From positions 96,927-160,926 of IMG/VR virus record IMGVR_UViG_3300042397_002774: 64,000 nt of DNA; one strand, given 5' to 3'. This DNA comes from a virus. The translations under genes and the position numbers were made by a program. Below are positions 1 through 64,000 of the stretch, one piece after another (positions within the stretch are counted from its first letter, which is position 1; the number at the start of each line of letters is the position of its first letter). The notes under the pieces were generated by a model that was not told the origin of the DNA, did not search any database, and saw only the letters and a list, made by a program, of their open reading frames with translations.

Positions 1-1995
1 TGCTCCTTGAGCTCCGTTTGTTCCATTAGTTCCATTCGTACCTGCAGTTCCTTGGGCACCTGTCGCTCCTTGAGCTCCGTTTGTTCCATTCGTACCTGCA
101 GTACCTTGGTCGCCTTTAAAGCCTTGGAAACCTCTGTCGCCTTGATCGCCTTTAAAGCCTCTATCGCCTTGGTCTCCTTTATCTCCCTTGTCGCCTTTTA
201 ATCCTTGAAAACCTTGAGTCCCTCTATCACCTTGAGAACCTTGTCTTCCTTGATCGCCTTGGAAGCCTCTAGCACCTTGATCACCTTGGTTACCTTGATC
301 GCCTTTAAAACCTTGTTGGCCTGTAGAGCCTTGAGCGCCTGTTGAACCTTGAATACCTTGTACAGACATATCTGTAGTAAAGGACCAAACCCCACCGCTT
401 CTTAAATATAATTTTCCATAATCTGGATCTGATTGAGATAAACTACCACCAACTAAACCGAATTGTCCATCAGGACATGTATTGTCTGCTAATAATGCAG
501 ATACTGAGTTATATGTTTGGTAAATTATAAAACCTTGTCCTGTAATACCTTGGTATCCTTGATCACCCTTAGCACCTTGAGCACCAGTAGTACCTTGTGT
601 ACCTACTGTACCTTGTATTCCTTGAAAACCTTGGAAGCCTCTATCGCCTTGGTCACCCTTATCGCCTTTAATACCTTGAGGACCTATAGGACCTTGGTTG
701 CCTTGATCTCCCTTAGCGCCTTGAAATCCTTGGTCGCCTTGATCGCCCTTAGTTCCTTGGATACCTTGATCACCTTGGAAACCTTGGATACCTTGAAAAC
801 CTTGATCTCCTTTAGCACCTTGTAAACCTGTTGGTCCTTGGTTACCTTGAAATCCAGTTTCACCTTGAGGACCTACACTTCCTTGAGCTCCAACAGAACC
901 TTGAGATCCAGTGGGGCCTTGAGCACCAACAGCACCTTGATTGCCTGTTGCTCCTTGAGCACCAACAGATCCTTGTGCACCTGTTGCACCTTGATTACCT
1001 TGAGAACCAATTTCTCCCAAGTAATTATTTATTTCTATAGTATCTCCTTCAGCAGCACCATTAGCTAAAACAACGGTTGTACCGTTTGATGCTGTATAAT
1101 CTACTCCTACTGTTTGTTTAACACCGTTCCAGAATACATCTACTAACCCAATATTATAACCACCAGGTACTGTAAATGTCGTTTGATTTAATGTTGTTGT
1201 AAATACAGTTACATTTCTTGCTGATGCACTTATTGCTCCTTGAGCTCCAGTTTCACCTTGACTACCTTGAAATCCTATAGGGCCTTGAAAACCTTGAGCA
1301 CCTGTTACTCCTTGATCTCCTTTTACTCCTTGAAAACCTTGGAAACCTCTATCACCTTGAGTACCTTGTACTCCATCAGCTCCAACATATCCTGCTTGGC
1401 CTTGGAAACCTTGGAAACCTTGATAACCCCTCATACCACCAACAGTAGCAACTGCAGTACCTGCTACAGGAACTGCAAAAGTAATTGTTAATGTATTAGC
1501 GTTTGTTGCTATAGTAGGAGCAACTAGAATTTGATCATCAATATCATATAATTCTACTACAGGATATTTTTCATTTAAATTATGTGTAAACACCCATGTT
1601 GTTGAGGCAGCAAATGTTTGTTTGGCTGTTCTTCCATCTCCAGAACTAGCAGCTGTATTATCAATCCATACAGCTCCGTTTTCAGTTATTTGTAGAACTT
1701 GTCCTACAGATCCTGTACTATTAGTATAGTCACGAACTGTATTTGGTAGTTTTACACTACCACTTAATGTTAAAGCTCCTGTAATGTTGTGAGATGAACC
1801 TGAGATTGAAAGTGATCCTGTGTTTTGGGCGTTCGTTACAAGTATTTCTTCAATACTTTCGCCTGCTGATCCACTTTTCTCAAAATAAATTTTACCGTCG
1901 TAGGTATTCATTGCCAACTCACCCAACTCCAACTGCGATGTAGTTGGTTTGTTGCCAGTGGTTGCACTCCTACGTAACTTAACAATTTGCGCCAT
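1..1995 (-). CDS. Collagen-like tail fibre protein (3' end runs off the window)
   Basis: ATG at 1995 gives MAQIVKLRRSATTGNKPTTSQLELGELAMNTYDGKIY, then long G-x-Q runs. Absent from the ORF track, apparently because no stop lies inside the window. Paralogous to 2066..7483. Confidence 0.85.
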   Translation of the reverse strand, partial: MAQIVKLRRSATTGNKPTTSQLELGELAMNTYDGKIYFEKSGSAGESIEEILVTNAQNTGSLSISGSSHNITGALTLSGSVKLPNTVRDYTNSTGSVGQVLQITENGAVWIDNTAASSGDGRTAKQTFAASTTWVFTHNLNEKYPVVELYDIDDQILVAPTIATNANTLTITFAVPVAGTAVATVGGMRGYQGFQGFQGQAGYVGADGVQGTQGDRGFQGFQGVKGDQGVTGAQGFQGPIGFQGSQGETGAQGAISASARNVTVFTTTLNQTTFTVPGGYNIGLVDVFWNGVKQTVGVDYTASNGTTVVLANGAAEGDTIEINNYLGEIGSQGNQGATGAQGSVGAQGATGNQGAVGAQGPTGSQGSVGAQGSVGPQGETGFQGNQGPTGLQGAKGDQGFQGIQGFQGDQGIQGTKGDQGDQGFQGAKGDQGNQGPIGPQGIKGDKGDQGDRGFQGFQGIQGTVGTQGTTGAQGAKGDQGYQGITGQGFIIYQTYNSVSALLADNTCPDGQFGLVGGSLSQSDPDYGKLYLRSGGVWSFTTDMSVQGIQGSTGAQGSTGQQGFKGDQGNQGDQGARGFQGDQGRQGSQGDRGTQGFQGLKGDKGDKGDQGDRGFKGDQGDRGFQGFKGDQGTAGTNGTNGAQGATGAQGTAGTNGTNGTNGAQGA

Positions 1996-2065
1996 ATCTA
2001 TGGTCTGTTTTTAATTTAGTATGTACTAATATGTCTTATGATCTATATAGATCGTGTATAAATAT

Positions 2066-5000
2066 TTACTTAGAAGCTAACTGCGATTCTAGGTATGCTA
2101 TTTTTGCATTTAATTCTTTTATTGCTTCTACTAATAATGCTGTAACTTTTCCATAGTCTATAGAATGTCTATCATCAATGCCAGCAAGTAAATCAGCTTG
2201 GATGCTTACTACTTCAGGAACAATTTCTTTAACATCTTGAGCAATGAAACCAATTTTAGTAGATTTATCTTCAGTATCTATTCTATTGTAATAGACACCA
2301 TTTATTTTTACTACTTTTTCTAAAGCATTAGTAATTGGTATAATATTTTCTTTAAGTCTAGCATCTGAATATGCTGTTACATCCCCGGTAGCTGTAGTAT
2401 TACCACTATTATCAACTCTTAAAATCCAAGAACGACCTGTACTCAAAAATCCAATTGCATTATCTGAAGCGTTATGTATATAATTTCTAGCTGTACCGCC
2501 ACTTACTAAAAAGTGAATACTAGCATCAGAATTACCAGATCTCATATAAAAATCAGAACCATCTTTTGGGTATAAATGCCACCCTGTAGTTGACCAGTAT
2601 ATACCATTACTGTTAGTATGATTTCTAAACCAACCTCCTGTTGTGTATACATCACCACCTCTTACTACACTAAAACTAACATCATCAGAAGTTCTTACAT
2701 ATTGATTCATATTCCAAGCATATGCAGCATTACTGGATGTCATTATTCTTTCCCAACCAGACCATCCTGAAGGAGTATATCCACTACCTACAGCATATCT
2801 GTAACTTAATCCTGAAGAACCACCCCACCATAATTGCATTTGTCTATGAGAAGTATTAAATTCACTCCATGGAGCGACTGTTTGCATAGCTCCCCAATAA
2901 TCACCAGCTGGACCACCATTTTGTCCAGTATTATTAAAGTGCCATCCTACTCTATTTCCATCATAAGTATTAGGCCCATAACTTGTATCTCTCCAATCGG
3001 GGATATTTATACTTCCTGCATAACCACTAATATTTGTTACTCCAGTAATATATCCACTATTATTAGTAAATTGAGATATATTCATACTAGATAATGATCC
3101 TGCACTAGATGCATATCCTGCACTATCAGCATATCCTGCATATATTTTGCTCCAACCTCCCCAAGAACCACCTTCTAAAAATCTTACAGAAACATATGGA
3201 TTACCCCCAGTGGATGTTCTATTCCAATAAAATTGAGATCCATAGTTACTATATTCGTTACCTAAACCAATAGTCATTCCATAATACTGAGAGGCTCCTG
3301 TACTAGGACCATTAGTATTTCCTTGCATATATCTAAAACCCCAATCTCCATAGCTATTAAAGTTAGTATAAGTACCATGTACTTGACCCATATTATTAAA
3401 TAACTGAGTAGACGATAGACCATTTAATTGAGATGAATTTGTTGCAGTAGTAGCTGTTGTTGCACTAGTAGCTGAAGTAGCTGTAGATGCATTTCCTATA
3501 AAATTACCACTATTATCTATATATGATACGTCTGTACCATTTCTTCTAAATTGAACAATTCTATCAGACCCACTATCAGAAACAATATACCATCTAGCAG
3601 CATGATATTGTATTTTACCTTGTGTACCCGGGTCTCCAGTCCAGTTAGAAGTTGAATTACTTCTTATATCTGAATTTGTTATTGTTATAGTTCCGGTCAT
3701 TGTACCACCAGAAAGAGGTAATGCATAAGAAGAATAATTACTACTATCTAAAACAGTTCTCCATGCTTGCCAAGTACCACTATTTTTACCTCTAATAGCT
3801 ATTTGACCCGTTCTAAAATCACCATATATTTGATGTATCCAAGATGAATTATAAGCAGATGAATATAACCCACCATCTGTTTGTCCAAATAAACTTACAG
3901 ATGTATTATAACCTAACTGATTTTGTGTTACTGAATCTGGATTGATTCCATTCGCACTACTAGTTAATGTTAATCCTGATACAGAGCCTGCTGTTCCCGA
4001 TGTATTTTGGTTCCATGTTGGTATATTACCAGCATGATAAATTATATTACCTCCTACAGTAGGTGTGGCTCTAGGAAAGTTTACTACACCTGTATTAGTT
4101 GCAGTCATAAATAATTGAGGGCCTGTTGCATATGAATCTGTTGTTGCAAACCCCATTGCAGTACCACTACTATTATTATTAGAAACATAAATACCTGCTT
4201 GAGATTCAGAAGAAGAACCTCCCATAAAAGTAATTGCTGCTTGGTAATTATTTCCTGAAGTACCAGCTCCATTTTGAAAATGGTAATTACCTATTATTGT
4301 TTTCCCAACATTAAAACTGTTATTAGCAATACCTGTAGCCGTATTATAAGTAGTATATAAAATACCACTCATAGTATCTCCAGACCTAGCTACAGCATTT
4401 AAAGAACCTGCTGTGCCTTGAGCACCTTGTACTCCTGTACCTGTAGCTCCTTGAGCACCAGTACTACCTTGGGCGCCTGTAGCTCCTTGAGCACCTGTAG
4501 CACCTTGAGCACCATTAGTACCATTAGTACCATTAGTTCCGTTTGTACCTGCTGTTCCCTGTGCCCCAGTACTACCTTGAGCGCCTGTAGCACCTTGGGC
4601 TCCAATAGTACCTTGAGCTCCATTCGATCCGTTAGTTCCATTAGTTCCTGCTGCTCCCTGAGCACCTGTTGCTCCTTGAGCACCATTTGTACCATTTGTA
4701 CCTGCTGTTCCTTGTAAACCAGTAGGACCTATATTTCCTTGATCTCCTTTAGCACCTTGTAAACCAGTAGGACCTACTGGACCTTGGGTTCCTTGATGAC
4801 CTTGCTGACCTGTAAATCCTTGATCACCTTTATCACCTTTTAATCCTTGAACACCAATAGCCCCTTGAAGACCAGTTGGTCCTGTAGCACCTTGCAATCC
4901 TGTTGGACCTATAGGACCTTGAGGACCTTGAACACCTTGAGGACCCCCTGCTAATAAATTTGTACCTACACCAGCAGAAGCTGCTGTTAAGTCAATATAA

Positions 5001-7483
5001 GCTCCTCTTGCATTTCCCCCTTGTTCAAAAAATCTTAATCTATTTTGCCAAACGTCTACTGTTACACCTACACCAACAAGTGATGTATTAGTTGCTGGTT
5101 TACCTAATAGTATTTCACCCCCTTCATCTCCTGATTGGTATAATATACTTAATTTTTGACCATCAAATTGAAGTAATGATTCTCCATTAAATGGAGTACT
5201 ACTATTACCTGTAGCAGTAACAACATAATTGTCTGTGTTATTAGTTATTGAAACTGATGCTGATGTGCCTTGATTTCCTTGAAAACCTTGATCGCCTTTA
5301 GCACCTTGATCACCTTTAGTACCTTGAAATCCAAATCCTTGATAACCTTGGAAGCCTCTATCACCCTGGTCGCCTTGAAAGCCTTTATCACCGGTTGGAC
5401 CTTGAAAACCTTGAAATCCATCTCCTTGGTAACCTTGAAAACCCATGTCACCCTGAGCGCCTTGGAAACCTTGATCTCCATCAGCACCTTGAGAGCCTTG
5501 ATATCCAAAACCTTGATAACCTTGGAAACCCATATCGCCTTGAGGACCTTGAAAACCTTGATCGCCTTTAGTACCTTGGACTCCAGTAGCACCCTGTGCT
5601 CCATCAGCACCAATATAGCCATCTGCCCCTTGAAAACCTTGATTACCTTTAGCACCTTGTAAGCCTGTAGGACCTTGATAGCCTTGATCACCTTGGTCAC
5701 CATGGTCACCTTTAAATCCTTGATGACCTTGGAAACCTTGATCACCCATATCACCTTGAGTACCTTGAACACCTTGGAAACCAGTATCACCTTTAAATCC
5801 TTGAGCACCAGTAGGACCTTGATTGCCTTGATGGCCTTGAACACCAATAAGACCTTGATGGCCTTGGTTACCTTGAGCACCTATATTGCCTTGATCGCCT
5901 TTAGTACCTTGATGTCCTTGAGCACCTTGAGGTCCTAATTGTGTATAAGTAATTTGTTCTACATCTACAATAACTGAAGGTGATTGTGGTTGACCATTTG
6001 AAGGTAAATTAACAATTTGTGCGTGATCAGAATTAGATTGAAAATAAAATTCTAAATAATCTCCAGCATTAACTGTAAAAATATAAGCTACATAAGGTAA
6101 TTGATATGCACTATTTGATATTAAAGTAACAGTAGATGAACTTCTTGGAACATTAACTCCATTTATTTTAGCCCAAATAATAACATCAGCTGCAGAACCT
6201 CCTTGAGTTTTTCCTATTTGTGCTGAATATCCTATTCTGTAAGTTCCAGCATAATCAAAAATAATTTGAGATCCACTAATACGAACCCCATTTGCATTTT
6301 CAGTTGTATTTAAGGTCCATACTGTTTCAGTATTTGCTGCTGTTACATTTTGAGTTTGAGTAGATGAAAATTGTCCATAGTAAGCTACTGTACCACCCAC
6401 ACCTACAGGACCCGCTATACCTTGATAACCTTGATCGCCTTGAAAACCTCTAGGACCTTGATTACCTTGAGGACCTACTACTGTTGAATCAGCACCTTGA
6501 TGACCTTGATCACCAATTAAACCTTGGAAACCTTGATATCCTTGAGGGCCTTGAGCACCTTGATCGCCTTTAAAACCCTGGATGCCTTGATGGCCTTGAG
6601 CCCCTTGATCACCTTTTAAACCTTCATTACCTTGAAAACCTTGAAATCCTCTAACCCCCTGTGCACCTATTTCTCCTAAATAATTATCTATTTCTATTGT
6701 ATCACCTATACTAGCAGGATTTGTTAATACTATTGTTGTACCATTTGATGCTGTGTAATCTACTCCTTCAGTTTGCTTAACACCATTCCAAAACACATCA
6801 ACCATAGTTAACGTATATCCACCTGGTACTACAAATGTTGTTTGACCAGCAGTTGCAGTAAATATAGTTATATCTCTAGCAGATGAACTTACTGCTCCTT
6901 GGGCACCTGTTGCACCTTGACTACCTTGAAATCCTAAAGGACCTTGAAAACCTTGAGCACCATCTGCTCCAAGGAATCCATTAGATCCTTGAAAACCTTG
7001 GAATCCTATAACTCCTTGAGCACCAGTTGTACCATTAAATCCTTGATCGCCTTTATCGCCTTTATCTCCTTGAAAACCTTGGTCGCCTTTTGTTCCTTGA
7101 ATGCCTTGAGGACCTGCTATGCCTTGAAAGCCTTGGTCGCCTTTTATACCTTGAAAACCTTGGTTGCCTTGAAATCCTTGAACACCAACTGGTCCTTGAT
7201 TACCTTGAGGACCTGCTATGCCTTGTGGACCTGGAGTTCCTATTGATCCTTGAGGACCTAATGGGCCAGGACCTCCTGAAGGGCCTGTTGCTCCTTGAGC
7301 ACCTTGAGCTCCTGCTCCTCCTGTTTCACCAAGAGTTACAATAGTTTCAACACCGTTAACATTTTTCTTAAGATAAACCTTACCATCGTAAGTATTCATA
7401 GCTAACTCACCTAATTGTAAGTCAGCAATTGTAGGAATCTTTCCAGGCGTAGCTGTTCTACGCAGAGTAATAAGACGAGACAT
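2066..7483 (-). CDS. Collagen-like long tail fibre with C-terminal intramolecular chaperone (peptidase S74-like)
   Basis: N-terminal LRR..GELAMNTYDGK anchor, several G-x-Q collagen tracts, knob-like W-x-x-W modules, and C-terminal 'GDVTAYSDARLKENI...GFIAQDV...DYGKVTALLVEAIKEL'. Confidence 0.9.
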   Translation of the reverse strand: MSRLITLRRTATPGKIPTIADLQLGELAMNTYDGKVYLKKNVNGVETIVTLGETGGAGAQGAQGATGPSGGPGPLGPQGSIGTPGPQGIAGPQGNQGPVGVQGFQGNQGFQGIKGDQGFQGIAGPQGIQGTKGDQGFQGDKGDKGDQGFNGTTGAQGVIGFQGFQGSNGFLGADGAQGFQGPLGFQGSQGATGAQGAVSSSARDITIFTATAGQTTFVVPGGYTLTMVDVFWNGVKQTEGVDYTASNGTTIVLTNPASIGDTIEIDNYLGEIGAQGVRGFQGFQGNEGLKGDQGAQGHQGIQGFKGDQGAQGPQGYQGFQGLIGDQGHQGADSTVVGPQGNQGPRGFQGDQGYQGIAGPVGVGGTVAYYGQFSSTQTQNVTAANTETVWTLNTTENANGVRISGSQIIFDYAGTYRIGYSAQIGKTQGGSAADVIIWAKINGVNVPRSSSTVTLISNSAYQLPYVAYIFTVNAGDYLEFYFQSNSDHAQIVNLPSNGQPQSPSVIVDVEQITYTQLGPQGAQGHQGTKGDQGNIGAQGNQGHQGLIGVQGHQGNQGPTGAQGFKGDTGFQGVQGTQGDMGDQGFQGHQGFKGDHGDQGDQGYQGPTGLQGAKGNQGFQGADGYIGADGAQGATGVQGTKGDQGFQGPQGDMGFQGYQGFGYQGSQGADGDQGFQGAQGDMGFQGYQGDGFQGFQGPTGDKGFQGDQGDRGFQGYQGFGFQGTKGDQGAKGDQGFQGNQGTSASVSITNNTDNYVVTATGNSSTPFNGESLLQFDGQKLSILYQSGDEGGEILLGKPATNTSLVGVGVTVDVWQNRLRFFEQGGNARGAYIDLTAASAGVGTNLLAGGPQGVQGPQGPIGPTGLQGATGPTGLQGAIGVQGLKGDKGDQGFTGQQGHQGTQGPVGPTGLQGAKGDQGNIGPTGLQGTAGTNGTNGAQGATGAQGAAGTNGTNGSNGAQGTIGAQGATGAQGSTGAQGTAGTNGTNGTNGTNGAQGATGAQGATGAQGSTGAQGATGTGVQGAQGTAGSLNAVARSGDTMSGILYTTYNTATGIANNSFNVGKTIIGNYHFQNGAGTSGNNYQAAITFMGGSSSESQAGIYVSNNNSSGTAMGFATTDSYATGPQLFMTATNTGVVNFPRATPTVGGNIIYHAGNIPTWNQNTSGTAGSVSGLTLTSSANGINPDSVTQNQLGYNTSVSLFGQTDGGLYSSAYNSSWIHQIYGDFRTGQIAIRGKNSGTWQAWRTVLDSSNYSSYALPLSGGTMTGTITITNSDIRSNSTSNWTGDPGTQGKIQYHAARWYIVSDSGSDRIVQFRRNGTDVSYIDNSGNFIGNASTATSATSATTATTATNSSQLNGLSSTQLFNNMGQVHGTYTNFNSYGDWGFRYMQGNTNGPSTGASQYYGMTIGLGNEYSNYGSQFYWNRTSTGGNPYVSVRFLEGGSWGGWSKIYAGYADSAGYASSAGSLSSMNISQFTNNSGYITGVTNISGYAGSINIPDWRDTSYGPNTYDGNRVGWHFNNTGQNGGPAGDYWGAMQTVAPWSEFNTSHRQMQLWWGGSSGLSYRYAVGSGYTPSGWSGWERIMTSSNAAYAWNMNQYVRTSDDVSFSVVRGGDVYTTGGWFRNHTNSNGIYWSTTGWHLYPKDGSDFYMRSGNSDASIHFLVSGGTARNYIHNASDNAIGFLSTGRSWILRVDNSGNTTATGDVTAYSDARLKENIIPITNALEKVVKINGVYYNRIDTEDKSTKIGFIAQDVKEIVPEVVSIQADLLAGIDDRHSIDYGKVTALLVEAIKELNAKIAYLESQLASK

Positions 7484-7552
7484 AAGCGCTCAATATTTTT
7501 AAGTATATACTTGCACCTTGCGGTGACCTATCTATCAGGCATATATAAATAT

Positions 7553-7576
7553 AAAAGGGCTCCGAATTGGAGCCCT
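7553..7576 (-). terminator. Rho-independent terminator
   Basis: AGGGCTCC-aattc-GGAGCCCT followed by TTT on the minus strand, just after the 7604 stop. Confidence 0.8.
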
Positions 7577-7603
7577 AATTAATTATATATTTAAATTATT
7601 ATT

Positions 7604-8941
7604 TTAGAATGTACCGCCGTCTATAACATTAGTCATTGTCCAAGCGCTACCATCCCATTTAGCATATTGATCTGCAGCTGAAGGAGCAGTCATTGAAACT
7701 ACTTCACTTGAAGCATTGCCATATATTAAAGCATTTGTTGTTAAAGAAGCTGCATTTTGAACTGCAATTCTTTTTTCTGATCCTAATGGACCTGCTATCC
7801 AGTAATCGTTTGTTGTATCCCAAAGTAATGAACCAGATACTGTATTTGGTGAGGTTGGATCTTTAACAACCAAACCTGCATTTGTAGCACCAGTACCATT
7901 TAATGAAATTATATTATCACCAATTTCAACTGTTGTTGAGTTTACAATTGTTGAAGTACCACTTACTGTTAAATTACCTCCAATTACTAAATTGTTTGCA
8001 AATGAAGCATTTGAACCACTTAAAGTTAATACTGTAGCTCCAGTACTTGATTTAATATCATTACCTGAAACTTGTAAATCACCTGAAATAGCTACATCAG
8101 AACCAGATAATGTGATTGCTGTACTTCCACCACTTGATTTAATATCATCACCACCTACTGTTAAATCACCACTAATTGTTACATTATTTGGTAATCCGAT
8201 AGTTATTGTTTGTCCTGAAATTGAAGTTTCAACTTCATTAGCTGTTCCTACAACTGATAAAGCTTGAGTTAATAAATCAACACTTCCTGAACCGCTATCT
8301 GATGTAATATCTAATTCAGTTACTAATCCAGTTAAACCAGCACCATTACCTACAAATGAACCACTAAATGAACCACTAGCTGATGTAAATACACCTTGTT
8401 GAGCATAAATTGTTCTCCAACGTTTACTATTTGTACCTAAATCAAAAGCAATATCTACATCTGGTATGATGGATGAACTAATATCAGCTCCGAATGTTAC
8501 AAAATCTGTATTAGAATCACCAACTGTGATATTACCACCTAAAGTAATGTTACCATCAATTGTTGCGTTACCACTTAAATATAAGTTAGAACCTGTAATT
8601 ACACCTGTAGTAATACTTGAAGGAGTAATTGCACTTCCACTTACAGCACCTGCTAAGTCTAAACGAACATTACCAGCTGTTTTTAAAATGTAAAGATTTT
8701 TACTACCAGTTTCATAGAAAGAAACACCTTCTAATTGGCTATAGCTAGAAATATCTGGTGCAGAAGAACCATAATATAATTGAGGGACTGCTTTGTAAGA
8801 GCTTGAATCTCCAACGAACAATACAGGGCCTACTAGGTTACCTATGGAGCCTGTACCTAATATAATTTCACCAGCATTTATTGGTGTTATATTACCGACG
8901 TTGGCTATCGAACCGCGACGGTGTTTAATTATTTGGGCCAT
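7604..8941 (-). CDS. Tail fibre/spike-like virion protein
   Basis: MAQIIKHRRG N-terminus, repeated 'GDL.V.G' beta-strand units, C-terminal IDGGTF; lies among fibre genes. Confidence 0.7.
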   Translation of the reverse strand: MAQIIKHRRGSIANVGNITPINAGEIILGTGSIGNLVGPVLFVGDSSSYKAVPQLYYGSSAPDISSYSQLEGVSFYETGSKNLYILKTAGNVRLDLAGAVSGSAITPSSITTGVITGSNLYLSGNATIDGNITLGGNITVGDSNTDFVTFGADISSSIIPDVDIAFDLGTNSKRWRTIYAQQGVFTSASGSFSGSFVGNGAGLTGLVTELDITSDSGSGSVDLLTQALSVVGTANEVETSISGQTITIGLPNNVTISGDLTVGGDDIKSSGGSTAITLSGSDVAISGDLQVSGNDIKSSTGATVLTLSGSNASFANNLVIGGNLTVSGTSTIVNSTTVEIGDNIISLNGTGATNAGLVVKDPTSPNTVSGSLLWDTTNDYWIAGPLGSEKRIAVQNAASLTTNALIYGNASSEVVSMTAPSAADQYAKWDGSAWTMTNVIDGGTF

Positions 8942-8990
8942 ACTTTTTATTTATAATTTAATGGAATTATGTCTATTAATAAATATTAGA

Positions 8991-9251
8991 TTAGAACGTA
9001 CCCAAGTCAACTGATTGAGGGGTTGTTTCGTCTCCTAAAGTATCTATATTATCTATTGTTAAAGATGCAGAAGATATTCCAGGTTGATCATGTATTACAG
9101 CATCTCCATATATGGTTATTGCAGGGATTGATGATGTTTGTTGATAGAAGGTTGCTGAACCACTGGTTACAGTTAAATCACCTTCTATTACTAATGAACT
9201 CCCTGATAAGCTTAATGGAGATAATATTTGTTCTAATCTAATTCGTGACAT
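8991..9251 (-). CDS. Small virion-associated protein
   Basis: 86 aa, tightly packed in the operon; ends VDLGTF like the neighbouring fibre. Confidence 0.6.
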   Translation of the reverse strand: MSRIRLEQILSPLSLSGSSLVIEGDLTVTSGSATFYQQTSSIPAITIYGDAVIHDQPGISSASLTIDNIDTLGDETTPQSVDLGTF

Positions 9252-9258
9252 TTTTATA

Positions 9259-10491
9259 TTATATTATTTTACCTATTACTATTATTTTATCTGCAGGTAC
9301 AAATTCATATTCTAACAATGTAGGATTTATTGTTAATATTGAATTTGATCCTACAGTTTCAAATGATACAATTGCTGATAATGGTATGTAAAGGCTATTA
9401 GCAGTAAATGTAAAGTTTGATAATGTAGGAGCAGGAACTAATGATCCTTGTGGTGGGTTCAATATACTAACACCAGCAAATACTGCTTGGGTTGGTGTTA
9501 CAGTTGTAGCTACTCTTGTATTATTTGTTTGTAAGTATTCAAGATCACTAGCTGCTACACTTACAAGAGTAATATTAGTTGATCCTTCAACAAATGATGT
9601 ACCACCACCTATATTTGGTCTAATTCCAATTGTTTGTACTTCTTCAGCATCACCTGTTGTAGTTTCTAAACCAAATACAACTTGGGATTTTGAATAAAAC
9701 ATATCACTATTAGCTAATTCTTTATTAATAGAATCCGGAATTATATACCCATTTAATGTAATACTAAATGTTGTTTTTGCAATTCTATCATTATCTGATT
9801 CTACTGACACTGTTGTAGCAAATGAATCGATTTTAGATCTAAATTGAAAACGTTTTGGATCACCCCAATATGAATCAGAAGCAAATTCTACAGCTTCAAC
9901 AATTTTATTATTTTGTTCTACATAGTTTGTAAATATAATACATTCATATGTTACAGTAACGTAATCAGGTACTACAGATACATAAAACTGAGATGATGGA
10001 ACTTTATTTGTTAATATTGAAAATTTATCATAATGGTTTTTAGCATTATATTTTGTTTCAAATACTTGAAATAAATGAGCTTTATTACCATCTATTTTAT
10101 TACCTAAAGTTCTATTTTTTTCAACATTATTACGTCTGAATACTATAATAGGAACTCTAACTTTATTATTTGAATCTCTTAAGAATCCATCCTGTTGTAT
10201 TGATTTCCATCTTTCAGGAGAACCATATATTATAGGAACATTAATCATTTCCCCATCTTGGAAGACTTGAGGTTTGATTGTGTTGTTAAAATAATATATA
10301 ATAGCTCCATCTAAGTCTTGTAAACCAATAGAAAAATCTTTTATTTTATCGTTTTTACGAGAAATTTCTTTAGCACGATTTTGAGTAAAAGAAGTAGTAG
10401 AAACTGGCTTGCCTATTGATTTATCATAGGCTGTTATTTGTGACTGTGCAGCCTCAAATGGTTTTGTTGTTTCTATAGATCTTTTTCTCAT
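9259..10491 (-). CDS. Tail terminator / sheath stabiliser (T4 gp15-like) with C-terminal extension
   Basis: 'VPIIYGSPERWK...RVPIIVFRR...VPDYVTVTYECIIFTNYVEQNNKIVE' pattern; follows neck genes. Confidence 0.6.
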   Translation of the reverse strand: MRKRSIETTKPFEAAQSQITAYDKSIGKPVSTTSFTQNRAKEISRKNDKIKDFSIGLQDLDGAIIYYFNNTIKPQVFQDGEMINVPIIYGSPERWKSIQQDGFLRDSNNKVRVPIIVFRRNNVEKNRTLGNKIDGNKAHLFQVFETKYNAKNHYDKFSILTNKVPSSQFYVSVVPDYVTVTYECIIFTNYVEQNNKIVEAVEFASDSYWGDPKRFQFRSKIDSFATTVSVESDNDRIAKTTFSITLNGYIIPDSINKELANSDMFYSKSQVVFGLETTTGDAEEVQTIGIRPNIGGGTSFVEGSTNITLVSVAASDLEYLQTNNTRVATTVTPTQAVFAGVSILNPPQGSLVPAPTLSNFTFTANSLYIPLSAIVSFETVGSNSILTINPTLLEYEFVPADKIIVIGKII

Positions 10492-10844
10492 TATATTCTA
10501 CCTTGCTTTTCTAAAGCCATTAATTTATCTAAAGCATTCATCGCTCTAAATAATTGATTGTATAATTTACTAATTTCTTTTGCTGTAGCAGCAATATCTG
10601 GATTTGTGGAGAAAGTGAATACATCAAATTCTCTTTTATTTTGAATAATATTTCTTTTAATACCATCAATTTTAGGTAGATTAATTACTTGAGAAGCAGA
10701 CATTTCAGGACGATTTGGATCCTGAGGTAATGGGACTAAAAGTCTTCCTGTTTTGTATAATTCTCTTTTTTGATCGGGAGTTAAGTCTGAAATAGTTACT
10801 TCAGGACTTCCCATAATTTCGTCTAATATATCTGTTAATTTCAT
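10491..10844 (-). CDS. Hypothetical protein with MKLxxILxE N-terminal tag
   Basis: Starts MKLTDILDE; coupled to neighbours. Confidence 0.7.
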   Translation of the reverse strand: MKLTDILDEIMGSPEVTISDLTPDQKRELYKTGRLLVPLPQDPNRPEMSASQVINLPKIDGIKRNIIQNKREFDVFTFSTNPDIAATAKEISKLYNQLFRAMNALDKLMALEKQGRI

Positions 10845-10846
10845 AA

Positions 10847-11185
10847 TTAATATTGTCCTACTTTTTCAATTGTTTGTAATCTAGGTAAAAATTGTAATAA
10901 ACCATCTACTTTATGAGTAGTTGATGCTGCAACTTTAATTTTTTGAATATCTTCTTCTGGTGTTGATGATACAATATATTTTAATTTTAATAAAGCAAAT
11001 TCAGCTACATTAGTTGCCTTTGCATCTAAAAAATCACTTTGTTGTACAGTTACAACTACAACTCCAGGAAGAGCTCTAACCTCATTATAAATCAATACTT
11101 GATTATAATTTGAATTAGTTTTTATCAATACTTCTATTTTGTATATAGATAAAATTTCGTTTAATATATTTTCTAGTTTTATCAT
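10847..11185 (-). CDS. Hypothetical protein with MIKLxxILxE N-terminal tag
   Basis: Start moved to ATG 11185 (MIKLENILNE), which overlaps the upstream stop; the 11227 start lies inside the previous gene. Confidence 0.7.
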   Translation of the reverse strand: MIKLENILNEILSIYKIEVLIKTNSNYNQVLIYNEVRALPGVVVVTVQQSDFLDAKATNVAEFALLKLKYIVSSTPEEDIQKIKVAASTTHKVDGLLQFLPRLQTIEKVGQY

Positions 11186-11775
11186 GATTCTAATATATTT
11201 AATCTTGTCATTCTTGTTAAAGAACAATTCAAGATATATATAATAAGGTTGCCAGATGCATTTGCTGATTGAGCTGATACAGGTGATCCTGCAGCTGTAT
11301 AAAACTGAGCATCTGTTGATGTTACTTCATAATATCTATCTCTATCAACTACTATATCTCCCACTTCTGGAGTAAAGTTAAATTGTTCAACTGTTAATTT
11401 TGGTATGCTTATTGTAATGTTTTGAGTAGGGTCGGAACCATAATCAGCATCTACATAAGATAAAGCAGTTCTTTCAATTAAACACTTTATTTCCATTGGA
11501 GGATAATACCATTTCTCCATTGACTCACCATACATATTAGCTACTGTATTATCTAAGTCACATTTAAAATACCCTACCTTCATACCAGCAAAATTAATTG
11601 CTTGTTGAACAGTAGCAGCTGCTTGACCACCAGGTCCTGGGGCAGGTGATGGTGGTGCAGGTGGAGGAGTTGGACCTGAAGGAGCAGGGGATCCTACTCC
11701 ACCTCCTTTTGGTGGAGATGGTATAAATGGAGCCTGTGAAACTGTTCCTCCTTCTTTTCTAATTCCTTTTTGCAT
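11182..11775 (-). CDS. Neck / head-closure protein (gp14-like) with Pro-rich N-terminus
   Basis: 'NMYGES.EKWY...PEVGDIVVDRDRYYEV' pattern; directly after the gp13-like gene. Confidence 0.55.
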   Translation of the reverse strand: MQKGIRKEGGTVSQAPFIPSPPKGGGVGSPAPSGPTPPPAPPSPAPGPGGQAAATVQQAINFAGMKVGYFKCDLDNTVANMYGESMEKWYYPPMEIKCLIERTALSYVDADYGSDPTQNITISIPKLTVEQFNFTPEVGDIVVDRDRYYEVTSTDAQFYTAAGSPVSAQSANASGNLIIYILNCSLTRMTRLNILES

Positions 11776-13772
11776 TACTTAATATAAATTGGTAAAGGAA
11801 TAGATGCTAAGGTATCTTTTAAGAAACCTGCTTCTTGTTGTTTTCTCTCAAGTTGACTCTTACGAGAAACTTCATTTAACATTTCCTTTAATTCTAAGAT
11901 TAAATCCTCTTTTTCTTTTCTAGCATCCGTAATCAATTCAGAACCATTTATCGGTCCTATACCTTGAATACTTGTACTAGAATATTGAATACGAATATGT
12001 GCTTCAACTTCCCTAGCTAATGCTAAAGTATACTTAAATATCCACATTCTACCAACGGTATTAATGTTCATATATACAGGATTTCTGTAAGGAACATTCA
12101 TTACATCAGTAACAACATTTTTTCTTCTATCTCTTAATATATTATTTTTATTGCTTTTTTTAACATATTCAAAGAATAAATTTAGATCAATAGAAGGTCT
12201 TGGGAATATTCTTAATTGGTTATTTTGTAATTCAAATGAATAACTAGCACGTCTAATAGTATCGTTTAATTCAATGGATTGAATTTTCTGTAAGTCAAAA
12301 TTCATAGGCATTAACAAGAAGTTAATACCAGGAGAAAACTGACCAAATCCAAATGTTTCAAGTAATGATTGAACACCAGTACCTGTACCAGCATATGGAT
12401 CAAAATATCTTGCGATTGCTGGGGGTTGTTCATAATACACTCTTCTAACCTCGATTGTATCTCCAGGTTCTAATGATTCAGAAACAGCAGCCCAAGCATT
12501 TAAATCATAATCTTGTTCTCCAGGAATTAATTTTAATGAACCCTTTTTAATATCATAACTACCACCCACATTAGCTTCAGCACCATAACCATCAGCAATA
12601 ACTGATGTTATAGTTGTTAAGTTGTTGCTTAATACTTTATCATTAAATGTTTCTAAAGTAGTTTGAATATAAACTGTTGGAATTTCACCATTTGAACCTG
12701 TAAATCTTGCACCATTACCCGCAATATTAGGAGTAGTAGTAAAGAAATAAATGTGAGAAAATCCTTCAGGAATTTCATAATTAGATCCTGATGTTACTCC
12801 TGTAAATTGAGCTGATGTTCCGTTAATTCTAAAATTAGTAATATTAGAATATGATAATGAAGAAGAAATATTTAAAGTTGTTGCAGTAGATCCTGTAGTA
12901 AATACCATATTAGTGCCAAATGAAGCAGAAGATACTGCTGTTAATTTAGCTGCTATGTTTGCTGCGGTTGCTGCAGGTGTACTTCCAGTTACAATATAAA
13001 AATTTGTACTAGTGTCAGGTAAACTACCAGAACCAATATTAAAAGTTGTAATAGTATTATTACTACCTGTTACAACAAATGATGTTGAACCTGAGGTAAT
13101 ACTAACGCTAGCTGCATCCCATGATGAAGTAGTAGCATTGTAAAATGGTGTAACAACTGTTGCACCACCAGTTCTGTTAAATTGATTATATACAAATTGG
13201 CTCAAATCCATTATAAGATCACCAGGTCCTGTATATGTTGGGTCATTAAATCCAGATCCTAAAGTAAATGAGTTGATATAATTAAAATCAGGCGCGATAA
13301 AATCGTTTATAGAGGCGGAAATAACCCAGATCTCATTATCTACGATAGACGCTGAATAAGACTGATTAAAGTTTACTTCAGCAAAATTCGCTGGTCTTGG
13401 AGCAGACCAAGATACCGGAGAACCAATATCATCACTTAATATATGTGTGTATCCTATATTTGAAAATGGAGAGGTTTCTGAACCTTCCATGTTAATATAG
13501 TTGTCTCTAATTTTGTATTGGTAAACTAAATTACCGTATGTAGTAACGGCTTCTTCAAATGCAGCATATACAGTTAAATCACTAATGTTCAATGTTGATA
13601 AACCTATACCTGTACCTAAACGTTGAGCAATATACTTAGCAGCACTCTTAGCATCACGTAAGAATTCAGGATCATCAGTATAATATTCAAAAGGACAATT
13701 GCCTTTTACATTAGAAAGGTATGATACATCACCACCGTAATTATCATATAGTTGCATTAAGTTAATCGCCAT
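11775..13772 (-). CDS. Neck / head-tail adaptor (gp13-like) with large Ser/Thr-rich insertion
   Basis: 'YIAQRLG...YAAFEEAV', 'LRIFPRP', 'WIFKYTLALARE...NGSELITDARKEKEDLILEL' patterns; downstream of the capsid gene. Confidence 0.65.
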   Translation of the reverse strand: MAINLMQLYDNYGGDVSYLSNVKGNCPFEYYTDDPEFLRDAKSAAKYIAQRLGTGIGLSTLNISDLTVYAAFEEAVTTYGNLVYQYKIRDNYINMEGSETSPFSNIGYTHILSDDIGSPVSWSAPRPANFAEVNFNQSYSASIVDNEIWVISASINDFIAPDFNYINSFTLGSGFNDPTYTGPGDLIMDLSQFVYNQFNRTGGATVVTPFYNATTSSWDAASVSITSGSTSFVVTGSNNTITTFNIGSGSLPDTSTNFYIVTGSTPAATAANIAAKLTAVSSASFGTNMVFTTGSTATTLNISSSLSYSNITNFRINGTSAQFTGVTSGSNYEIPEGFSHIYFFTTTPNIAGNGARFTGSNGEIPTVYIQTTLETFNDKVLSNNLTTITSVIADGYGAEANVGGSYDIKKGSLKLIPGEQDYDLNAWAAVSESLEPGDTIEVRRVYYEQPPAIARYFDPYAGTGTGVQSLLETFGFGQFSPGINFLLMPMNFDLQKIQSIELNDTIRRASYSFELQNNQLRIFPRPSIDLNLFFEYVKKSNKNNILRDRRKNVVTDVMNVPYRNPVYMNINTVGRMWIFKYTLALAREVEAHIRIQYSSTSIQGIGPINGSELITDARKEKEDLILELKEMLNEVSRKSQLERKQQEAGFLKDTLASIPLPIYIK

Positions 13773-13810
13773 TATTCACTAGTATTTGTCATGTATAAAT
13801 ATTGAATATA

Positions 13811-14479
13811 TTACTTCCCATATTCATAATCCAATATCTTACCAACTAGGTCCGATCTATGGTTTGTTGCTAATTTAATCCACTGAATTTCTTCAATTTT
13901 TTTAGATAATTCAATAGCATATGATAATCCATTTAATTCACCTGTTGGGTTTTTAATATCAGTTTGTTCATTATCCCCATTAATCACTATTTTACCGTTT
14001 TTACCCAAACGTGTTAATATAGCTAACATCTCACCTTTAGTTAGGTTTTGAGCTTCTTCAACAATTAAAATATCATCAATTGTTTTACCACGAATAAACT
14101 GAACAGGTAATGCTTTAATTTTTTCGTCCTGTACCAATTTTGCAACTTCATTTTTATCAGAACAACATTTAGATAAATTTTCTAATAGAGCTTCCATATA
14201 TGGATCAAACTTTTCACTTAATGCTCCTGGTAAAAATCCTAAACTTTTACCTACCTCAACAGCAGCACGTGTATTGTATATGCAATCTATTTGTTTTCTT
14301 TTAAGAAAATCTAATGCTGCTTGAGCACATACTAATGATTTTCCGCTCCCTGCTCTACCTGTTATTATAACAATTTGGTTTTCTACTATTAATCGTTTTG
14401 CTTCTTTTTGTTCTTCATTTAATTGAACTGCGTTAATTGATTTAATTTCACTTTTGCGTTCGCGATTAGGTTCTCTCAT
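13811..14479 (-). CDS. phoH: PhoH-like ATPase
   Basis: GRAGSGKS P-loop, LGFLPG, FIRGKT, EEAQN, GDNEQTD, HRS motifs. ATG 14479 (MREPN) preferred because the TTG at 14503 overlaps the ATATTTAT motif. Confidence 0.92.
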   Translation of the reverse strand: MREPNRERKSEIKSINAVQLNEEQKEAKRLIVENQIVIITGRAGSGKSLVCAQAALDFLKRKQIDCIYNTRAAVEVGKSLGFLPGALSEKFDPYMEALLENLSKCCSDKNEVAKLVQDEKIKALPVQFIRGKTIDDILIVEEAQNLTKGEMLAILTRLGKNGKIVINGDNEQTDIKNPTGELNGLSYAIELSKKIEEIQWIKLATNHRSDLVGKILDYEYGK

Positions 14480-14514
14480 ATGTAACGGTTGTTTAATTTC
14501 CAATAAATATTAAT

Positions 14515-14545
14515 AAAAGAAGCCCGACCTTACGGGGTCGGGCTC
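14515..14545 (-). terminator. Rho-independent terminator after major capsid gene
   Basis: GAGCCCGACC-ccgtaa-GGTCGGGCTTC-TTTT on the minus strand. Confidence 0.85.
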
Positions 14546-14592
14546 TTTATAACTATAATACTGAGACTATAGCGGGGTATTGTTTAATTAAA

Positions 14593-16185
14593 TTAAACAG
14601 TTTCTAAACCATGAACGATCACTTTACCATAGAATTCAGGACGAACCATTTTCTTAGCGTAACGAGTCATCAAACCTTTACGTGGAGTAAATGTTGTTGG
14701 ATCGTATACTAATGGAGTCATCATTACAGGGATGTAAGGAGCAAATACAGCACCAGTTTCTAAGAACTGAGCACCTTTATAACCCATCAAGATGATGTTT
14801 TCAGTGAAGTAAGGGTTTTTGTAAACTTTGTAACGGCTGTTTAAAGAACCGATCTTTTGGATACCGAAATTGAATTCAGCTTTATCACCATCACCATCAG
14901 AAGCAAATCCTGGGATTGATTCTAAGATAGTTGCAACAGTTGGAGATACTACTAAGAAGTTAGCACCACCACGTAATGTTAATTGGTGAATCTTGTTAGA
15001 TACTTTTTGTAACTTAGTACCTAAAGTTTGGAACCAACCACCTTGAGTGTTGAAGAAAGTGTTTGTTAAAGAAGCGAAAGCGCTACCGTTCCAAGCTACG
15101 TTGTTCTGAGCTGACCAATATTCAGTAGTTGAAGTTGGTACGTTCTTGATCAACATTTCTAAGATTTCTAAATCGATTTCCATAGAGATGTATTGGCTCA
15201 TCAAGCTAGTTAATTCAGCTTCAGCGTCGATTGAATGGTAAGCATTCAAATCTTGAGCGAATTCTGGAGTCCATTGTGCTTTTAACTTACGAGTTTTAGC
15301 AACAACTGCTTCAGACTTCATGTTAACGTCTAATGAAGGGATAACGATTTGAGAAGCGCTGTTAGCGTTAGGTACGCTGTAGTCAGCTCTGTCTTCGAAA
15401 TCACCACGAGCGTTATCACGGTTAGCTTTATTGTAGAATAAAGTTACAGTACCGTGAGCTGGAGAACCAGTTGCGATGAAGATCATATCATTACCAGATA
15501 CTTTAGTGTACTGAGGTAAGATTGTAGATTCGTCGAAGTTAGAACCACTAACGAAACAAGCTCTTGCAGCTTCTAAATCTTGGTCAGTTTGAGCAGCACC
15601 GTTAGTTACAGTGATTTTCTTTAAAGAACCTGTAGCTACAGTTGAATCGAAGTTAACGTCAGCTAACAATACAGAAGAAGTAGCTGCAGTTAAAGATGCA
15701 GAGAATTGGTTAATTGAATAACCGAATTTACCAACACCATATAAACCTTTAGTGATGTCAGTTGACTTTAAGTCAGCAGAAGCACCATATAAAGATCCAG
15801 CAAATGCTTTCTTATCAGTACCATACTTGAAATCAAGATAGAAGATAAGACCTGAAGGTAAGCTCATTGATTGAACTGAAACGAATTCTTTAGCGCTGAT
15901 ATCACCGAACACACGGCGAACTAACGGTAAAGCAACTCCAGCCCAGTTTTCACCAAAACCACCAGCACCGAAAGTAGCAGCACCACCACCTAAACCAGTT
16001 TGGTTGCTTTCTACTACTAATTGCTTAGCTTGGTTTTCTAATAAGATAGCCATGTTGTTTTTCTCAACTTCGCCTTTAAGACCTTCCAAAAGGCCAGACT
16101 TAGCCCACTTAGAGACTAAGGTGTTAGCTGTATCCATTACACGAGCGTAAGGATTAGCTGATTCTAATAATTGTTGAATTTCCAT
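14593..16185 (-). CDS. Major capsid protein (T4 gp23-like)
   Basis: 'LPLVRRVF', 'VSVQSMSLPSGLIFYL', 'AKTRKLKAQWTPEFAQDLNAYHSIDAEAEL', 'FAPYIP', 'FTPRKGLMTRYA'. Confidence 0.97.
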   Translation of the reverse strand: MEIQQLLESANPYARVMDTANTLVSKWAKSGLLEGLKGEVEKNNMAILLENQAKQLVVESNQTGLGGGAATFGAGGFGENWAGVALPLVRRVFGDISAKEFVSVQSMSLPSGLIFYLDFKYGTDKKAFAGSLYGASADLKSTDITKGLYGVGKFGYSINQFSASLTAATSSVLLADVNFDSTVATGSLKKITVTNGAAQTDQDLEAARACFVSGSNFDESTILPQYTKVSGNDMIFIATGSPAHGTVTLFYNKANRDNARGDFEDRADYSVPNANSASQIVIPSLDVNMKSEAVVAKTRKLKAQWTPEFAQDLNAYHSIDAEAELTSLMSQYISMEIDLEILEMLIKNVPTSTTEYWSAQNNVAWNGSAFASLTNTFFNTQGGWFQTLGTKLQKVSNKIHQLTLRGGANFLVVSPTVATILESIPGFASDGDGDKAEFNFGIQKIGSLNSRYKVYKNPYFTENIILMGYKGAQFLETGAVFAPYIPVMMTPLVYDPTTFTPRKGLMTRYAKKMVRPEFYGKVIVHGLETV

Positions 16186-16210
16186 TTTTAAATGAATTTG
16201 TTTTTTATTT

Positions 16211-17344
16211 TTAATATTTTGTTATACCTGCTAACTTTTGGAATCTAGAAATTTGTTCGTTTGTTTCAACGATTTGTTTGCTAGGTGCATTGCCAGCTGG
16301 TTTTGAAGCGAATCCTTTAATGATTCCTTCTTTTACCATACCTTTAGAAGTTTCTTTAGCTTCTAGAGACTCATTAAGAGCTTCGAATACTAATTTAGCT
16401 TCGTTTGGTGTTGATGCTTTATCAAAGGCGTTAATTACTTTGATTTTGTTGTCTTCTGATAAGTTTTTAGCTTTGAAGATCTTGTTAACATATAATAACT
16501 TAGCGTTTAATAAGTTAACTTCATTCAATTCGTTACGTAAAGTTTTGATTGTAGCAACTGCTTCATCTAATTCTTTTTCGTCTTTTTTAGCTTTCTTAGC
16601 TTCATCTACTACATCTTCAGTTGCTTCGTTTTCGTCTAAAGCATCTAATTCAGCTAATAGTTCTTCTAAGTTGATTTCATCTTCTGAAGATTCAGTTTCT
16701 TCTTCAGTACCATCTAATTCAACAGCATCATCTCCCATCATTTCTTCTTCATCTTCTGCACCTTCAGCGCCTAATTCAGAATCTACGATGTCTTTGATAA
16801 TGTCTTTTAAATCTTCAATAGATAAATCAGCTACTGATGTTTCTTCTTCAGATGTTTCATCTTCCATTTCTTCTTCAGTTTCTTCTTTACCTTCTCTCAT
16901 ACCAGAAGCGGCTGCGGCTCCTAATTTTTCTAATTCAGCATATGCCTTCTTAGCCATAGGTCCACCCTTCTTAATAAGAGATTTAATACCGTTGATGATG
17001 TTTTCTAAACCAGCACCAGCTGCATTTGATGGATCATATCCACTGCTTGCTCCGGTTACTTCGTCGATTTCTTCATCAGAACCTTCTTCAAGTTCTAATT
17101 CAGCTAAAAACTCGTCTAAATTCAACTCTTCTTCCATGTTTTCTTCATTGAAAGTTTCTACTTCTTCGATTTCTTCTTTAACATCTTCATCATCTTTTGC
17201 CATTTCTTCTAATTTAGAAGCTAACATAGATTGTAAATGAGGAGTTAAAGTTTCTTCAAGAGCAGCTTTTGCATTAACTAACGCAGCTTCGCGAATAGTT
17301 TTTGCTTCAGCAATTGCTTGCTTAAATAATTCTTTGTTTGTCAT
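16211..17344 (-). CDS. Prohead core scaffold protein (gp22-like)
   Basis: Very acidic coiled-coil protein immediately upstream of the capsid gene; many L/I-x-E sites; C-terminal RFQKLAGI. Confidence 0.85.
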   Translation of the reverse strand: MTNKELFKQAIAEAKTIREAALVNAKAALEETLTPHLQSMLASKLEEMAKDDEDVKEEIEEVETFNEENMEEELNLDEFLAELELEEGSDEEIDEVTGASSGYDPSNAAGAGLENIINGIKSLIKKGGPMAKKAYAELEKLGAAAASGMREGKEETEEEMEDETSEEETSVADLSIEDLKDIIKDIVDSELGAEGAEDEEEMMGDDAVELDGTEEETESSEDEINLEELLAELDALDENEATEDVVDEAKKAKKDEKELDEAVATIKTLRNELNEVNLLNAKLLYVNKIFKAKNLSEDNKIKVINAFDKASTPNEAKLVFEALNESLEAKETSKGMVKEGIIKGFASKPAGNAPSKQIVETNEQISRFQKLAGITKY

Positions 17345-17490
17345 TTTGTCCTTAAATTTTTTTCGGAAATAAGCTTATTAGAGGGGAAGCTTAATAGGGA
17401 TTTGTATAATACCTGAACTACAATAAAAAATGGGTAGTCCATTTTAGGCTACCCATAAATATATGTAGATACGAAAAACCGTGAAAAGTT

Positions 17491-19002
17491 TTAAGCAGCT
17501 ACTATTTTTTGTGCTAGTTGTATAACTTCTGCTGTTTTAAATGCTGCTGCTCCTCCTTCTAATCCTTTTATAACTAAATTAACGGCATTAGCAGCTTCAA
17601 ATCCTGAGGCTACAGCAGCTGCGGTTAATATAGCGGCATAAACTCCATGAGCGGCATCATATAACGGTGATGTTTGATCAAATGGGTCTTGATTACCAAA
17701 TTTTTTAGGATATGCTTTCTTTAACACATAAGAAATTGCTTCAATATATTTGTGTTCTAAGTCATGCCCCTTTTTTTGCAACCATTGTCCTACTTGTGTT
17801 TGTCCTACAGCTCCATAAGAAAAATAATTAGCAGCTCCATCAACAGCTTTACCAAGTAAATTTATTAAACCTGGAGCACCTGCAGTTAGCGCAAATAATG
17901 TAAGTGGTCCTAGTTCATTTATTTGTCCATCTTTAGGAGATGGTTTTATTGTTGATGCTGCAGATTTAAGATCTCCTAGTATATCTAGTAATCCTTTTTC
18001 AACTCCTTGCCCAACATTAGCTTCTACTTCAGTAATAATACCAGCTAATTGCTGCATTCTTATAATTTCATTGATATTAGATTTCATTTCTTGAATTTTA
18101 ATTTTTGTATTAGAAATACTATTTACTTTTTCTTCTATAGATTTTATAGTTTTATATAGATCTTTTAAAAATTCTTTATAACCTTCGGGGTTATGTTGTT
18201 TTATTTTAGATAAATATTCTAAATATTCTGATAGAGCATAATCTGAGTCGGAAGGTGTTCTTATTATTTGGCTTACAAAGTTAAATATTTTTTGGAAAAA
18301 TTTTCTACTACCTGTTCCATCTATAAATTCTTTTGTTTCAGTACTAATAATTTTAGTTTTACCTGCAAAATATTGTAATATGTTTAACAGTGCTTTTTCA
18401 ATCCTTTTAATATCTCCGGGATTATTTGTAGTATTTAATACTCTATCAGTTCCTGTTATTAAGGATTCAAAAAATTGACCAGTAAATGTTTGAAATTCAG
18501 CCCATGATTTGTAATAAATAGCTTCATCATTAGGATCATAAGCTTGTTTTAAATAATGGTGGTTTAAGGCAGGATCTTTAGCATGTATTAACTCATGTTT
18601 AAGAGTCTGTCTTAACCTTTCAATACCTGTATTTTCATTTCCAGTAACAGTTTTATAAAGTCTTTGATCAAAGTCTTGAAAACTATTAGGTCCCGGAAAA
18701 AATTGTTTAAAATAGGTTTGATTTATAAAAATCCAATTATCTGTTCTATTATTTTTATCATACGTAGAAAATTGACCTTTAGCATTTTTGTCAATAGCAC
18801 CAACACCAATTTCTACTTCTCCTTTTTCACCATCAGAATAGATGTATGATATTTTACCAGCAGACCAAACCTGCCCACTACTAGGAATATTTTTGGTTTT
18901 AATAATCTCAATTATTTCTGGGATTATTGTTTCTAGTTGTTGTCTTTCTTCAGGGGTAAGAGTTAAAGTTCCTTCTTCAATTATGTTTAGTAACTTTATC
19001 AT
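17491..19002 (-). CDS. Tagged two-module protein: HExxH metallopeptidase-like domain plus hydrophobic helical domain
   Basis: MIKLLNIIEE start, 'LKHELIHAKD', internal 'INEIIRMQQLAGIITE', Ala/Gly-rich hydrophobic C-terminal half. Confidence 0.65.
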   Translation of the reverse strand: MIKLLNIIEEGTLTLTPEERQQLETIIPEIIEIIKTKNIPSSGQVWSAGKISYIYSDGEKGEVEIGVGAIDKNAKGQFSTYDKNNRTDNWIFINQTYFKQFFPGPNSFQDFDQRLYKTVTGNENTGIERLRQTLKHELIHAKDPALNHHYLKQAYDPNDEAIYYKSWAEFQTFTGQFFESLITGTDRVLNTTNNPGDIKRIEKALLNILQYFAGKTKIISTETKEFIDGTGSRKFFQKIFNFVSQIIRTPSDSDYALSEYLEYLSKIKQHNPEGYKEFLKDLYKTIKSIEEKVNSISNTKIKIQEMKSNINEIIRMQQLAGIITEVEANVGQGVEKGLLDILGDLKSAASTIKPSPKDGQINELGPLTLFALTAGAPGLINLLGKAVDGAANYFSYGAVGQTQVGQWLQKKGHDLEHKYIEAISYVLKKAYPKKFGNQDPFDQTSPLYDAAHGVYAAILTAAAVASGFEAANAVNLVIKGLEGGAAAFKTAEVIQLAQKIVAA

Positions 19003-19006
19003 AATA

Positions 19007-19615
19007 TTAGCATAAAGGACAAACTCCTGTTGCGTTACAAATAATTTCTGTAATTAATCCGTTTACTTTGCTATAGTCTTTACTAGATTGTACTTTTTTA
19101 CCTTCAGATAATGACATATAAGCACCCGGAGTTGATGGTACTGATACTAGATCCCAACATAATAATTCAAAATCGTCTTGTACCTCTACTGTTTCACCCA
19201 ATTGCTTAACACTACCCATACCACGAGATGAAATACCTAATGGAATGCCGGCTAGTACAATTTCTTGTGCAATTTTACCTGATGGTGTGTTTAATAATTC
19301 TAATTCACCCATTACATCATTACCTTCCCACCAAACCTTAGTGATTATATGAGAAACGTTATTTAAGTTAATAATTGATGATTCTGGGTGGTCTAATTCA
19401 CCTGTTGCTGTTCTAGTAGCTACAGGTCCTTTAGTATACATTTCTACTTGTTTTCTAAGAATATTCATAGGATAAACACGACCATTACCGTTTTTAACTT
19501 CGGCTTCTTGTAATTTACCTTTGATACGCATTCTAGTACCAGTTCCTTCTTTACCTTCAGATAAAGTAAGTTTAGCTACGTGGAATGGTGTATGATCTAC
19601 TAATAGTTGTTTCAT
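19007..19615 (-). CDS. Prohead protease (T4 gp21-like)
   Basis: 'KNGNGRVYP', 'GELDHP', 'GISSRGMGS', 'WDLVSVPSTPGA'. Confidence 0.95.
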   Translation of the reverse strand: MKQLLVDHTPFHVAKLTLSEGKEGTGTRMRIKGKLQEAEVKNGNGRVYPMNILRKQVEMYTKGPVATRTATGELDHPESSIINLNNVSHIITKVWWEGNDVMGELELLNTPSGKIAQEIVLAGIPLGISSRGMGSVKQLGETVEVQDDFELLCWDLVSVPSTPGAYMSLSEGKKVQSSKDYSKVNGLITEIICNATGVCPLC

Positions 19616-19617
19616 GT

Positions 19618-20718
19618 TTATTTACTATTTTCTTCTGCTAGTACTTCACGTACAATATTTTCTAATGTTGCTTTAAATTTATCAAAAGCAGCACCTACAT
19701 CTACTTTACCAATTGGTCTTAATGGGGTTAAAATATATGCGGTTGTTGGTAATCTGTCATCATGTTCTTCTACATCCTCTTCAACATTAAATTGTAATTT
19801 GAATTTTTCTAAAAGAGTTGATGGTAATTTTTCCCAATAACCATATCTTAATACGGCTCTATCACTATGTCTACCAATATTTTGTAAAATAAATTTATTT
19901 GAGTATGGATTTAGAGTATTATTCATCTCAATAAATTTTGCTGCTTGTTTAACAGTGTCATTTGGTTCTTCACCAGGAAACATATTTAATTTAGTTTCTT
20001 GAAGATTTTTTACAAATTCTTTACCTACATAATAGCTATCACCTTTTACTCTAATATAACCACCTTGAATAATTGGATTTTTTTCAATTCTTGCAGTTCC
20101 ATATTCTTTTTCACGTGGAGTTCTTGAACCAGCACCACTTTGTCTATATCTAGAATTAGGAATAATCACATAATCAATTTCAAAATATTCAGGAGTGTTG
20201 TCAATTACTTTAAATTCAATTGAAGATCCAGTATCACCCATATTTTGTCCAGTACCACCATATACTTTGTTAGCCCAGTCTAAATTTTCTTTAACAACCT
20301 TCATACCATTTTCTTTATCAACTAATTCACCTTTCTTTGGTGCTTTAGGAGATTTAGATTTAGCTTTTGCTTTTGGTCTTTCTTGATGAGAATCAATACC
20401 AGATAATTTTAATTGGCTATAATATGATGGATTTTCTTTTAAATGATCCATAGCAATTTTTTCTGCTTTTTTAGGATCATCTGTATGTTCCATTTCAACT
20501 TTAATACCCATTGCTAATTCAACAGGATTACATTGATATTCTTCTTTAGCTTCAGATAAAAGACCTTTGTTTTTTAAAATTTTAACTGAATCAGTAAATG
20601 ATGTTACATTAGTAATGTATTGGGGAAATGTCATACGAACAGCTCTCATAAAGTTAGCCTGAGATAAATTTCCTTCTACTAATTGGTTGTATTGATTTTG
20701 TATACTTTTCATATTCAT
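19618..20718 (-). CDS. Multi-module hypothetical protein containing a DUF5661-like unit
   Basis: 'ELAMGIKVEMEHTDDPKKAEKIAMDHLKENPSYYSQL'; modules separated by LxE/VxE sites; C-terminal LENIVREVLAE. Confidence 0.65.
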   Translation of the reverse strand: MNMKSIQNQYNQLVEGNLSQANFMRAVRMTFPQYITNVTSFTDSVKILKNKGLLSEAKEEYQCNPVELAMGIKVEMEHTDDPKKAEKIAMDHLKENPSYYSQLKLSGIDSHQERPKAKAKSKSPKAPKKGELVDKENGMKVVKENLDWANKVYGGTGQNMGDTGSSIEFKVIDNTPEYFEIDYVIIPNSRYRQSGAGSRTPREKEYGTARIEKNPIIQGGYIRVKGDSYYVGKEFVKNLQETKLNMFPGEEPNDTVKQAAKFIEMNNTLNPYSNKFILQNIGRHSDRAVLRYGYWEKLPSTLLEKFKLQFNVEEDVEEHDDRLPTTAYILTPLRPIGKVDVGAAFDKFKATLENIVREVLAEENSK

Positions 20719-20725
20719 TTATATT

Positions 20726-20854
20726 TTATCGGCCTTGTCCTCTATATTTTTTAGGTTTTTGTTCTGTTGGGCCATAAGATTTTTTTGCTTTTCCGCTTAT
20801 CTTTTTACCAAATGAAACCTTTTGAGAAGAAGATGATGATTTTGTTTTTGCCAT
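20726..20854 (-). CDS. Small basic protein (42 aa) ending KKYRGQGR
   Basis: Hand translation MAKTKSSSSSQKVSFGKKISGKAKKSYGPTEQKPKKYRGQGR*; its ATG overlaps the upstream TAA; too short for the ORF track. Confidence 0.8.
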   Translation of the reverse strand: MAKTKSSSSSQKVSFGKKISGKAKKSYGPTEQKPKKYRGQGR

Positions 20855-22014
20855 TATTGGTTCAAGTTTTTAATTTTATTATTAAGTTGATTAACCATTT
20901 CTGAAATATTAGCAACATTCTTTTGGGTTGCTTTCCAATATCTAATTCCATCTTCTCCTTCACTTAATTCTTGTTTCATACGAGATGTATATTCAACAAT
21001 ACGATCAATTTCTTGTAATTTACGCTTTACTTCACGAATTGCTTTATGCAATTGTTCAGATTTAGTTCTATATGTTACTTCTTTTTTGAATTTACCATAG
21101 GACACTTCATTAAGTACTCCTTGTTCAATAATATCGTTTAATTTCATTTCGTATATTTTTTTATAATCAAACATTTTTGAGTTTTTTGGTAGTGTTAAAT
21201 CTGCTACTGTCCAACCCATTTTCTTTAAAAATTTTACTGCTCTGTTCTCACCTTTCTTTCCAAAGGCTTTTGGTGTAGCATAATTTTCACCTGATCCTGC
21301 ACTGAAAGAAGCACCACTACCAGTTACATTTTCCTCGTTCATCATTATTTCACGAGCATATGCTTTGATAGCAGATTTTAATGCTGCTCTTTTTTCTTCA
21401 TCTAATCCTTCTCTTCTTATTAAATTAAATCTTTGTGTAAAAAGTTTAGAATCATAAAGAAATTTTTCAATACTTGATTTCATTACTTCATACAACATTT
21501 CAACTCCTTTAATAATAGGTTGTATCCATCCTACAAAAGCATTAAAACTAGCTAATTTAGTAATTAAAGTTTGTAATCCATTTTCAGATAAATAAGAAAC
21601 TATAAAATTTTTAATAGCATCCGGAGCTAATCCTGACATTTTGTCTATTACATGTTTGGCAATGGCACCAATTCCAACAGATGCTAGAAATTTTTGCCAT
21701 CCAGTAAGATCAGTAATTTTAGTTACTACATTATTGATAGAGGCAACTAAATTGTTTAATCCTAATTTATTTAAAAAATCTATTAAACGTTTTAAAGTAT
21801 TTCGTTTGAAATTATACCAAACATCATCTGAAAAACGTTGTAGTATTGTTGGGTTTGACATTACCTGCCCTATGACAGCAGCTGCATCTTTCCAATCATT
21901 AATTTTATTAATTACATCATCATACTTTTCTCGAGCATATGCTTTCACACTATCCAAGAATGCTTCTTGTAATAGTTGTTCTTGCAAAAGTTTATTTTCT
22001 ATGCTCAATTCCAT
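20854..22014 (-). CDS. Multi-module hypothetical head-region protein
   Basis: Amphipathic N-terminal domain after LLQE, 'GENYATPKAF' unit, internal MKLNDIIE tag, C-terminal coiled coil. Confidence 0.7.
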   Translation of the reverse strand: MELSIENKLLQEQLLQEAFLDSVKAYAREKYDDVINKINDWKDAAAVIGQVMSNPTILQRFSDDVWYNFKRNTLKRLIDFLNKLGLNNLVASINNVVTKITDLTGWQKFLASVGIGAIAKHVIDKMSGLAPDAIKNFIVSYLSENGLQTLITKLASFNAFVGWIQPIIKGVEMLYEVMKSSIEKFLYDSKLFTQRFNLIRREGLDEEKRAALKSAIKAYAREIMMNEENVTGSGASFSAGSGENYATPKAFGKKGENRAVKFLKKMGWTVADLTLPKNSKMFDYKKIYEMKLNDIIEQGVLNEVSYGKFKKEVTYRTKSEQLHKAIREVKRKLQEIDRIVEYTSRMKQELSEGEDGIRYWKATQKNVANISEMVNQLNNKIKNLNQ

Positions 22015-22691
22015 TATTTATAGCCTAACTTAGTTAATACTTGTTCAACTTGGCTTCTAACAGCAGATTTACTAATTTTACCTGGCTCAAACCCTAAAGA
22101 TTGAAACCAAACTTCAAAAGCTCCTGGAAATTCCTGAATGCTGTTGATGTTTTTAGATTTATTAGCTACAGTAGTTGCTGATGCTTGAGCTCTACCTAAA
22201 GCAGCAACATCACTAGGTGTATTGGTTGCTGGGGCTTCATTTAAATTTTTCTCTAATTCATCAACTAGTTGATATACTATTGATTGTTGAGCTACAAGAT
22301 ATCCTGCGTTAGCTTCAACTTCTTTACCATATCCTCTATAAACACTTCCTTCTTGTCTAGCTATAATACATTTTAACCCATCAGGTTTTATGCTTATAGT
22401 ACTTTGTGTAAAATTATCATCCTTTGTATTTACTCCTTTTGATAATCCACTATTTCTGTTACCAGCAAATTCTTTAGCTAATTTATGTAATTCTTTTGCT
22501 TCTTCAACTGATATAGTTAATTGATTGTCTTTAAAACCCCCACCTAATACACTTAAAGTAATTTGTGTGTTTCCTTCTTTACTGGTGTCTTTTTGTATAT
22601 CTAAAGTATCTACAGCTTCTTCTAACTGCGATTCATTAAGTAATCCAGCTAATTGCTGCATTCTTTTAATTTCGTTAAGTTGATTTTTCAT
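22014..22691 (-). CDS. Hypothetical protein with scaffold-like RMQQLAG tag
   Basis: Starts MKNQLNEIKRMQQLAGLLNE. Confidence 0.75.
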   Translation of the reverse strand: MKNQLNEIKRMQQLAGLLNESQLEEAVDTLDIQKDTSKEGNTQITLSVLGGGFKDNQLTISVEEAKELHKLAKEFAGNRNSGLSKGVNTKDDNFTQSTISIKPDGLKCIIARQEGSVYRGYGKEVEANAGYLVAQQSIVYQLVDELEKNLNEAPATNTPSDVAALGRAQASATTVANKSKNINSIQEFPGAFEVWFQSLGFEPGKISKSAVRSQVEQVLTKLGYK

Positions 22692-22692
22692 A

Positions 22693-23547
22693 TTATTTAA
22701 CAGATTTTAATTCGGCTACTAATTGATGATAAGTCAATAATGTAATTATATCATCATCTTTTACACTTTGGTTTTTATCTAGAGGTTTAATTAAATTAAC
22801 TACTTCATTAATTTTAATTTTAATAGTATTATCTTCAACTTTTTCAACTAATTTAATTAATTGTTTTTTAATACCATCTATATTGTTGTTAACAAAATCT
22901 TTTAATTTTGTAGTACTAGATACGTTATTAATAAATTCTTTCAATACTAATTTTTGATCTGCTGTTAAATCACCGTACTTCTCATTGAATTTTTCAATAA
23001 GCATTTTATAAGCTAAAATACGAGTGCTCTTATCCATTGCACTATATTCTTCCATTACACGATCTTTAACTTCTTCTTTATTTACTTCTTTACGAGTAAT
23101 ATGTTCAAGTAAAGTTACTTTATTATCAATAACATTAGATGGATCTACAAATTCTAATGTAGAATAAGCTTCCATTAATGTATAAACAGCAGCATGTTGT
23201 TTGTAATTGTTTACTTTAGCTTTAAAGAATTCTTCTAAATTATAATGTTGCTTAATTTCTTTAATTAAGTTATATTTTTCTTTACGAAGAGCAGTGCGAT
23301 TTAGACGTGAATGGATTTCTAAAGTAGTATTGATTAATGATTCAGCTTTACCTTCAGAAATGGTTTTATTAGCTGTTAAGGTTTGATATAATTTATATTC
23401 CTTAGCTAATTCAGATTTGCTAAAATACTTTTTAATTAAAGGCAAAGATGCAGAATCTTTACCAGAAATAGTATCGGATGTTACTTGTCTCAATAAGAGT
23501 TCAAATAAAATTCCAGTATTTTTGTATTTGTTATGTTTTATTTTCAT
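22693..23547 (-). CDS. Helical head-module protein downstream of portal
   Basis: 284 aa, starts MKIKHNKYKNTGILFELL; has its own ATATTTAT motif. Confidence 0.75.
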   Translation of the reverse strand: MKIKHNKYKNTGILFELLLRQVTSDTISGKDSASLPLIKKYFSKSELAKEYKLYQTLTANKTISEGKAESLINTTLEIHSRLNRTALRKEKYNLIKEIKQHYNLEEFFKAKVNNYKQHAAVYTLMEAYSTLEFVDPSNVIDNKVTLLEHITRKEVNKEEVKDRVMEEYSAMDKSTRILAYKMLIEKFNEKYGDLTADQKLVLKEFINNVSSTTKLKDFVNNNIDGIKKQLIKLVEKVEDNTIKIKINEVVNLIKPLDKNQSVKDDDIITLLTYHQLVAELKSVK

Positions 23548-23578
23548 AAAAAGTATATAATCATTGCGTATAAATATG

Positions 23579-25441
23579 TTATTTTTCTATACCCTTGATG
23601 TTATCTTCATTTAATAAATTAGATTCTACAGGTTTTGTACTTTCGTATAATGTTACTTTTTTCAATTCAGCAGCTTCTTTTGCTCTTTTTAATTCAGCCA
23701 ATGCTAATGGTGAACCACCCTTATATGCTGTTTGCATTGGGTTTTTATCTTGGGTAGCAGTCATGTTGTATTCCTTACTACCAATTGGATCTTTACCAAA
23801 TGAGCTTTTCTGAGTGCCAAATATAGATGCTTTTTGTGTTGGTCTACCAACTGGATCTTTTTCATCATATCCTACTGGTACTGCTCCGTTACCGCTTCTA
23901 CCTTTACCATATAGTGAAGCTAAATCATGTGGTGTACCAAATGATCTACCTGTTTTAGCTGGATCATTGCCTTCATTTTCAACTTGTTGAAGTCTAAATG
24001 CACGTTTTTTATCCTCTAATACTAAATCACGATATTCATCTACTTGATCATCACTGAATTGGAATATTCTATCGTATATAAAATCTGATGGGATAATACC
24101 TGTATCAATAGCATCTTTAGCTAATGATACTTTTTCTTTCCACAATGCGATTTGTTCTTGTTGATATATAATAGATGGTGGTGTTAAAGATAATTCAAAG
24201 CTTGTTAATGAATCACCATCAAATCCTTGTGTATATAAATGTACTAATGCAATTTTGTATAACTCAGATACAAGTACCTTTTGTATACGTTCAATTGTAC
24301 GAGCAAATCTAATATCTTCAGCAGCTAATGTTGCTTTACCAGTTAAGTCTTTTTCAAATCCAAAGAATGCTTTAGGTACCTTAAGGGCAGCTAACATTTC
24401 ATCACGTAAGAAGTTTACATCCTCAATACCATTATATTCTAAACCTTTTAAGGTATCAATTTTGGTATTTTGGTTTGCACCTCTAACAGGAATAATAAAA
24501 TCTTCAAGTGAGTTTTGGATATTAAAACGTAAGTTGTATTCACCTGTTTGAGCATCCATGAATGGAGTCTTCTTCATTTTATTGGTGATACGCTCCATGT
24601 AGTTATCAACTTCATGTGCTGGTATTCCACCAACGTCTACGTAGAAGATACGTTTTTCTGGAGATCTCATAATACGATGAATTAACATCGCATCTTTCAT
24701 TAATGTATATTGCTTATAAACCTTACGAGCTGGTTCAATAAATGAACGTCCATAAGGTAAATAGTTAGCATCAGCATATAATCTAAAATGTGCTACTTCA
24801 TAATTCTCAAAACGCTTTTTCATGTTACTCTTATCCATATGGATAGTACTTGCTAATGCGTTTGGATCGTATTCGTAATAAACCTCAAATGGGTTTTCAG
24901 GATTTAAACCTTCTCTTCTAGCTAATTCATATGAAGATAAAGGCATAACATTATATACACCTACCTCACTATTAATTTCTAGGAATAAATAAAAATCTCC
25001 GTACTTACACATCTGACGTGTCCAAGGCCAAAGATTAAATTCTATGTTTAAGATATCGTAAAATAAATTGTAAAGTACTCTTTGTACTTTTTCATCTGAA
25101 GAACGAATTTGTAATACTTCTCCAGCTTCATTCTTTAATGTAGTTTCATCAGCAACAATGTCAAGAGCAGAAGCAATAATTGATTCTGAATCCATTGCTT
25201 CGTAATCATTATATAATTGTGTTCTTAATGTCTGATAGTTAATAGCAGGATTGAACATAGCAGACATGCTAGTTCTGTGTAGACGTGTAAAACGGTCTAC
25301 CAAGCTATTTGTTTGTGCACTTCCATAAGCTTGAGTGCGGTCGGTATCAACCACTTTTAATTGGCTTCCACCAACGTTTCTTACGATAACGTCAGTTGAA
25401 AACAATCTTCTCAGCCTTGAAAATAAATCTGTATTAGCCAT
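23579..25441 (-). CDS. Portal protein (T4 gp20-like)
   Basis: 'DAMLIHRIMRSPEKRIFYVDVG', 'EDFIIPVRG', 'IDTLKG', 'IEDVNFLRDEMLAALKVP', 'EDIRFARTIERIQ'. Confidence 0.95.
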   Translation of the reverse strand: MANTDLFSRLRRLFSTDVIVRNVGGSQLKVVDTDRTQAYGSAQTNSLVDRFTRLHRTSMSAMFNPAINYQTLRTQLYNDYEAMDSESIIASALDIVADETTLKNEAGEVLQIRSSDEKVQRVLYNLFYDILNIEFNLWPWTRQMCKYGDFYLFLEINSEVGVYNVMPLSSYELARREGLNPENPFEVYYEYDPNALASTIHMDKSNMKKRFENYEVAHFRLYADANYLPYGRSFIEPARKVYKQYTLMKDAMLIHRIMRSPEKRIFYVDVGGIPAHEVDNYMERITNKMKKTPFMDAQTGEYNLRFNIQNSLEDFIIPVRGANQNTKIDTLKGLEYNGIEDVNFLRDEMLAALKVPKAFFGFEKDLTGKATLAAEDIRFARTIERIQKVLVSELYKIALVHLYTQGFDGDSLTSFELSLTPPSIIYQQEQIALWKEKVSLAKDAIDTGIIPSDFIYDRIFQFSDDQVDEYRDLVLEDKKRAFRLQQVENEGNDPAKTGRSFGTPHDLASLYGKGRSGNGAVPVGYDEKDPVGRPTQKASIFGTQKSSFGKDPIGSKEYNMTATQDKNPMQTAYKGGSPLALAELKRAKEAAELKKVTLYESTKPVESNLLNEDNIKGIEK

Positions 25442-25474
25442 TTTTTTATTTTAGTATGTATAACAATAAATATT

Positions 25475-27052
25475 CTAACCCAATAACCATCGTATATCTT
25501 CTGCATTTCCGTGGGCATCATCTATTTTGTATGGATTACCTCCAGGTATCCATTGCCCACCTCCATACTGCTGATCTCCAGTTTTCCTAAAGTTTAATAA
25601 ACTTGCAGTTGCTAGATCACGACCTATTTGCGCAAATCTGGATGCTGTATCTCTAATAAAGAGACCCATTGATAATGACAATACTAAGTCATCATTATAT
25701 CCGTTTTGTGCTTGCCCCTTACCATGCATCCAAATAAACACTCTTAATTCCTCAAGTAAGCGCTTTGAATGAAAGGTAAATGACTTATCTCGAAGGTACG
25801 ACTCCATCTTTGAGATAACAAGTGGTCTTGTCTTTGCTGATGTAGTAAATCCAGGAACTGTTTGCCCTGAGTCTAATTTTGATAGATATTTGTCAGCACT
25901 TAATTCACCATATGAGCGAGGTGAATAGTATAAATTTGCGTACTCGCGGTCTATAATAGTATTTACGACATCCCAACCGATATTAGCATTTTCCACTACT
26001 AAAAGCGCATTATTATATTCAGTAGCCACCGATACTAACATATTTCCGTACTCACGTGTGCCTATTTGGGATTTAAACTCAGCTACTTGCTGACATGCTT
26101 CTAAATCAATGACTTGGAATGCAGAATAGTCACTTCCATCTCCACGGGCAACGTCGGCTGATACAATGTAGTTTTTATTATAATCAGGATATTGCCAAAT
26201 CCAAAAATCACCTCCCATGAAACGACGTTCAACAGGATCCATTATAAATCCTTCATAATATTCTAATGTTTCTGGGTCAATTACTGTTGCACCTGAGCCT
26301 AAGAAGTCACAATCATATTCCTGCGCAAAATCTCTTGCAGTCATATTTTCTTTTTCATTCTTAACCCAAGCACTATCTCTATCAGGGTGAACATCCCATT
26401 TTAATTGGATAGGAACAAAACTATTTTTACTTAATTCTGCTTCAACCCAGGTTTTGTGGAACCAATTACCTACACCATTTGGTGAAGATAATGCTACGCA
26501 ACCACCACCTGTTGAGATTGTAGGTTTAATTGCGGTATATATTTTATCAATACCCTCAATAAACGCAGCCTCATCCATAATCAACCAAGATACTGCAAAC
26601 GAACGACCAGCATCACTAGAAGCAGAGGTCGCTTTAATAAACGAACCATTTGATAGTTTTAATGATGTTTGGTTTGATGCTACTGGTTTAGAGCCTTTTA
26701 ACCATGAAGGTAAGTTATTGTACATGAATTGAACCTTTTCAACCATGTTTTGTGCTGTTAGTTGCTTAGTTGCAATACATAATATTGCTTTATCTTTATG
26801 GAATAACATTAACCATAAAGCATAACCGGCACATAAAGTAGAGATACCTAACTGACGAGATTTATTAATAATATTGTAGTCGTTTGCTCTAAAGGATTTT
26901 AATACATCTTCCTGAAAAGGATATAGATGAAATAAAATTCTACCTTTAATTGGATGGGTAATGAAACAATATTTTCTAAAGAAATGGACAGGATCAGAAG
27001 CACATTTGATGTATTCCTGTTTAATTATGTCCTTTATATTTTGATCGCTCAT
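25475..27052 (-). CDS. Terminase large subunit (gp17-like)
   Basis: 'LYPFQ', 'KSRQLGIST', 'IMDEAAF', 'SSPNG', 'FAQEYDC', 'SADVARGDGSDYS', 'NDDLV'. Confidence 0.97.
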   Translation of the reverse strand: MSDQNIKDIIKQEYIKCASDPVHFFRKYCFITHPIKGRILFHLYPFQEDVLKSFRANDYNIINKSRQLGISTLCAGYALWLMLFHKDKAILCIATKQLTAQNMVEKVQFMYNNLPSWLKGSKPVASNQTSLKLSNGSFIKATSASSDAGRSFAVSWLIMDEAAFIEGIDKIYTAIKPTISTGGGCVALSSPNGVGNWFHKTWVEAELSKNSFVPIQLKWDVHPDRDSAWVKNEKENMTARDFAQEYDCDFLGSGATVIDPETLEYYEGFIMDPVERRFMGGDFWIWQYPDYNKNYIVSADVARGDGSDYSAFQVIDLEACQQVAEFKSQIGTREYGNMLVSVATEYNNALLVVENANIGWDVVNTIIDREYANLYYSPRSYGELSADKYLSKLDSGQTVPGFTTSAKTRPLVISKMESYLRDKSFTFHSKRLLEELRVFIWMHGKGQAQNGYNDDLVLSLSMGLFIRDTASRFAQIGRDLATASLLNFRKTGDQQYGGGQWIPGGNPYKIDDAHGNAEDIRWLLG

Positions 27053-27078
27053 ATACTAATTGTTGTATATAAATATAT

Positions 27079-27105
27079 AAAAGAAACCCCAACTTATGTT
27101 GGGGT
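27079..27105 (-). terminator. Rho-independent terminator
   Basis: ACCCCAAC-ataa-GTTGGGGT-TTCTTTT on the minus strand. Confidence 0.8.
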
Positions 27106-27136
27106 CAGTCCTACAATACTATTATAGGAGGGGCAC

Positions 27137-27832
27137 TTATTTAACTAACATTAGATAACCTAAACCTCCAATCACTATATAACTTCCTATACGTTGGAAT
27201 TTAGATTTTGCTTTTAATTTCTTTAATTGCAAGTCTATTTGGTTATATTGATCTTCCCAACCTGCAATTTCCTTATCTTTATTTGTTAAAATCAACTTAT
27301 ATTTACTTTCTTTATTTTCAAATCCAGTAATAATATTGTCTTTAACAGTTATTTTTGCTTCCAATGTAGTAATAGTACTATCTTTTAATACGATAATTTG
27401 TTTAGTACCATCTAATTCTACTAAATCTTTAGCAGCAGCAACTAATACTGGTTGTGCTAAAGGTAATGGGTTAGTTATTGTATCTTTAGGGTAACGAGTA
27501 TTAAATGAACTGATTAATTCATGTTCTGTAAAAGTATCAACTTTGCTTTTTTCTACTTCAATAGTTTCAACAATCCTAATTACTTTTGCTTTTTGGTGTT
27601 CTACCTTATATGTTAATTCTTCACTAACATAATTTAATGAGTCAATAACAGCATCATCTTTTTTAATTTCAGCAAATAATGAATCATTTACTTTATGTAA
27701 ACTATCCATTTCAACTAAAAATGCTTTATGATCAGCATTACTACTACATTTTTCAAACAATACACTACCTATTGCTATAATAGCTACTACTATAACAATT
27801 TTTGGCAACCATTTTTTAACTAATAACATCAT
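27137..27832 (-). CDS. Membrane-anchored coiled-coil protein, possible spanin
   Basis: Start moved to ATG 27832. N-terminal hydrophobic helix followed by Cys, long coiled coil, C-terminal hydrophobic helix. Confidence 0.55.
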   Translation of the reverse strand: MMLLVKKWLPKIVIVVAIIAIGSVLFEKCSSNADHKAFLVEMDSLHKVNDSLFAEIKKDDAVIDSLNYVSEELTYKVEHQKAKVIRIVETIEVEKSKVDTFTEHELISSFNTRYPKDTITNPLPLAQPVLVAAAKDLVELDGTKQIIVLKDSTITTLEAKITVKDNIITGFENKESKYKLILTNKDKEIAGWEDQYNQIDLQLKKLKAKSKFQRIGSYIVIGGLGYLMLVK

Positions 27833-27836
27833 ATTT

Positions 27837-28997
27837 TTATTTTTTGATACCTGCATAATACTGCATTCTGTGTTTAATACCTTCATTCAAATCATCCATT
27901 TCATCTTCGTCCTCAAGTGGATTTTCGATTGGTGGTGGAGCAATATATTCTTTGCCTGCTTTTTTAGCAATATCTTTTTGTAAATATTCTGATTTAGCAA
28001 CTAAAGCATCAATTCTCTGTTCTAGACTTGCTTTTAAATCAGTTAAACCTTTAATTTCTCTAGCTGTACTACCTACGTCATTAATATCACCAGGTGTGCT
28101 TCTATATCTTTTAGTTTTTAATAGATTTGATTTAACACTTCTTAAACGATCAGATAATTTTGAATATTCCATCCAATCTTGATAATCTTCATCTGAAATG
28201 GTAACTGCTGATTTTGATCTGCTACCACCTGTCATTTCAGGTTCTGGTTCTTCTCCTGAAGCTTTAGCTGCTGCGAATGCTGCTTCTACTTCATCATCTG
28301 ACATTTCTTCTTGGCCTGATATTCCTAATGAATCTAATTCACGTGATGTAAACATACTACCAGCTCCTGCTCTTCTACCTCTTGGATTGTAATATAATTC
28401 TTCATCACCAGTCGCTGTTGTAGATGCTGTTGGAGTAGGTCTTGGGTTTGTTAATCTTGGTGCTGCTTGTTCTGATGAAGAAACAATAACACCTGCATCA
28501 ACTAATTCCATAAAATCTTTATTGATTGGATTTTGTTTATCATAACCCATTTCACCAGCTACGTTCATTTTTGATACTGCTGATCCTGCTGCTTGAATAG
28601 CTGCTAAAATTTTAGCTTTTTTACCAGAAAATCCTGCAATTTGTGCATCAGTAACATCGTCTGCTAATTGATATCTAACACCAACATTTGCCATTTCGTC
28701 TAATTCTGTTGAAGACATACCTGGTTTTGATAGTTTGGTAAGTTTTAATTGTGCTGCTTGTATATTTTTATTAACAGCATTTATTTCAGCATCTTTTCCT
28801 GGTTTATCTACTGGAGCTACTTGTTGAGCAGTTAATTCTTGTTTTTTCTTATTAAGTGCTGCTATTTTAGCTCTTTCGGCAGCTAATGCTGCATTTTGTG
28901 CTTGTTTATCCTCAGCAGGACCTTCTTCAATTACTTCAAGTAATGCTTCACGGATAATATCTTGCAGTTCAGATTTTTTCATGGTATCGTTATTCAT
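27837..28997 (-). CDS. Hypothetical protein with N-terminal LxxIIREA and C-terminal RMQYYAGI tags
   Basis: Start moved to 28997 (or 28982), downstream of the ATATTTAT motif at 29009-29017. Confidence 0.7.
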   Translation of the reverse strand: MNNDTMKKSELQDIIREALLEVIEEGPAEDKQAQNAALAAERAKIAALNKKKQELTAQQVAPVDKPGKDAEINAVNKNIQAAQLKLTKLSKPGMSSTELDEMANVGVRYQLADDVTDAQIAGFSGKKAKILAAIQAAGSAVSKMNVAGEMGYDKQNPINKDFMELVDAGVIVSSSEQAAPRLTNPRPTPTASTTATGDEELYYNPRGRRAGAGSMFTSRELDSLGISGQEEMSDDEVEAAFAAAKASGEEPEPEMTGGSRSKSAVTISDEDYQDWMEYSKLSDRLRSVKSNLLKTKRYRSTPGDINDVGSTAREIKGLTDLKASLEQRIDALVAKSEYLQKDIAKKAGKEYIAPPPIENPLEDEDEMDDLNEGIKHRMQYYAGIKK

Positions 28998-29016
28998 AAT
29001 TTTATATGTATAAATA

Positions 29017-29535
29017 TTAAAGACTTTGCAAAATTGCAGCAATACGTTCTTCAGTTGTACCTTCGACTTTAATTAATTTATTAGGTTTAAACTCATCTAA
29101 TGATAATTGTATAGCTACATCTATTTTTCTACGATATTCTAAATCAGTTTCACGTACACCATTATCTTCCATTTCAACACCATTTGGCGATACATAAATA
29201 ACTAAATCATAATAACTACGAAGATGCATAGCTGATTCAACAAATGAGCGTTTTTCCCAATCTTTTATAGTTTTTGATGATAAAGTAAATGAACATACAT
29301 CCCATACTGTACGATCTGTAATGATTTTAGGTTGTAATAATTCACTAGCACGTTCTGCTAAAAATATAAATTGACCTGGTAATGTTGAATCTGTATTTAA
29401 TGGAATACCTAGCCCACTAAGATATCTACTACGTTCAGTTTGTACAACATGATCTTTAAATTGATCAGTTTCACCTAACGCTTTTGCTAATGTAGTTTTA
29501 CCTACACTCATTGTTCCTGCTAATCCTATTCTCAT
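29017..29535 (-). CDS. P-loop nucleoside/nucleotide kinase (NadR-type AAA_28-like)
   Basis: 'MRIGLAGTMSVGKTTL', 'ITDRTVWD', 'YDLVIYV', 'EDNGVR', 'GTTEERI'. Confidence 0.8.
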   Translation of the reverse strand: MRIGLAGTMSVGKTTLAKALGETDQFKDHVVQTERSRYLSGLGIPLNTDSTLPGQFIFLAERASELLQPKIITDRTVWDVCSFTLSSKTIKDWEKRSFVESAMHLRSYYDLVIYVSPNGVEMEDNGVRETDLEYRRKIDVAIQLSLDEFKPNKLIKVEGTTEERIAAILQSL

Positions 29536-29786
29536 TTATTTCTATTATTTATTTTTTTCATTTGACGTGCTACTTTCTTCTGCTGTAAAGCTTCTTTAAC
29601 TTGTTGCTTTAAACGTTTTTCAGCACCTGGTTTGTATTTGACATCTACCTCAATTGGTCCTTTATCAAATTTATCCAAATCATACTTCCATGTTTCAACA
29701 GTATTATCATCCTCATAAACTCTACTGAATTTACGAGGTTGATCTACTGGTTGTGATTCTTTAGGTCTACCTCTTCTCTCTTCCAT
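29532..29786 (-). CDS. Hypothetical protein
   Basis: 84 aa ORF coupled to the kinase gene. Confidence 0.65.
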   Translation of the reverse strand: MEERRGRPKESQPVDQPRKFSRVYEDDNTVETWKYDLDKFDKGPIEVDVKYKPGAEKRLKQQVKEALQQKKVARQMKKINNRNK

Positions 29787-29812
29787 GCTTAAATGTATGA
29801 ATTTTATTTTGC

Positions 29813-30043
29813 CTAAACTCTAGCACCTGCTGCTTTACCTGCTGCTGTTTTATGGAATGGTTGCCCATTGCCATCTTTTTTTCGATCATCCCATTGTTCT
29901 TTGGTAAATTGAAAACCAAATAACCAATACTCGGCTGCGCGTTTATTACCTTGGGGAATATATGCGGGACCGTCCCAGTTATGCATTTTTCCATCTAAAT
30001 AGTATACTATACTACCGTCTGCTGTTTTTATTCTTTTTGTCAT
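29813..30043 (-). CDS. Small protein with a 'HxxDGPA' repeat unit
   Basis: 'YYLDGKMHNWDGPAYI...EYWLFG'. Confidence 0.7.
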   Translation of the reverse strand: MTKRIKTADGSIVYYLDGKMHNWDGPAYIPQGNKRAAEYWLFGFQFTKEQWDDRKKDGNGQPFHKTAAGKAAGARV

Positions 30044-30047
30044 TGTT

Positions 30048-31448
30048 TTATTTTAAAAGTGATTCTGCTACATAAATTCCGTGTGCACCTGATACTGTAA
30101 TACCACGAGCTGATAGTGCATCTCCTACAAAGTGTACATTTGGATATGTTGTTAAAGACAAATCATTGTAATTAACTAATGGTTCAGGTGAAAGATATTT
30201 TACCTCAGGCATGTATATACCCCAATCATTTTTCATTTTTGGAAATACTATTTGCATATTAGTAATAAAATCCTCAATATATTGAGCATATTCTTCACCT
30301 AAAGCATTAAATAAAACATCCATTGTATCTACTTGTACAGCTGATACTGTATTATTTTCTGATGTAGTTCCTGGTTTGCGAGTTCTGTTTGGTGAATAAT
30401 AAGTACCTGTTCCATCGATTTGTAGTTTTTGTACTACATCTCTTGACCATGCAAATGGATCTTCAATACCCTTAATTTCCATCAGGATACCAAAGTTAGT
30501 CATATTATTTCTAAATTCTTCACCTTTCTTAGCGTGACCATTATAACTAATATCACCATATGTTTCTTCTACAGCAACATAAGCAGCATTATTATTCGTG
30601 CAGAATGAGCGTAAAGAAACATTATCAAATTTCTGGTAGAGTTTAAAATCGTAAGATACATCTATTAATTTTTGGAAATATTTTTGTGGCGCTTCAAAAC
30701 GAACACCAATTTGTACTGATTTAGGTTCGTTAGGTAATTCATATTGGTTTGCTAGTTGTTGAGCAAAATCAATACCTGATTTACCTACTGCAAATATTAG
30801 TTCATCATAATTATAGTATTCTGCTAGTTTAGGATTTTCACATACTGTTGTAATATCTTGTTTCTGGAAATCAATGTTAATAACAGTTGTATTCCATTCA
30901 AATCTAATACCTTTATCTAACAAATACTGATACCATGTTTTAGCAATTTCATGTAAGAAATTAGATCCAATGTGCCATACAGGAAACATTCTTAAACCAA
31001 AGTATGGTTTGATAAATTCAGGTTCTTCCTGAGGATCAGACATGAATATTTCTTCTGGTTTAGGGTGAAAACGTCTAAAATTAGAAATAACCTGGTCCAT
31101 TAATTCCATTGCTTTTTCATCACCACAATACTTAGATAATTGACCACCGATTTCGGTGTGATATGTTAATTTACCATCACTCCAACCACCAGCACCTAAC
31201 ATACCTGTCATTACTTCTTCAGGTAGGCGATTAATTGGATCATTACCTTTATCTAAAATAGTAATAAATTCACCAGGATATCCATTATCTACTAATTTAG
31301 TAGCAGCGTTAATACCTGCTACCCCCGCACCAATAATAACAATATTTTTATATTGTTTTTCTGGCTTCGTTCTTATAATCCTTGATGTTGATCTAGGAGT
31401 ATCAAACAGCTCCTGTGTTTGTCTAAATGAATTTTGATATTCTCTCAT
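30048..31448 (-). CDS. FAD-dependent oxidoreductase
   Basis: 'IVIIGAGVAG', 'GAGGWSDGKL', 'IGVRFE', 'RSFCTN', 'SYNGH', 'HFVGD...RGI'. Confidence 0.88.
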   Translation of the reverse strand: MREYQNSFRQTQELFDTPRSTSRIIRTKPEKQYKNIVIIGAGVAGINAATKLVDNGYPGEFITILDKGNDPINRLPEEVMTGMLGAGGWSDGKLTYHTEIGGQLSKYCGDEKAMELMDQVISNFRRFHPKPEEIFMSDPQEEPEFIKPYFGLRMFPVWHIGSNFLHEIAKTWYQYLLDKGIRFEWNTTVINIDFQKQDITTVCENPKLAEYYNYDELIFAVGKSGIDFAQQLANQYELPNEPKSVQIGVRFEAPQKYFQKLIDVSYDFKLYQKFDNVSLRSFCTNNNAAYVAVEETYGDISYNGHAKKGEEFRNNMTNFGILMEIKGIEDPFAWSRDVVQKLQIDGTGTYYSPNRTRKPGTTSENNTVSAVQVDTMDVLFNALGEEYAQYIEDFITNMQIVFPKMKNDWGIYMPEVKYLSPEPLVNYNDLSLTTYPNVHFVGDALSARGITVSGAHGIYVAESLLK

Positions 31449-31465
31449 AAATTTTTATTGATTGT

Positions 31466-31497
31466 TAAATATACTATTTTGTTTTGCCATTACCAAA
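31466..31497 (-). promoter_or_regulatory. Putative Bacteroidota sigma-A type promoter
   Basis: TTTG-N20-TATATTTA on the minus strand (consensus TTTG-N19-21-TAnnTTTG, one mismatch), between a terminator and the oxidoreductase ATG. Confidence 0.5.
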
Positions 31498-31526
31498 AAA
31501 GAGAGGGCACACCTTTTGGGTGCGCC
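31495..31526 (-). terminator. Rho-independent terminator
   Basis: GGCGCACC-caaaa-GGTGTGCC then CTCTCTTTTTT. Confidence 0.7.
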
Positions 31527-31572
31527 ACAGCTGCATTAATATTATTTCGATGCGACAGGCTATGAATCTGTC
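31526..31572 (-). ncRNA. Candidate pseudoknotted RNA element
   Basis: P1 GACAG/CTGTC, P2 GCAT/ATGC, and loop CATAGC complementary to downstream GCTGTG. Confidence 0.35.
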
Positions 31573-31585
31573 TATATGTTTATTT

Positions 31586-32740
31586 TTATTGTAATGTTGG
31601 GGTTTTGTTATAATCAATAACTAAAGTTTTTCCTCCTTTAGTTGGTTCTAATTTTGCTTGTTTTAATGGAATTGTTCTAAAATCAATTCCGTATTTTTGA
31701 TTTTCATGACGTGCAATTGATATAATAGGCATATCGTCAGGTTGTAAATCATCTTTATCATTCATATTTCTAGTAGTCTTAATGGTTAAAATACCATTTT
31801 CAAGACTATAATCAGTTGATGAAAATGAACGTTGTACTATTTTAGCTTTATCAGGGCCAAATGTAATATTTTCTAAATTTTCTTCTATTCCTGGGTAATT
31901 AAGTATGAATATTCTTCCATATCTTCTTTCATCTTCAGGATCTACCATATCTAGTACCTTAGGTTGGAGTGGGTTTGGTTTTATTTGTAACTTAGGTATT
32001 TCACCTTTTTGTCCACCCTCAATAAATTTATTCAACAAATCATTAAAATTTTTTCTTTCACTACTCCACCAATAAGGACCGTCTTTTTTTACAGATATGT
32101 TTTGTTCACCTTCTGATGTTGTTAATGATACATCTCCTTTAAAACCTAATTTACTACCTTTTACCCCCATACCTTCTGCTTTTGAAACATCAGAAATGAA
32201 AATTTCTTTTCCTTTTTCATCAACAAACTTAACATTTATAGGACCACCATTTTCTTCTACAAAATTATTAATAGCATCTACTAACTCTTTTTCATTAGAT
32301 ACTCCAGCTCCACCTGATGTTTGGCCACCTAAATTAGATGATTTATAAATTGTACTTACATTTATTGATGTTTCTTGACCATTTAATTGTCCTATAATTT
32401 TTACATTACGAGCATTACTAACATTTCTAATAGCTCCTATCAGATTAGATTTTTCTTCTGGTTTATCTGCAAAAAATGTTTCGTTATTTACAACAATGTA
32501 GTCTGCTATGAAATCTTCTTCACCTTTAGAACCTAATTTAAATGGTTCTAGACTATAAAAAATATCAACAAATTGATCAGGACGTTTTTTAATTGTATTT
32601 AACGATAACATAGCTTCTTCTAATTCTATTTCATTAATTATTTCTTGTAAAATAGATAGCTTTTTAGGATTGTTTAAATCAACAATCCCATCATGGCAAC
32701 GAAATGACCACTCATTTAATATTTTATCTATAACTGTCAT
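31586..32740 (-). CDS. Hypothetical protein, possible PD-(D/E)XK nuclease fold
   Basis: Start moved to 32740 (MTVIDKILNEWSFRC); 'SNEKEL...KGDVSL...NISVKK' resembles a restriction-like active site. Confidence 0.55.
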   Translation of the reverse strand: MTVIDKILNEWSFRCHDGIVDLNNPKKLSILQEIINEIELEEAMLSLNTIKKRPDQFVDIFYSLEPFKLGSKGEEDFIADYIVVNNETFFADKPEEKSNLIGAIRNVSNARNVKIIGQLNGQETSINVSTIYKSSNLGGQTSGGAGVSNEKELVDAINNFVEENGGPINVKFVDEKGKEIFISDVSKAEGMGVKGSKLGFKGDVSLTTSEGEQNISVKKDGPYWWSSERKNFNDLLNKFIEGGQKGEIPKLQIKPNPLQPKVLDMVDPEDERRYGRIFILNYPGIEENLENITFGPDKAKIVQRSFSSTDYSLENGILTIKTTRNMNDKDDLQPDDMPIISIARHENQKYGIDFRTIPLKQAKLEPTKGGKTLVIDYNKTPTLQ

Positions 32741-32741
32741 A

Positions 32742-33284
32742 TTATGCTTCTGCTGGTGGAGGAGTTTCTTCTGCTGGTGTTTCTTCAGGTGTAGCTGGGG
32801 TTTCAGCTCCTGATAAATCATTAAATGCTGCTTCGCCAGCATCTGGTGCTGCAGGAGCTTCTGGAGCTGCTGCGTCTGCAGGTACTGCTGTATTTGCATC
32901 TTCTTTAAGTGCAGGAGATAATGATAATAAATTTGATACAGCTTGGCTTGCTTTATCTATAGCACTACCCATAGCTAAATCATATCTTTTACCTGCTACT
33001 TTAGCTATAAAAGTACCACCTGAGTATACTAATTGGAAATCTAATCCATTGATTAATTCAATATTAAGAGTTGTTGGTTTTGGAGCAACAACAGTAACAC
33101 TGCTTAAATATCTACTAAATGAAGGAGACATTATTGATTCAACAGCATCTTTTAATTTAGGAAAACGATATATTAAATACAAAGATTTTTCAGCACGCTT
33201 GATTGCTTGCTCTTCCTCTTGCAATCTTTGTCTGATTGCTTTTTTAATATATTTTTCTAATAATATTTTTTTAGTATTCTCCAT
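32742..33284 (-). CDS. Hypothetical protein
   Basis: 180 aa; N-terminal [17 protein letters not shown]; acidic Pro/Ala tail. Confidence 0.7.
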
Positions 33285-33642
33285 TATTTTCCATTTCGTT
33301 AGCTTCTTCAGTTAAATATTGTTCTATACTATTCATATAATCTGAAGCTAAAGTAATATATGCAGATACCCAACCTGGTAATTGTTGGTTAGGTTCGATC
33401 ATTTTATAAATTTTAGAAGCATTTTCTACCATACTTCTTAGTTCACTTTTAGCCATTGTGGCTTCGTGATCTTCAGTTTTAGGCCAAGTTAAATGAGTTT
33501 CTTTAACTAAAGCTACAGCAATTTTTTTACGACGATTAGCAAGATAAGAATCTGTCTTATTTACTTTACCATCATTGTTGATGTCTTTATCTTCTTTACC
33601 CACTGGGTCTAAGCCTTCTACTAAATTTGATAATCTAATCAT
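33271..33642 (-). CDS. Hypothetical protein with EF-hand-like loop
   Basis: MIRLSNLVE tag then [12 protein letters not shown]. Confidence 0.7.
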
Positions 33643-33644
33643 TG

Positions 33645-34076
33645 TTATTTCATTGATTGTTTTGTAGCAGTTGCGTACATAACTTTTTCAGCGTCTTTGC
33701 CATATTTGTCAAAGCCATCTGATTTTTTCATTGCTTTAACATTTTTTTCTTTTTTAGCTTTTTCGCTTTTAGTCATCTTACGCTCTTTAACTGGTTTATC
33801 CATTGCTTTTAATTGTTCTTCAAGCTCTTTTTTCTTAGCTTCAAGTTCAGCAATGCTGTTATCCATATCATCCATCAAATCACCAATAATTTCTGTATCA
33901 ACATATTGATTAATATTTGTTGGAATAGCAGATTTAATATCGCTAGCTTCTTTGATATCTTCTTCGATTTTAGCAATTTTTGCACTAATTGCTGCTTTAT
34001 CACCAGCCTCATCGATCATTCTTAAACGTTCTCCGATAGCTTCTTTAATAATTTGGCGTAATTGATTAGTATTCAT
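33645..34076 (-). CDS. Hypothetical coiled-coil protein
   Basis: Starts [16 protein letters not shown]; own ATATTTAT motif at 34091-34099. Confidence 0.7.
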
Positions 34077-34106
34077 TGTATGTGTTTATATATAAATATG
34101 TAAATT

Positions 34107-35123
34107 TTAGTCTAAATCTTGTAATCCGGTATCATCTTTTGTTAAATCACGAGCAATATCTCTTATTTCCATTTCAGCCCAGCGTTTTTGAGAAGATGTT
34201 AATGTACCGTTGATTGCATTTTCAACAAACGGAAAAAATTCATTATCAGATAATTTATAAACAGATGCAAAAAACAGTTCACGAACACGTGGATCATCCA
34301 CATCCGATGAAATATATAAATCATTAATAGCATCATATATAAATTTACCATAACGTAAATCTTCAGGTTCATTTGAAACCTTATCTACAGCATTAATAAT
34401 TGATTGATTTTTTTCTTTATCTGATCCGAATCCTTCTGTACCTACGATTTCATATAATCCTTTTATAATTTCATGAACTAACATAGGAAAACACATTGCT
34501 TGTGCTTTAATTATAAATTGATCATTTTCATCATCGTATTCCATTTCACTTTCACCACCCTGCATTTTAGCACCTTGTGCAATTGCTGCTAACATCATTG
34601 CAATAGCATTATCATCATCATAAGTACCAAATACTAATTTTAATATTTCACTATATTTGCTTACTAATTCTGGATTGATTTGGTCAATGTATTCTTTGAA
34701 TAACATAAATGCAAAAGCTCCTCTAACAGATGCTCCTTGAGTAATACCGTTAATAAGACGACGTTTTGCTTTCATCTTTTCAGGATCATCTTCACCAAAA
34801 TCAGGTTGTGAAGGATCTTCATTGTTAGGATTCATCTCAATATCCATATCATTACCTATACTAGCAATAATTTTAATATTAGCATAGTCAATAATTGGAT
34901 AAGCATCAGTAACCATTTGGATAGCTATTGCCTCTAATTCATCTCTATATCCTTCTTCAGCAGCTATAATTTGGTCTAATACTTCTTTAGAGCGCATCAT
35001 TGTTTGCATTAATGGTCTATTACCAACCATTTGGCGCAATGATTCACCAGACTTACCTTTCAAAGCAGACATGGTGTTAGGTGAAAATATTTTGTCGTAT
35101 TCTACTTCTAATAATTTTGCCAT
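34107..35123 (-). CDS. Hypothetical helical protein
   Basis: 338 aa; 'KRRLINGITQGA', 'FPMLVHEIIKGLYE'. Confidence 0.7.
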   Translation of the reverse strand: MAKLLEVEYDKIFSPNTMSALKGKSGESLRQMVGNRPLMQTMMRSKEVLDQIIAAEEGYRDELEAIAIQMVTDAYPIIDYANIKIIASIGNDMDIEMNPNNEDPSQPDFGEDDPEKMKAKRRLINGITQGASVRGAFAFMLFKEYIDQINPELVSKYSEILKLVFGTYDDDNAIAMMLAAIAQGAKMQGGESEMEYDDENDQFIIKAQAMCFPMLVHEIIKGLYEIVGTEGFGSDKEKNQSIINAVDKVSNEPEDLRYGKFIYDAINDLYISSDVDDPRVRELFFASVYKLSDNEFFPFVENAINGTLTSSQKRWAEMEIRDIARDLTKDDTGLQDLD

Positions 35124-35374
35124 TATTTTTTAGATTGAAATCTTTTAACAATTTTATCTACCATTTCTTCTTCATTCATTGAAGCCTTTGGTTTTGGTTT
35201 AACATCAGGATTTCCCAATGGACGACGAGGTTTTGGTTTATCAGTACCAGGTTTAGCTGGTATTGTTGTAGGTTCTGGGCTAACGCCTGGTTTTGAAGGA
35301 GCTACTGCTGGGCCTTCAGCTAATACTTTCTCTATCACTTCACGGATAGTTTCTTTTAATTTACTTATTTGCAT
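35123..35374 (-). CDS. Small Pro/Lys-rich hypothetical protein
   Basis: Starts MQISKLKETIREVIEKVLAE. Confidence 0.7.
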   Translation of the reverse strand: MQISKLKETIREVIEKVLAEGPAVAPSKPGVSPEPTTIPAKPGTDKPKPRRPLGNPDVKPKPKASMNEEEMVDKIVKRFQSKK

Positions 35375-37985
35375 TCTTTTTTTCGTTTATATGTTTACGA
35401 AGTAATTCTTTAAATTCTTTTATATGACCTGGATGATCTGCTAAATATTCATTTACAATATACTGATGTGCTTCTGCCAATCCTCGTTGTTGTAATGCTG
35501 TTAATAAATCTGCAGGTGAAGCTAATGGAAACGCATTATTACCACCTTCATTACCTGTTAATATATAGTTACTATTACCTGGTTGTACATTAATAGATGC
35601 TATCACTTGTTGGTTAGCTAATCTAATAATATATATTTTACTAGCACCAATTTGAATTACTCGTCCTACTCTACCTGATGTACCTAATAAGTTATTACGA
35701 CGAGAAGCACCTCTATCACCATTTGGATCAACACGGGATGCATTATTAACATTTAATCTTCTTAATATAGCTCTTGGTAAACGTAAATATGCTACTTCTA
35801 ATCCAATTGCATTCATTTCTTCACGAACGTTTATATCACCTGCTGCTGGAGCTGCGGCTGCCTGACGAGGAGCATTTGGTACACCTGCTGGTCTACCTCT
35901 TCTACCTGTTGTAGTAGCACCTGCAGCAGCGGCAGCTGGTGCAGCAGTACCTAACATTTGTGCTGCTTTAGAAGCAGGAATATTAGCAACAACTAATTTA
36001 CCTGAATTAGAAGATACTGTGTAGCTTGTTCTTGGATTTGTTGTATTAATAATGTAAGGAATACCTTCATAAATAACAGATCTAAGTACACTACCAGCTT
36101 GCATTGGGGGGTTAGCTCCAATAATAGCTTTTCTAATATCACCACCGGAATAACTGCTTACATTTTTTATAGCATTTATATAGTCATTATCACTAAATGC
36201 TAAATTCTTAGATCTTAAGTAATCAAACCATGCAGAATATACTAATCCATTTGCAATAGGTGAATTTCTAATTTGTTGCCTCCAATCCATTCCTGACCGT
36301 CCATAAACTGCTGTAAATATCAGACTAGTTGTACTTCTTTCTAAATATTGAATAAAAAATGGAGAATCAGGACTTTCAGTTGTAAGTACAACTGCTGGTC
36401 TTCCATCCCACTCAATAATTCTTTTATCTGCAGGTATAGATTTTAATAATGAAACAAATGCATCTTTATCTATAGTATTAGGAATATTATCTCTAACATT
36501 AAGTAATGATAATGCATTCTTTTGGAATCCTTCATTATCTTTTTGTTGTGTAAATACTTCTTGTACCTCTTCATCATCGAATGGTACTTTAGAAACTTTA
36601 TCACCGTCTATTTTATAAGATACAAATGAATTAGAATCAATTAATATTGTTTTGTTATTAATATCTTTAGCAATAATAGCTGAGTTGCTGTCTGTTTTTG
36701 CTTTTTCGATTACGTTATCTAATACACTTTTATCAATTACTTCATTAGAAACTAATGTTATTAAATTTTTAAAAGGAATCTTATCTAAATCTGGGTAGTC
36801 TAATAAGTAACGTGATGTACGTTTATTTAATTTAATATTAGGATAATCATCATCTTCAGTATATAATCCTACTTTAATGTCTTCACCAAAAGTTAATTTA
36901 ATAATACTTTCATTATCTTTGGTAACATATATCCTTTCATTTTTAGGAACATCCCATTTATCAAATTTAACTAAAAATTTCTTAATTTCAAATGAAATAG
37001 AATCTAGAGTTAGATATTTCAACTCTATTTTATCTCTCATATTTGCTATGATTGATCTTGTATCTCCATTTGAGAATTTATCTAAATTTTTAACTAAAGT
37101 TATACTATTTAAAATACCAAAATTAGTAGCAATAGTATTAGCAATTTGTGGATATTTTGGTAAGTATTTTTCTACAAAAGTATCATTACTAATATCTTGG
37201 AATAATTCTCTACCTTTTCTAACAACTAAATATTGTTCTTTAGCTTTAAAAGGAAGTTTAGCCCACTCTCTAACACCAATGGGATTATTTTTATATAATT
37301 GATTTATTTTTTCTTTGTTAGATAAAGGAATATATTTGAATACACTTCTTAAACCAGTAACTGAAGGGAAATTTTGTTCAATAAAGCTCCATGGTTCCCA
37401 TCTATCCCATTCTGTAGCTCTACCACCAACATCATTATTTGATCTGTCTGATGCTTTATAAGTGTCATCTTTACCAACAACCACAACAAAGAAACTCTTA
37501 CGATCGCTATTAGGTAAATTTGTATCTTTTACTAAATAAAATGTTGGGTTTTTTCTATTATCATCATAACGATAGTTACCAAATGAACCTCTGGTAATAC
37601 ACCAAGATTCACCTCTACCGAAATTTAAACAGTTTTCTTCTTTAGAACCATTATATATAATTAAACCATTCTGGTCATAAACCACATCTGGAGTAATGTC
37701 AACTTCTTCTTCAGGTTCTTCAACACCTTTAGTTGAAGTTACTAATTTTATTAATTTAGATAAACTATATTTACGTAAATCTTTTTCAGTAACTTTAGGT
37801 GAATTTTTTAAAGAATCAAAACGTTCAATATATGCTTTTAATTTATCATCAGCAATTTCAATATTTAAATCATCAGCTTCTTCTTTAAATTTAGTCATCA
37901 ATTTATTAATCTCACCTTCTGAGTATTCATTAAGGGAAAATAAATTGTGTGTTACGTGAATTATGAATTTGTCAATTGCTCTCAT
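35361..37985 (-). CDS. Large hypothetical protein
   Basis: 874 aa; 'FGRGESWCIT' unit; AT-hook-like GRRGRP. Confidence 0.75.
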   Translation of the reverse strand: MRAIDKFIIHVTHNLFSLNEYSEGEINKLMTKFKEEADDLNIEIADDKLKAYIERFDSLKNSPKVTEKDLRKYSLSKLIKLVTSTKGVEEPEEEVDITPDVVYDQNGLIIYNGSKEENCLNFGRGESWCITRGSFGNYRYDDNRKNPTFYLVKDTNLPNSDRKSFFVVVVGKDDTYKASDRSNNDVGGRATEWDRWEPWSFIEQNFPSVTGLRSVFKYIPLSNKEKINQLYKNNPIGVREWAKLPFKAKEQYLVVRKGRELFQDISNDTFVEKYLPKYPQIANTIATNFGILNSITLVKNLDKFSNGDTRSIIANMRDKIELKYLTLDSISFEIKKFLVKFDKWDVPKNERIYVTKDNESIIKLTFGEDIKVGLYTEDDDYPNIKLNKRTSRYLLDYPDLDKIPFKNLITLVSNEVIDKSVLDNVIEKAKTDSNSAIIAKDINNKTILIDSNSFVSYKIDGDKVSKVPFDDEEVQEVFTQQKDNEGFQKNALSLLNVRDNIPNTIDKDAFVSLLKSIPADKRIIEWDGRPAVVLTTESPDSPFFIQYLERSTTSLIFTAVYGRSGMDWRQQIRNSPIANGLVYSAWFDYLRSKNLAFSDNDYINAIKNVSSYSGGDIRKAIIGANPPMQAGSVLRSVIYEGIPYIINTTNPRTSYTVSSNSGKLVVANIPASKAAQMLGTAAPAAAAAGATTTGRRGRPAGVPNAPRQAAAAPAAGDINVREEMNAIGLEVAYLRLPRAILRRLNVNNASRVDPNGDRGASRRNNLLGTSGRVGRVIQIGASKIYIIRLANQQVIASINVQPGNSNYILTGNEGGNNAFPLASPADLLTALQQRGLAEAHQYIVNEYLADHPGHIKEFKELLRKHINEKKNANK

Positions 37986-38404
37986 TATTTATTAAACTTT
38001 ACTTTTGCTTTATCTGTATTAGATACAAATTGCTTACCTTTTTTAGACCCAGCTACTTTTTTACGTGATGTAGCAGCGCGTTCAGCTTTAGTTAAACGAT
38101 TTGCCTTAGCACGAGGTAAACAACGAGTTGTTGCTTTATCTTTTTTCATTGTACCACAAGGACCAGTTATGTTACCTTGTGTATCAATACGAACCCAATC
38201 TTCTTTTTTAAACCAATCACGAAGAGATTCATGTAAATCTAAATCATCTTCTTCCATTAATCCTTTACATACCTTAACAGCACGACCAGAAAGATAAGCT
38301 GATGGTTTTTCACCAGCAGCTCTGCGACGATCATAATAAGCTTTACCTTTTTTGCAAAGCTTTTCTACAATGATCTGGTCTAGTATTTCTTGTAATTTAA
38401 TCAC
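37985..38404 (-). CDS. Basic hypothetical protein (DUF5872-like)
   Basis: MIKLQEIL tag; 'PSAYLSG', 'LHESLRDWFKKEDWVRI...CG...CLP'. Confidence 0.65.
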   Translation of the reverse strand: MIKLQEILDQIIVEKLCKKGKAYYDRRRAAGEKPSAYLSGRAVKVCKGLMEEDDLDLHESLRDWFKKEDWVRIDTQGNITGPCGTMKKDKATTRCLPRAKANRLTKAERAATSRKKVAGSKKGKQFVSNTDKAKVKFNK

Positions 38405-38664
38405 AATTTTTGAATTTTGATTACCAACGAGCCATTGCCTTTAATAGTGCGATGCCAGGTATGTTTTGGTATAAATATCGATTTATTTATAAGTGTTGGT
38501 AATTCGTCTTCAAGTTGTATAAACCAATCTGTGGGTTGTGTGGGTTCAATAAGACGGTCTTCATTATCACGATGCCAAAGAAGTTCGATGGGATCTATAT
38601 TTTCATCGAACTCTCTAATAACATATTCTTTTGTTATCTCTAAATCAGTATAAGGATGACTCAT
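38401..38664 (-). CDS. Small cupin-like protein
   Basis: 'LWHRDNEDR...IFIPKHTWHRTIKG'. Confidence 0.65.
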   Translation of the reverse strand: MSHPYTDLEITKEYVIREFDENIDPIELLWHRDNEDRLIEPTQPTDWFIQLEDELPTLINKSIFIPKHTWHRTIKGNGSLVIKIQKL

Positions 38665-39074
38665 AACAATATTTCATCTGGTACTTTAAACTGCCATATA
38701 GTAGCTTTACCCTTTTGTAGCATCAATGCTGTAAGTCTAGTATTACCACCAATCAATTCTTTGTATCCATCTGAATATAAAGCAACAATTGGCATTTCTA
38801 CATTGCCTGCTTCAATTTGAGCTAATGCTCTTTTTTGTTTTTCTGGGTTTAAAGTTTTAAAAGTACTTGGTTCATCTGCGTTAGTATTATTTATATCCTT
38901 TGCAGAAGTTAAATTAACAGGTTTACCAGTCTTAGCTAATTCTACCCATTTAGCTTTACCTAATTTTTTAAATTCAGGATAGCGTTTTGCTTCCATCCAT
39001 TCTTTTTCAAAATTAGGATTGCTATATTGAACAGAATCTGTAATTTCTTTTAATATGTCGAATAATTTAATCAT
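38661..39074 (-). CDS. ParB/sulfiredoxin-like domain protein
   Basis: MIKLFDILKE tag (ATG 39074); 'MPIV...ELIGGNTRLTAL'. Confidence 0.6.
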   Translation of the reverse strand: MIKLFDILKEITDSVQYSNPNFEKEWMEAKRYPEFKKLGKAKWVELAKTGKPVNLTSAKDINNTNADEPSTFKTLNPEKQKRALAQIEAGNVEMPIVALYSDGYKELIGGNTRLTALMLQKGKATIWQFKVPDEILL

Positions 39075-39682
39075 TACCAAAATCCACCAAATGATGTTTT
39101 AAAGCCTAATAATTTAGCATATCTTGGTAAACGACATGACCAATATGATGCTTTTGTTCTATCTTTTTTCTGAGCGCATTTATGGCGAGCTGCAAATGCT
39201 TTACGGGCTTTTGGATTATTTAATTTAGCTCTTAATCCTGTAGTATCACCAAATGATACTTTTTTAATACCCCCACCCGGTTTACGAACATATACATAAA
39301 ACTTTTTAGAACCACCACGTTTTGGTTTACCAATAGGAGGTGTTTTCTTTTTATCTACTTCGTTTATAATTTCTTCTAAACTGATTGGGTAATCTAAAGG
39401 AACATTGAATCCATTATAATTATCAATTTCACCAATATTAGATTCTAATAATTCAGCATCATCTTCAGTTACAGATAATATACCTTTATTATATAATTCA
39501 CGTGCTTCACGAAATAAAGCAAAATAATTATTAGATAGGGGGCGGTAGATATTGTGAATTAACTGTCTACCTTCAGTTATATGGTATTTCATACCTTCAG
39601 ATAACAATATTGATTCTTTACCTTCAGATATTATTTGAGGACCATTGCAGCCACAATCTTGTTCTTCTTGTAAATTTATCAT
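39074..39682 (-). CDS. Hypothetical protein with basic DUF6321-like C-terminus
   Basis: 'KKFYVYV...KKVSFGD...ARKAFAARHKC...YWSCR'. Confidence 0.65.
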   Translation of the reverse strand: MINLQEEQDCGCNGPQIISEGKESILLSEGMKYHITEGRQLIHNIYRPLSNNYFALFREARELYNKGILSVTEDDAELLESNIGEIDNYNGFNVPLDYPISLEEIINEVDKKKTPPIGKPKRGGSKKFYVYVRKPGGGIKKVSFGDTTGLRAKLNNPKARKAFAARHKCAQKKDRTKASYWSCRLPRYAKLLGFKTSFGGFW

Positions 39683-39957
39683 ATACTTCCAATACGTTTA
39701 TCAGTTAGGTACTTAATTTCGGTACGTAGTGCTGCTACTTCAGCTACTAAATCTAAAATTTGCTTACGCATTTCATCTTTTTCTTGAGATGATTTTTCTA
39801 ACAATGCTTCTAATTTAGATATTCTATCTTTACAATCATGTCTAACGAAATCATCATCTCGTTCTTTCTTTAAAGCACGTTTTTCATAATATCGAAATGC
39901 TGTAGTACCTCCTAAAACTGTAATTGCTGTAATTAATACTGAATAGATATTCTCCAT
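39679..39957 (-). CDS. Small membrane protein with coiled coil (holin-like topology)
   Basis: One N-terminal TM helix then coiled coil. Confidence 0.5.
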   Translation of the reverse strand: MENIYSVLITAITVLGGTTAFRYYEKRALKKERDDDFVRHDCKDRISKLEALLEKSSQEKDEMRKQILDLVAEVAALRTEIKYLTDKRIGSI

Positions 39958-39997
39958 TATATGTACTTATATATTTAGTTATTGATAGCAATAAATA

Positions 39998-40579
39998 TTA
40001 CGATTGGGTTATTGCTTTTACCTTCTCAATATATTCCTGGAACTCTTTAACTAATTCGCTATTATTCCCACCAGACCATTGTTCCATTTCACCATTCTCA
40101 GTAACAATTTGTTCTGGGTGTACATCATTAATTAAATCTTGTAATATTTGTTCAAGATCACCAATAAATCCTTTAGCGTTACGTTGAACCATGTCTTGAA
40201 CATATGCTTCGTATTGACCATCTAAACGTAATTTAGTTTCTCTTGTAATAACACAATCAAAGCATTCTTTATGTATTGCATACATTTTAGTATCCAATAC
40301 TTTTTTCTTCATTGCTTTACCGCACTTAGGACATGTAAGAGGAATTTGAAGGGCTTTCTTAACTAAATCTAATTTGGATATGGTCATCTTGATACCATTT
40401 TTAATGGTCCAATTTTTCCCATTTTCTTCCCAAATATCGCCTTCTTTACGATCAATATTTTCTTTAGTATAACCTACTTGAGTTGAGATCTTATCTCCGT
40501 ATTTTTTATTTACTATATTTCTTACTCTCTGTACATCTTTTTCTCGAAACTCTTTTTTCAAAACACTTTCATTCATCAT
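39998..40579 (-). CDS. Zinc-finger hypothetical protein
   Basis: CPKC...CFDC. Confidence 0.7.
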   Translation of the reverse strand: MMNESVLKKEFREKDVQRVRNIVNKKYGDKISTQVGYTKENIDRKEGDIWEENGKNWTIKNGIKMTISKLDLVKKALQIPLTCPKCGKAMKKKVLDTKMYAIHKECFDCVITRETKLRLDGQYEAYVQDMVQRNAKGFIGDLEQILQDLINDVHPEQIVTENGEMEQWSGGNNSELVKEFQEYIEKVKAITQS

Positions 40580-41964
40580 AAACCTAATTCTTTTAATTGT
40601 TGAATTGTATCAGCAGCTGAAGTATGTAATACACCTACACCACCTGCATCCTTCCATCTTTGAATATTATCTGCTCTATCATCAATCAATATTGATTTAG
40701 GAGACGCATAAAATTGTTTATACTCTGCTGATTTAAGAAGTAATACTGTACCTGGGAGATTTTGTTCTACCCATTTTTGTTTTCCTGTTCTTGAAGATTC
40801 TTGTCTTGAAGGAGCTGAAAGTAATTTAGGAGAATATGGTTTAATGTAATTCCATAGTTCTTGACCATCTTCCATCCACTCCATTTCAGTCCAAAATGAT
40901 TCACCAGCATCAGTTATTGGTTGCCAAAAATCAGCATCACCCTTAACATGATTTCCTCTAATATTTTTGCCTGTTAGTTTTTCATAAGCACCTTCAAAGT
41001 CAACAATAACACCATCCATATCGCAATAGATTCTGTATTGTGGTGATTGTGCTTCGAATATCATAGGATTAATTTGTGCAAATTTTCTCATTATTTGCCC
41101 TGCTTTAGAATTTGCTTCGTTTTCAGTATCAGAACCTGTAGTTCCGTCTAAAGGTTGACCTTTTTGTTTTTGTGATAAGTGTACCAATTCATGAGAAACA
41201 GTTCGGCAAATATCAGCCATATTACGGTTACCCGTATAAATCCAAATCTTGTCGTCTTGTGGACTATATAACCCCATTGACCTCATTTCTCTCGCTTTCT
41301 CCGTATCCCTACTTATCACGATTTTTCCCCCTCCCCCCTCAATACCCAATTCACGTAGGGTAAATCTAATGAACTCCTTTAATAAAGACAAGTTTTCTTG
41401 GCCTTCTTTTAACTCTTCTTTTTCCGTGTCGCCCATTGTATAACCAGCAGCATCCATGAATTGCTTCACATCAATACCATCTGGTAAAAATTTTTTGATT
41501 AGGTCTTCTTTTTTAGATTTAATTGCTATTCTAAAATTAGTAGCACTTATATTATCAAATGTTCCTGCATTAAATAATTCAGCATTTCTATATTTTTCAT
41601 TTGAAAGAATAGAATTAAAACGAGTAAATTCATCTTTACCAAATGCTGCTACAATTTTAGCTTCTGGATTTGATGTAATTATGTCATAGGTTTCTCTAAC
41701 AGGATTTTCATCTACAACTAAAAAATTAACATTTCCTGGCAGTAAGGTTTTATATAATTCCCACACTCTATAACTTTCATCAGCTGTAATTCCTTCACGA
41801 GTTTTAGGAGAGATAAAGACTTGAACTTCATCACACATATCTGATAAGCGTTTAACAACATTAAAATGACCTTTATGTGGTGGTTTAAATGCACCTGGGA
41901 ATACACCAATAACGTATTGTTTTTCCTCTAATAATTGTTTTGCTATGTGTTGTCCTAAATTCAT
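40576..41964 (-). CDS. Three-domain fusion: HxGH nucleotidyltransferase + HExxH domain + HAD 5'(3')-nucleotidase-like
   Basis: 'FPGAFKPPHKGH...ISATNFR'; 'RTVSHELVH...ENEAN'; 'IYCDMDGVIVDF...LIDDRADNI'. Confidence 0.85.
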   Translation of the reverse strand: MNLGQHIAKQLLEEKQYVIGVFPGAFKPPHKGHFNVVKRLSDMCDEVQVFISPKTREGITADESYRVWELYKTLLPGNVNFLVVDENPVRETYDIITSNPEAKIVAAFGKDEFTRFNSILSNEKYRNAELFNAGTFDNISATNFRIAIKSKKEDLIKKFLPDGIDVKQFMDAAGYTMGDTEKEELKEGQENLSLLKEFIRFTLRELGIEGGGGKIVISRDTEKAREMRSMGLYSPQDDKIWIYTGNRNMADICRTVSHELVHLSQKQKGQPLDGTTGSDTENEANSKAGQIMRKFAQINPMIFEAQSPQYRIYCDMDGVIVDFEGAYEKLTGKNIRGNHVKGDADFWQPITDAGESFWTEMEWMEDGQELWNYIKPYSPKLLSAPSRQESSRTGKQKWVEQNLPGTVLLLKSAEYKQFYASPKSILIDDRADNIQRWKDAGGVGVLHTSAADTIQQLKELGL

Positions 41965-42800
41965 TACTGCACAAATGATTTTACTTTAGATATAATTTCT
42001 GATTCAGATAAAACGGATTCTTTAATTTTTTTATCAATATTAATGAATTCGCGTTCTAGCTGCTCTACTTGTTTTTTATAGTTTTCTCTTGATTTTTCTG
42101 ACGCTTTATCCTTTTTAGCCTGCTCATCAGGTGATAAAGGTTCATCTTGAGTTTTACGAAAAGTTGATATAAACTGTTCTGGATTTGTTTGAGTTAATTG
42201 TTCTAACCAATCAAATAATTTACCTTGTTGAACGGCTTGATTAAACCCATTAATTTCTTTTTGATACTCTTGATCAGGAGCTTGATATAATACAAAATTA
42301 TCTCCTAATTTATTTTTATAAGTATCTATATTTCCATAAACATTATTCCATGTTTGGATAACACCAACTTTAGGTACTCTACGTTCACGTTTGAAATTCC
42401 TTAAAAATGATACAATTGGGTGAGCATACACCATAATCATTAATGTATCATAATTAGACGCAGTGTTTAATAAACCTGGTACTTCTTTTCTTTTATATAG
42501 ACCACCGATTAATTTAGCGGCATTAGATGCGGTAGTATCCCAAATAAACGCCTTACCTGATGAAAGTGCATTAGGTACGTCAACATCATCTACTTGAGCA
42601 GAAGCCGCTGTAAGATTGTTGAACATTTCACTTGATTTATCTTCAATGTACTTATCTGGGTTGATTATTTCAAACCCAGGTGTTACACCTTTAATTTTAT
42701 TTATTAAAGTAGACTTCCCAGCTCCGGCGCCTCCCGCCATGATTATCATTTTATTTTGAGGCATTGCTGCTTCCATTAATAAGTCAATTAATCTGATCAT
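41964..42800 (-). CDS. P-loop kinase (zeta-toxin/AAA_33-like)
   Basis: MIRLIDLLME tag; 'MAGGAGAGKS', 'INPD', 'IWDTT', 'RNFKRERRVP'. Confidence 0.75.
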   Translation of the reverse strand: MIRLIDLLMEAAMPQNKMIIMAGGAGAGKSTLINKIKGVTPGFEIINPDKYIEDKSSEMFNNLTAASAQVDDVDVPNALSSGKAFIWDTTASNAAKLIGGLYKRKEVPGLLNTASNYDTLMIMVYAHPIVSFLRNFKRERRVPKVGVIQTWNNVYGNIDTYKNKLGDNFVLYQAPDQEYQKEINGFNQAVQQGKLFDWLEQLTQTNPEQFISTFRKTQDEPLSPDEQAKKDKASEKSRENYKKQVEQLEREFINIDKKIKESVLSESEIISKVKSFVQ

Positions 42801-42861
42801 ATATTAAATGTAAATAGGTGACCTGGATAAACCAAGCCACCTATAAATATTAATTTGTTAA

Positions 42862-43602
42862 TTACTTATGTAAAGTTACAGTACCATTATTATCAATCAA
42901 TATAGCACTCATATTTTCAACCCAATCACCACTATTCAAATAACGTTTACCATTAATTATTCTATCCTCAGGTTGATGGATATGTCCACAAATAACACCA
43001 TTACATCCTTTTTTATGAGCCATGGATAGTGCTGTGGTTTCAAAATCATTAATATAATTAGTAGCAGCTTTAACACCACCCTTAATCTTTTGTGATATAG
43101 ATTGATAAGGTAATTTTCTCCATTTACGGTAATTGTTATATACTCTATTTAACCATAATGCAAAATCATATCCAACAGCACCTATTTTAGCTAACCATTT
43201 GTATTTTGTTATAAAAACATCCACAACATCTCCGTGAAAAATATAATAATTTTCATTCCTATATACATCATTTTCAACCCAAACTTTTGTATTGAATACA
43301 TAATCTTCTCTAATTTCAATGCCGCCGAAGTGCATTCCAATAAATTCTTGTATAAATTCGTCATGATTTCCTCTAATCCAGATTATCTGGGTTTTATTAG
43401 ATAATTTTAATAGTTTTGAAATAACTTTAGTATGGTGTTTTTTCCATTTAGAACCTCTGTTTATTGCCCACCCATCTACTATATCACCATTAAGGATTAA
43501 TAAAGGTGTTGGGTGTTTATCTAAAAATTCGATAAATTCCTCTGCTTTAGAATCTTTAGTTCCTAGATGTAAATCCGATACTATAATTGCTTGATATTTC
43601 AT
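42862..43602 (-). CDS. Metallophosphoesterase of the PlcP/LpxH2 type
   Basis: SDLHLG, GDIVDGW, GNHDE, HGD, KWLAKIG, ICGHIH, NSGDWVE. Confidence 0.85.
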   Translation of the reverse strand: MKYQAIIVSDLHLGTKDSKAEEFIEFLDKHPTPLLILNGDIVDGWAINRGSKWKKHHTKVISKLLKLSNKTQIIWIRGNHDEFIQEFIGMHFGGIEIREDYVFNTKVWVENDVYRNENYYIFHGDVVDVFITKYKWLAKIGAVGYDFALWLNRVYNNYRKWRKLPYQSISQKIKGGVKAATNYINDFETTALSMAHKKGCNGVICGHIHQPEDRIINGKRYLNSGDWVENMSAILIDNNGTVTLHK

Positions 43603-44303
43603 TTCCAGTAGTTATGGTGGTGTTTAAAAAATTCAGGGTTATTTCTGTTTAAATAACTTTTTATCATAATCCAAAACATATAACTAACTCCCTTATTTTT
43701 AAACCTTCGTGCTGATGTAAATATTCCGTTTGATTTATGAATCCAAAATTTATTAGATTTTACTTTAGATGATAGTGAATAATCTTCTGCAAATAATTCA
43801 TCTTCTTTATATCCGCCTAACTCCCAATATTTTTTAGTATTCCAATATTGAAACCCACCAACAGCAAATGGTGTTCCTAATTTTATACTTAATAGTTGAA
43901 ATAAATCAAATAATCTAAAAACCCAATTCCACCCCTTTTCAGTTTGGAAGGGTACTGTTAGTAAATCTCCTTCAAAATCAGATATAACGTCTAAAACTGT
44001 TTTATCAAGCAACATTATATCAGCATCTATAAATAAAATATAGGGGGTATCAACTAATTTCGAGCCTTCAAGACGCGCTTTAGATGGATACCCCCCTTTA
44101 ATTATTTCTATATTAAGAGAATGCTTATAATCAATTTGTGCTCTATATAACCATTCTAATGATTCTTTATCATCAGAATTATCCGCAATTATTACTTTAG
44201 TTCCTGCAATGTTTTTTTGCTTGCATATAAATCCTAAACAATCGTATATATTAATACTTTCGTTTTTGCAAGGAATTACAATAGTAAATTGATTATTATT
44301 CAC
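43599..44303 (-). CDS. Glycosyltransferase family 2
   Basis: 'IVIPCKNE', 'LFIDAD', 'GGY.E...AEDY', 'TSARRF'; GTG start. Confidence 0.9.
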   Translation of the reverse strand: MNNNQFTIVIPCKNESINIYDCLGFICKQKNIAGTKVIIADNSDDKESLEWLYRAQIDYKHSLNIEIIKGGYPSKARLEGSKLVDTPYILFIDADIMLLDKTVLDVISDFEGDLLTVPFQTEKGWNWVFRLFDLFQLLSIKLGTPFAVGGFQYWNTKKYWELGGYKEDELFAEDYSLSSKVKSNKFWIHKSNGIFTSARRFKNKGVSYMFWIMIKSYLNRNNPEFFKHHHNYWK

Positions 44304-44317
44304 ATAAATAAATATTT

Positions 44318-45100
44318 CTAAGAAATTTTAACTGATGTTGGTAATAATTCAGTCATAGGTTTAGAATTTGGGTTTTCTAATTTGTATATTTCTTGAATAT
44401 TTTTAAACATTTTAAAGTTAGATTCAATATCACTTACAACTTTTAATTCCCAACCTTTACCTTGAATTTTATCACCTTTACCTTCACCACGTGTATTTGC
44501 TTTAACCCACAAAATACCTGTATGAGTTACTTTTTCATTATGAGTTTCATTCCAAGCTTGAGCATAAGCGGCTAATTGTAAATCATATGACGTATGTAAA
44601 CTGTTTGATGTCTTAAGATCTAGTAACCATATATTATCAAATAAACGAACAACTAAATCCGCAGTACCTGCATATTCATGTTCGTCTGAAAATAAATGGT
44701 ATTCTGTTGCAATTAATTCTGGCTTATGTGTGTTCCAAAAATCAGCAAATTTCAGAATCATTCTCCAAACATCTAAGTTATACTTAGCATTACCATATTC
44801 ATCAATCCAATTAATTTCTTCCCCATTCAAAAATGCTTCAACAGCATTATGTACTTGAGTTCCTTCACCAGCTGCTTTTTGAGCAATGATGTCACTGTTA
44901 TGTCCTACATCTTTTAACCAAGAATGAAAGAATTGATTCTTAGGAAAATAATTTAAAATACTAGACACTGAAGGATAGTATTTACCATCTCTTCTGTAGA
45001 ATCTTTGATCTAATACATTTACTTGTTTATTATCATTGCTGTATTCAACAATACGCTTGATCTTTGGATCTTTGATAATATTTACATTTTTTTCAATCAT
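44318..45100 (-). CDS. PD-(D/E)XK exonuclease
   Basis: 'YPSVSSIL', 'GTQVH', 'YAGTADLV', 'LDLKTS', 'QLAAY'. Confidence 0.88.
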   Translation of the reverse strand: MIEKNVNIIKDPKIKRIVEYSNDNKQVNVLDQRFYRRDGKYYPSVSSILNYFPKNQFFHSWLKDVGHNSDIIAQKAAGEGTQVHNAVEAFLNGEEINWIDEYGNAKYNLDVWRMILKFADFWNTHKPELIATEYHLFSDEHEYAGTADLVVRLFDNIWLLDLKTSNSLHTSYDLQLAAYAQAWNETHNEKVTHTGILWVKANTRGEGKGDKIQGKGWELKVVSDIESNFKMFKNIQEIYKLENPNSKPMTELLPTSVKIS

Positions 45101-46065
45101 ATTAATTGTAGTTTTTTCTTAAGTAAACTCTGAAGATTCAGAGGTTCTGTTTGCTCAAGAGTAGTTAGAAATGAATCAAATCCAATTTCATTTGCATCTT
45201 TACCATCTAATTCAACCATATAAACTTCCTTACCATACGACATTAATTTTTCAGCGTGTTTTAAGGCGTCTTTTTTGGCATCATTATCTAATGCAATGTA
45301 AATTCTATCAACATTTGATTTTACTATTTTTTCCATTAACTTGTTATGTAATACTTTTCCAAGCAATGGAATGCAATTGCGTTTAATTGTAATTGCATCA
45401 AACATACCTTCACATAGTATGATTGGTGCATTCCAATTTATATATAACTCTAAACCTATAATTTCTTTAGAAGCTACAGGTGGATTTTTGTATTTACGAT
45501 CTGAATCTTTATAAGCGCGAGCTACAAAATAATTCAACATACCATTAGCATCATAAGAAGGAATAATAACTCGTCCAGCATATGGTCCTTCTTTACAGAA
45601 ACCAATATTATATTTAATCATATCATCTATAGTAATACCTCTCTTAGTCAAAAATCTGAATGCATGTTTTGCTTCGATTTGTGCTACTCTGTCAAGACCT
45701 TTATCGGTCATTATATGAGGTGTTGGGTTGCTTACTGATATGAATTCTGCGGGTAAAACGATTGCTTCATTAGAAACATCGTTTGTATTGAAAGCAGTAG
45801 GCTGAATGAGTAAACTTAAGTCTTTAAATTTATCTGGAGTTGCTTGAGCTTGTTTGAATAAAGCACGTATGGTTTTACCCTTCGCATCACAAACCCAACA
45901 ATGCCAAAAATTTTCTTTTTTAGCAGTAGTACGTAAACTAACTTCTAATTTGTTTTTGTGGTGTGAACAGAATGGGCATTTAAAAGCATAATTGCCCTTA
46001 CTTGTGACTTGCCCTTTGCCTAGTACTGATTCGACTAGAACTAATAATGCTGCATTTTCAACCAT
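45097..46065 (-). CDS. DNA primase (Zn finger + TOPRIM)
   Basis: CPFC...HCWVC; 'RVIIP', 'KYKNP', 'LCEGMFDA', 'ALDND', 'KDANE'. Confidence 0.92.
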   Translation of the reverse strand: MVENAALLVLVESVLGKGQVTSKGNYAFKCPFCSHHKNKLEVSLRTTAKKENFWHCWVCDAKGKTIRALFKQAQATPDKFKDLSLLIQPTAFNTNDVSNEAIVLPAEFISVSNPTPHIMTDKGLDRVAQIEAKHAFRFLTKRGITIDDMIKYNIGFCKEGPYAGRVIIPSYDANGMLNYFVARAYKDSDRKYKNPPVASKEIIGLELYINWNAPIILCEGMFDAITIKRNCIPLLGKVLHNKLMEKIVKSNVDRIYIALDNDAKKDALKHAEKLMSYGKEVYMVELDGKDANEIGFDSFLTTLEQTEPLNLQSLLKKKLQLI

Positions 46066-46085
46066 ATAAGCATGAATATACGATC

Positions 46086-46541
46086 TTATTCTGCCTCAAA
46101 CAAGTCTTTGCGGAAAAATTTACCTAAAATATTATCATTTAAATAACGATCATCTTCCAACACATTGTGTTGAAATAGGTATTTTGTTTCCCAATATGTT
46201 AATTGTTTACTTGTTTTGCACAATTTATACACATATCGCTTTAGATTTTCTTTTGGTAATTTCTTTACTTCAAGAGAAGAACCATAGTAAGTCTTCCAGT
46301 CACTTTCTGATATAACTAGTTTTTTGCTTGGTTTTTTACCACGAGCCACAGGTAATGTTGCTAATTCTTTCTTACCTAATTTTTTGTTTTGTTTATGAAA
46401 GAATGCTTTTTTACCAATATATTGTTTACCTGTTGTTGTATCTAAAGTACAATAAACATATCCATAATATTCAGAGGGATCAAAATTAGGATCATTGATT
46501 AGATCCTCAACCTGTGTAACAGGTTCCATAACTTGTACCAT
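46086..46541 (-). CDS. GIY-YIG family nuclease
   Basis: 'YYGYVY...GKQYIGKK...YYGSS...YLNDNI'. Confidence 0.75.
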   Translation of the reverse strand: MVQVMEPVTQVEDLINDPNFDPSEYYGYVYCTLDTTTGKQYIGKKAFFHKQNKKLGKKELATLPVARGKKPSKKLVISESDWKTYYGSSLEVKKLPKENLKRYVYKLCKTSKQLTYWETKYLFQHNVLEDDRYLNDNILGKFFRKDLFEAE

Positions 46542-46555
46542 AACTATATTTTATT

Positions 46556-46864
46556 TTATGTGTCGTATTTCACCAAAAACGTCATATCAGTTTCTGATGA
46601 AATAGGAATTGGTTTTCCAAATTTAGCAACCATTAAAAGTTCATTTTGTTCATTATATAAACCTAATGTTGTAACATATGGTCTAAAATCAGAACCTGTT
46701 GTAAAACCAGCCAACGATGATGATACGTTAGTTCTATCAGATAGCAAAGTAGGATTGTAAGATAAATTATATTCACTTTCCTCAACAGTACATTTTACAA
46801 AATTTTCATAAATTGTATGTTCATTTCTAAAATTAATATTAAACGATCCTGTATAAACTGCCAT
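46556..46864 (-). CDS. Virion protein, detached C-terminal module
   Basis: 'PYVTTLGLYNEQNELLMVAKFGKP' is homologous to the C-terminus of 51229..52185. Confidence 0.75.
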   Translation of the reverse strand: MAVYTGSFNINFRNEHTIYENFVKCTVEESEYNLSYNPTLLSDRTNVSSSLAGFTTGSDFRPYVTTLGLYNEQNELLMVAKFGKPIPISSETDMTFLVKYDT

Positions 46865-46875
46865 AATTATTTAAT

Positions 46876-47760
46876 TTATATACAACCATCAGATAAATCA
46901 CCATAAAATAATATTGAGTTTCTTACTTGTAGTGGATTAGGTAGTTGGAATACATTTGTTTCTAATGTTGAATCATTTGGACCAGAACAATAAACATTAC
47001 CATTTAATGGACCCGGACTAAAATCAGTTGTTTCAACTAAAACATATGCATTCATTCTTGGAACCCCACCGGTATTAGCTACAAGTATTTTATAATAATA
47101 CCCTGGCGTTCCATTAAATGATTGGGTTGCTAATTCACCATTTGTAGATGTACTTAATTGTACTGATGGAGTGAAAGTAATGTTGTCAGCTGATTGTAAA
47201 ACTGTTAAGTTACCTGAAGCTCCAACTCTACCATATAATTTAACATCAATAGTATAATAAGTAGAACCTGTTGGTGGGGGTGTTACGGTACAGCTACCAT
47301 TTGTAATTATAGTACCTGCATTATATCCATCTACATTTCCTGTTCCTACTTTATACCAATTACTACCAGAAGCATAATATGCATCAGGAGCTAATTCTAA
47401 ACTTGAAGATAAATACATACGAGACCCAGTATATAAGGTTACATTAGAAGTTTCATCTAACATAACACCTGTAGGGTCTATATTAATAGTTGCTGTATCT
47501 AAATAAAATTGATTACAATTTCCACTCTCACAAGCACTGCTAGAAGTAGAACCAGAACAAAAAGTAAAAGGACCATATAAACAATCTCTCCATTTACCAT
47601 TAGCTAAACTACTGGTTAGGCGTTGTTCATAAAAGAAATTAGTTCCACAAAAACTCTCAGTTGGGATGGTAAGAGAATGACTATACCCTACAGCTGAGCT
47701 GTTATCTGTAAAGTATTGTGTTACCTTTGTATAAATCTTATTTCCTGATCTTCTTATCAT
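46876..47760 (-). CDS. Cys/Ser/Thr-rich putative virion protein
   Basis: 294 aa; own ATATTTAT motif at 47765-47773. Confidence 0.65.
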   Translation of the reverse strand: MIRRSGNKIYTKVTQYFTDNSSAVGYSHSLTIPTESFCGTNFFYEQRLTSSLANGKWRDCLYGPFTFCSGSTSSSACESGNCNQFYLDTATINIDPTGVMLDETSNVTLYTGSRMYLSSSLELAPDAYYASGSNWYKVGTGNVDGYNAGTIITNGSCTVTPPPTGSTYYTIDVKLYGRVGASGNLTVLQSADNITFTPSVQLSTSTNGELATQSFNGTPGYYYKILVANTGGVPRMNAYVLVETTDFSPGPLNGNVYCSGPNDSTLETNVFQLPNPLQVRNSILFYGDLSDGCI

Positions 47761-47782
47761 TAATTATAAATATTTATTTTGT

Positions 47783-50700
47783 TTATCCTGGTGTCAATTC
47801 ATCATCACCTCCACCACCACCACTTGGTGGATTTGCTGGTGGGCTTTCTGGAGGTGGCCCGCCTACTCCTCCTGGGCTACCTCCCCCTCCTGGGCTACCT
47901 GAACCTCCTGATTGGCAAGCAGAAGCATTACAACTTGAAATTGGGGTTAAACCATCCAAGCTATGTTGGAAAGTACCGTTATTATCATTATCAAAACTAA
48001 GAAGAGTAGCACATGTTGTACCAGTAAGTACATAAATTTGATTAATTTCACTTAATAAAGCATTACTAGTACTTCTACCAATTACCGTACCTGTATTATC
48101 ACATTTATCTAAAATATAATAATGATATGTTGGTCCTGCAGGTGGGCTTGCAGGTGGGCTTGCTGGAGGGCTTGCAGGTGGGCTTGCTGGAGGACTTGCC
48201 GGTGGGCTTGCTGGAGGGCTTGCAGGTGGGCTTGGGTTACAATTACAAGAAGTATTATTATATGAAATGCTTGATATAGTAGCACTTGCACCCGCTAATG
48301 TACCATTTTTAATGCAACCATTAATGACTTGTGGTCCAATACCATAAAATCCAACTACGGCTTGTTCACAACAATCTAAATAACTAACGTTACCCGCAGT
48401 ATTAACTTCAAAATTTACTGATGTTACACACGATGGGCTCGGGCTACAATCACACGATGATGGTGTAGTTCCTGTTATTGGGGTTTTTCCTGTTATATTA
48501 GAAATTATACCTTCAGACACATAACATACTCCTCCTGATTCTAATTTAGTTCCAGAACTTATAGTACCAACATAATAGAAACCATTATTATTATCTGAAC
48601 ATCTTATTAATCCAGAATAAGTTGGGCTTGGTGGGGGTGAAGGTGGAGCTGGTGCCATATTACCTTCGGCTTTAATTAAGTAATATCTACTTGAATTAGC
48701 TGTTAAGCTATAGAACGGCCAATAAGCACTTCCTGTTTCAATACTAGAAGTCGTAAATGTTAATGAACCTGTAGTATAAACAGACATTGTATGAGAAGCG
48801 GAAGGATAAGTACCAACCCATCCTGTATCGTCTGGTGGATATAAAGGTGATTGGAAAGAATATGAAGTTCCACCATGTAGTTGGATATAATTTGCTGCTG
48901 TTGAGAATAATGTAGTTATATCTTGACCACTTCCTTTAACTTTAAGATTAGTACCAACATTCTTAGACTCATCAACTAAAATAACAGCATTTAATTCTTG
49001 GCAAACTGGGTCTGAGTATCTATATTCTCTAGCTCTTACTGCTTTAGTTGTTGTTGCTGTACATCCGTTAGCATCTGCTACTGTAATATTCCATGTACCA
49101 CCAGCTAATCCACTATTTAAAACAATAGTACCTGGACTAGTAGTAGGACCTACTGATTTTGTAGTTCCTCCATTTACTGCTACAAATGTATAAGGTGAAG
49201 TTCCTCCAGTAGCTGTAACTACTAAACTACTATCACATTCATTATAAGTAACAGAAGCACTTACTGAAGATATTCCTGGTGTTGATGTAACTGTTGCACT
49301 TCCAGAAGATGTACATCCTGTACCTGTATCCGTTACAGTTAAAGTATAAGTACCACTTCCTAACCCACTAATATCTTTTGTTGTTCTAACTGGATTTGTA
49401 TTCCAAGAATATGTAAAACCATTTCCACTTCCACCTGTTACCGAAGCACTAATAGAACCTGATCCATTTCCACAATTTTCACCTGTTGGTGTTAACACTA
49501 TAGAAATAAGATTAGTAGAACTAATAGTAGCACTACCTGTAGCAGTACAACTATTAGCATCAGTTACAGTAACATTATAAGTTCCTGCAGGTAATCCTGT
49601 TGGATCTTCTACTGTTCTTACTACTGTAGATCCAGTAACCCAAGAATATGTGTATGGAGCAGTACCTCCAGAAACAGTTATACTAATAGAACCAACATCT
49701 TGACCTGGTTCAGGACAATCTACTGTTGTTGAATTTATTGTTACTGTAGGTGAAGGAGTGGATGTTATAGTAACTAAAGATGAAGTACTACAAATATCGT
49801 CTTTAACAGTTACTGTATAAGTAGCTGGTGATAGATTTGAGAATAAAGTATTTGTAGTGAATCCTTGCCAGTTACTTCCTCCATTTATTGATGCAGAATA
49901 AGGAGCTCCATAGGTGGAAGACCCAGTAACTGCTATTTTACCAATATTACCAGCACCACAAGTTATATCTGTTTTGTTTGTAGTTACAGTAAAAATATCT
50001 GCTGCTACAGTAAATGAAGAAGTAACAATTGTTCCTTCACTATCTTTAATATATAATATATTACTACCAATAGGGGCTGTTGTTGATGCTGTTGGTTGAT
50101 ACCACTCACAATTAGCTAAATTATTATAAGTTCCACCACCAATTGAATATTGATAAGGAGGAACACCATAATTTATTGAAAAAGTTACAGGTGAAACACC
50201 CCCAACACAAACAATTGGTTGGTGTGTTTTAGACATTTCTAAAGGTAACTTATAAAGTTCTAAATCAATACTAGCGGTATTACTTATTAAACAAGTATTA
50301 TCATTTACAGTGTAATATAGTTTATAATTACCTGGTGTTATTCCTAAAGTTTCACATTCATCTATAAAAAGAGAACCTGTAATTAAAGTAACATCAGGGA
50401 AGCTATATCCTGTATAAGGATATGTGACTACTGAGCCAGTAGCAAGAGCTGTAGAATTACAACTATCAATATAGTCATTAGCTAAAATATCTAATTTTTT
50501 AACTCTCTGTACGTTTAATACTCTAAAATAATCATTTATAGCATTAGGAGGAGTAGGTAAAAAACACTTATAATTTTGGTTTGTTATTACTACTAAACCT
50601 TGAGAATAAAATATATTTCCTACATGAACTTTATTTTGTAATTCAGCAATATATCCCGGAGGAGCATAATAGCCAGGTTGTACATAATATCCTGTAAAAG

Positions 50701-51208
50701 AGATATCATATATATTTCCTAAACCATCATCAGCTAGTTGATAACTACCACTTGCTGTTAATATAAAGTTATTAGGTTTTATTTGTTCACCGTAAATGTT
50801 TTGGTTAAACGACATTACTCTAATAATATCGTTAGATGAAGTAGGGAAATTATTTACAAATGATGGATTCTCATTAAAATCAAAATAAGAACCAGTAGAT
50901 ATAGTACTAGATTCTGTCATATAAGACTCATAATATAATGAATCTAATAATGAATGAGAATTGAGAATGCTGGAAGAATGATATTGGTAATATAAGTGAT
51001 TTATTTGGCGATAAACTAAAGATTCATATTGACCTTCAGTTATAGGACCATTAACTAAATCAATATCACCATTTATATTTTTACCTTTTAATATGGTAAA
51101 GTAAGCACCATCCTGAGGAACACAAGCGAAATCAAGGTCCCAGTTTTTATTAGCTGTATAAGGAACAACGAATACATCTGGAGTACTCAGTTTTTTGAAT
51201 GATGCCAT
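47783..51208 (-). CDS. Virion protein with SprB-type repeats, Cys-rich modules and Pro-rich linkers
   Basis: 'GSISITVSGGTAPYTYSW...LPAGTYNVTVTDANSC' and about four related repeats; (SPPA)n linker. Confidence 0.8.
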   Translation of the reverse strand: MASFKKLSTPDVFVVPYTANKNWDLDFACVPQDGAYFTILKGKNINGDIDLVNGPITEGQYESLVYRQINHLYYQYHSSSILNSHSLLDSLYYESYMTESSTISTGSYFDFNENPSFVNNFPTSSNDIIRVMSFNQNIYGEQIKPNNFILTASGSYQLADDGLGNIYDISFTGYYVQPGYYAPPGYIAELQNKVHVGNIFYSQGLVVITNQNYKCFLPTPPNAINDYFRVLNVQRVKKLDILANDYIDSCNSTALATGSVVTYPYTGYSFPDVTLITGSLFIDECETLGITPGNYKLYYTVNDNTCLISNTASIDLELYKLPLEMSKTHQPIVCVGGVSPVTFSINYGVPPYQYSIGGGTYNNLANCEWYQPTASTTAPIGSNILYIKDSEGTIVTSSFTVAADIFTVTTNKTDITCGAGNIGKIAVTGSSTYGAPYSASINGGSNWQGFTTNTLFSNLSPATYTVTVKDDICSTSSLVTITSTPSPTVTINSTTVDCPEPGQDVGSISITVSGGTAPYTYSWVTGSTVVRTVEDPTGLPAGTYNVTVTDANSCTATGSATISSTNLISIVLTPTGENCGNGSGSISASVTGGSGNGFTYSWNTNPVRTTKDISGLGSGTYTLTVTDTGTGCTSSGSATVTSTPGISSVSASVTYNECDSSLVVTATGGTSPYTFVAVNGGTTKSVGPTTSPGTIVLNSGLAGGTWNITVADANGCTATTTKAVRAREYRYSDPVCQELNAVILVDESKNVGTNLKVKGSGQDITTLFSTAANYIQLHGGTSYSFQSPLYPPDDTGWVGTYPSASHTMSVYTTGSLTFTTSSIETGSAYWPFYSLTANSSRYYLIKAEGNMAPAPPSPPPSPTYSGLIRCSDNNNGFYYVGTISSGTKLESGGVCYVSEGIISNITGKTPITGTTPSSCDCSPSPSCVTSVNFEVNTAGNVSYLDCCEQAVVGFYGIGPQVINGCIKNGTLAGASATISSISYNNTSCNCNPSPPASPPASPPASPPASPPASPPASPPASPPAGPTYHYYILDKCDNTGTVIGRSTSNALLSEINQIYVLTGTTCATLLSFDNDNNGTFQHSLDGLTPISSCNASACQSGGSGSPGGGGSPGGVGGPPPESPPANPPSGGGGGDDELTPG
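48133..48236 (-). repeat. 12-nt coding tandem repeat, (SPPA) x about 8
   Basis: Repeats of AGCCCACCTGCA/AGCCCTCCAGCA on the minus strand. Confidence 0.9.
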
Positions 51209-51228
51209 TTAATAACATTTCTTTTATA

Positions 51229-52185
51229 CTAGTAGTCTAACTTAATACGAATTAATGCTTCTTTAGTAAAGTCTTTTACTAATGGTTTGCTTAATTTAGC
51301 AACTGCTAATAATTCATTATTATCGTTATATAACCCTACAGTTGTGATATAAGTTTGTGGATTATCAATTAATGTAGTATACAAAATATTTCCTGTACTA
51401 TCAATAATTGATGGATTTGAAGTATAATTATATTCACTGTTCTTAATTCTTGTAAAGAAGAAACGTGATGAAATAGTTTCTGAAGATTGTAATCTAAATA
51501 ATCTTCCGGCTGTTGTAGCACCTAATATAGAAGTATATAATTTAGCATTATTATTTTCATAAGTATTTGCTGTTACAGCAGGTGCTGTCATGTATCCTGT
51601 TAATGCACCGGGGTTTAGAACGATTAAGCCTAAATCAGGGAACATATGACCATATACTGTTGTGTTAGCAGGTGTTCCTGCAGATCCACTAACAATATTA
51701 AAATATCTATTACTATCAATAAATTGACTAGTAGTTAAAACAGTACTATTATCTGTTAAAGAAATAATTCCAGAGCTTCCACTTAATGCTAAGGTTAAAG
51801 AACCAGGATGTAAAGATTCTTTATATCGAGATCTTGCTACGTTAATTACATAAAATTGACTTACAGTAGAACCTCCAATTTGGAAAGTTGCTTCTTCACT
51901 ACCATAAATTAGGTTTCTATATTGCCCATATACAACTTTAGTAGAAGTAGAACTAGTTACGCTTGAGTTAAAATAAGTTGAGCCTGAACCAGAAATATGT
52001 GCATATTCAATAGAAAATGCTACTTCCCCTGCATTATATACATCTAAATAAAATTTTGAAGCAGCTGCTTGAGTTGATGAAGTAGCCACGGCTGATAATG
52101 TAGCACTATCTCCACTCCATAAACCACGTACTACGGTTTCTGAGCTTATTACTGAATCTTCTGTGTTGTATCTATTAAATGACAT
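51229..52185 (-). CDS. Virion (tail/baseplate) protein
   Basis: C-terminal 'YITTVGLYNDNNELLAVAKLSKP' resembles tail-collar/fibre-attachment modules. Confidence 0.7.
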   Translation of the reverse strand: MSFNRYNTEDSVISSETVVRGLWSGDSATLSAVATSSTQAAASKFYLDVYNAGEVAFSIEYAHISGSGSTYFNSSVTSSTSTKVVYGQYRNLIYGSEEATFQIGGSTVSQFYVINVARSRYKESLHPGSLTLALSGSSGIISLTDNSTVLTTSQFIDSNRYFNIVSGSAGTPANTTVYGHMFPDLGLIVLNPGALTGYMTAPAVTANTYENNNAKLYTSILGATTAGRLFRLQSSETISSRFFFTRIKNSEYNYTSNPSIIDSTGNILYTTLIDNPQTYITTVGLYNDNNELLAVAKLSKPLVKDFTKEALIRIKLDY

Positions 52186-52192
52186 ATGTTAA

Positions 52193-52852
52193 TTAATTAA
52201 CTTTTTGAATGATTAAAGGAACTGTAATTCTAGAACCACTATCTCTACCAGTTACAGTAATTGTAGTAGTCAATGAAGTGGCAGTAGAACCAAACAATGT
52301 GTTAATTGTAGTTCCAGTTAATGTAAATGAAGTACCAATTTCTGCTTTAGATAATTTAGTACCGCTTGTTGTATTTAATGTATTATTACCTACTGTAGCA
52401 CCAGTAATACCAGCACCTCTAAAAGTAGAAACTAAACGAACATCAGCAACACTCATTACATATCCATTAGTTTCAAAAGTACTATTTGCACCTAGATAAT
52501 TTAATGTTTGAGGAGTAATACTTAAAGAAGCACCTTGTTTCAAAATTATTGAAGTAGAACCTAAAGAAATAACAGGCATTTTGCTTGTACCTCTTGGTAA
52601 GGTTACTAATTTATAACGCATGATTTGAGCTTCATCTGGGAAAGCTTCAATGATAGGCATAGCTTCAATTGCTTCACCATAATATGCTGAGCCTGATGGA
52701 TGGGTTGGGTTATATAAAGTATAATCAACTTCATCATCTGCTAATGAAAATTGTGTAATCTGGAATGAGCCGTCATTACGAGCCAACAGTTCGCGGCCCT
52801 TTTTGGTTAAAACCGCATCGACAGTTACAAAAGAAGGATTTAATATTGCCAT
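52193..52852 (-). CDS. Virion (baseplate-region) protein
   Basis: 'DAVLTKKGRELLA...ITQFSLADDEVDY'; structural context. Confidence 0.65.
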   Translation of the reverse strand: MAILNPSFVTVDAVLTKKGRELLARNDGSFQITQFSLADDEVDYTLYNPTHPSGSAYYGEAIEAMPIIEAFPDEAQIMRYKLVTLPRGTSKMPVISLGSTSIILKQGASLSITPQTLNYLGANSTFETNGYVMSVADVRLVSTFRGAGITGATVGNNTLNTTSGTKLSKAEIGTSFTLTGTTINTLFGSTATSLTTTITVTGRDSGSRITVPLIIQKVN

Positions 52853-52896
52853 AGTTTATTAGTTACTGTATATAAATATACAAGTTTTAAATTTTA

Positions 52897-55800
52897 TTAT
52901 AATGTACCACCATCCATACCACCACCTTCAATCATTTTTGTTTTTACTTCGCGGGTGATTTTATCAATGTTTGCAAATACATCTGGGTGGATATCATCAG
53001 GGATGATAAAGCCGTATGATGTTTTACCATCACGTTTTATAAAGTTTATAATGGTATTTGTTTCGTCTTTTACTCTTTTTAGAAATACTATTTTTGTATA
53101 TTTACTTGGATCTTCAAAATCATTAGCTTTAGCACTATTATCAAATGCCGGAGAAATATCTAAGACTAATTTAGAGTTTATAGTTCTAGTATTTAAAATT
53201 CTATATTCAGATACTTGCCCACTAGTGTTGTGGTGAACTATCATATCATAATATCCGGGTGTAAATGCATAATCAACATCTCCATAAGTTGGATATAAAG
53301 AATGCTGAGTTAACCCAGATCCTGTTGGAGGAACTGGAACAAAATCATACCCTAGAAAACTAGTTAATTGAGTATTTAAAGTAATACTACTAGTAATCGA
53401 TCCTGAGGTGAATTGTACAGAATCAATAAACCCAGTACTTCCAGTAGTTGCACTAGGTAATTGATCTAATTGATTTGATACTGATTTTATTTTTAATAAT
53501 CCTCTAGTATTAAATGTAGCAATATAATTAGTTGCAGATAAATTCTTTTGTTTTATTCTAAATTCAATATTAGCATCTTTATCTAAATTTTGTTGTAATA
53601 GTGCATTAAGATTAATAGTTGTGGATTCAGCAACACTATATATGTTAGGAATTTCATACAAATTATAAGTGTCATAGTATTCATAATAACTATAAGAGTC
53701 ACAAGGAAATGTTTGACCAAATCCTCCAAAACATTGACCTGTATCTCTCCACATTGTTATACTTTCTTGCAACCCCCATAGTGATTTACTGTTTGAGAAA
53801 GATGGGAAACAGTTATTACAATCATTTTGGTTTGGAGGTGTTACAGTATCAAATACATTATACCCATAAATCCATTGCCCTTTGTTAAATATAATTGTAC
53901 CAACTGAATTTACTATGTCTGTAGTTAATTGATATGGGTATCCTTGATAAGTAAATGTTTCACTACCACCTCCATAATTTTGATAAAATACACCCCCTCC
54001 AGTAAATTGAGTGCCAAGAACTTGATCTAATATTGATACAATTTTAGTATCACTTGCTATAACTGTGCTTCCACTTACAATTTCTAAAGACCAAGTAACG
54101 TCTCCTCCATCAGACATGGTAATTGCTAAATCAACACTTGCTGTAATATTATATAATCCTGTTTCAGGAACTGAGTATGATGGGTAAGTATTTGGAGTTA
54201 ATGTACCAACATGATAGTCAGCTAATGAATTAATATCTTTAGTTACTGTTGTAAATACATTAAATATAGTTTTATCTGATCCTGTTGTAAACAAAGGATA
54301 ATCTGGTGAACCTCCTAATGAACTAGTAATAAGACCTATAGAATGGGTAGCTTCTAATTCTTTAGAAATATTACCAATTTGTGATTGGAAATATAAAATA
54401 CTATCACTTCCGCTAAGGTATAGTAATGGAGCATATGAATATCCACTTTCAAATATTAATTTAGTTCCATCTAAATTTTTCTGGTTGCTATATTTTTGAT
54501 TATCAAATAATGAAACGTCTAAAGTATCGTTTGTGGGGAATGTCCTTTGAACTTCCTCCCAATTTTTGTTACGTTGGTTTAATTCAGTTAAATTTCCTTC
54601 TTCATCTACAAGATACTTAGTTACTACATTATTTCTATTTGGCAAAAATTTGCTTTTAACTACTTCAGAAAATAAACCTAATTTTCTAACTTGATTATCT
54701 ATAGCAGCCGTTTTACCAAATGATATATCTCCGTCAGTATAATCGTTATATGTTGTACTTGTTAACTTAACACCACTATGTCTAGAACGTTCAAATGATT
54801 TTAAAGATTCATTACTATCTTGAACATCTGTTTGTACTTGAATTTGAGAACTTTGTTGTAAAGTACCACTTATATAAGAATATATTGGAGTTATTTTAGA
54901 TACCTTTGTTGAAGGTCTACCTAAAACAGAATTATTTAAAATAACATTAAAATCAGTATGTTCAAATTCATATGAACTTGAAGTTGTAGTTTTTAAAAAT
55001 GGGTTTGGATTAGTAATTTCAAAAGTTTCATTAATATCAGGCCAACTACCACTTAATTCTCCACTATAAAATGCTTCTCTATTACCAGGCAATAAACTAT
55101 ATAAATAATCATTATCCTCAGTAATTACCGGCCCATTATAATTTGCTTCATGTATTGTTTGATTAGTAATATTAGGTTGTAATCTTTTAAACTTAATTCT
55201 TTCTAAATTTTGTGGACGAATAGTAATACCGGTTAATAACGTAGATCTCCCAGGTACATAATCCTTCAACATTTTAAATAAAGAATTATCAAAAAATTTA
55301 ATTAACCCAATAAAACCAGCATAATCAAACTCTGTTGTAAAACTTGAAGTTATATGAGATTGTCTTAAAGTATTTAATGTAGGATAACTTCCACTAAGTT
55401 CAAATCGAGGATCACCAACATAGTTGTCAATCTCAAAATTAGAAATAACAGAAGAAATAGATGATGATAAAACGTTATCTATTTCATTTTGAGGTGAGAA
55501 TGAAATATCAATCTTGTGATAATCAGTTGATCTAACTGATGTAATATTGGTTGATTCTTCTTCAAGACGTACATAAGGAGATAAAACACTTCCTGTAATT
55601 TGAGTAGAGATAACTCTAATTTTATCATTATTACTATCTAGTAATGTATTTTGTTTAGTATTACCACCATATTCTTTAATAGGTAAAATACTACCTGTAA
55701 TACCAAATATATTAACTAAATGATCTAATCCTTTATTACTACCCTTTGAGCTAAATAGTAAAGGAATATTATGATATATTCTTTTATATACTTCAGCAAC

Positions 55801-57303
55801 TAAATCTTTTTTAGGAATATTGTTTAAATTACCAATACTTCCACTATTAGCTCCCAATAAAGCTAAATCTAAATCTACATCTGCTTTACTATTATATAAA
55901 TGAACTCCTAATGATTGTAAAGCATGGAATACAATATCTTTAGATATACCTTCTTCAAGATTATTCTCGTTTTTATATAAATCGGTTACTGATTTTAAAT
56001 AAATCCATATATTATCAAAATACTGACCCATCATATTAACAAATGTTAAGTATGGAGTATTTTCTGGATCTTCAAGAAGATAGCTAGGAATGAGTTGTAT
56101 TAAATGGTCTTGATTATCTAAATCATAATCTTGTGCTGCTATTATTCTATTATTATACCAGTTAGTAACAACAGATGATGTTACTGGTTGTAAAATAAAA
56201 GGTTTTGTACTTGTTGTTTTTGGATAAGCGTATGAGCTTGATTCAAAATACATATATTTTTCATATCCATCAAATCCAGTAATAATTGAATTAATACTTG
56301 ATGAATAGTATGCTAATTCAGTTGCTTTATTTGCTAAATTACTAGAATTTATAATTGATGATGTAACTTCATATTTTTGGATTGTAGTAACTTTACTTAC
56401 AAAATTTGAAATTCTACTCTCGGCTGAACTGAATCTAATAAAATCATCAAAATTTGTATAGTCTGTATTAAGATCAATAGATCCTTCTAAATACTGATTA
56501 ATAAAATTATGATTAGAACCTGTTAATTGATTAACTAAACTATTGTAATTATGGTAAGGTGTACTTAAATTATTAAAATCTACTTTAACACTAAAATTAG
56601 GTCCTTTAATAGTAGGAGCTGCATCTAATATTAGTAATCTATCTAAGTTAATATTAAAATTATAACTATCAATAATTTCATCTACAATCCAAAAAGTATC
56701 TTTTATAGAAATACTTTCTGAGAGTGGTTTGTAGAATTTGATTAAGATATAGAATGTGTCTTCTGTTGTATCTAGATCAATATTGATAATAACAGGTGTA
56801 TTATTTCTACTAAAGTTTGCTAAATAGTACTTTAAATAAGGAGTATTATTAATCTCATTAATTAAAATATCTGTTTGTTCTTTTATTAAATCATTATTTA
56901 AAAAAGTAGAACCTACTCTAATTTCTGTTCTATCATCAGATATTTCTTTAATAAAAAGCGGTGAAACTGGTGTTCCTATTTTATTTCTAAAAAAGTTATA
57001 TATTACTCGAAATTCACCATTATTATATTGTTGTTTTAAATCTTCTACAGGATCTATTTCTAAAGAAGAATAAGTACCATCTAGATTTAAAGCGACATCT
57101 GAGGGAGATTTGTATGATAGGTAGGAATAAGATTGGGATAAAATCTTACCCAAAGCATCAGTAATATGGTATTCTATATAATCATTTGCTAATCCAAAAT
57201 TATTTGCAATAATATTTTGGCCTAGTAAAGCAATATCTTTCTCATCAAATCTATTTGTTTGAGTAGTACTATTAATATTCCCTATGATCCTTATTTCAGC
57301 CAT
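52897..57303 (-). CDS. Large baseplate-associated structural protein
   Basis: 1468 aa; 'LIPSYL...FVNMMGQYFDNIWIY...VYKRIYHNIPLLFSSKG' wedge-like region. Confidence 0.65.
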   Translation of the reverse strand: MAEIRIIGNINSTTQTNRFDEKDIALLGQNIIANNFGLANDYIEYHITDALGKILSQSYSYLSYKSPSDVALNLDGTYSSLEIDPVEDLKQQYNNGEFRVIYNFFRNKIGTPVSPLFIKEISDDRTEIRVGSTFLNNDLIKEQTDILINEINNTPYLKYYLANFSRNNTPVIINIDLDTTEDTFYILIKFYKPLSESISIKDTFWIVDEIIDSYNFNINLDRLLILDAAPTIKGPNFSVKVDFNNLSTPYHNYNSLVNQLTGSNHNFINQYLEGSIDLNTDYTNFDDFIRFSSAESRISNFVSKVTTIQKYEVTSSIINSSNLANKATELAYYSSSINSIITGFDGYEKYMYFESSSYAYPKTTSTKPFILQPVTSSVVTNWYNNRIIAAQDYDLDNQDHLIQLIPSYLLEDPENTPYLTFVNMMGQYFDNIWIYLKSVTDLYKNENNLEEGISKDIVFHALQSLGVHLYNSKADVDLDLALLGANSGSIGNLNNIPKKDLVAEVYKRIYHNIPLLFSSKGSNKGLDHLVNIFGITGSILPIKEYGGNTKQNTLLDSNNDKIRVISTQITGSVLSPYVRLEEESTNITSVRSTDYHKIDISFSPQNEIDNVLSSSISSVISNFEIDNYVGDPRFELSGSYPTLNTLRQSHITSSFTTEFDYAGFIGLIKFFDNSLFKMLKDYVPGRSTLLTGITIRPQNLERIKFKRLQPNITNQTIHEANYNGPVITEDNDYLYSLLPGNREAFYSGELSGSWPDINETFEITNPNPFLKTTTSSSYEFEHTDFNVILNNSVLGRPSTKVSKITPIYSYISGTLQQSSQIQVQTDVQDSNESLKSFERSRHSGVKLTSTTYNDYTDGDISFGKTAAIDNQVRKLGLFSEVVKSKFLPNRNNVVTKYLVDEEGNLTELNQRNKNWEEVQRTFPTNDTLDVSLFDNQKYSNQKNLDGTKLIFESGYSYAPLLYLSGSDSILYFQSQIGNISKELEATHSIGLITSSLGGSPDYPLFTTGSDKTIFNVFTTVTKDINSLADYHVGTLTPNTYPSYSVPETGLYNITASVDLAITMSDGGDVTWSLEIVSGSTVIASDTKIVSILDQVLGTQFTGGGVFYQNYGGGSETFTYQGYPYQLTTDIVNSVGTIIFNKGQWIYGYNVFDTVTPPNQNDCNNCFPSFSNSKSLWGLQESITMWRDTGQCFGGFGQTFPCDSYSYYEYYDTYNLYEIPNIYSVAESTTINLNALLQQNLDKDANIEFRIKQKNLSATNYIATFNTRGLLKIKSVSNQLDQLPSATTGSTGFIDSVQFTSGSITSSITLNTQLTSFLGYDFVPVPPTGSGLTQHSLYPTYGDVDYAFTPGYYDMIVHHNTSGQVSEYRILNTRTINSKLVLDISPAFDNSAKANDFEDPSKYTKIVFLKRVKDETNTIINFIKRDGKTSYGFIIPDDIHPDVFANIDKITREVKTKMIEGGGMDGGTL

Positions 57304-57632
57304 TATTTTTTATTATTTGTGTAATCCGTAATAATTGTTTTTGCTTCTAAAAGTTGTTGTCTTAAAGAAGTAATTTCATCAAGCAATGCTTGAATATCTA
57401 AATCATCAGCTAATTTAACTCCCAAATATTCGGCTTCTTTATTTAAAATATATCTATGAGATTCAACTTCATCTTCTTTAGGAATTTGATAAAATAACTC
57501 CTCATACAATTGAAAAAAATCTTCAATAGTAAAATCAGGAGTCGCATTAATTCTAGAAAAAAAACTAAAATTTGTGTCTAATACACTTTCATTCCTTCCT
57601 AAAATAGTTTTATCAACTTTTATATTAGCCAT
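57303..57632 (-). CDS. Hypothetical protein
   Basis: 109 aa; coupled to both neighbours. Confidence 0.7.
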   Translation of the reverse strand: MANIKVDKTILGRNESVLDTNFSFFSRINATPDFTIEDFFQLYEELFYQIPKEDEVESHRYILNKEAEYLGVKLADDLDIQALLDEITSLRQQLLEAKTIITDYTNNKK

Positions 57633-58699
57633 TATCTAATTACTTTAAAAATATAATCTTCATCAAATACAATAGTTGAACCATCAATTACTGATTTAAT
57701 CAAAATCTTGTAGAATCTTTCAGGTTGTAACCCATTCATATGAACTGTAAAGAAACTTGAAGTAGGATCAGCACTTATTTTAGTATAATTAGTATCAAAA
57801 TCAACTACCCATTCATCTGTATCTAAATCTTTAATAGCCCAATATGATGAACTAGGTAATAACTTAGACCCAGTTATATACAATTGGTTAGTATTAAATG
57901 TTCTTGGTGGATATTGATCTCTAACTCCTAATCTAAATTTATTAACCGAATCTTGTTGAAATTCAGATTTGTTATTCTTTAAAGAAACAACAGCTTTATG
58001 ATTATTAGTTACAGTTAAACTACCAGTAACGAATGTACTATCATTCCATCTAATTTCCAAACAAGGAGGATAAATAGTATGAGTATCTGATGAAAAATAT
58101 TTTAACTCGAATGGTGAACTTCCTGTTGAAAATTCTATACTACTTGAATGTTTTAATATAAAACCCTCATTTTGTATTTTTACAGAAGCAAATGGATTTG
58201 TTTCATAAGCATAAAACGCAGCTACAGTTGATGTAACATCTATTTCAATGTCTTTTTCATCACTATTAGTAAATGATTGAGAAGATGTTGGGGTTGTATG
58301 CCAATCACCACCTCCACTTATCCAAGTGTTTACTACAGTTTTATTACTCCAACTTACACCATCTGTTGTAGATGGAGAATTTGCTAAACGACCTGTACCA
58401 ACATCCCAAGATCCTGAAATAGGATGACACATTATTCTATAATCTGTTGGGATTTCAGAAGCATTTGCTAAATATAGTTTTAGATATGCTTTGTAATTAC
58501 TTCCAGACACTTTATTTGAAATAATATCACTTATTTCACTTGTTGAAAATTTAATAAGAGCTCTAGAAGATTCTCTTGTATTTGTGAATGCACTTTCAAA
58601 TGTGCTAATTTCTAGAATCTCGTCTATCCCTGTATTAACTGCAGGGTAATATGAGAAAATTGTTGCGTCCTTTTCAGGGAATAATTTATATACGGCCAT
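57632..58699 (-). CDS. Virion protein with DNRLRE/CBM-like beta domain
   Basis: 'KDATI...NTG.DEILEI', 'SRALIKF', 'IDVTSTV', 'NEGFILK', 'YPPCLEIRW'. Confidence 0.55.
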   Translation of the reverse strand: MAVYKLFPEKDATIFSYYPAVNTGIDEILEISTFESAFTNTRESSRALIKFSTSEISDIISNKVSGSNYKAYLKLYLANASEIPTDYRIMCHPISGSWDVGTGRLANSPSTTDGVSWSNKTVVNTWISGGGDWHTTPTSSQSFTNSDEKDIEIDVTSTVAAFYAYETNPFASVKIQNEGFILKHSSSIEFSTGSSPFELKYFSSDTHTIYPPCLEIRWNDSTFVTGSLTVTNNHKAVVSLKNNKSEFQQDSVNKFRLGVRDQYPPRTFNTNQLYITGSKLLPSSSYWAIKDLDTDEWVVDFDTNYTKISADPTSSFFTVHMNGLQPERFYKILIKSVIDGSTIVFDEDYIFKVIR

Positions 58700-58701
58700 G
58701 T

Positions 58702-58749
58702 AAAAGAGTTTCCGGTTATGCTACATATAAATATAGCAACCGGAAACTC
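58702..58749 (-). terminator. Long hairpin with U-tract enclosing the ATATTTAT motif
   Basis: GAGTTTCCGGTT...AACCGGAAACTC-TTTT, between the endolysin stop and the next ATG. Confidence 0.7.
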
Positions 58750-58776
58750 CTATTTAATTATGTGTTATTTAAAATA

Positions 58777-59376
58777 TTATGCTAATAATGCATGATATTC
58801 TTTAAAGTGTTTAATTCTATCTGCTAATCCAATAGTTCCACCGTTAACACGCTTAGTGATTTGTGTAACAACTGCATCAGTTGCACCACCATCTGCTAAT
58901 TTATGTAAACCATTTTTACTGAAGAACCATGCAGCTGATAGTAAAGCATATTTTCCTGCTACTACTGTTGGGTCTGATATTAAGTCTTCATTAATAGATT
59001 TACCAAATGCAGTATAATTGTCTTTTCCTGTTAATTGAATATAACCACGGCCACAGAATTTAGCACCATCACCAGAAGATTCAGGTCCATTACCCATTCT
59101 ATTACCGTAAACCTTGTTAGCAATTTTTTCAGGTTTTCTAGCATATGCCGCAGCTGATGCTTCTGTTGGAAAATATTTTCTAAATGTGTTTGTTAATCCT
59201 TTAGCACTGTAATTCAAATTTTCTTTTGTTAGTCTAAATCCACCTGATTCATGACCACATTGTGCTAAGAAATGAGCTAATCTTAATGGAGTATTTATTT
59301 GGAATTTTTCCATAACTCCTGGAATTTGGGCTATGACCGCCTCGGGAATGTGTCCTTTTAATTTTTCTAGGTTCAT
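58777..59376 (-). CDS. Glycoside hydrolase family 19 endolysin
   Basis: 'AHFLAQCGHESGG', 'ENLNYS', 'GRGYIQLTGKDNY', 'SAAWF', 'TKRVNGGTIGLADR'. Confidence 0.93.
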   Translation of the reverse strand: MNLEKLKGHIPEAVIAQIPGVMEKFQINTPLRLAHFLAQCGHESGGFRLTKENLNYSAKGLTNTFRKYFPTEASAAAYARKPEKIANKVYGNRMGNGPESSGDGAKFCGRGYIQLTGKDNYTAFGKSINEDLISDPTVVAGKYALLSAAWFFSKNGLHKLADGGATDAVVTQITKRVNGGTIGLADRIKHFKEYHALLA

Positions 59377-59388
59377 ATTTTATTTAAT

Positions 59389-61218
59389 TTATAAAGTTAC
59401 AATTCTTCCTTGTATATCTATATCTGGGAATCTGATTTCAAATATAGATGGGTCTAATGAAGGATACAATATATTATTTCTAATAGCACCATTAATATCA
59501 TAGCTATATGGAGAATAATTACCTCCAGATTTATTTACAATTTCAACCTTAGATATTGATTGAACTCCTCTAACTTGTAATAAAGTTGAATTTACATCAG
59601 ATATAACTAATGGTTTATTTATTTGCATATTTTCAATGCTAAATTTATCTTTTAATGCTTTTATACAATTACTTAATACTTCTTTATTATTAAACGTTGG
59701 TAAAACAGAAATATCAAAATTAATACCTATATTAAGATAATAAGCATTTTTAATATTAATAGCATCAGTGGCCATTCTATACTGTGATAAATAATTTTTA
59801 ATGTTATTTTTTAATACAGAAGATGGCATGATTAATTGTTTATTAGCGTTATATCCTAAAGTATATAAACTAATAGATAGTGGGTTATTATCTAATAAAC
59901 GATCATTTCCTGAATTTTGAGATAGAGCAAAATCATTAATTGCATATACTTTAGCTACAGAACCAAAATGACTAGGCATACTAAGTACTCTATTAATGTA
60001 ATCTTCTTTAGTTACTACTCTATTTTGAGAAGAGAATGAATAAAGGGTATTTTGTCTAATTTCTTCAACAGTATCTTCATCTCTACCCCCAACCGCAGGT
60101 TCAGGATTAGTTATAATCATACTATTAAAAATATCAGTATTTTGTGGAGATGTTACATTACCATTAAAAGTAATATCAGCTAAATTAAACTTTCTATTTA
60201 CGATTTCATTAGATGAAATATTAGAAGCAACACCACCACCTACAAGATATTTTATAGTTAAAACACCTGTTGGTGCTAATCCATATTCTCTAGTAGTTAC
60301 TACGGTTGCTTTATTAAATGAATTAGCTGGGTCATATACGTTAGCATCTATACCAATACTTAAATTATTTGGATTAGGTAGTATAGAAGAATCTGAAGAT
60401 GAATTAATACCTGCTCCAAATTGTAATTCTAAATCGCCATTTTCTTTAAATCTAGTAACAAATCTTTTAGGTGATTCTATATAACTTAATAAATACGGAA
60501 TAGAATCTGTATTATAAGTTGGGTTTGTTGCTCTTTGTGGGATACCTTGTTGCGCTAAATATGGTACTTCATACCAAATTCCATTTGTACTATCTGTTAC
60601 TTGTAATATATTTAATATTTGATTATCAGATATAGTAGTACTTGTGAATTTTTGAGGGGTTTGTCCAAAATCAACAGTAGTAGTTTTAATTTCTGCTGAA
60701 ATTGCTTTTACAGTTTTTGTAACTCTAGCAAATCCTGTATTTTCAAAGAATATAGTTCTATTTTCTTCTTTAGAAAAATCAACTAATTCAGTAGTTAAAA
60801 ATTTTACACCATTTATACTTTCAACAACACTATTCTCAGGAATTATCATATAATAATTGCTGTCTGGGATTTGGGTATTGTTTAATAAATTAGTAATTAA
60901 TGGTACTCTTTGAGACATTTGCAAATCAACATATGAAGCATATGACATTTTAGGTCTATACCCCAAAGCATAAGCTAAAGATAAAGCATTGCTTTTTTCT
61001 TTTGTATATAAGAGTAAATTTTCTTGGAATTGAGTGTCTAGATAAAAAGATAAAACGTCTCCTACATAAGAAGCCATTTCAATAAACATCATTCCTGGTG
61101 ATGCATCTGAAAAATCATTATGTACTGTAGGGAAATAAGTTTTAGCATGATTAATCAAAGTTGATTTAAAATCACTAAAACTTTTGTTTAAATACGATAT
61201 GTTTTTTGTTTCAGACAT
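59389..61218 (-). CDS. Baseplate wedge protein (gp6 / baseplate J-like)
   Basis: 'DFSDASPGMMFIEMASYVGDVLSFYLD', 'LQFG.G', 'GGRDEDTVEEIR', 'QNRVVTKEDY'. Confidence 0.9.
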   Translation of the reverse strand: MSETKNISYLNKSFSDFKSTLINHAKTYFPTVHNDFSDASPGMMFIEMASYVGDVLSFYLDTQFQENLLLYTKEKSNALSLAYALGYRPKMSYASYVDLQMSQRVPLITNLLNNTQIPDSNYYMIIPENSVVESINGVKFLTTELVDFSKEENRTIFFENTGFARVTKTVKAISAEIKTTTVDFGQTPQKFTSTTISDNQILNILQVTDSTNGIWYEVPYLAQQGIPQRATNPTYNTDSIPYLLSYIESPKRFVTRFKENGDLELQFGAGINSSSDSSILPNPNNLSIGIDANVYDPANSFNKATVVTTREYGLAPTGVLTIKYLVGGGVASNISSNEIVNRKFNLADITFNGNVTSPQNTDIFNSMIITNPEPAVGGRDEDTVEEIRQNTLYSFSSQNRVVTKEDYINRVLSMPSHFGSVAKVYAINDFALSQNSGNDRLLDNNPLSISLYTLGYNANKQLIMPSSVLKNNIKNYLSQYRMATDAINIKNAYYLNIGINFDISVLPTFNNKEVLSNCIKALKDKFSIENMQINKPLVISDVNSTLLQVRGVQSISKVEIVNKSGGNYSPYSYDINGAIRNNILYPSLDPSIFEIRFPDIDIQGRIVTL

Positions 61219-61628
61219 TATTCAAAGTTAATTTGTATTTCATCCGCTTCTCCTGATATTCTCATACTATATTCAACTTTTACATTTACATAGTTTTGAT
61301 CTGGTTCAGGGGTAATGATTACGTTTTCTAAATTTATTTCAGGTATAAATGTTTGTACACCAACCCTTATGTTATTATTAATTTTATTAATATTATCCGT
61401 GTTGATAAAATCAAATATAGACTTTTTAATATCACAACCAAATTCAGGATTTTCAACTCTTTCACCTTTATTAGTTAATAAAAGATTAATCAAATTATAT
61501 TTTACCTGTTCTTTAGTACTATACGTGCTTTTAAAAGCAGAGAACTTATTAAAAGGAATACTAAGACCAATTGCAATATTTTTTTGCAAATCTCTAGGAT
61601 CAACACGATATATTCTTGGTGTAGGCAT
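61218..61628 (-). CDS. Baseplate wedge protein gp25-like
   Basis: 'NLINLLLTNKGERVENPEFGCDI'. Confidence 0.9.
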   Translation of the reverse strand: MPTPRIYRVDPRDLQKNIAIGLSIPFNKFSAFKSTYSTKEQVKYNLINLLLTNKGERVENPEFGCDIKKSIFDFINTDNINKINNNIRVGVQTFIPEINLENVIITPEPDQNYVNVKVEYSMRISGEADEIQINFE

Positions 61629-61984
61629 TATCCTTGTGATTGTAACATTTGTCTCATTTCTTGAGGACTAAGGTTATTAGCAGTATCATTAATAAAAGCA
61701 GCAAATGGGTTATCACTATTTGGATCTACTTGTAGGTTTTTTGATTGAGGTTTAGCACCTGCTGGCATTCCGAACATTTCTGCCATTTTGTTACCAACTT
61801 GTGACCTCATCCCAACACTGTGAACATCCCCACTATCAAATGATAATGAACGATTTTCAGTAAGTGGTTTACTTTGTACAGCATTTCCACTTTTTAATTG
61901 TTCCAATAACATTAAGCCAATTTCTTCACGAACTGCTTCGCGAACTGCTTCTTTAATAACTGATTTGAATTGTTTAGCATCCAT
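61628..61984 (-). CDS. Hypothetical protein
   Basis: Starts MDAKQFKSVIKEAVREAVREE. Confidence 0.7.
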   Translation of the reverse strand: MDAKQFKSVIKEAVREAVREEIGLMLLEQLKSGNAVQSKPLTENRSLSFDSGDVHSVGMRSQVGNKMAEMFGMPAGAKPQSKNLQVDPNSDNPFAAFINDTANNLSPQEMRQMLQSQG

Positions 61985-61995
61985 AATAATAAATA

Positions 61996-63279
61996 TTAAG
62001 CTTTAAGATTTTGTTGATCTATGATTAATTTAAGTTCTTCAATAAGAATGTCAGGGTCTAGTGTAAAAGAACGTTGAGATTGTAATACTTCATTCTTATC
62101 TCGATTTAAAGCAACCGCATAACGACGAGAATTTCCAGCCACGACGAATCTTGAATCGTTTTCTTCTTTTATAGCAAATGTAAATCCTTTATAACCTGAA
62201 TCTATAGTACCTAAGTTTCCTGATGGTGATAATGTTTGTAAAACTGCATCTAAATCAGTTCTATCAAATGCTGCTAAATTTGAAGGCTCGTCAAAAAATT
62301 TATCAATTTCTTTAAGTCTTTCTTTTTGTTCTTCTAATTCTTCAATAATTCTGTCTAATAATAATCTTATAATAGAAATAGCAGCTAATAACCCAGTTAA
62401 TATTTCAACAGCTAATTCATATTTTTTTCTAAATCTTTCTTTAGCTGGTGTTACAATATCAGGTAAAGGTCCTGGGGGTGTAGGTAATGGTAAAAGCACA
62501 TCAGCTAACACTAGTATAATATCTAATATAGATAATATAAGTGAAATTCTTTCTAAAATACTCTTTATTGAATTAATTTTAGCTTCATTTTCATTTATAA
62601 TTCTAATAGCATTATTTCTTAATAAAGTTGCTTTTTTAACGTCTTCTTTAGATTGAATATTATCAATAACACTATTAACATTATCAACTAATTCTTCAAT
62701 TCTTTTATTTCTTACTGAAACTAGTTGACAAGTTATAGTTAAAGAAGCCATGATTATAGGAACAGGATTCTTTTTAGCGGCATTTAATGCTCCTCTTAAT
62801 AAATCTTTTATTATTTTAGCATTTTTGCCTTTAACTCTTTTATGACTTTTCCTTAAAATACCTTTAATTTTTTCATCTGCTAATTTTAATTTAGCATTAA
62901 TTGCTTCTTTACTATTACTAATTAATTTTTGATAATCCTCTGTTTTATCAGCTATAAAATCTTGTAATTCTTCTTGTTCCTTATCAAAATTACCTTGTAC
63001 AATTTGCTTAATCCTATCAGCCTCTTCCCTAGTAATTGACTTATTCTCAATACGTTTATCTAAATCTGCAAATTTACCAAAAGTATCTGTTTTTAAAGTT
63101 TCAACTTTGCTTTTAGCTTCTTCAATATCGTTTAAAATACGTTGAATAGGGCTTGTTGTTAGTTGTTTTAGCTTATCTTTTGCTAATTTCTCTACATTTA
63201 TATTTTTAAGAGATTCTAATTTACTTTTAGCGGCTGATGCATTAGATGCTAACCCTGATATGTTGATTGTATTAGACAT
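61996..63279 (-). CDS. Coiled-coil protein with hydrophobic helices
   Basis: 427 aa; hydrophobic stretches flanking PLPTPPGP; between gp5-like and gp25 genes. Confidence 0.65.
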   Translation of the reverse strand: MSNTINISGLASNASAAKSKLESLKNINVEKLAKDKLKQLTTSPIQRILNDIEEAKSKVETLKTDTFGKFADLDKRIENKSITREEADRIKQIVQGNFDKEQEELQDFIADKTEDYQKLISNSKEAINAKLKLADEKIKGILRKSHKRVKGKNAKIIKDLLRGALNAAKKNPVPIIMASLTITCQLVSVRNKRIEELVDNVNSVIDNIQSKEDVKKATLLRNNAIRIINENEAKINSIKSILERISLILSILDIILVLADVLLPLPTPPGPLPDIVTPAKERFRKKYELAVEILTGLLAAISIIRLLLDRIIEELEEQKERLKEIDKFFDEPSNLAAFDRTDLDAVLQTLSPSGNLGTIDSGYKGFTFAIKEENDSRFVVAGNSRRYAVALNRDKNEVLQSQRSFTLDPDILIEELKLIIDQQNLKA

Positions 63280-64000
63280 TATTTTGCTACTCTTACTTTC
63301 TGTGATTTAATTTTTTCTAATTTAGGGATTAAATTATCTACTGATTCTTTTAATCCTCTGGCGGCAGTATTAAGTTGAGTTATAGGACTACCTTTAGATC
63401 CATTTAATGCTGAAGAGCATATAGTACTAAATGAAGATAAACTTGTAAGTAATGAGTTTAATAATTTAATAGTTTCATTACCTAATAGTACTGGTTCTTC
63501 AGGGACTAAGCTACCATTTAATCCTAAAAGAATAGTAGGTGAATTAATTACAAATTTATCATCAGCATCTAAACTAATAGTATTTTTTGTATACAATTCA
63601 ATATTATTTTGAGCAAATACTAAAACATTTTCTTTTTTAGAATTTATAATAACTCTATCAGATGTTAGAATTGCTTGAGAACCTTCTAAATATTTGTTTG
63701 GTAGAGAGGTTGTAGAAAGAGGATTTAATTTTGTCTTAGATACCTCTAATGGAACCTTTTGAGTAGATGTTAAATACAAAGCAGAAGCATCTTTATTAAT
63801 ATCTTCAACGTATAATTTGCCACTTCCAAAACTATGACCATTAGTTAAAATAGTAATAGGATCACCATTTTTCCCACTATCACTCCAAAAATTTTCTCCT
63901 GTATTAATTTTATTCGTAGAACCAAATCTTAAAGTATTTCCAAATCTTCCTTCAAGTATATAATCTCCTTCAAAAGGTAAAATTGATTCAATAGATTGAT
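63279..64000 (-). CDS. Baseplate hub/spike (gp5-like) protein, 5' end outside the window
   Basis: Frame is open to the window edge (…ILPFEGDYILEGRFGNTLRFGST…); 'ILTSDRVIINSK...EPVLLGN' beta-helix-like C-terminus. Confidence 0.55.
   Translation of the reverse strand, partial: QSIESILPFEGDYILEGRFGNTLRFGSTNKINTGENFWSDSGKNGDPITILTNGHSFGSGKLYVEDINKDASALYLTSTQKVPLEVSKTKLNPLSTTSLPNKYLEGSQAILTSDRVIINSKKENVLVFAQNNIELYTKNTISLDADDKFVINSPTILLGLNGSLVPEEPVLLGNETIKLLNSLLTSLSSFSTICSSALNGSKGSPITQLNTAARGLKESVDNLIPKLEKIKSQKVRVAK

Follow-up and report, generated by a model that had tools for sequence, protein, structure and literature searches.

Unrelated proteins encoded near the end of a distantly T4-like phage genome share a small set of short, recurrent peptide tags, which may be read, with a probability of about 0.65, as clip-off head address peptides; i.e., capsid-targeting propeptides that would be removed by the prohead protease and that in part would mimic the scaffold protein. 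The host of the phage is probably a member of the Flavobacteria, and the window, the whole stretch of 64,000 nucleotides that was analyzed, represents the final 64 kb of its 161-kb (160,926 bp) genome. The recurrence of the tags is real and lies far beyond chance. From the sequence we infer packaging, cleavage, and delivery with the DNA; by analogy, the leaders most likely load proteins into the capsid, as the 10-residue signal of T4 does.

Tags in the window and the genes that carry them

The window contains a head-assembly set with genes for a gp23-like capsid protein, an acidic scaffold, a gp21-like protease, a portal, and terminase. The genes discussed below are:

14593..16185, minus strand: major capsid protein, T4 gp23-like (phrog_138, 2.6e-67)
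16211..17344, minus strand: acidic scaffold protein of 377 aa with 17 (L/I)-x-E sites, assigned by its position between the protease and capsid genes (compare T4 gp22)
19007..19615, minus strand: prohead protease of the T4 gp21 family (phrog_207, 4e-54)
19618..20718, minus strand: DUF5661 head-module protein (Pfam DUF5661, 2.5e-9), with C-terminal L-E-N-I-V-R-E-V as a doubtful tag C copy
23579..25441, minus strand: portal protein (phrog_213, 1.1e-56)

The capsid protein is 57.7% identical to that of Flavobacterium phage immuto, and homologues of the scaffold are present at 47 related loci. T4 gp21 cuts at (L/I)-x-E, and the same specificity is predicted for the window protease on the basis of 35% identity to gp21; the G-E-L-x-H-P and S-S-R-G-x-G-S blocks, containing the presumed catalytic His and Ser, are kept.

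All motifs listed in the original prediction were recovered on the minus strand, each at its coordinate, but the number of distinct tagged proteins is 13-14 rather than about 20:

10491..10844, minus strand: 117-aa basic tag A protein (tag 10818-10844)
10847..11185, minus strand: 112-aa tag A protein (tag 11156-11185)
17491..19002, minus strand: 503-aa two-module candidate cargo protein, consisting of tag A (18973-19002), HExxH domain (18076-18972), tag B (18037-18060), and a C-domain
20854..22014, minus strand: 386-aa head-module protein, internal tag-A-like M-K-L-N-D-I-I-E (21124-21147) at a fusion junction
22014..22691, minus strand: 225-aa protein with a full N-terminal tag B leader (22632-22691), between portal and protease
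27837..28997, minus strand: 386-aa Ala/Glu/Lys-rich protein with tag C leader (28947-28982) and C-terminal tag B variant R-M-Q-Y-Y-A-G-I-K-K (27846-27869)
33271..33642, minus strand: 123-aa protein with tag A variant M-I-R-L-S-N-L-V-E (33616-33642)
33645..34076, minus strand: 143-aa tag C protein (leader 34041-34076)
35123..35374, minus strand: 83-aa Pro/Lys-rich tag C protein (leader 35339-35374)
37985..38404, minus strand: 139-aa very basic tag A protein, GTG start, DUF5872-like (leader 38363-38404)
38661..39074, minus strand: 137-aa tag A protein (tag 39045-39074)
41964..42800, minus strand: 278-aa P-loop kinase-like tag A protein (tag 42771-42800), weak AAA_33 and Zeta_toxin matches
61628..61984, minus strand: 118-aa protein in the baseplate module with a tag-C-like leader, doubtful member

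Tag A (consensus M-I-K-L-x-x-I-L-x-E) forms the N-terminus of seven window proteins, with ORF starts at 10844, 11185, 19002, 33642, 38404 (first residue read as Met because of the GTG start), 39074, and 42800, and has one internal copy at 21147. A regex scan of all six frames over the entire 160,926-bp genome found its strict pattern eight times, six of them in real ORFs, and those six all lie in the window. Tag B (R-M-Q-x-L-A-G-I) equals the C-terminal peptide of the scaffold, and all four of its matches in the same scan lie in real ORFs: at the scaffold C-terminus (16246; copy 16223-16246), and besides at one fusion junction (18060, internal in the 503-aa protein), one N-terminus (22664, residue 10 of the 225-aa protein), and one C-terminus (27869, 386-aa protein). 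Tag C is the least specific of the three. It is N-terminal in four proteins (28967, 34061, 35359, 61969), with further copies inside the scaffold (16810) and at the C-terminus of 19618..20718, and slight relaxation of its regex brings in the conserved large-terminase N-terminus as well. The membership of 19618..20718 and 61628..61984 is doubtful. That tag C is shared with the scaffold holds in part: the internal copy L-K-D-I-I-K-D is present, but the similar N-terminal helix of the scaffold is the better match. All 12 ORFs with N-terminal tags lie in the window, which has 63 of the 183 genome ORFs of at least 70 aa (hypergeometric P = 1.3e-6).

Exchange of leaders in related phages

Searches of IMG/VR with back-translated tag A and tag B patterns yielded at least 120 loci each, and these relatives carry the two tags on well over 100 unrelated protein families, with 8-13 tagged genes per genome. 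Among the matches listed, 178 tagged ORFs fell into 105 body clusters. Regex-free clustering of N-termini, in which lipoprotein signal peptides were recovered as a built-in positive control, placed tag B on 66 body families and tags A and C on 38; the leader of the 143-aa tag C protein clustered with tag A leaders.

The same body can follow different leaders. One body, 59% identical between two loci, is preceded by tag A in L098 and by tag B in L073, and the junction falls precisely at L-N-E; of the bodies homologous to the 123-aa protein, the one in L085 has tag A and the one in L045 tag B. A body-first search with the HExxH domain against 1.84 billion representatives retrieved 87 representative clusters with at least six kinds of leader. 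Besides tags A, B, and C these comprise a fourth tag and two more leaders, and in every one (L/I/V)-x-E forms the end, immediately ahead of the body.

Internal tags of the window proteins fall where relatives have separate genes. The C-domain of the 503-aa protein, which contains two moderately hydrophobic segments by computed hydropathy and follows an internal tag B bordered by I-N-E and I-T-E, shares 54% identity with a 201-aa protein that stands alone and begins with tag B. Residues 287-386 of 20854..22014 match, at 76% identity, a 99-aa gene that is separate in L077 and starts exactly there, with a tag-C-like leader. The body of the 112-aa protein aligns at 50% identity, from an L-N-E junction onward, with the last of the three modules of a 442-aa L073 polyprotein whose joints are L-N-E sites, and the 137-aa body recurs as the C-terminal module of a 419-aa L054 protein.

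Leaders are also retained together with their proteins: the tag of the 117-aa protein in the L077 orthologue, the leader of the 83-aa protein in orthologues of G002 and G003, and both ends of the 386-aa tag C plus tag B protein at seven loci. The 225-aa protein leader fits the lineage consensus M-K-x-Q-I-N-E-I-K-R-M-Q-Q-L-A-G-I-I-x-E. The doubtful 118-aa protein, whose gene neighbors encode gp25-like and gp6-like components of the baseplate wedge, is conserved, leader included, in G002, G003, G004, and immuto.

The tagged bodies include Zeta-toxin-like kinase, SET, Imm5, LRR, and HExxH domains. Among the functions proposed earlier, the kinase is supported by tagged relatives that match Zeta_toxin at 3.3e-17 and HExxH by residues invariant in 45 relatives; the ParB-like label gave no family match and the EF-hand-like label a weak match only. 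In the wider lineage the bodies are mostly acidic (median pI 4.9), in contrast to the basic, DNA-bound internal proteins of T4, and the mature 139-aa window protein has a pI of ~10. Some tagged genes of immuto and G003 are surrounded by genes for replication or nucleotide metabolism, which leaves their late expression uncertain.

Cut sites, the scaffold C-terminus, and alternative readings

An (L/I)-x-E site is found at every tag end and module junction, and in several small window proteins, including the 117-aa and 137-aa proteins, the tag end is the sole such site. Within tagged bodies the triplet occurs at 0.82 of expectation (0.71 for proteins of at most 200 aa), as compared to 1.19 in control bodies and 1.27 for the reversed triplet, and an independent tag-A-selected set gave 0.85 versus 1.17 (binomial P against the reversed triplet 1.1e-5 and 2.8e-3). 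Moreover, 47 of 109 tagged bodies have no site at all, where 27.5 would be expected. This depletion fits bodies selected to survive the protease. It argues, as do the enzyme- and effector-like bodies, against the tagged proteins being additional scaffold-like parts of a transient prohead core that are lost at maturation, by degradation or expulsion, and do not reach the host. That reading, considered unlikely, draws on the several tagged genes located within the head module between portal and capsid genes, on the many small and acidic bodies resembling T4 gp67 and gp68, and on the coiled-coil-like 386-aa tag C plus tag B protein with its many cut sites.

The cut-site motif at the end of every leader and the L-N-E joints of polyproteins would also suit leaders that serve exclusively as processing or inhibitory propeptides and polyprotein junctions, without targeting, of proteins that act in the cytoplasm. 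A cut site, however, needs three residues and 8-20 upstream residues are conserved; the scaffold ends in tag B with nothing after it to release; and T4-type proteases are thought to work within the prohead, as is established for T4, which would require their substrates to be there (PMC5694885). The processing-only explanation is considered somewhat less probable still.

The C-terminal motif of the scaffold, R-(M/W/F/I)-(Q/K)-x-L-A-(G/N/D)-(I/L), is retained in immuto, G001-G004, Mel-JY01, LR756508 (484-kb), and RM378, down to 37% capsid identity, and a protease-type site, I-V-E in most relatives, precedes it by a few residues. In other tailed phages and in herpesviruses a coat-binding element is located at the scaffold C-terminus. 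Tag B in related loci, among the matches listed, is found 102 times near the N-terminus, 59 times at the C-terminus, and five times internally; some relatives of the DUF5661 protein begin with tag B variants. The same pattern in 596 Gb of bacterial genomes gave 64 matches versus ~50 estimated by chance, none of them in a phage-type context. Docking of the shared peptides on another partner, such as a phage or host chaperonin, a membrane assembly site, or the portal, instead of the capsid shell or scaffold core, is improbable given the position of the motif at the extreme scaffold C-terminus across a deep clade and the lack of a stereotyped context in bacterial proteins; pointing the other way, the immuto record annotates its own GroES/GroEL, and a within-genome comparison of the tag B variants of scaffold and cargo revealed no co-variation.

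The tags are conserved as peptides without conservation at the DNA level: every synonymous codon is in use for the conserved Arg, Gln, Leu, Ala, Gly, and Ile, which indicates selection on the peptide. Although tag C is short, carries little information, and in relaxed form matches the terminase, chance likeness of amphipathic N-termini in an AT-rich genome, or recombination or translation-start cassettes acting at the DNA level, can practically be dismissed, and for tags A and B is contradicted, by tag A at residue 1 in 45 ORFs versus 0.24 expected (about 180-fold; related loci, among the matches listed), chance-level matches in bacteria, free codon variation, and C-terminal copies of tag B.

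Comparison with known systems and the proposed route

[quoted passage not shown] The window proteins resemble the T4 CTS (IPI-III, Alt) and gp24 propeptide (PMC3012670, PMC5694885, PMC8442874) in having 10-20-residue N-terminal leaders with an (L/I)-x-E end on unrelated proteins, next to a gp21-family protease, a gp22-like scaffold, a gp23-like capsid protein, and a variable cargo gene set; the gp24 leader, M-A-K-I-N-E-L-L-R-E, resembles tag A. The present system differs in its several kinds of leader (three or more in this phage and at least six across the lineage, T4 having one); in the larger number of tagged genes per genome and of body families; in a leader equal to the scaffold C-terminal peptide, which T4 gp22 lacks; and in leaders that also mark where the modules of polyproteins join internally. 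Compared with the T4 CTS, the leaders showed no significant similarity in sequence (66th percentile), so the link to T4 is by analogy, and the CTS is established while the present system is a prediction from sequence.

Coat-binding scaffold tails or their mimics occur in the P22 scaffold, the herpesvirus scaffold with its maturation cleavage site, and SaPI1 CpmB, which mimics the 80-alpha scaffold. The present phages share the conserved extreme C-terminal peptide, the protease-type site just upstream, and copies on other proteins; here, however, most copies stand at the N-termini of cargo proteins with a cut site behind them, the carriers are many unrelated proteins rather than one competing scaffold, and capsid binding is putative. 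Encapsulin cargo-loading peptides likewise send diverse cargo inside an HK97-fold shell, but are C-terminal and not removed, and the shell in the present case is an actual phage capsid that comes with a scaffold, a protease, and DNA. Head and ejection proteins of the giant phages phiKZ, 201phi2-1, and SPN3US also have protease-removed N-terminal propeptides thought to target the prohead, but these have a length of 80-160 residues, are tied to particular families of paralogues, and are cleaved at A/S/G-x-E (PMC5694885), whereas the present leaders measure 10-25 residues and are freely swapped among families.

Following the capsid-address reading, leaders would dock proteins into the scaffold core or on the inner face of the capsid shell during prohead assembly, tag B by filling the site used by the scaffold's own C-terminal tail. 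Cleavage at (L/I)-x-E would then free the scaffold from the shell, split fused cargo, and remove the leaders, and mature bodies would remain in the head under selection against internal cut sites. Their putative entry into the host with the DNA, like the internal proteins of T4, is the least supported step. The original prediction of exchangeable tags that address proteins to the prohead and are clipped by a gp21-like protease agrees with tag position, peptide conservation, swapping, placement and depletion of cut sites, and the scaffold motif, with a lower count and two doubtful tag C members. Its novelty concerns the tag set, which was found in no paper (a literature search for papers on immuto and Mel-JY01 found none), and not the mechanism, which is known for T-even phages (PMC3012670). 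The reading would thus extend the known capsid targeting sequence of T4.

Head module and tagged proteins of the window genome

Nearly all genes of the window, the final 64 kb of one 160,926-bp phage contig, are located on the minus strand, and they include the following T4-type head module:

23579-25441 (-): portal
25475-27052 (-): large terminase
19007-19615 (-): gp21-family protease (phrog_207, 4e-54; 35% identity to T4 gp21, His and Ser blocks conserved)
16211-17344 (-): acidic scaffold of 377 aa
14593-16185 (-): gp23-like capsid protein

One genome thus combines the gp21-family protease with a gp22-like scaffold core and the gp23-like capsid protein, in the gene order protease-scaffold-capsid. 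The nearest deposited relatives, ranked by capsid identity, are Flavobacterium phage vB_FspM_immuto (57.7%), Microcystis phage Mel-JY01 (49%), LR756508, an uncultured phage of 484 kb (48%), and Rhodothermus phage RM378 (37%). A related genome, G004, encodes tandem capsid-protein paralogues of 565 and 567 aa at 97830 and 99601 (loci L158 and L159), possibly a duplication of the gp23/gp24 type; one capsid copy is present in the window genome.

The original prediction described three recurrent peptide tags, i.e., tag A (M-I-K/R-L-x-x-I/L-L-x-E), tag B (R-M/F-Q-x-x-A-G-I/L), and tag C (L-x-x-I-I-K/R-E), and every motif it listed was retrieved in its place. Six-frame scanning of the whole genome detected the tag B pattern four times, each time in a real ORF:

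16211-17344 (-): scaffold, tag B at the C-terminus
17491-19002 (-): 503-aa protein, tag B inside
22014-22691 (-): 225-aa protein, tag B at residue 10
27837-28997 (-): 386-aa protein, tag B at the C-terminus

The strict tag A pattern was found eight times in the same scan, with six matches in real ORFs that are all within the window, and four of the five strict tag C matches begin at a distance of 5-10 residues from an N-terminus. The window, which has 63 of the 183 genome ORFs of at least 70 aa, contains every one of the 12 N-terminally tagged ORFs (P = 1.3e-6). The tagged set predicted earlier is real, although its size was put at about 20 and 13-14 proteins were counted.

Tagged proteins counted in the window genome (class, number)
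Tag A at the start, 7
Tag-A-like internal copy, 1
Tag B at the start, 1
Tag C at the start, 4 (one of these also ends in tag B)
Scaffold itself, 1

Tag C is weakly specific. The copy previously assigned to 19618-20718 is indeed present as a C-terminal tag-C-like sequence, but membership of this protein is doubtful. The relaxed tag C pattern also matches the conserved terminase N-terminus; the large terminase and its orthologues have kept a tag-C-like N-I-K-D-I-I-K-Q-E-Y across the lineage. This likeness may be due to chance or to a common helix type, and it cautions against calling tags by pattern alone. A tag-C-like leader also opens a conserved protein of 118 aa (61628-61984, -), whose gene is located just upstream of baseplate wedge genes (gp25-like and gp6-like); this protein may belong to the tail or baseplate instead of being head cargo.

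Leaders and their exchange in related phages

Leader positions were evaluated in a first locus set of 1,663 ORFs from the matches listed, in which tag A was found at residue 1 in 45 ORFs as compared to 0.24 expected from its internal frequency. In this set of listed matches, tag B was N-terminal in 102, C-terminal in 59, and internal in 5 cases, and tag C was N-terminal in 11 cases versus 1.4 expected. As a sequence pattern, Glu is residue 10 in 31 of 38 tag A leaders, with I/L at residues 7-8, and I/L-x-E follows the tag B core in approximately 50 of 63 cases. All synonymous codons are used at the conserved Arg, Gln, Leu, Ala, Gly, and Ile positions, indicating conservation at the peptide level, and this free variation rules out that the tags are DNA cassettes or recombination linkers.

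N-terminal 12-mers were also clustered without predefined patterns, with links made only between different families of bodies, i.e., the protein parts behind the leaders. This recovered tag B (106 ORFs, 66 body families), joined tags A and C in a single continuum (79 ORFs, 38 families), and revealed a fourth leader (20 ORFs, 6 families) that is missing from the window genome; lipoprotein signal peptides were also recovered and served as internal positive control. The fourth leader, M-A-D-N-F-D-M-K-x-F-L-x-E-N-K-L, is found in L008, L015, L037, L099, and other loci on related contigs, as well as at record positions 1803, 117631, and 118632 of immuto. Several annotations in the deposited immuto genome (L001, MW353175) look mistaken, as its scaffold is annotated 'DNA polymerase phi-like', a 104-aa tag A protein TiaS, and a protein with the fourth leader cobalamin adenosyltransferase.

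In IMG/VR, a census with the back-translated pattern of the eight-residue tag B core detected at least 120 loci, and the tag A pattern likewise at least 120. Among the viral matches listed, tag B has two placements: from residue 10 of small, diverse proteins, within the setting M-K-x-Q-(I/L)-N-E-(I/V)-K-[core]-(I/L)-x-E, and at the end of 350-460-aa scaffold homologues adjoining capsid genes. For tag A, 130 of the 140 in-frame matches listed are at the first Met of an ORF of at least 50 aa, and most contigs with listed matches have genes in common with the window. Five further complete or near-complete genomes (immuto and the related genomes G001-G004) each contain 8-13 tagged ORFs, and in immuto and G003 some of these are among replication or metabolism genes. 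In immuto, whose host is Flavobacterium sp. LMO8, candidate tagged genes begin at record positions 1803, 24569, 25061, 111675, 112261, 113188, 117631, and 118632. In a tblastn search of 50,697 deposited phage records with leader and scaffold tail, immuto was the sole match and the sole record with N-terminal tag B. When residues 1-40 of the 225-aa protein, which include the tag B leader, were used for a word-seeded protein search, the matches were limited to 8 close orthologues. The motif strings were not found in the literature searched. Mimicry of host proteins is rejected, since the tag B core pattern had 64 matches in 596 Gb of bacterial genomes, at the level of the roughly 50 estimated by chance, and no stereotyped context was seen among these 64, the contexts being random.

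The bodies behind the tags had been described as unrelated, in agreement with the separation of 178 tagged ORFs from the matches listed into 105 body clusters and with the pattern-free clustering. Tags are exchanged between bodies: a 59%-identical body has tag A in locus L098 and tag B in locus L073, with the changeover exactly at L-N-E, and two relatives differ in the tag on the body of 33271-33642, one having tag A and the other tag B. Fusions are marked by internal tags, which sit where relatives have separate proteins. In the 503-aa protein, the C-domain shares 54% identity with proteins of 200 aa that occur on their own and open with tag B. Locus L077 has a stand-alone gene that starts at the internal tag of the 386-aa protein 20854-22014 (-) and shares 76% identity with the final 100 residues of that protein. 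In L073 (7352-8677, +), L-N-E sites connect the three modules of a 442-aa polyprotein. A module of approximately 150 aa occurs twice in it, with tag B before each copy, and is followed by a third module homologous to window gene 10847-11185.

Cut sites, scaffold and tagged bodies

The occurrence of (L/I)-x-E, the cut site type of T4 gp21, was determined in bodies with one representative per family. Observed/expected ratios were 0.82 for tagged bodies (0.71 for proteins of at most 200 aa) and 1.19 for control bodies. For comparison, the tagged bodies gave 1.27 with the triplet reversed and 1.20-1.28 with (L/I)-x-D, -Q, and -K. Moreover, 47 of 109 tagged bodies were devoid of (L/I)-x-E, versus 27.5 expected. 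An independent set selected by tag A gave 0.85 versus 1.17, with (V/M)-x-E low as well (0.79), and depletion relative to the reversed triplet had binomial P values of 1.1e-5 and 2.8e-3. Three small tag A proteins of the window contain (L/I)-x-E nowhere but at the tag end, whereas the scaffold has 17 sites. We count this depletion as evidence that tagged bodies meet an (L/I)-x-E protease, and it would indirectly support that the leaders direct packaging and are removed in the prohead.

The scaffolds of the window genome, immuto, G001-G004, Mel-JY01, LR756508, and RM378 end in R-(M/W/F/I)-(Q/K)-x-L-A-(G/N/D)-(I/L) plus 0-3 residues, a C-terminal motif that T4 gp22 lacks. In most relatives an I-V-E site is located approximately 8 residues upstream of this tail motif, where a cut would separate the tail from the rest of the scaffold, an arrangement similar to the maturation site of herpesviruses. 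Tag C had been matched to the internal scaffold sequence L-K-D-I-I-K-D, for which the scaffold N-terminus should be substituted, as it fits tag C leaders better (97th percentile). Within genomes, no co-variation of scaffold and cargo tag B variants was seen.

The HExxH domain of the 503-aa protein (18076-18972, -), stripped of its leader, was then compared body-first with 1.84 billion representative proteins, which yielded 87 relatives (representative clusters), in most of which the domain starts at residue 11-30, preceded by tag A, tag B, tag C, the fourth leader, or two further kinds of leader, all ending in (L/I/V)-x-E directly before the body. These two further kinds read M-K-I-L-I-N-E-D-Q-L... 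and M-N-L-N-E-Q-I-S-R-I.... Across 45 sequences, the residues H, E, H, and D are invariant, as is a downstream E. The AF2 model of the domain is confident (pLDDT 87.9) but had no convincing PDB match in fold searches (Foldseek E >0.01; best VIA Z 7.3, on generic helices), with Z scores of 5.2 for CapP and 5.3 for DPP III, and the domain may, as modelled, adopt an undescribed metallopeptidase-like fold.

Most tagged proteins are small orphans. Among 80 tagged representatives, Pfam detected single cases of PhoH, Imm5, Zeta_toxin/AAA_33, SET, LRR, WYL_2, DUF5872, and a few other DUFs, the Imm5 match probably stemming from the repeated module of the L073 polyprotein; most tagged window proteins had no match in Pfam and PHROGs. 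The C-domain of the 503-aa protein (17494-18027, -; L122:21742-22467 on a related contig) has two moderately hydrophobic segments and is kept beside the capsid gene out to Mel-JY01; it could be a membrane-active ejection protein. Another gene (40576-41964, -; L122:6245-8164) encodes a cytidylyltransferase/NMNAT-like domain fused to a 5'-nucleotidase-like domain. Its Mel-JY01 homologue opens with the tag-A-like M-G-K-L-I-N-I-L-L-S-E, and the leader of the immuto 5'-nucleotidase is similar, so that enzymes of nucleotide metabolism may be addressed too.

Tags as probable prohead address peptides

T-even internal proteins are diverse and have as their only common feature a conserved CTS that directs them to the scaffolding core (PMC3012670), and T4 propeptides of 10-20 residues are removed by gp21 (PMC5694885). 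Like the T4 CTS system, the system found here consists of a short N-terminal leader that is common to unrelated bodies and ends in (L/I)-x-E. Since the leaders behave as the T4 CTS is described to, we read them as clip-off prohead address peptides, of which tag B would mimic the scaffold tail; on the basis of sequence and analogy, the probability of this reading is estimated at roughly two in three. Virion proteome data for immuto or Mel-JY01 were not found in the literature.

Some tagged proteins may be transient parts of the core instead of injected cargo, as suggested by the mostly acidic charge of the bodies lineage-wide. Most window tag A proteins are basic, and basic, DNA-binding cargo as in T4 would hold for them but fails when the entire lineage is considered. 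Homology between the leaders and the T4 CTS is unsupported: compared with tag C leaders, the T4 CTS (sequence from PMC8442874) ranked at the 66th and the gp22 N-terminus at the 81st percentile, neither being significant, and T4 is therefore an analogue in form and not a demonstrable homologue. Encapsulin cargo-loading peptides are C-terminal and uncleaved and serve a DNA-free shell, whereas the leaders described here are mostly N-terminal with cut sites after them, and the shell, a phage capsid, comes with portal and terminase, which speaks against a peptide of that type.

Beyond the reading as prohead address peptides, we tentatively consider a wider one, which the sequence patterns make possible and we regard as somewhat doubtful, in which the leaders would constitute a small 'address code' that copies docking elements of the scaffold and serves a clade-wide arsenal of injected effectors. 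Tag B would copy the C-terminal scaffold tail and tag C perhaps its N-terminal helix, and any protein with such a leader would enter the prohead as a pseudo-scaffold subunit, to be freed by the protease. The arsenal would be large and fast-evolving, in an aquatic T4-like clade that includes relatives among cyanophage, Rhodothermus phage, and 480-kb megaphages, and injected-effector genes would be readable from the sequence via their leaders.

The tag system is a real finding, and its underlying principle is that of T4; as this principle was already known, the gain is in breadth and mechanism and not in a new concept. Should the leaders indeed load the capsid, the link between one leader and the scaffold tail would suggest loading into a T4-type head by competition for a scaffold docking site. 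If the leaders load the capsid, they would provide a sequence-only label for the virion cargo of a large uncultured group of aquatic phages, and the labelled cargo possibly enters the host as well. Such leaders might also serve to package foreign proteins into capsids. Finally, because tagged proteins are mostly small orphans, the label would indicate where and when hundreds of unknown families act.
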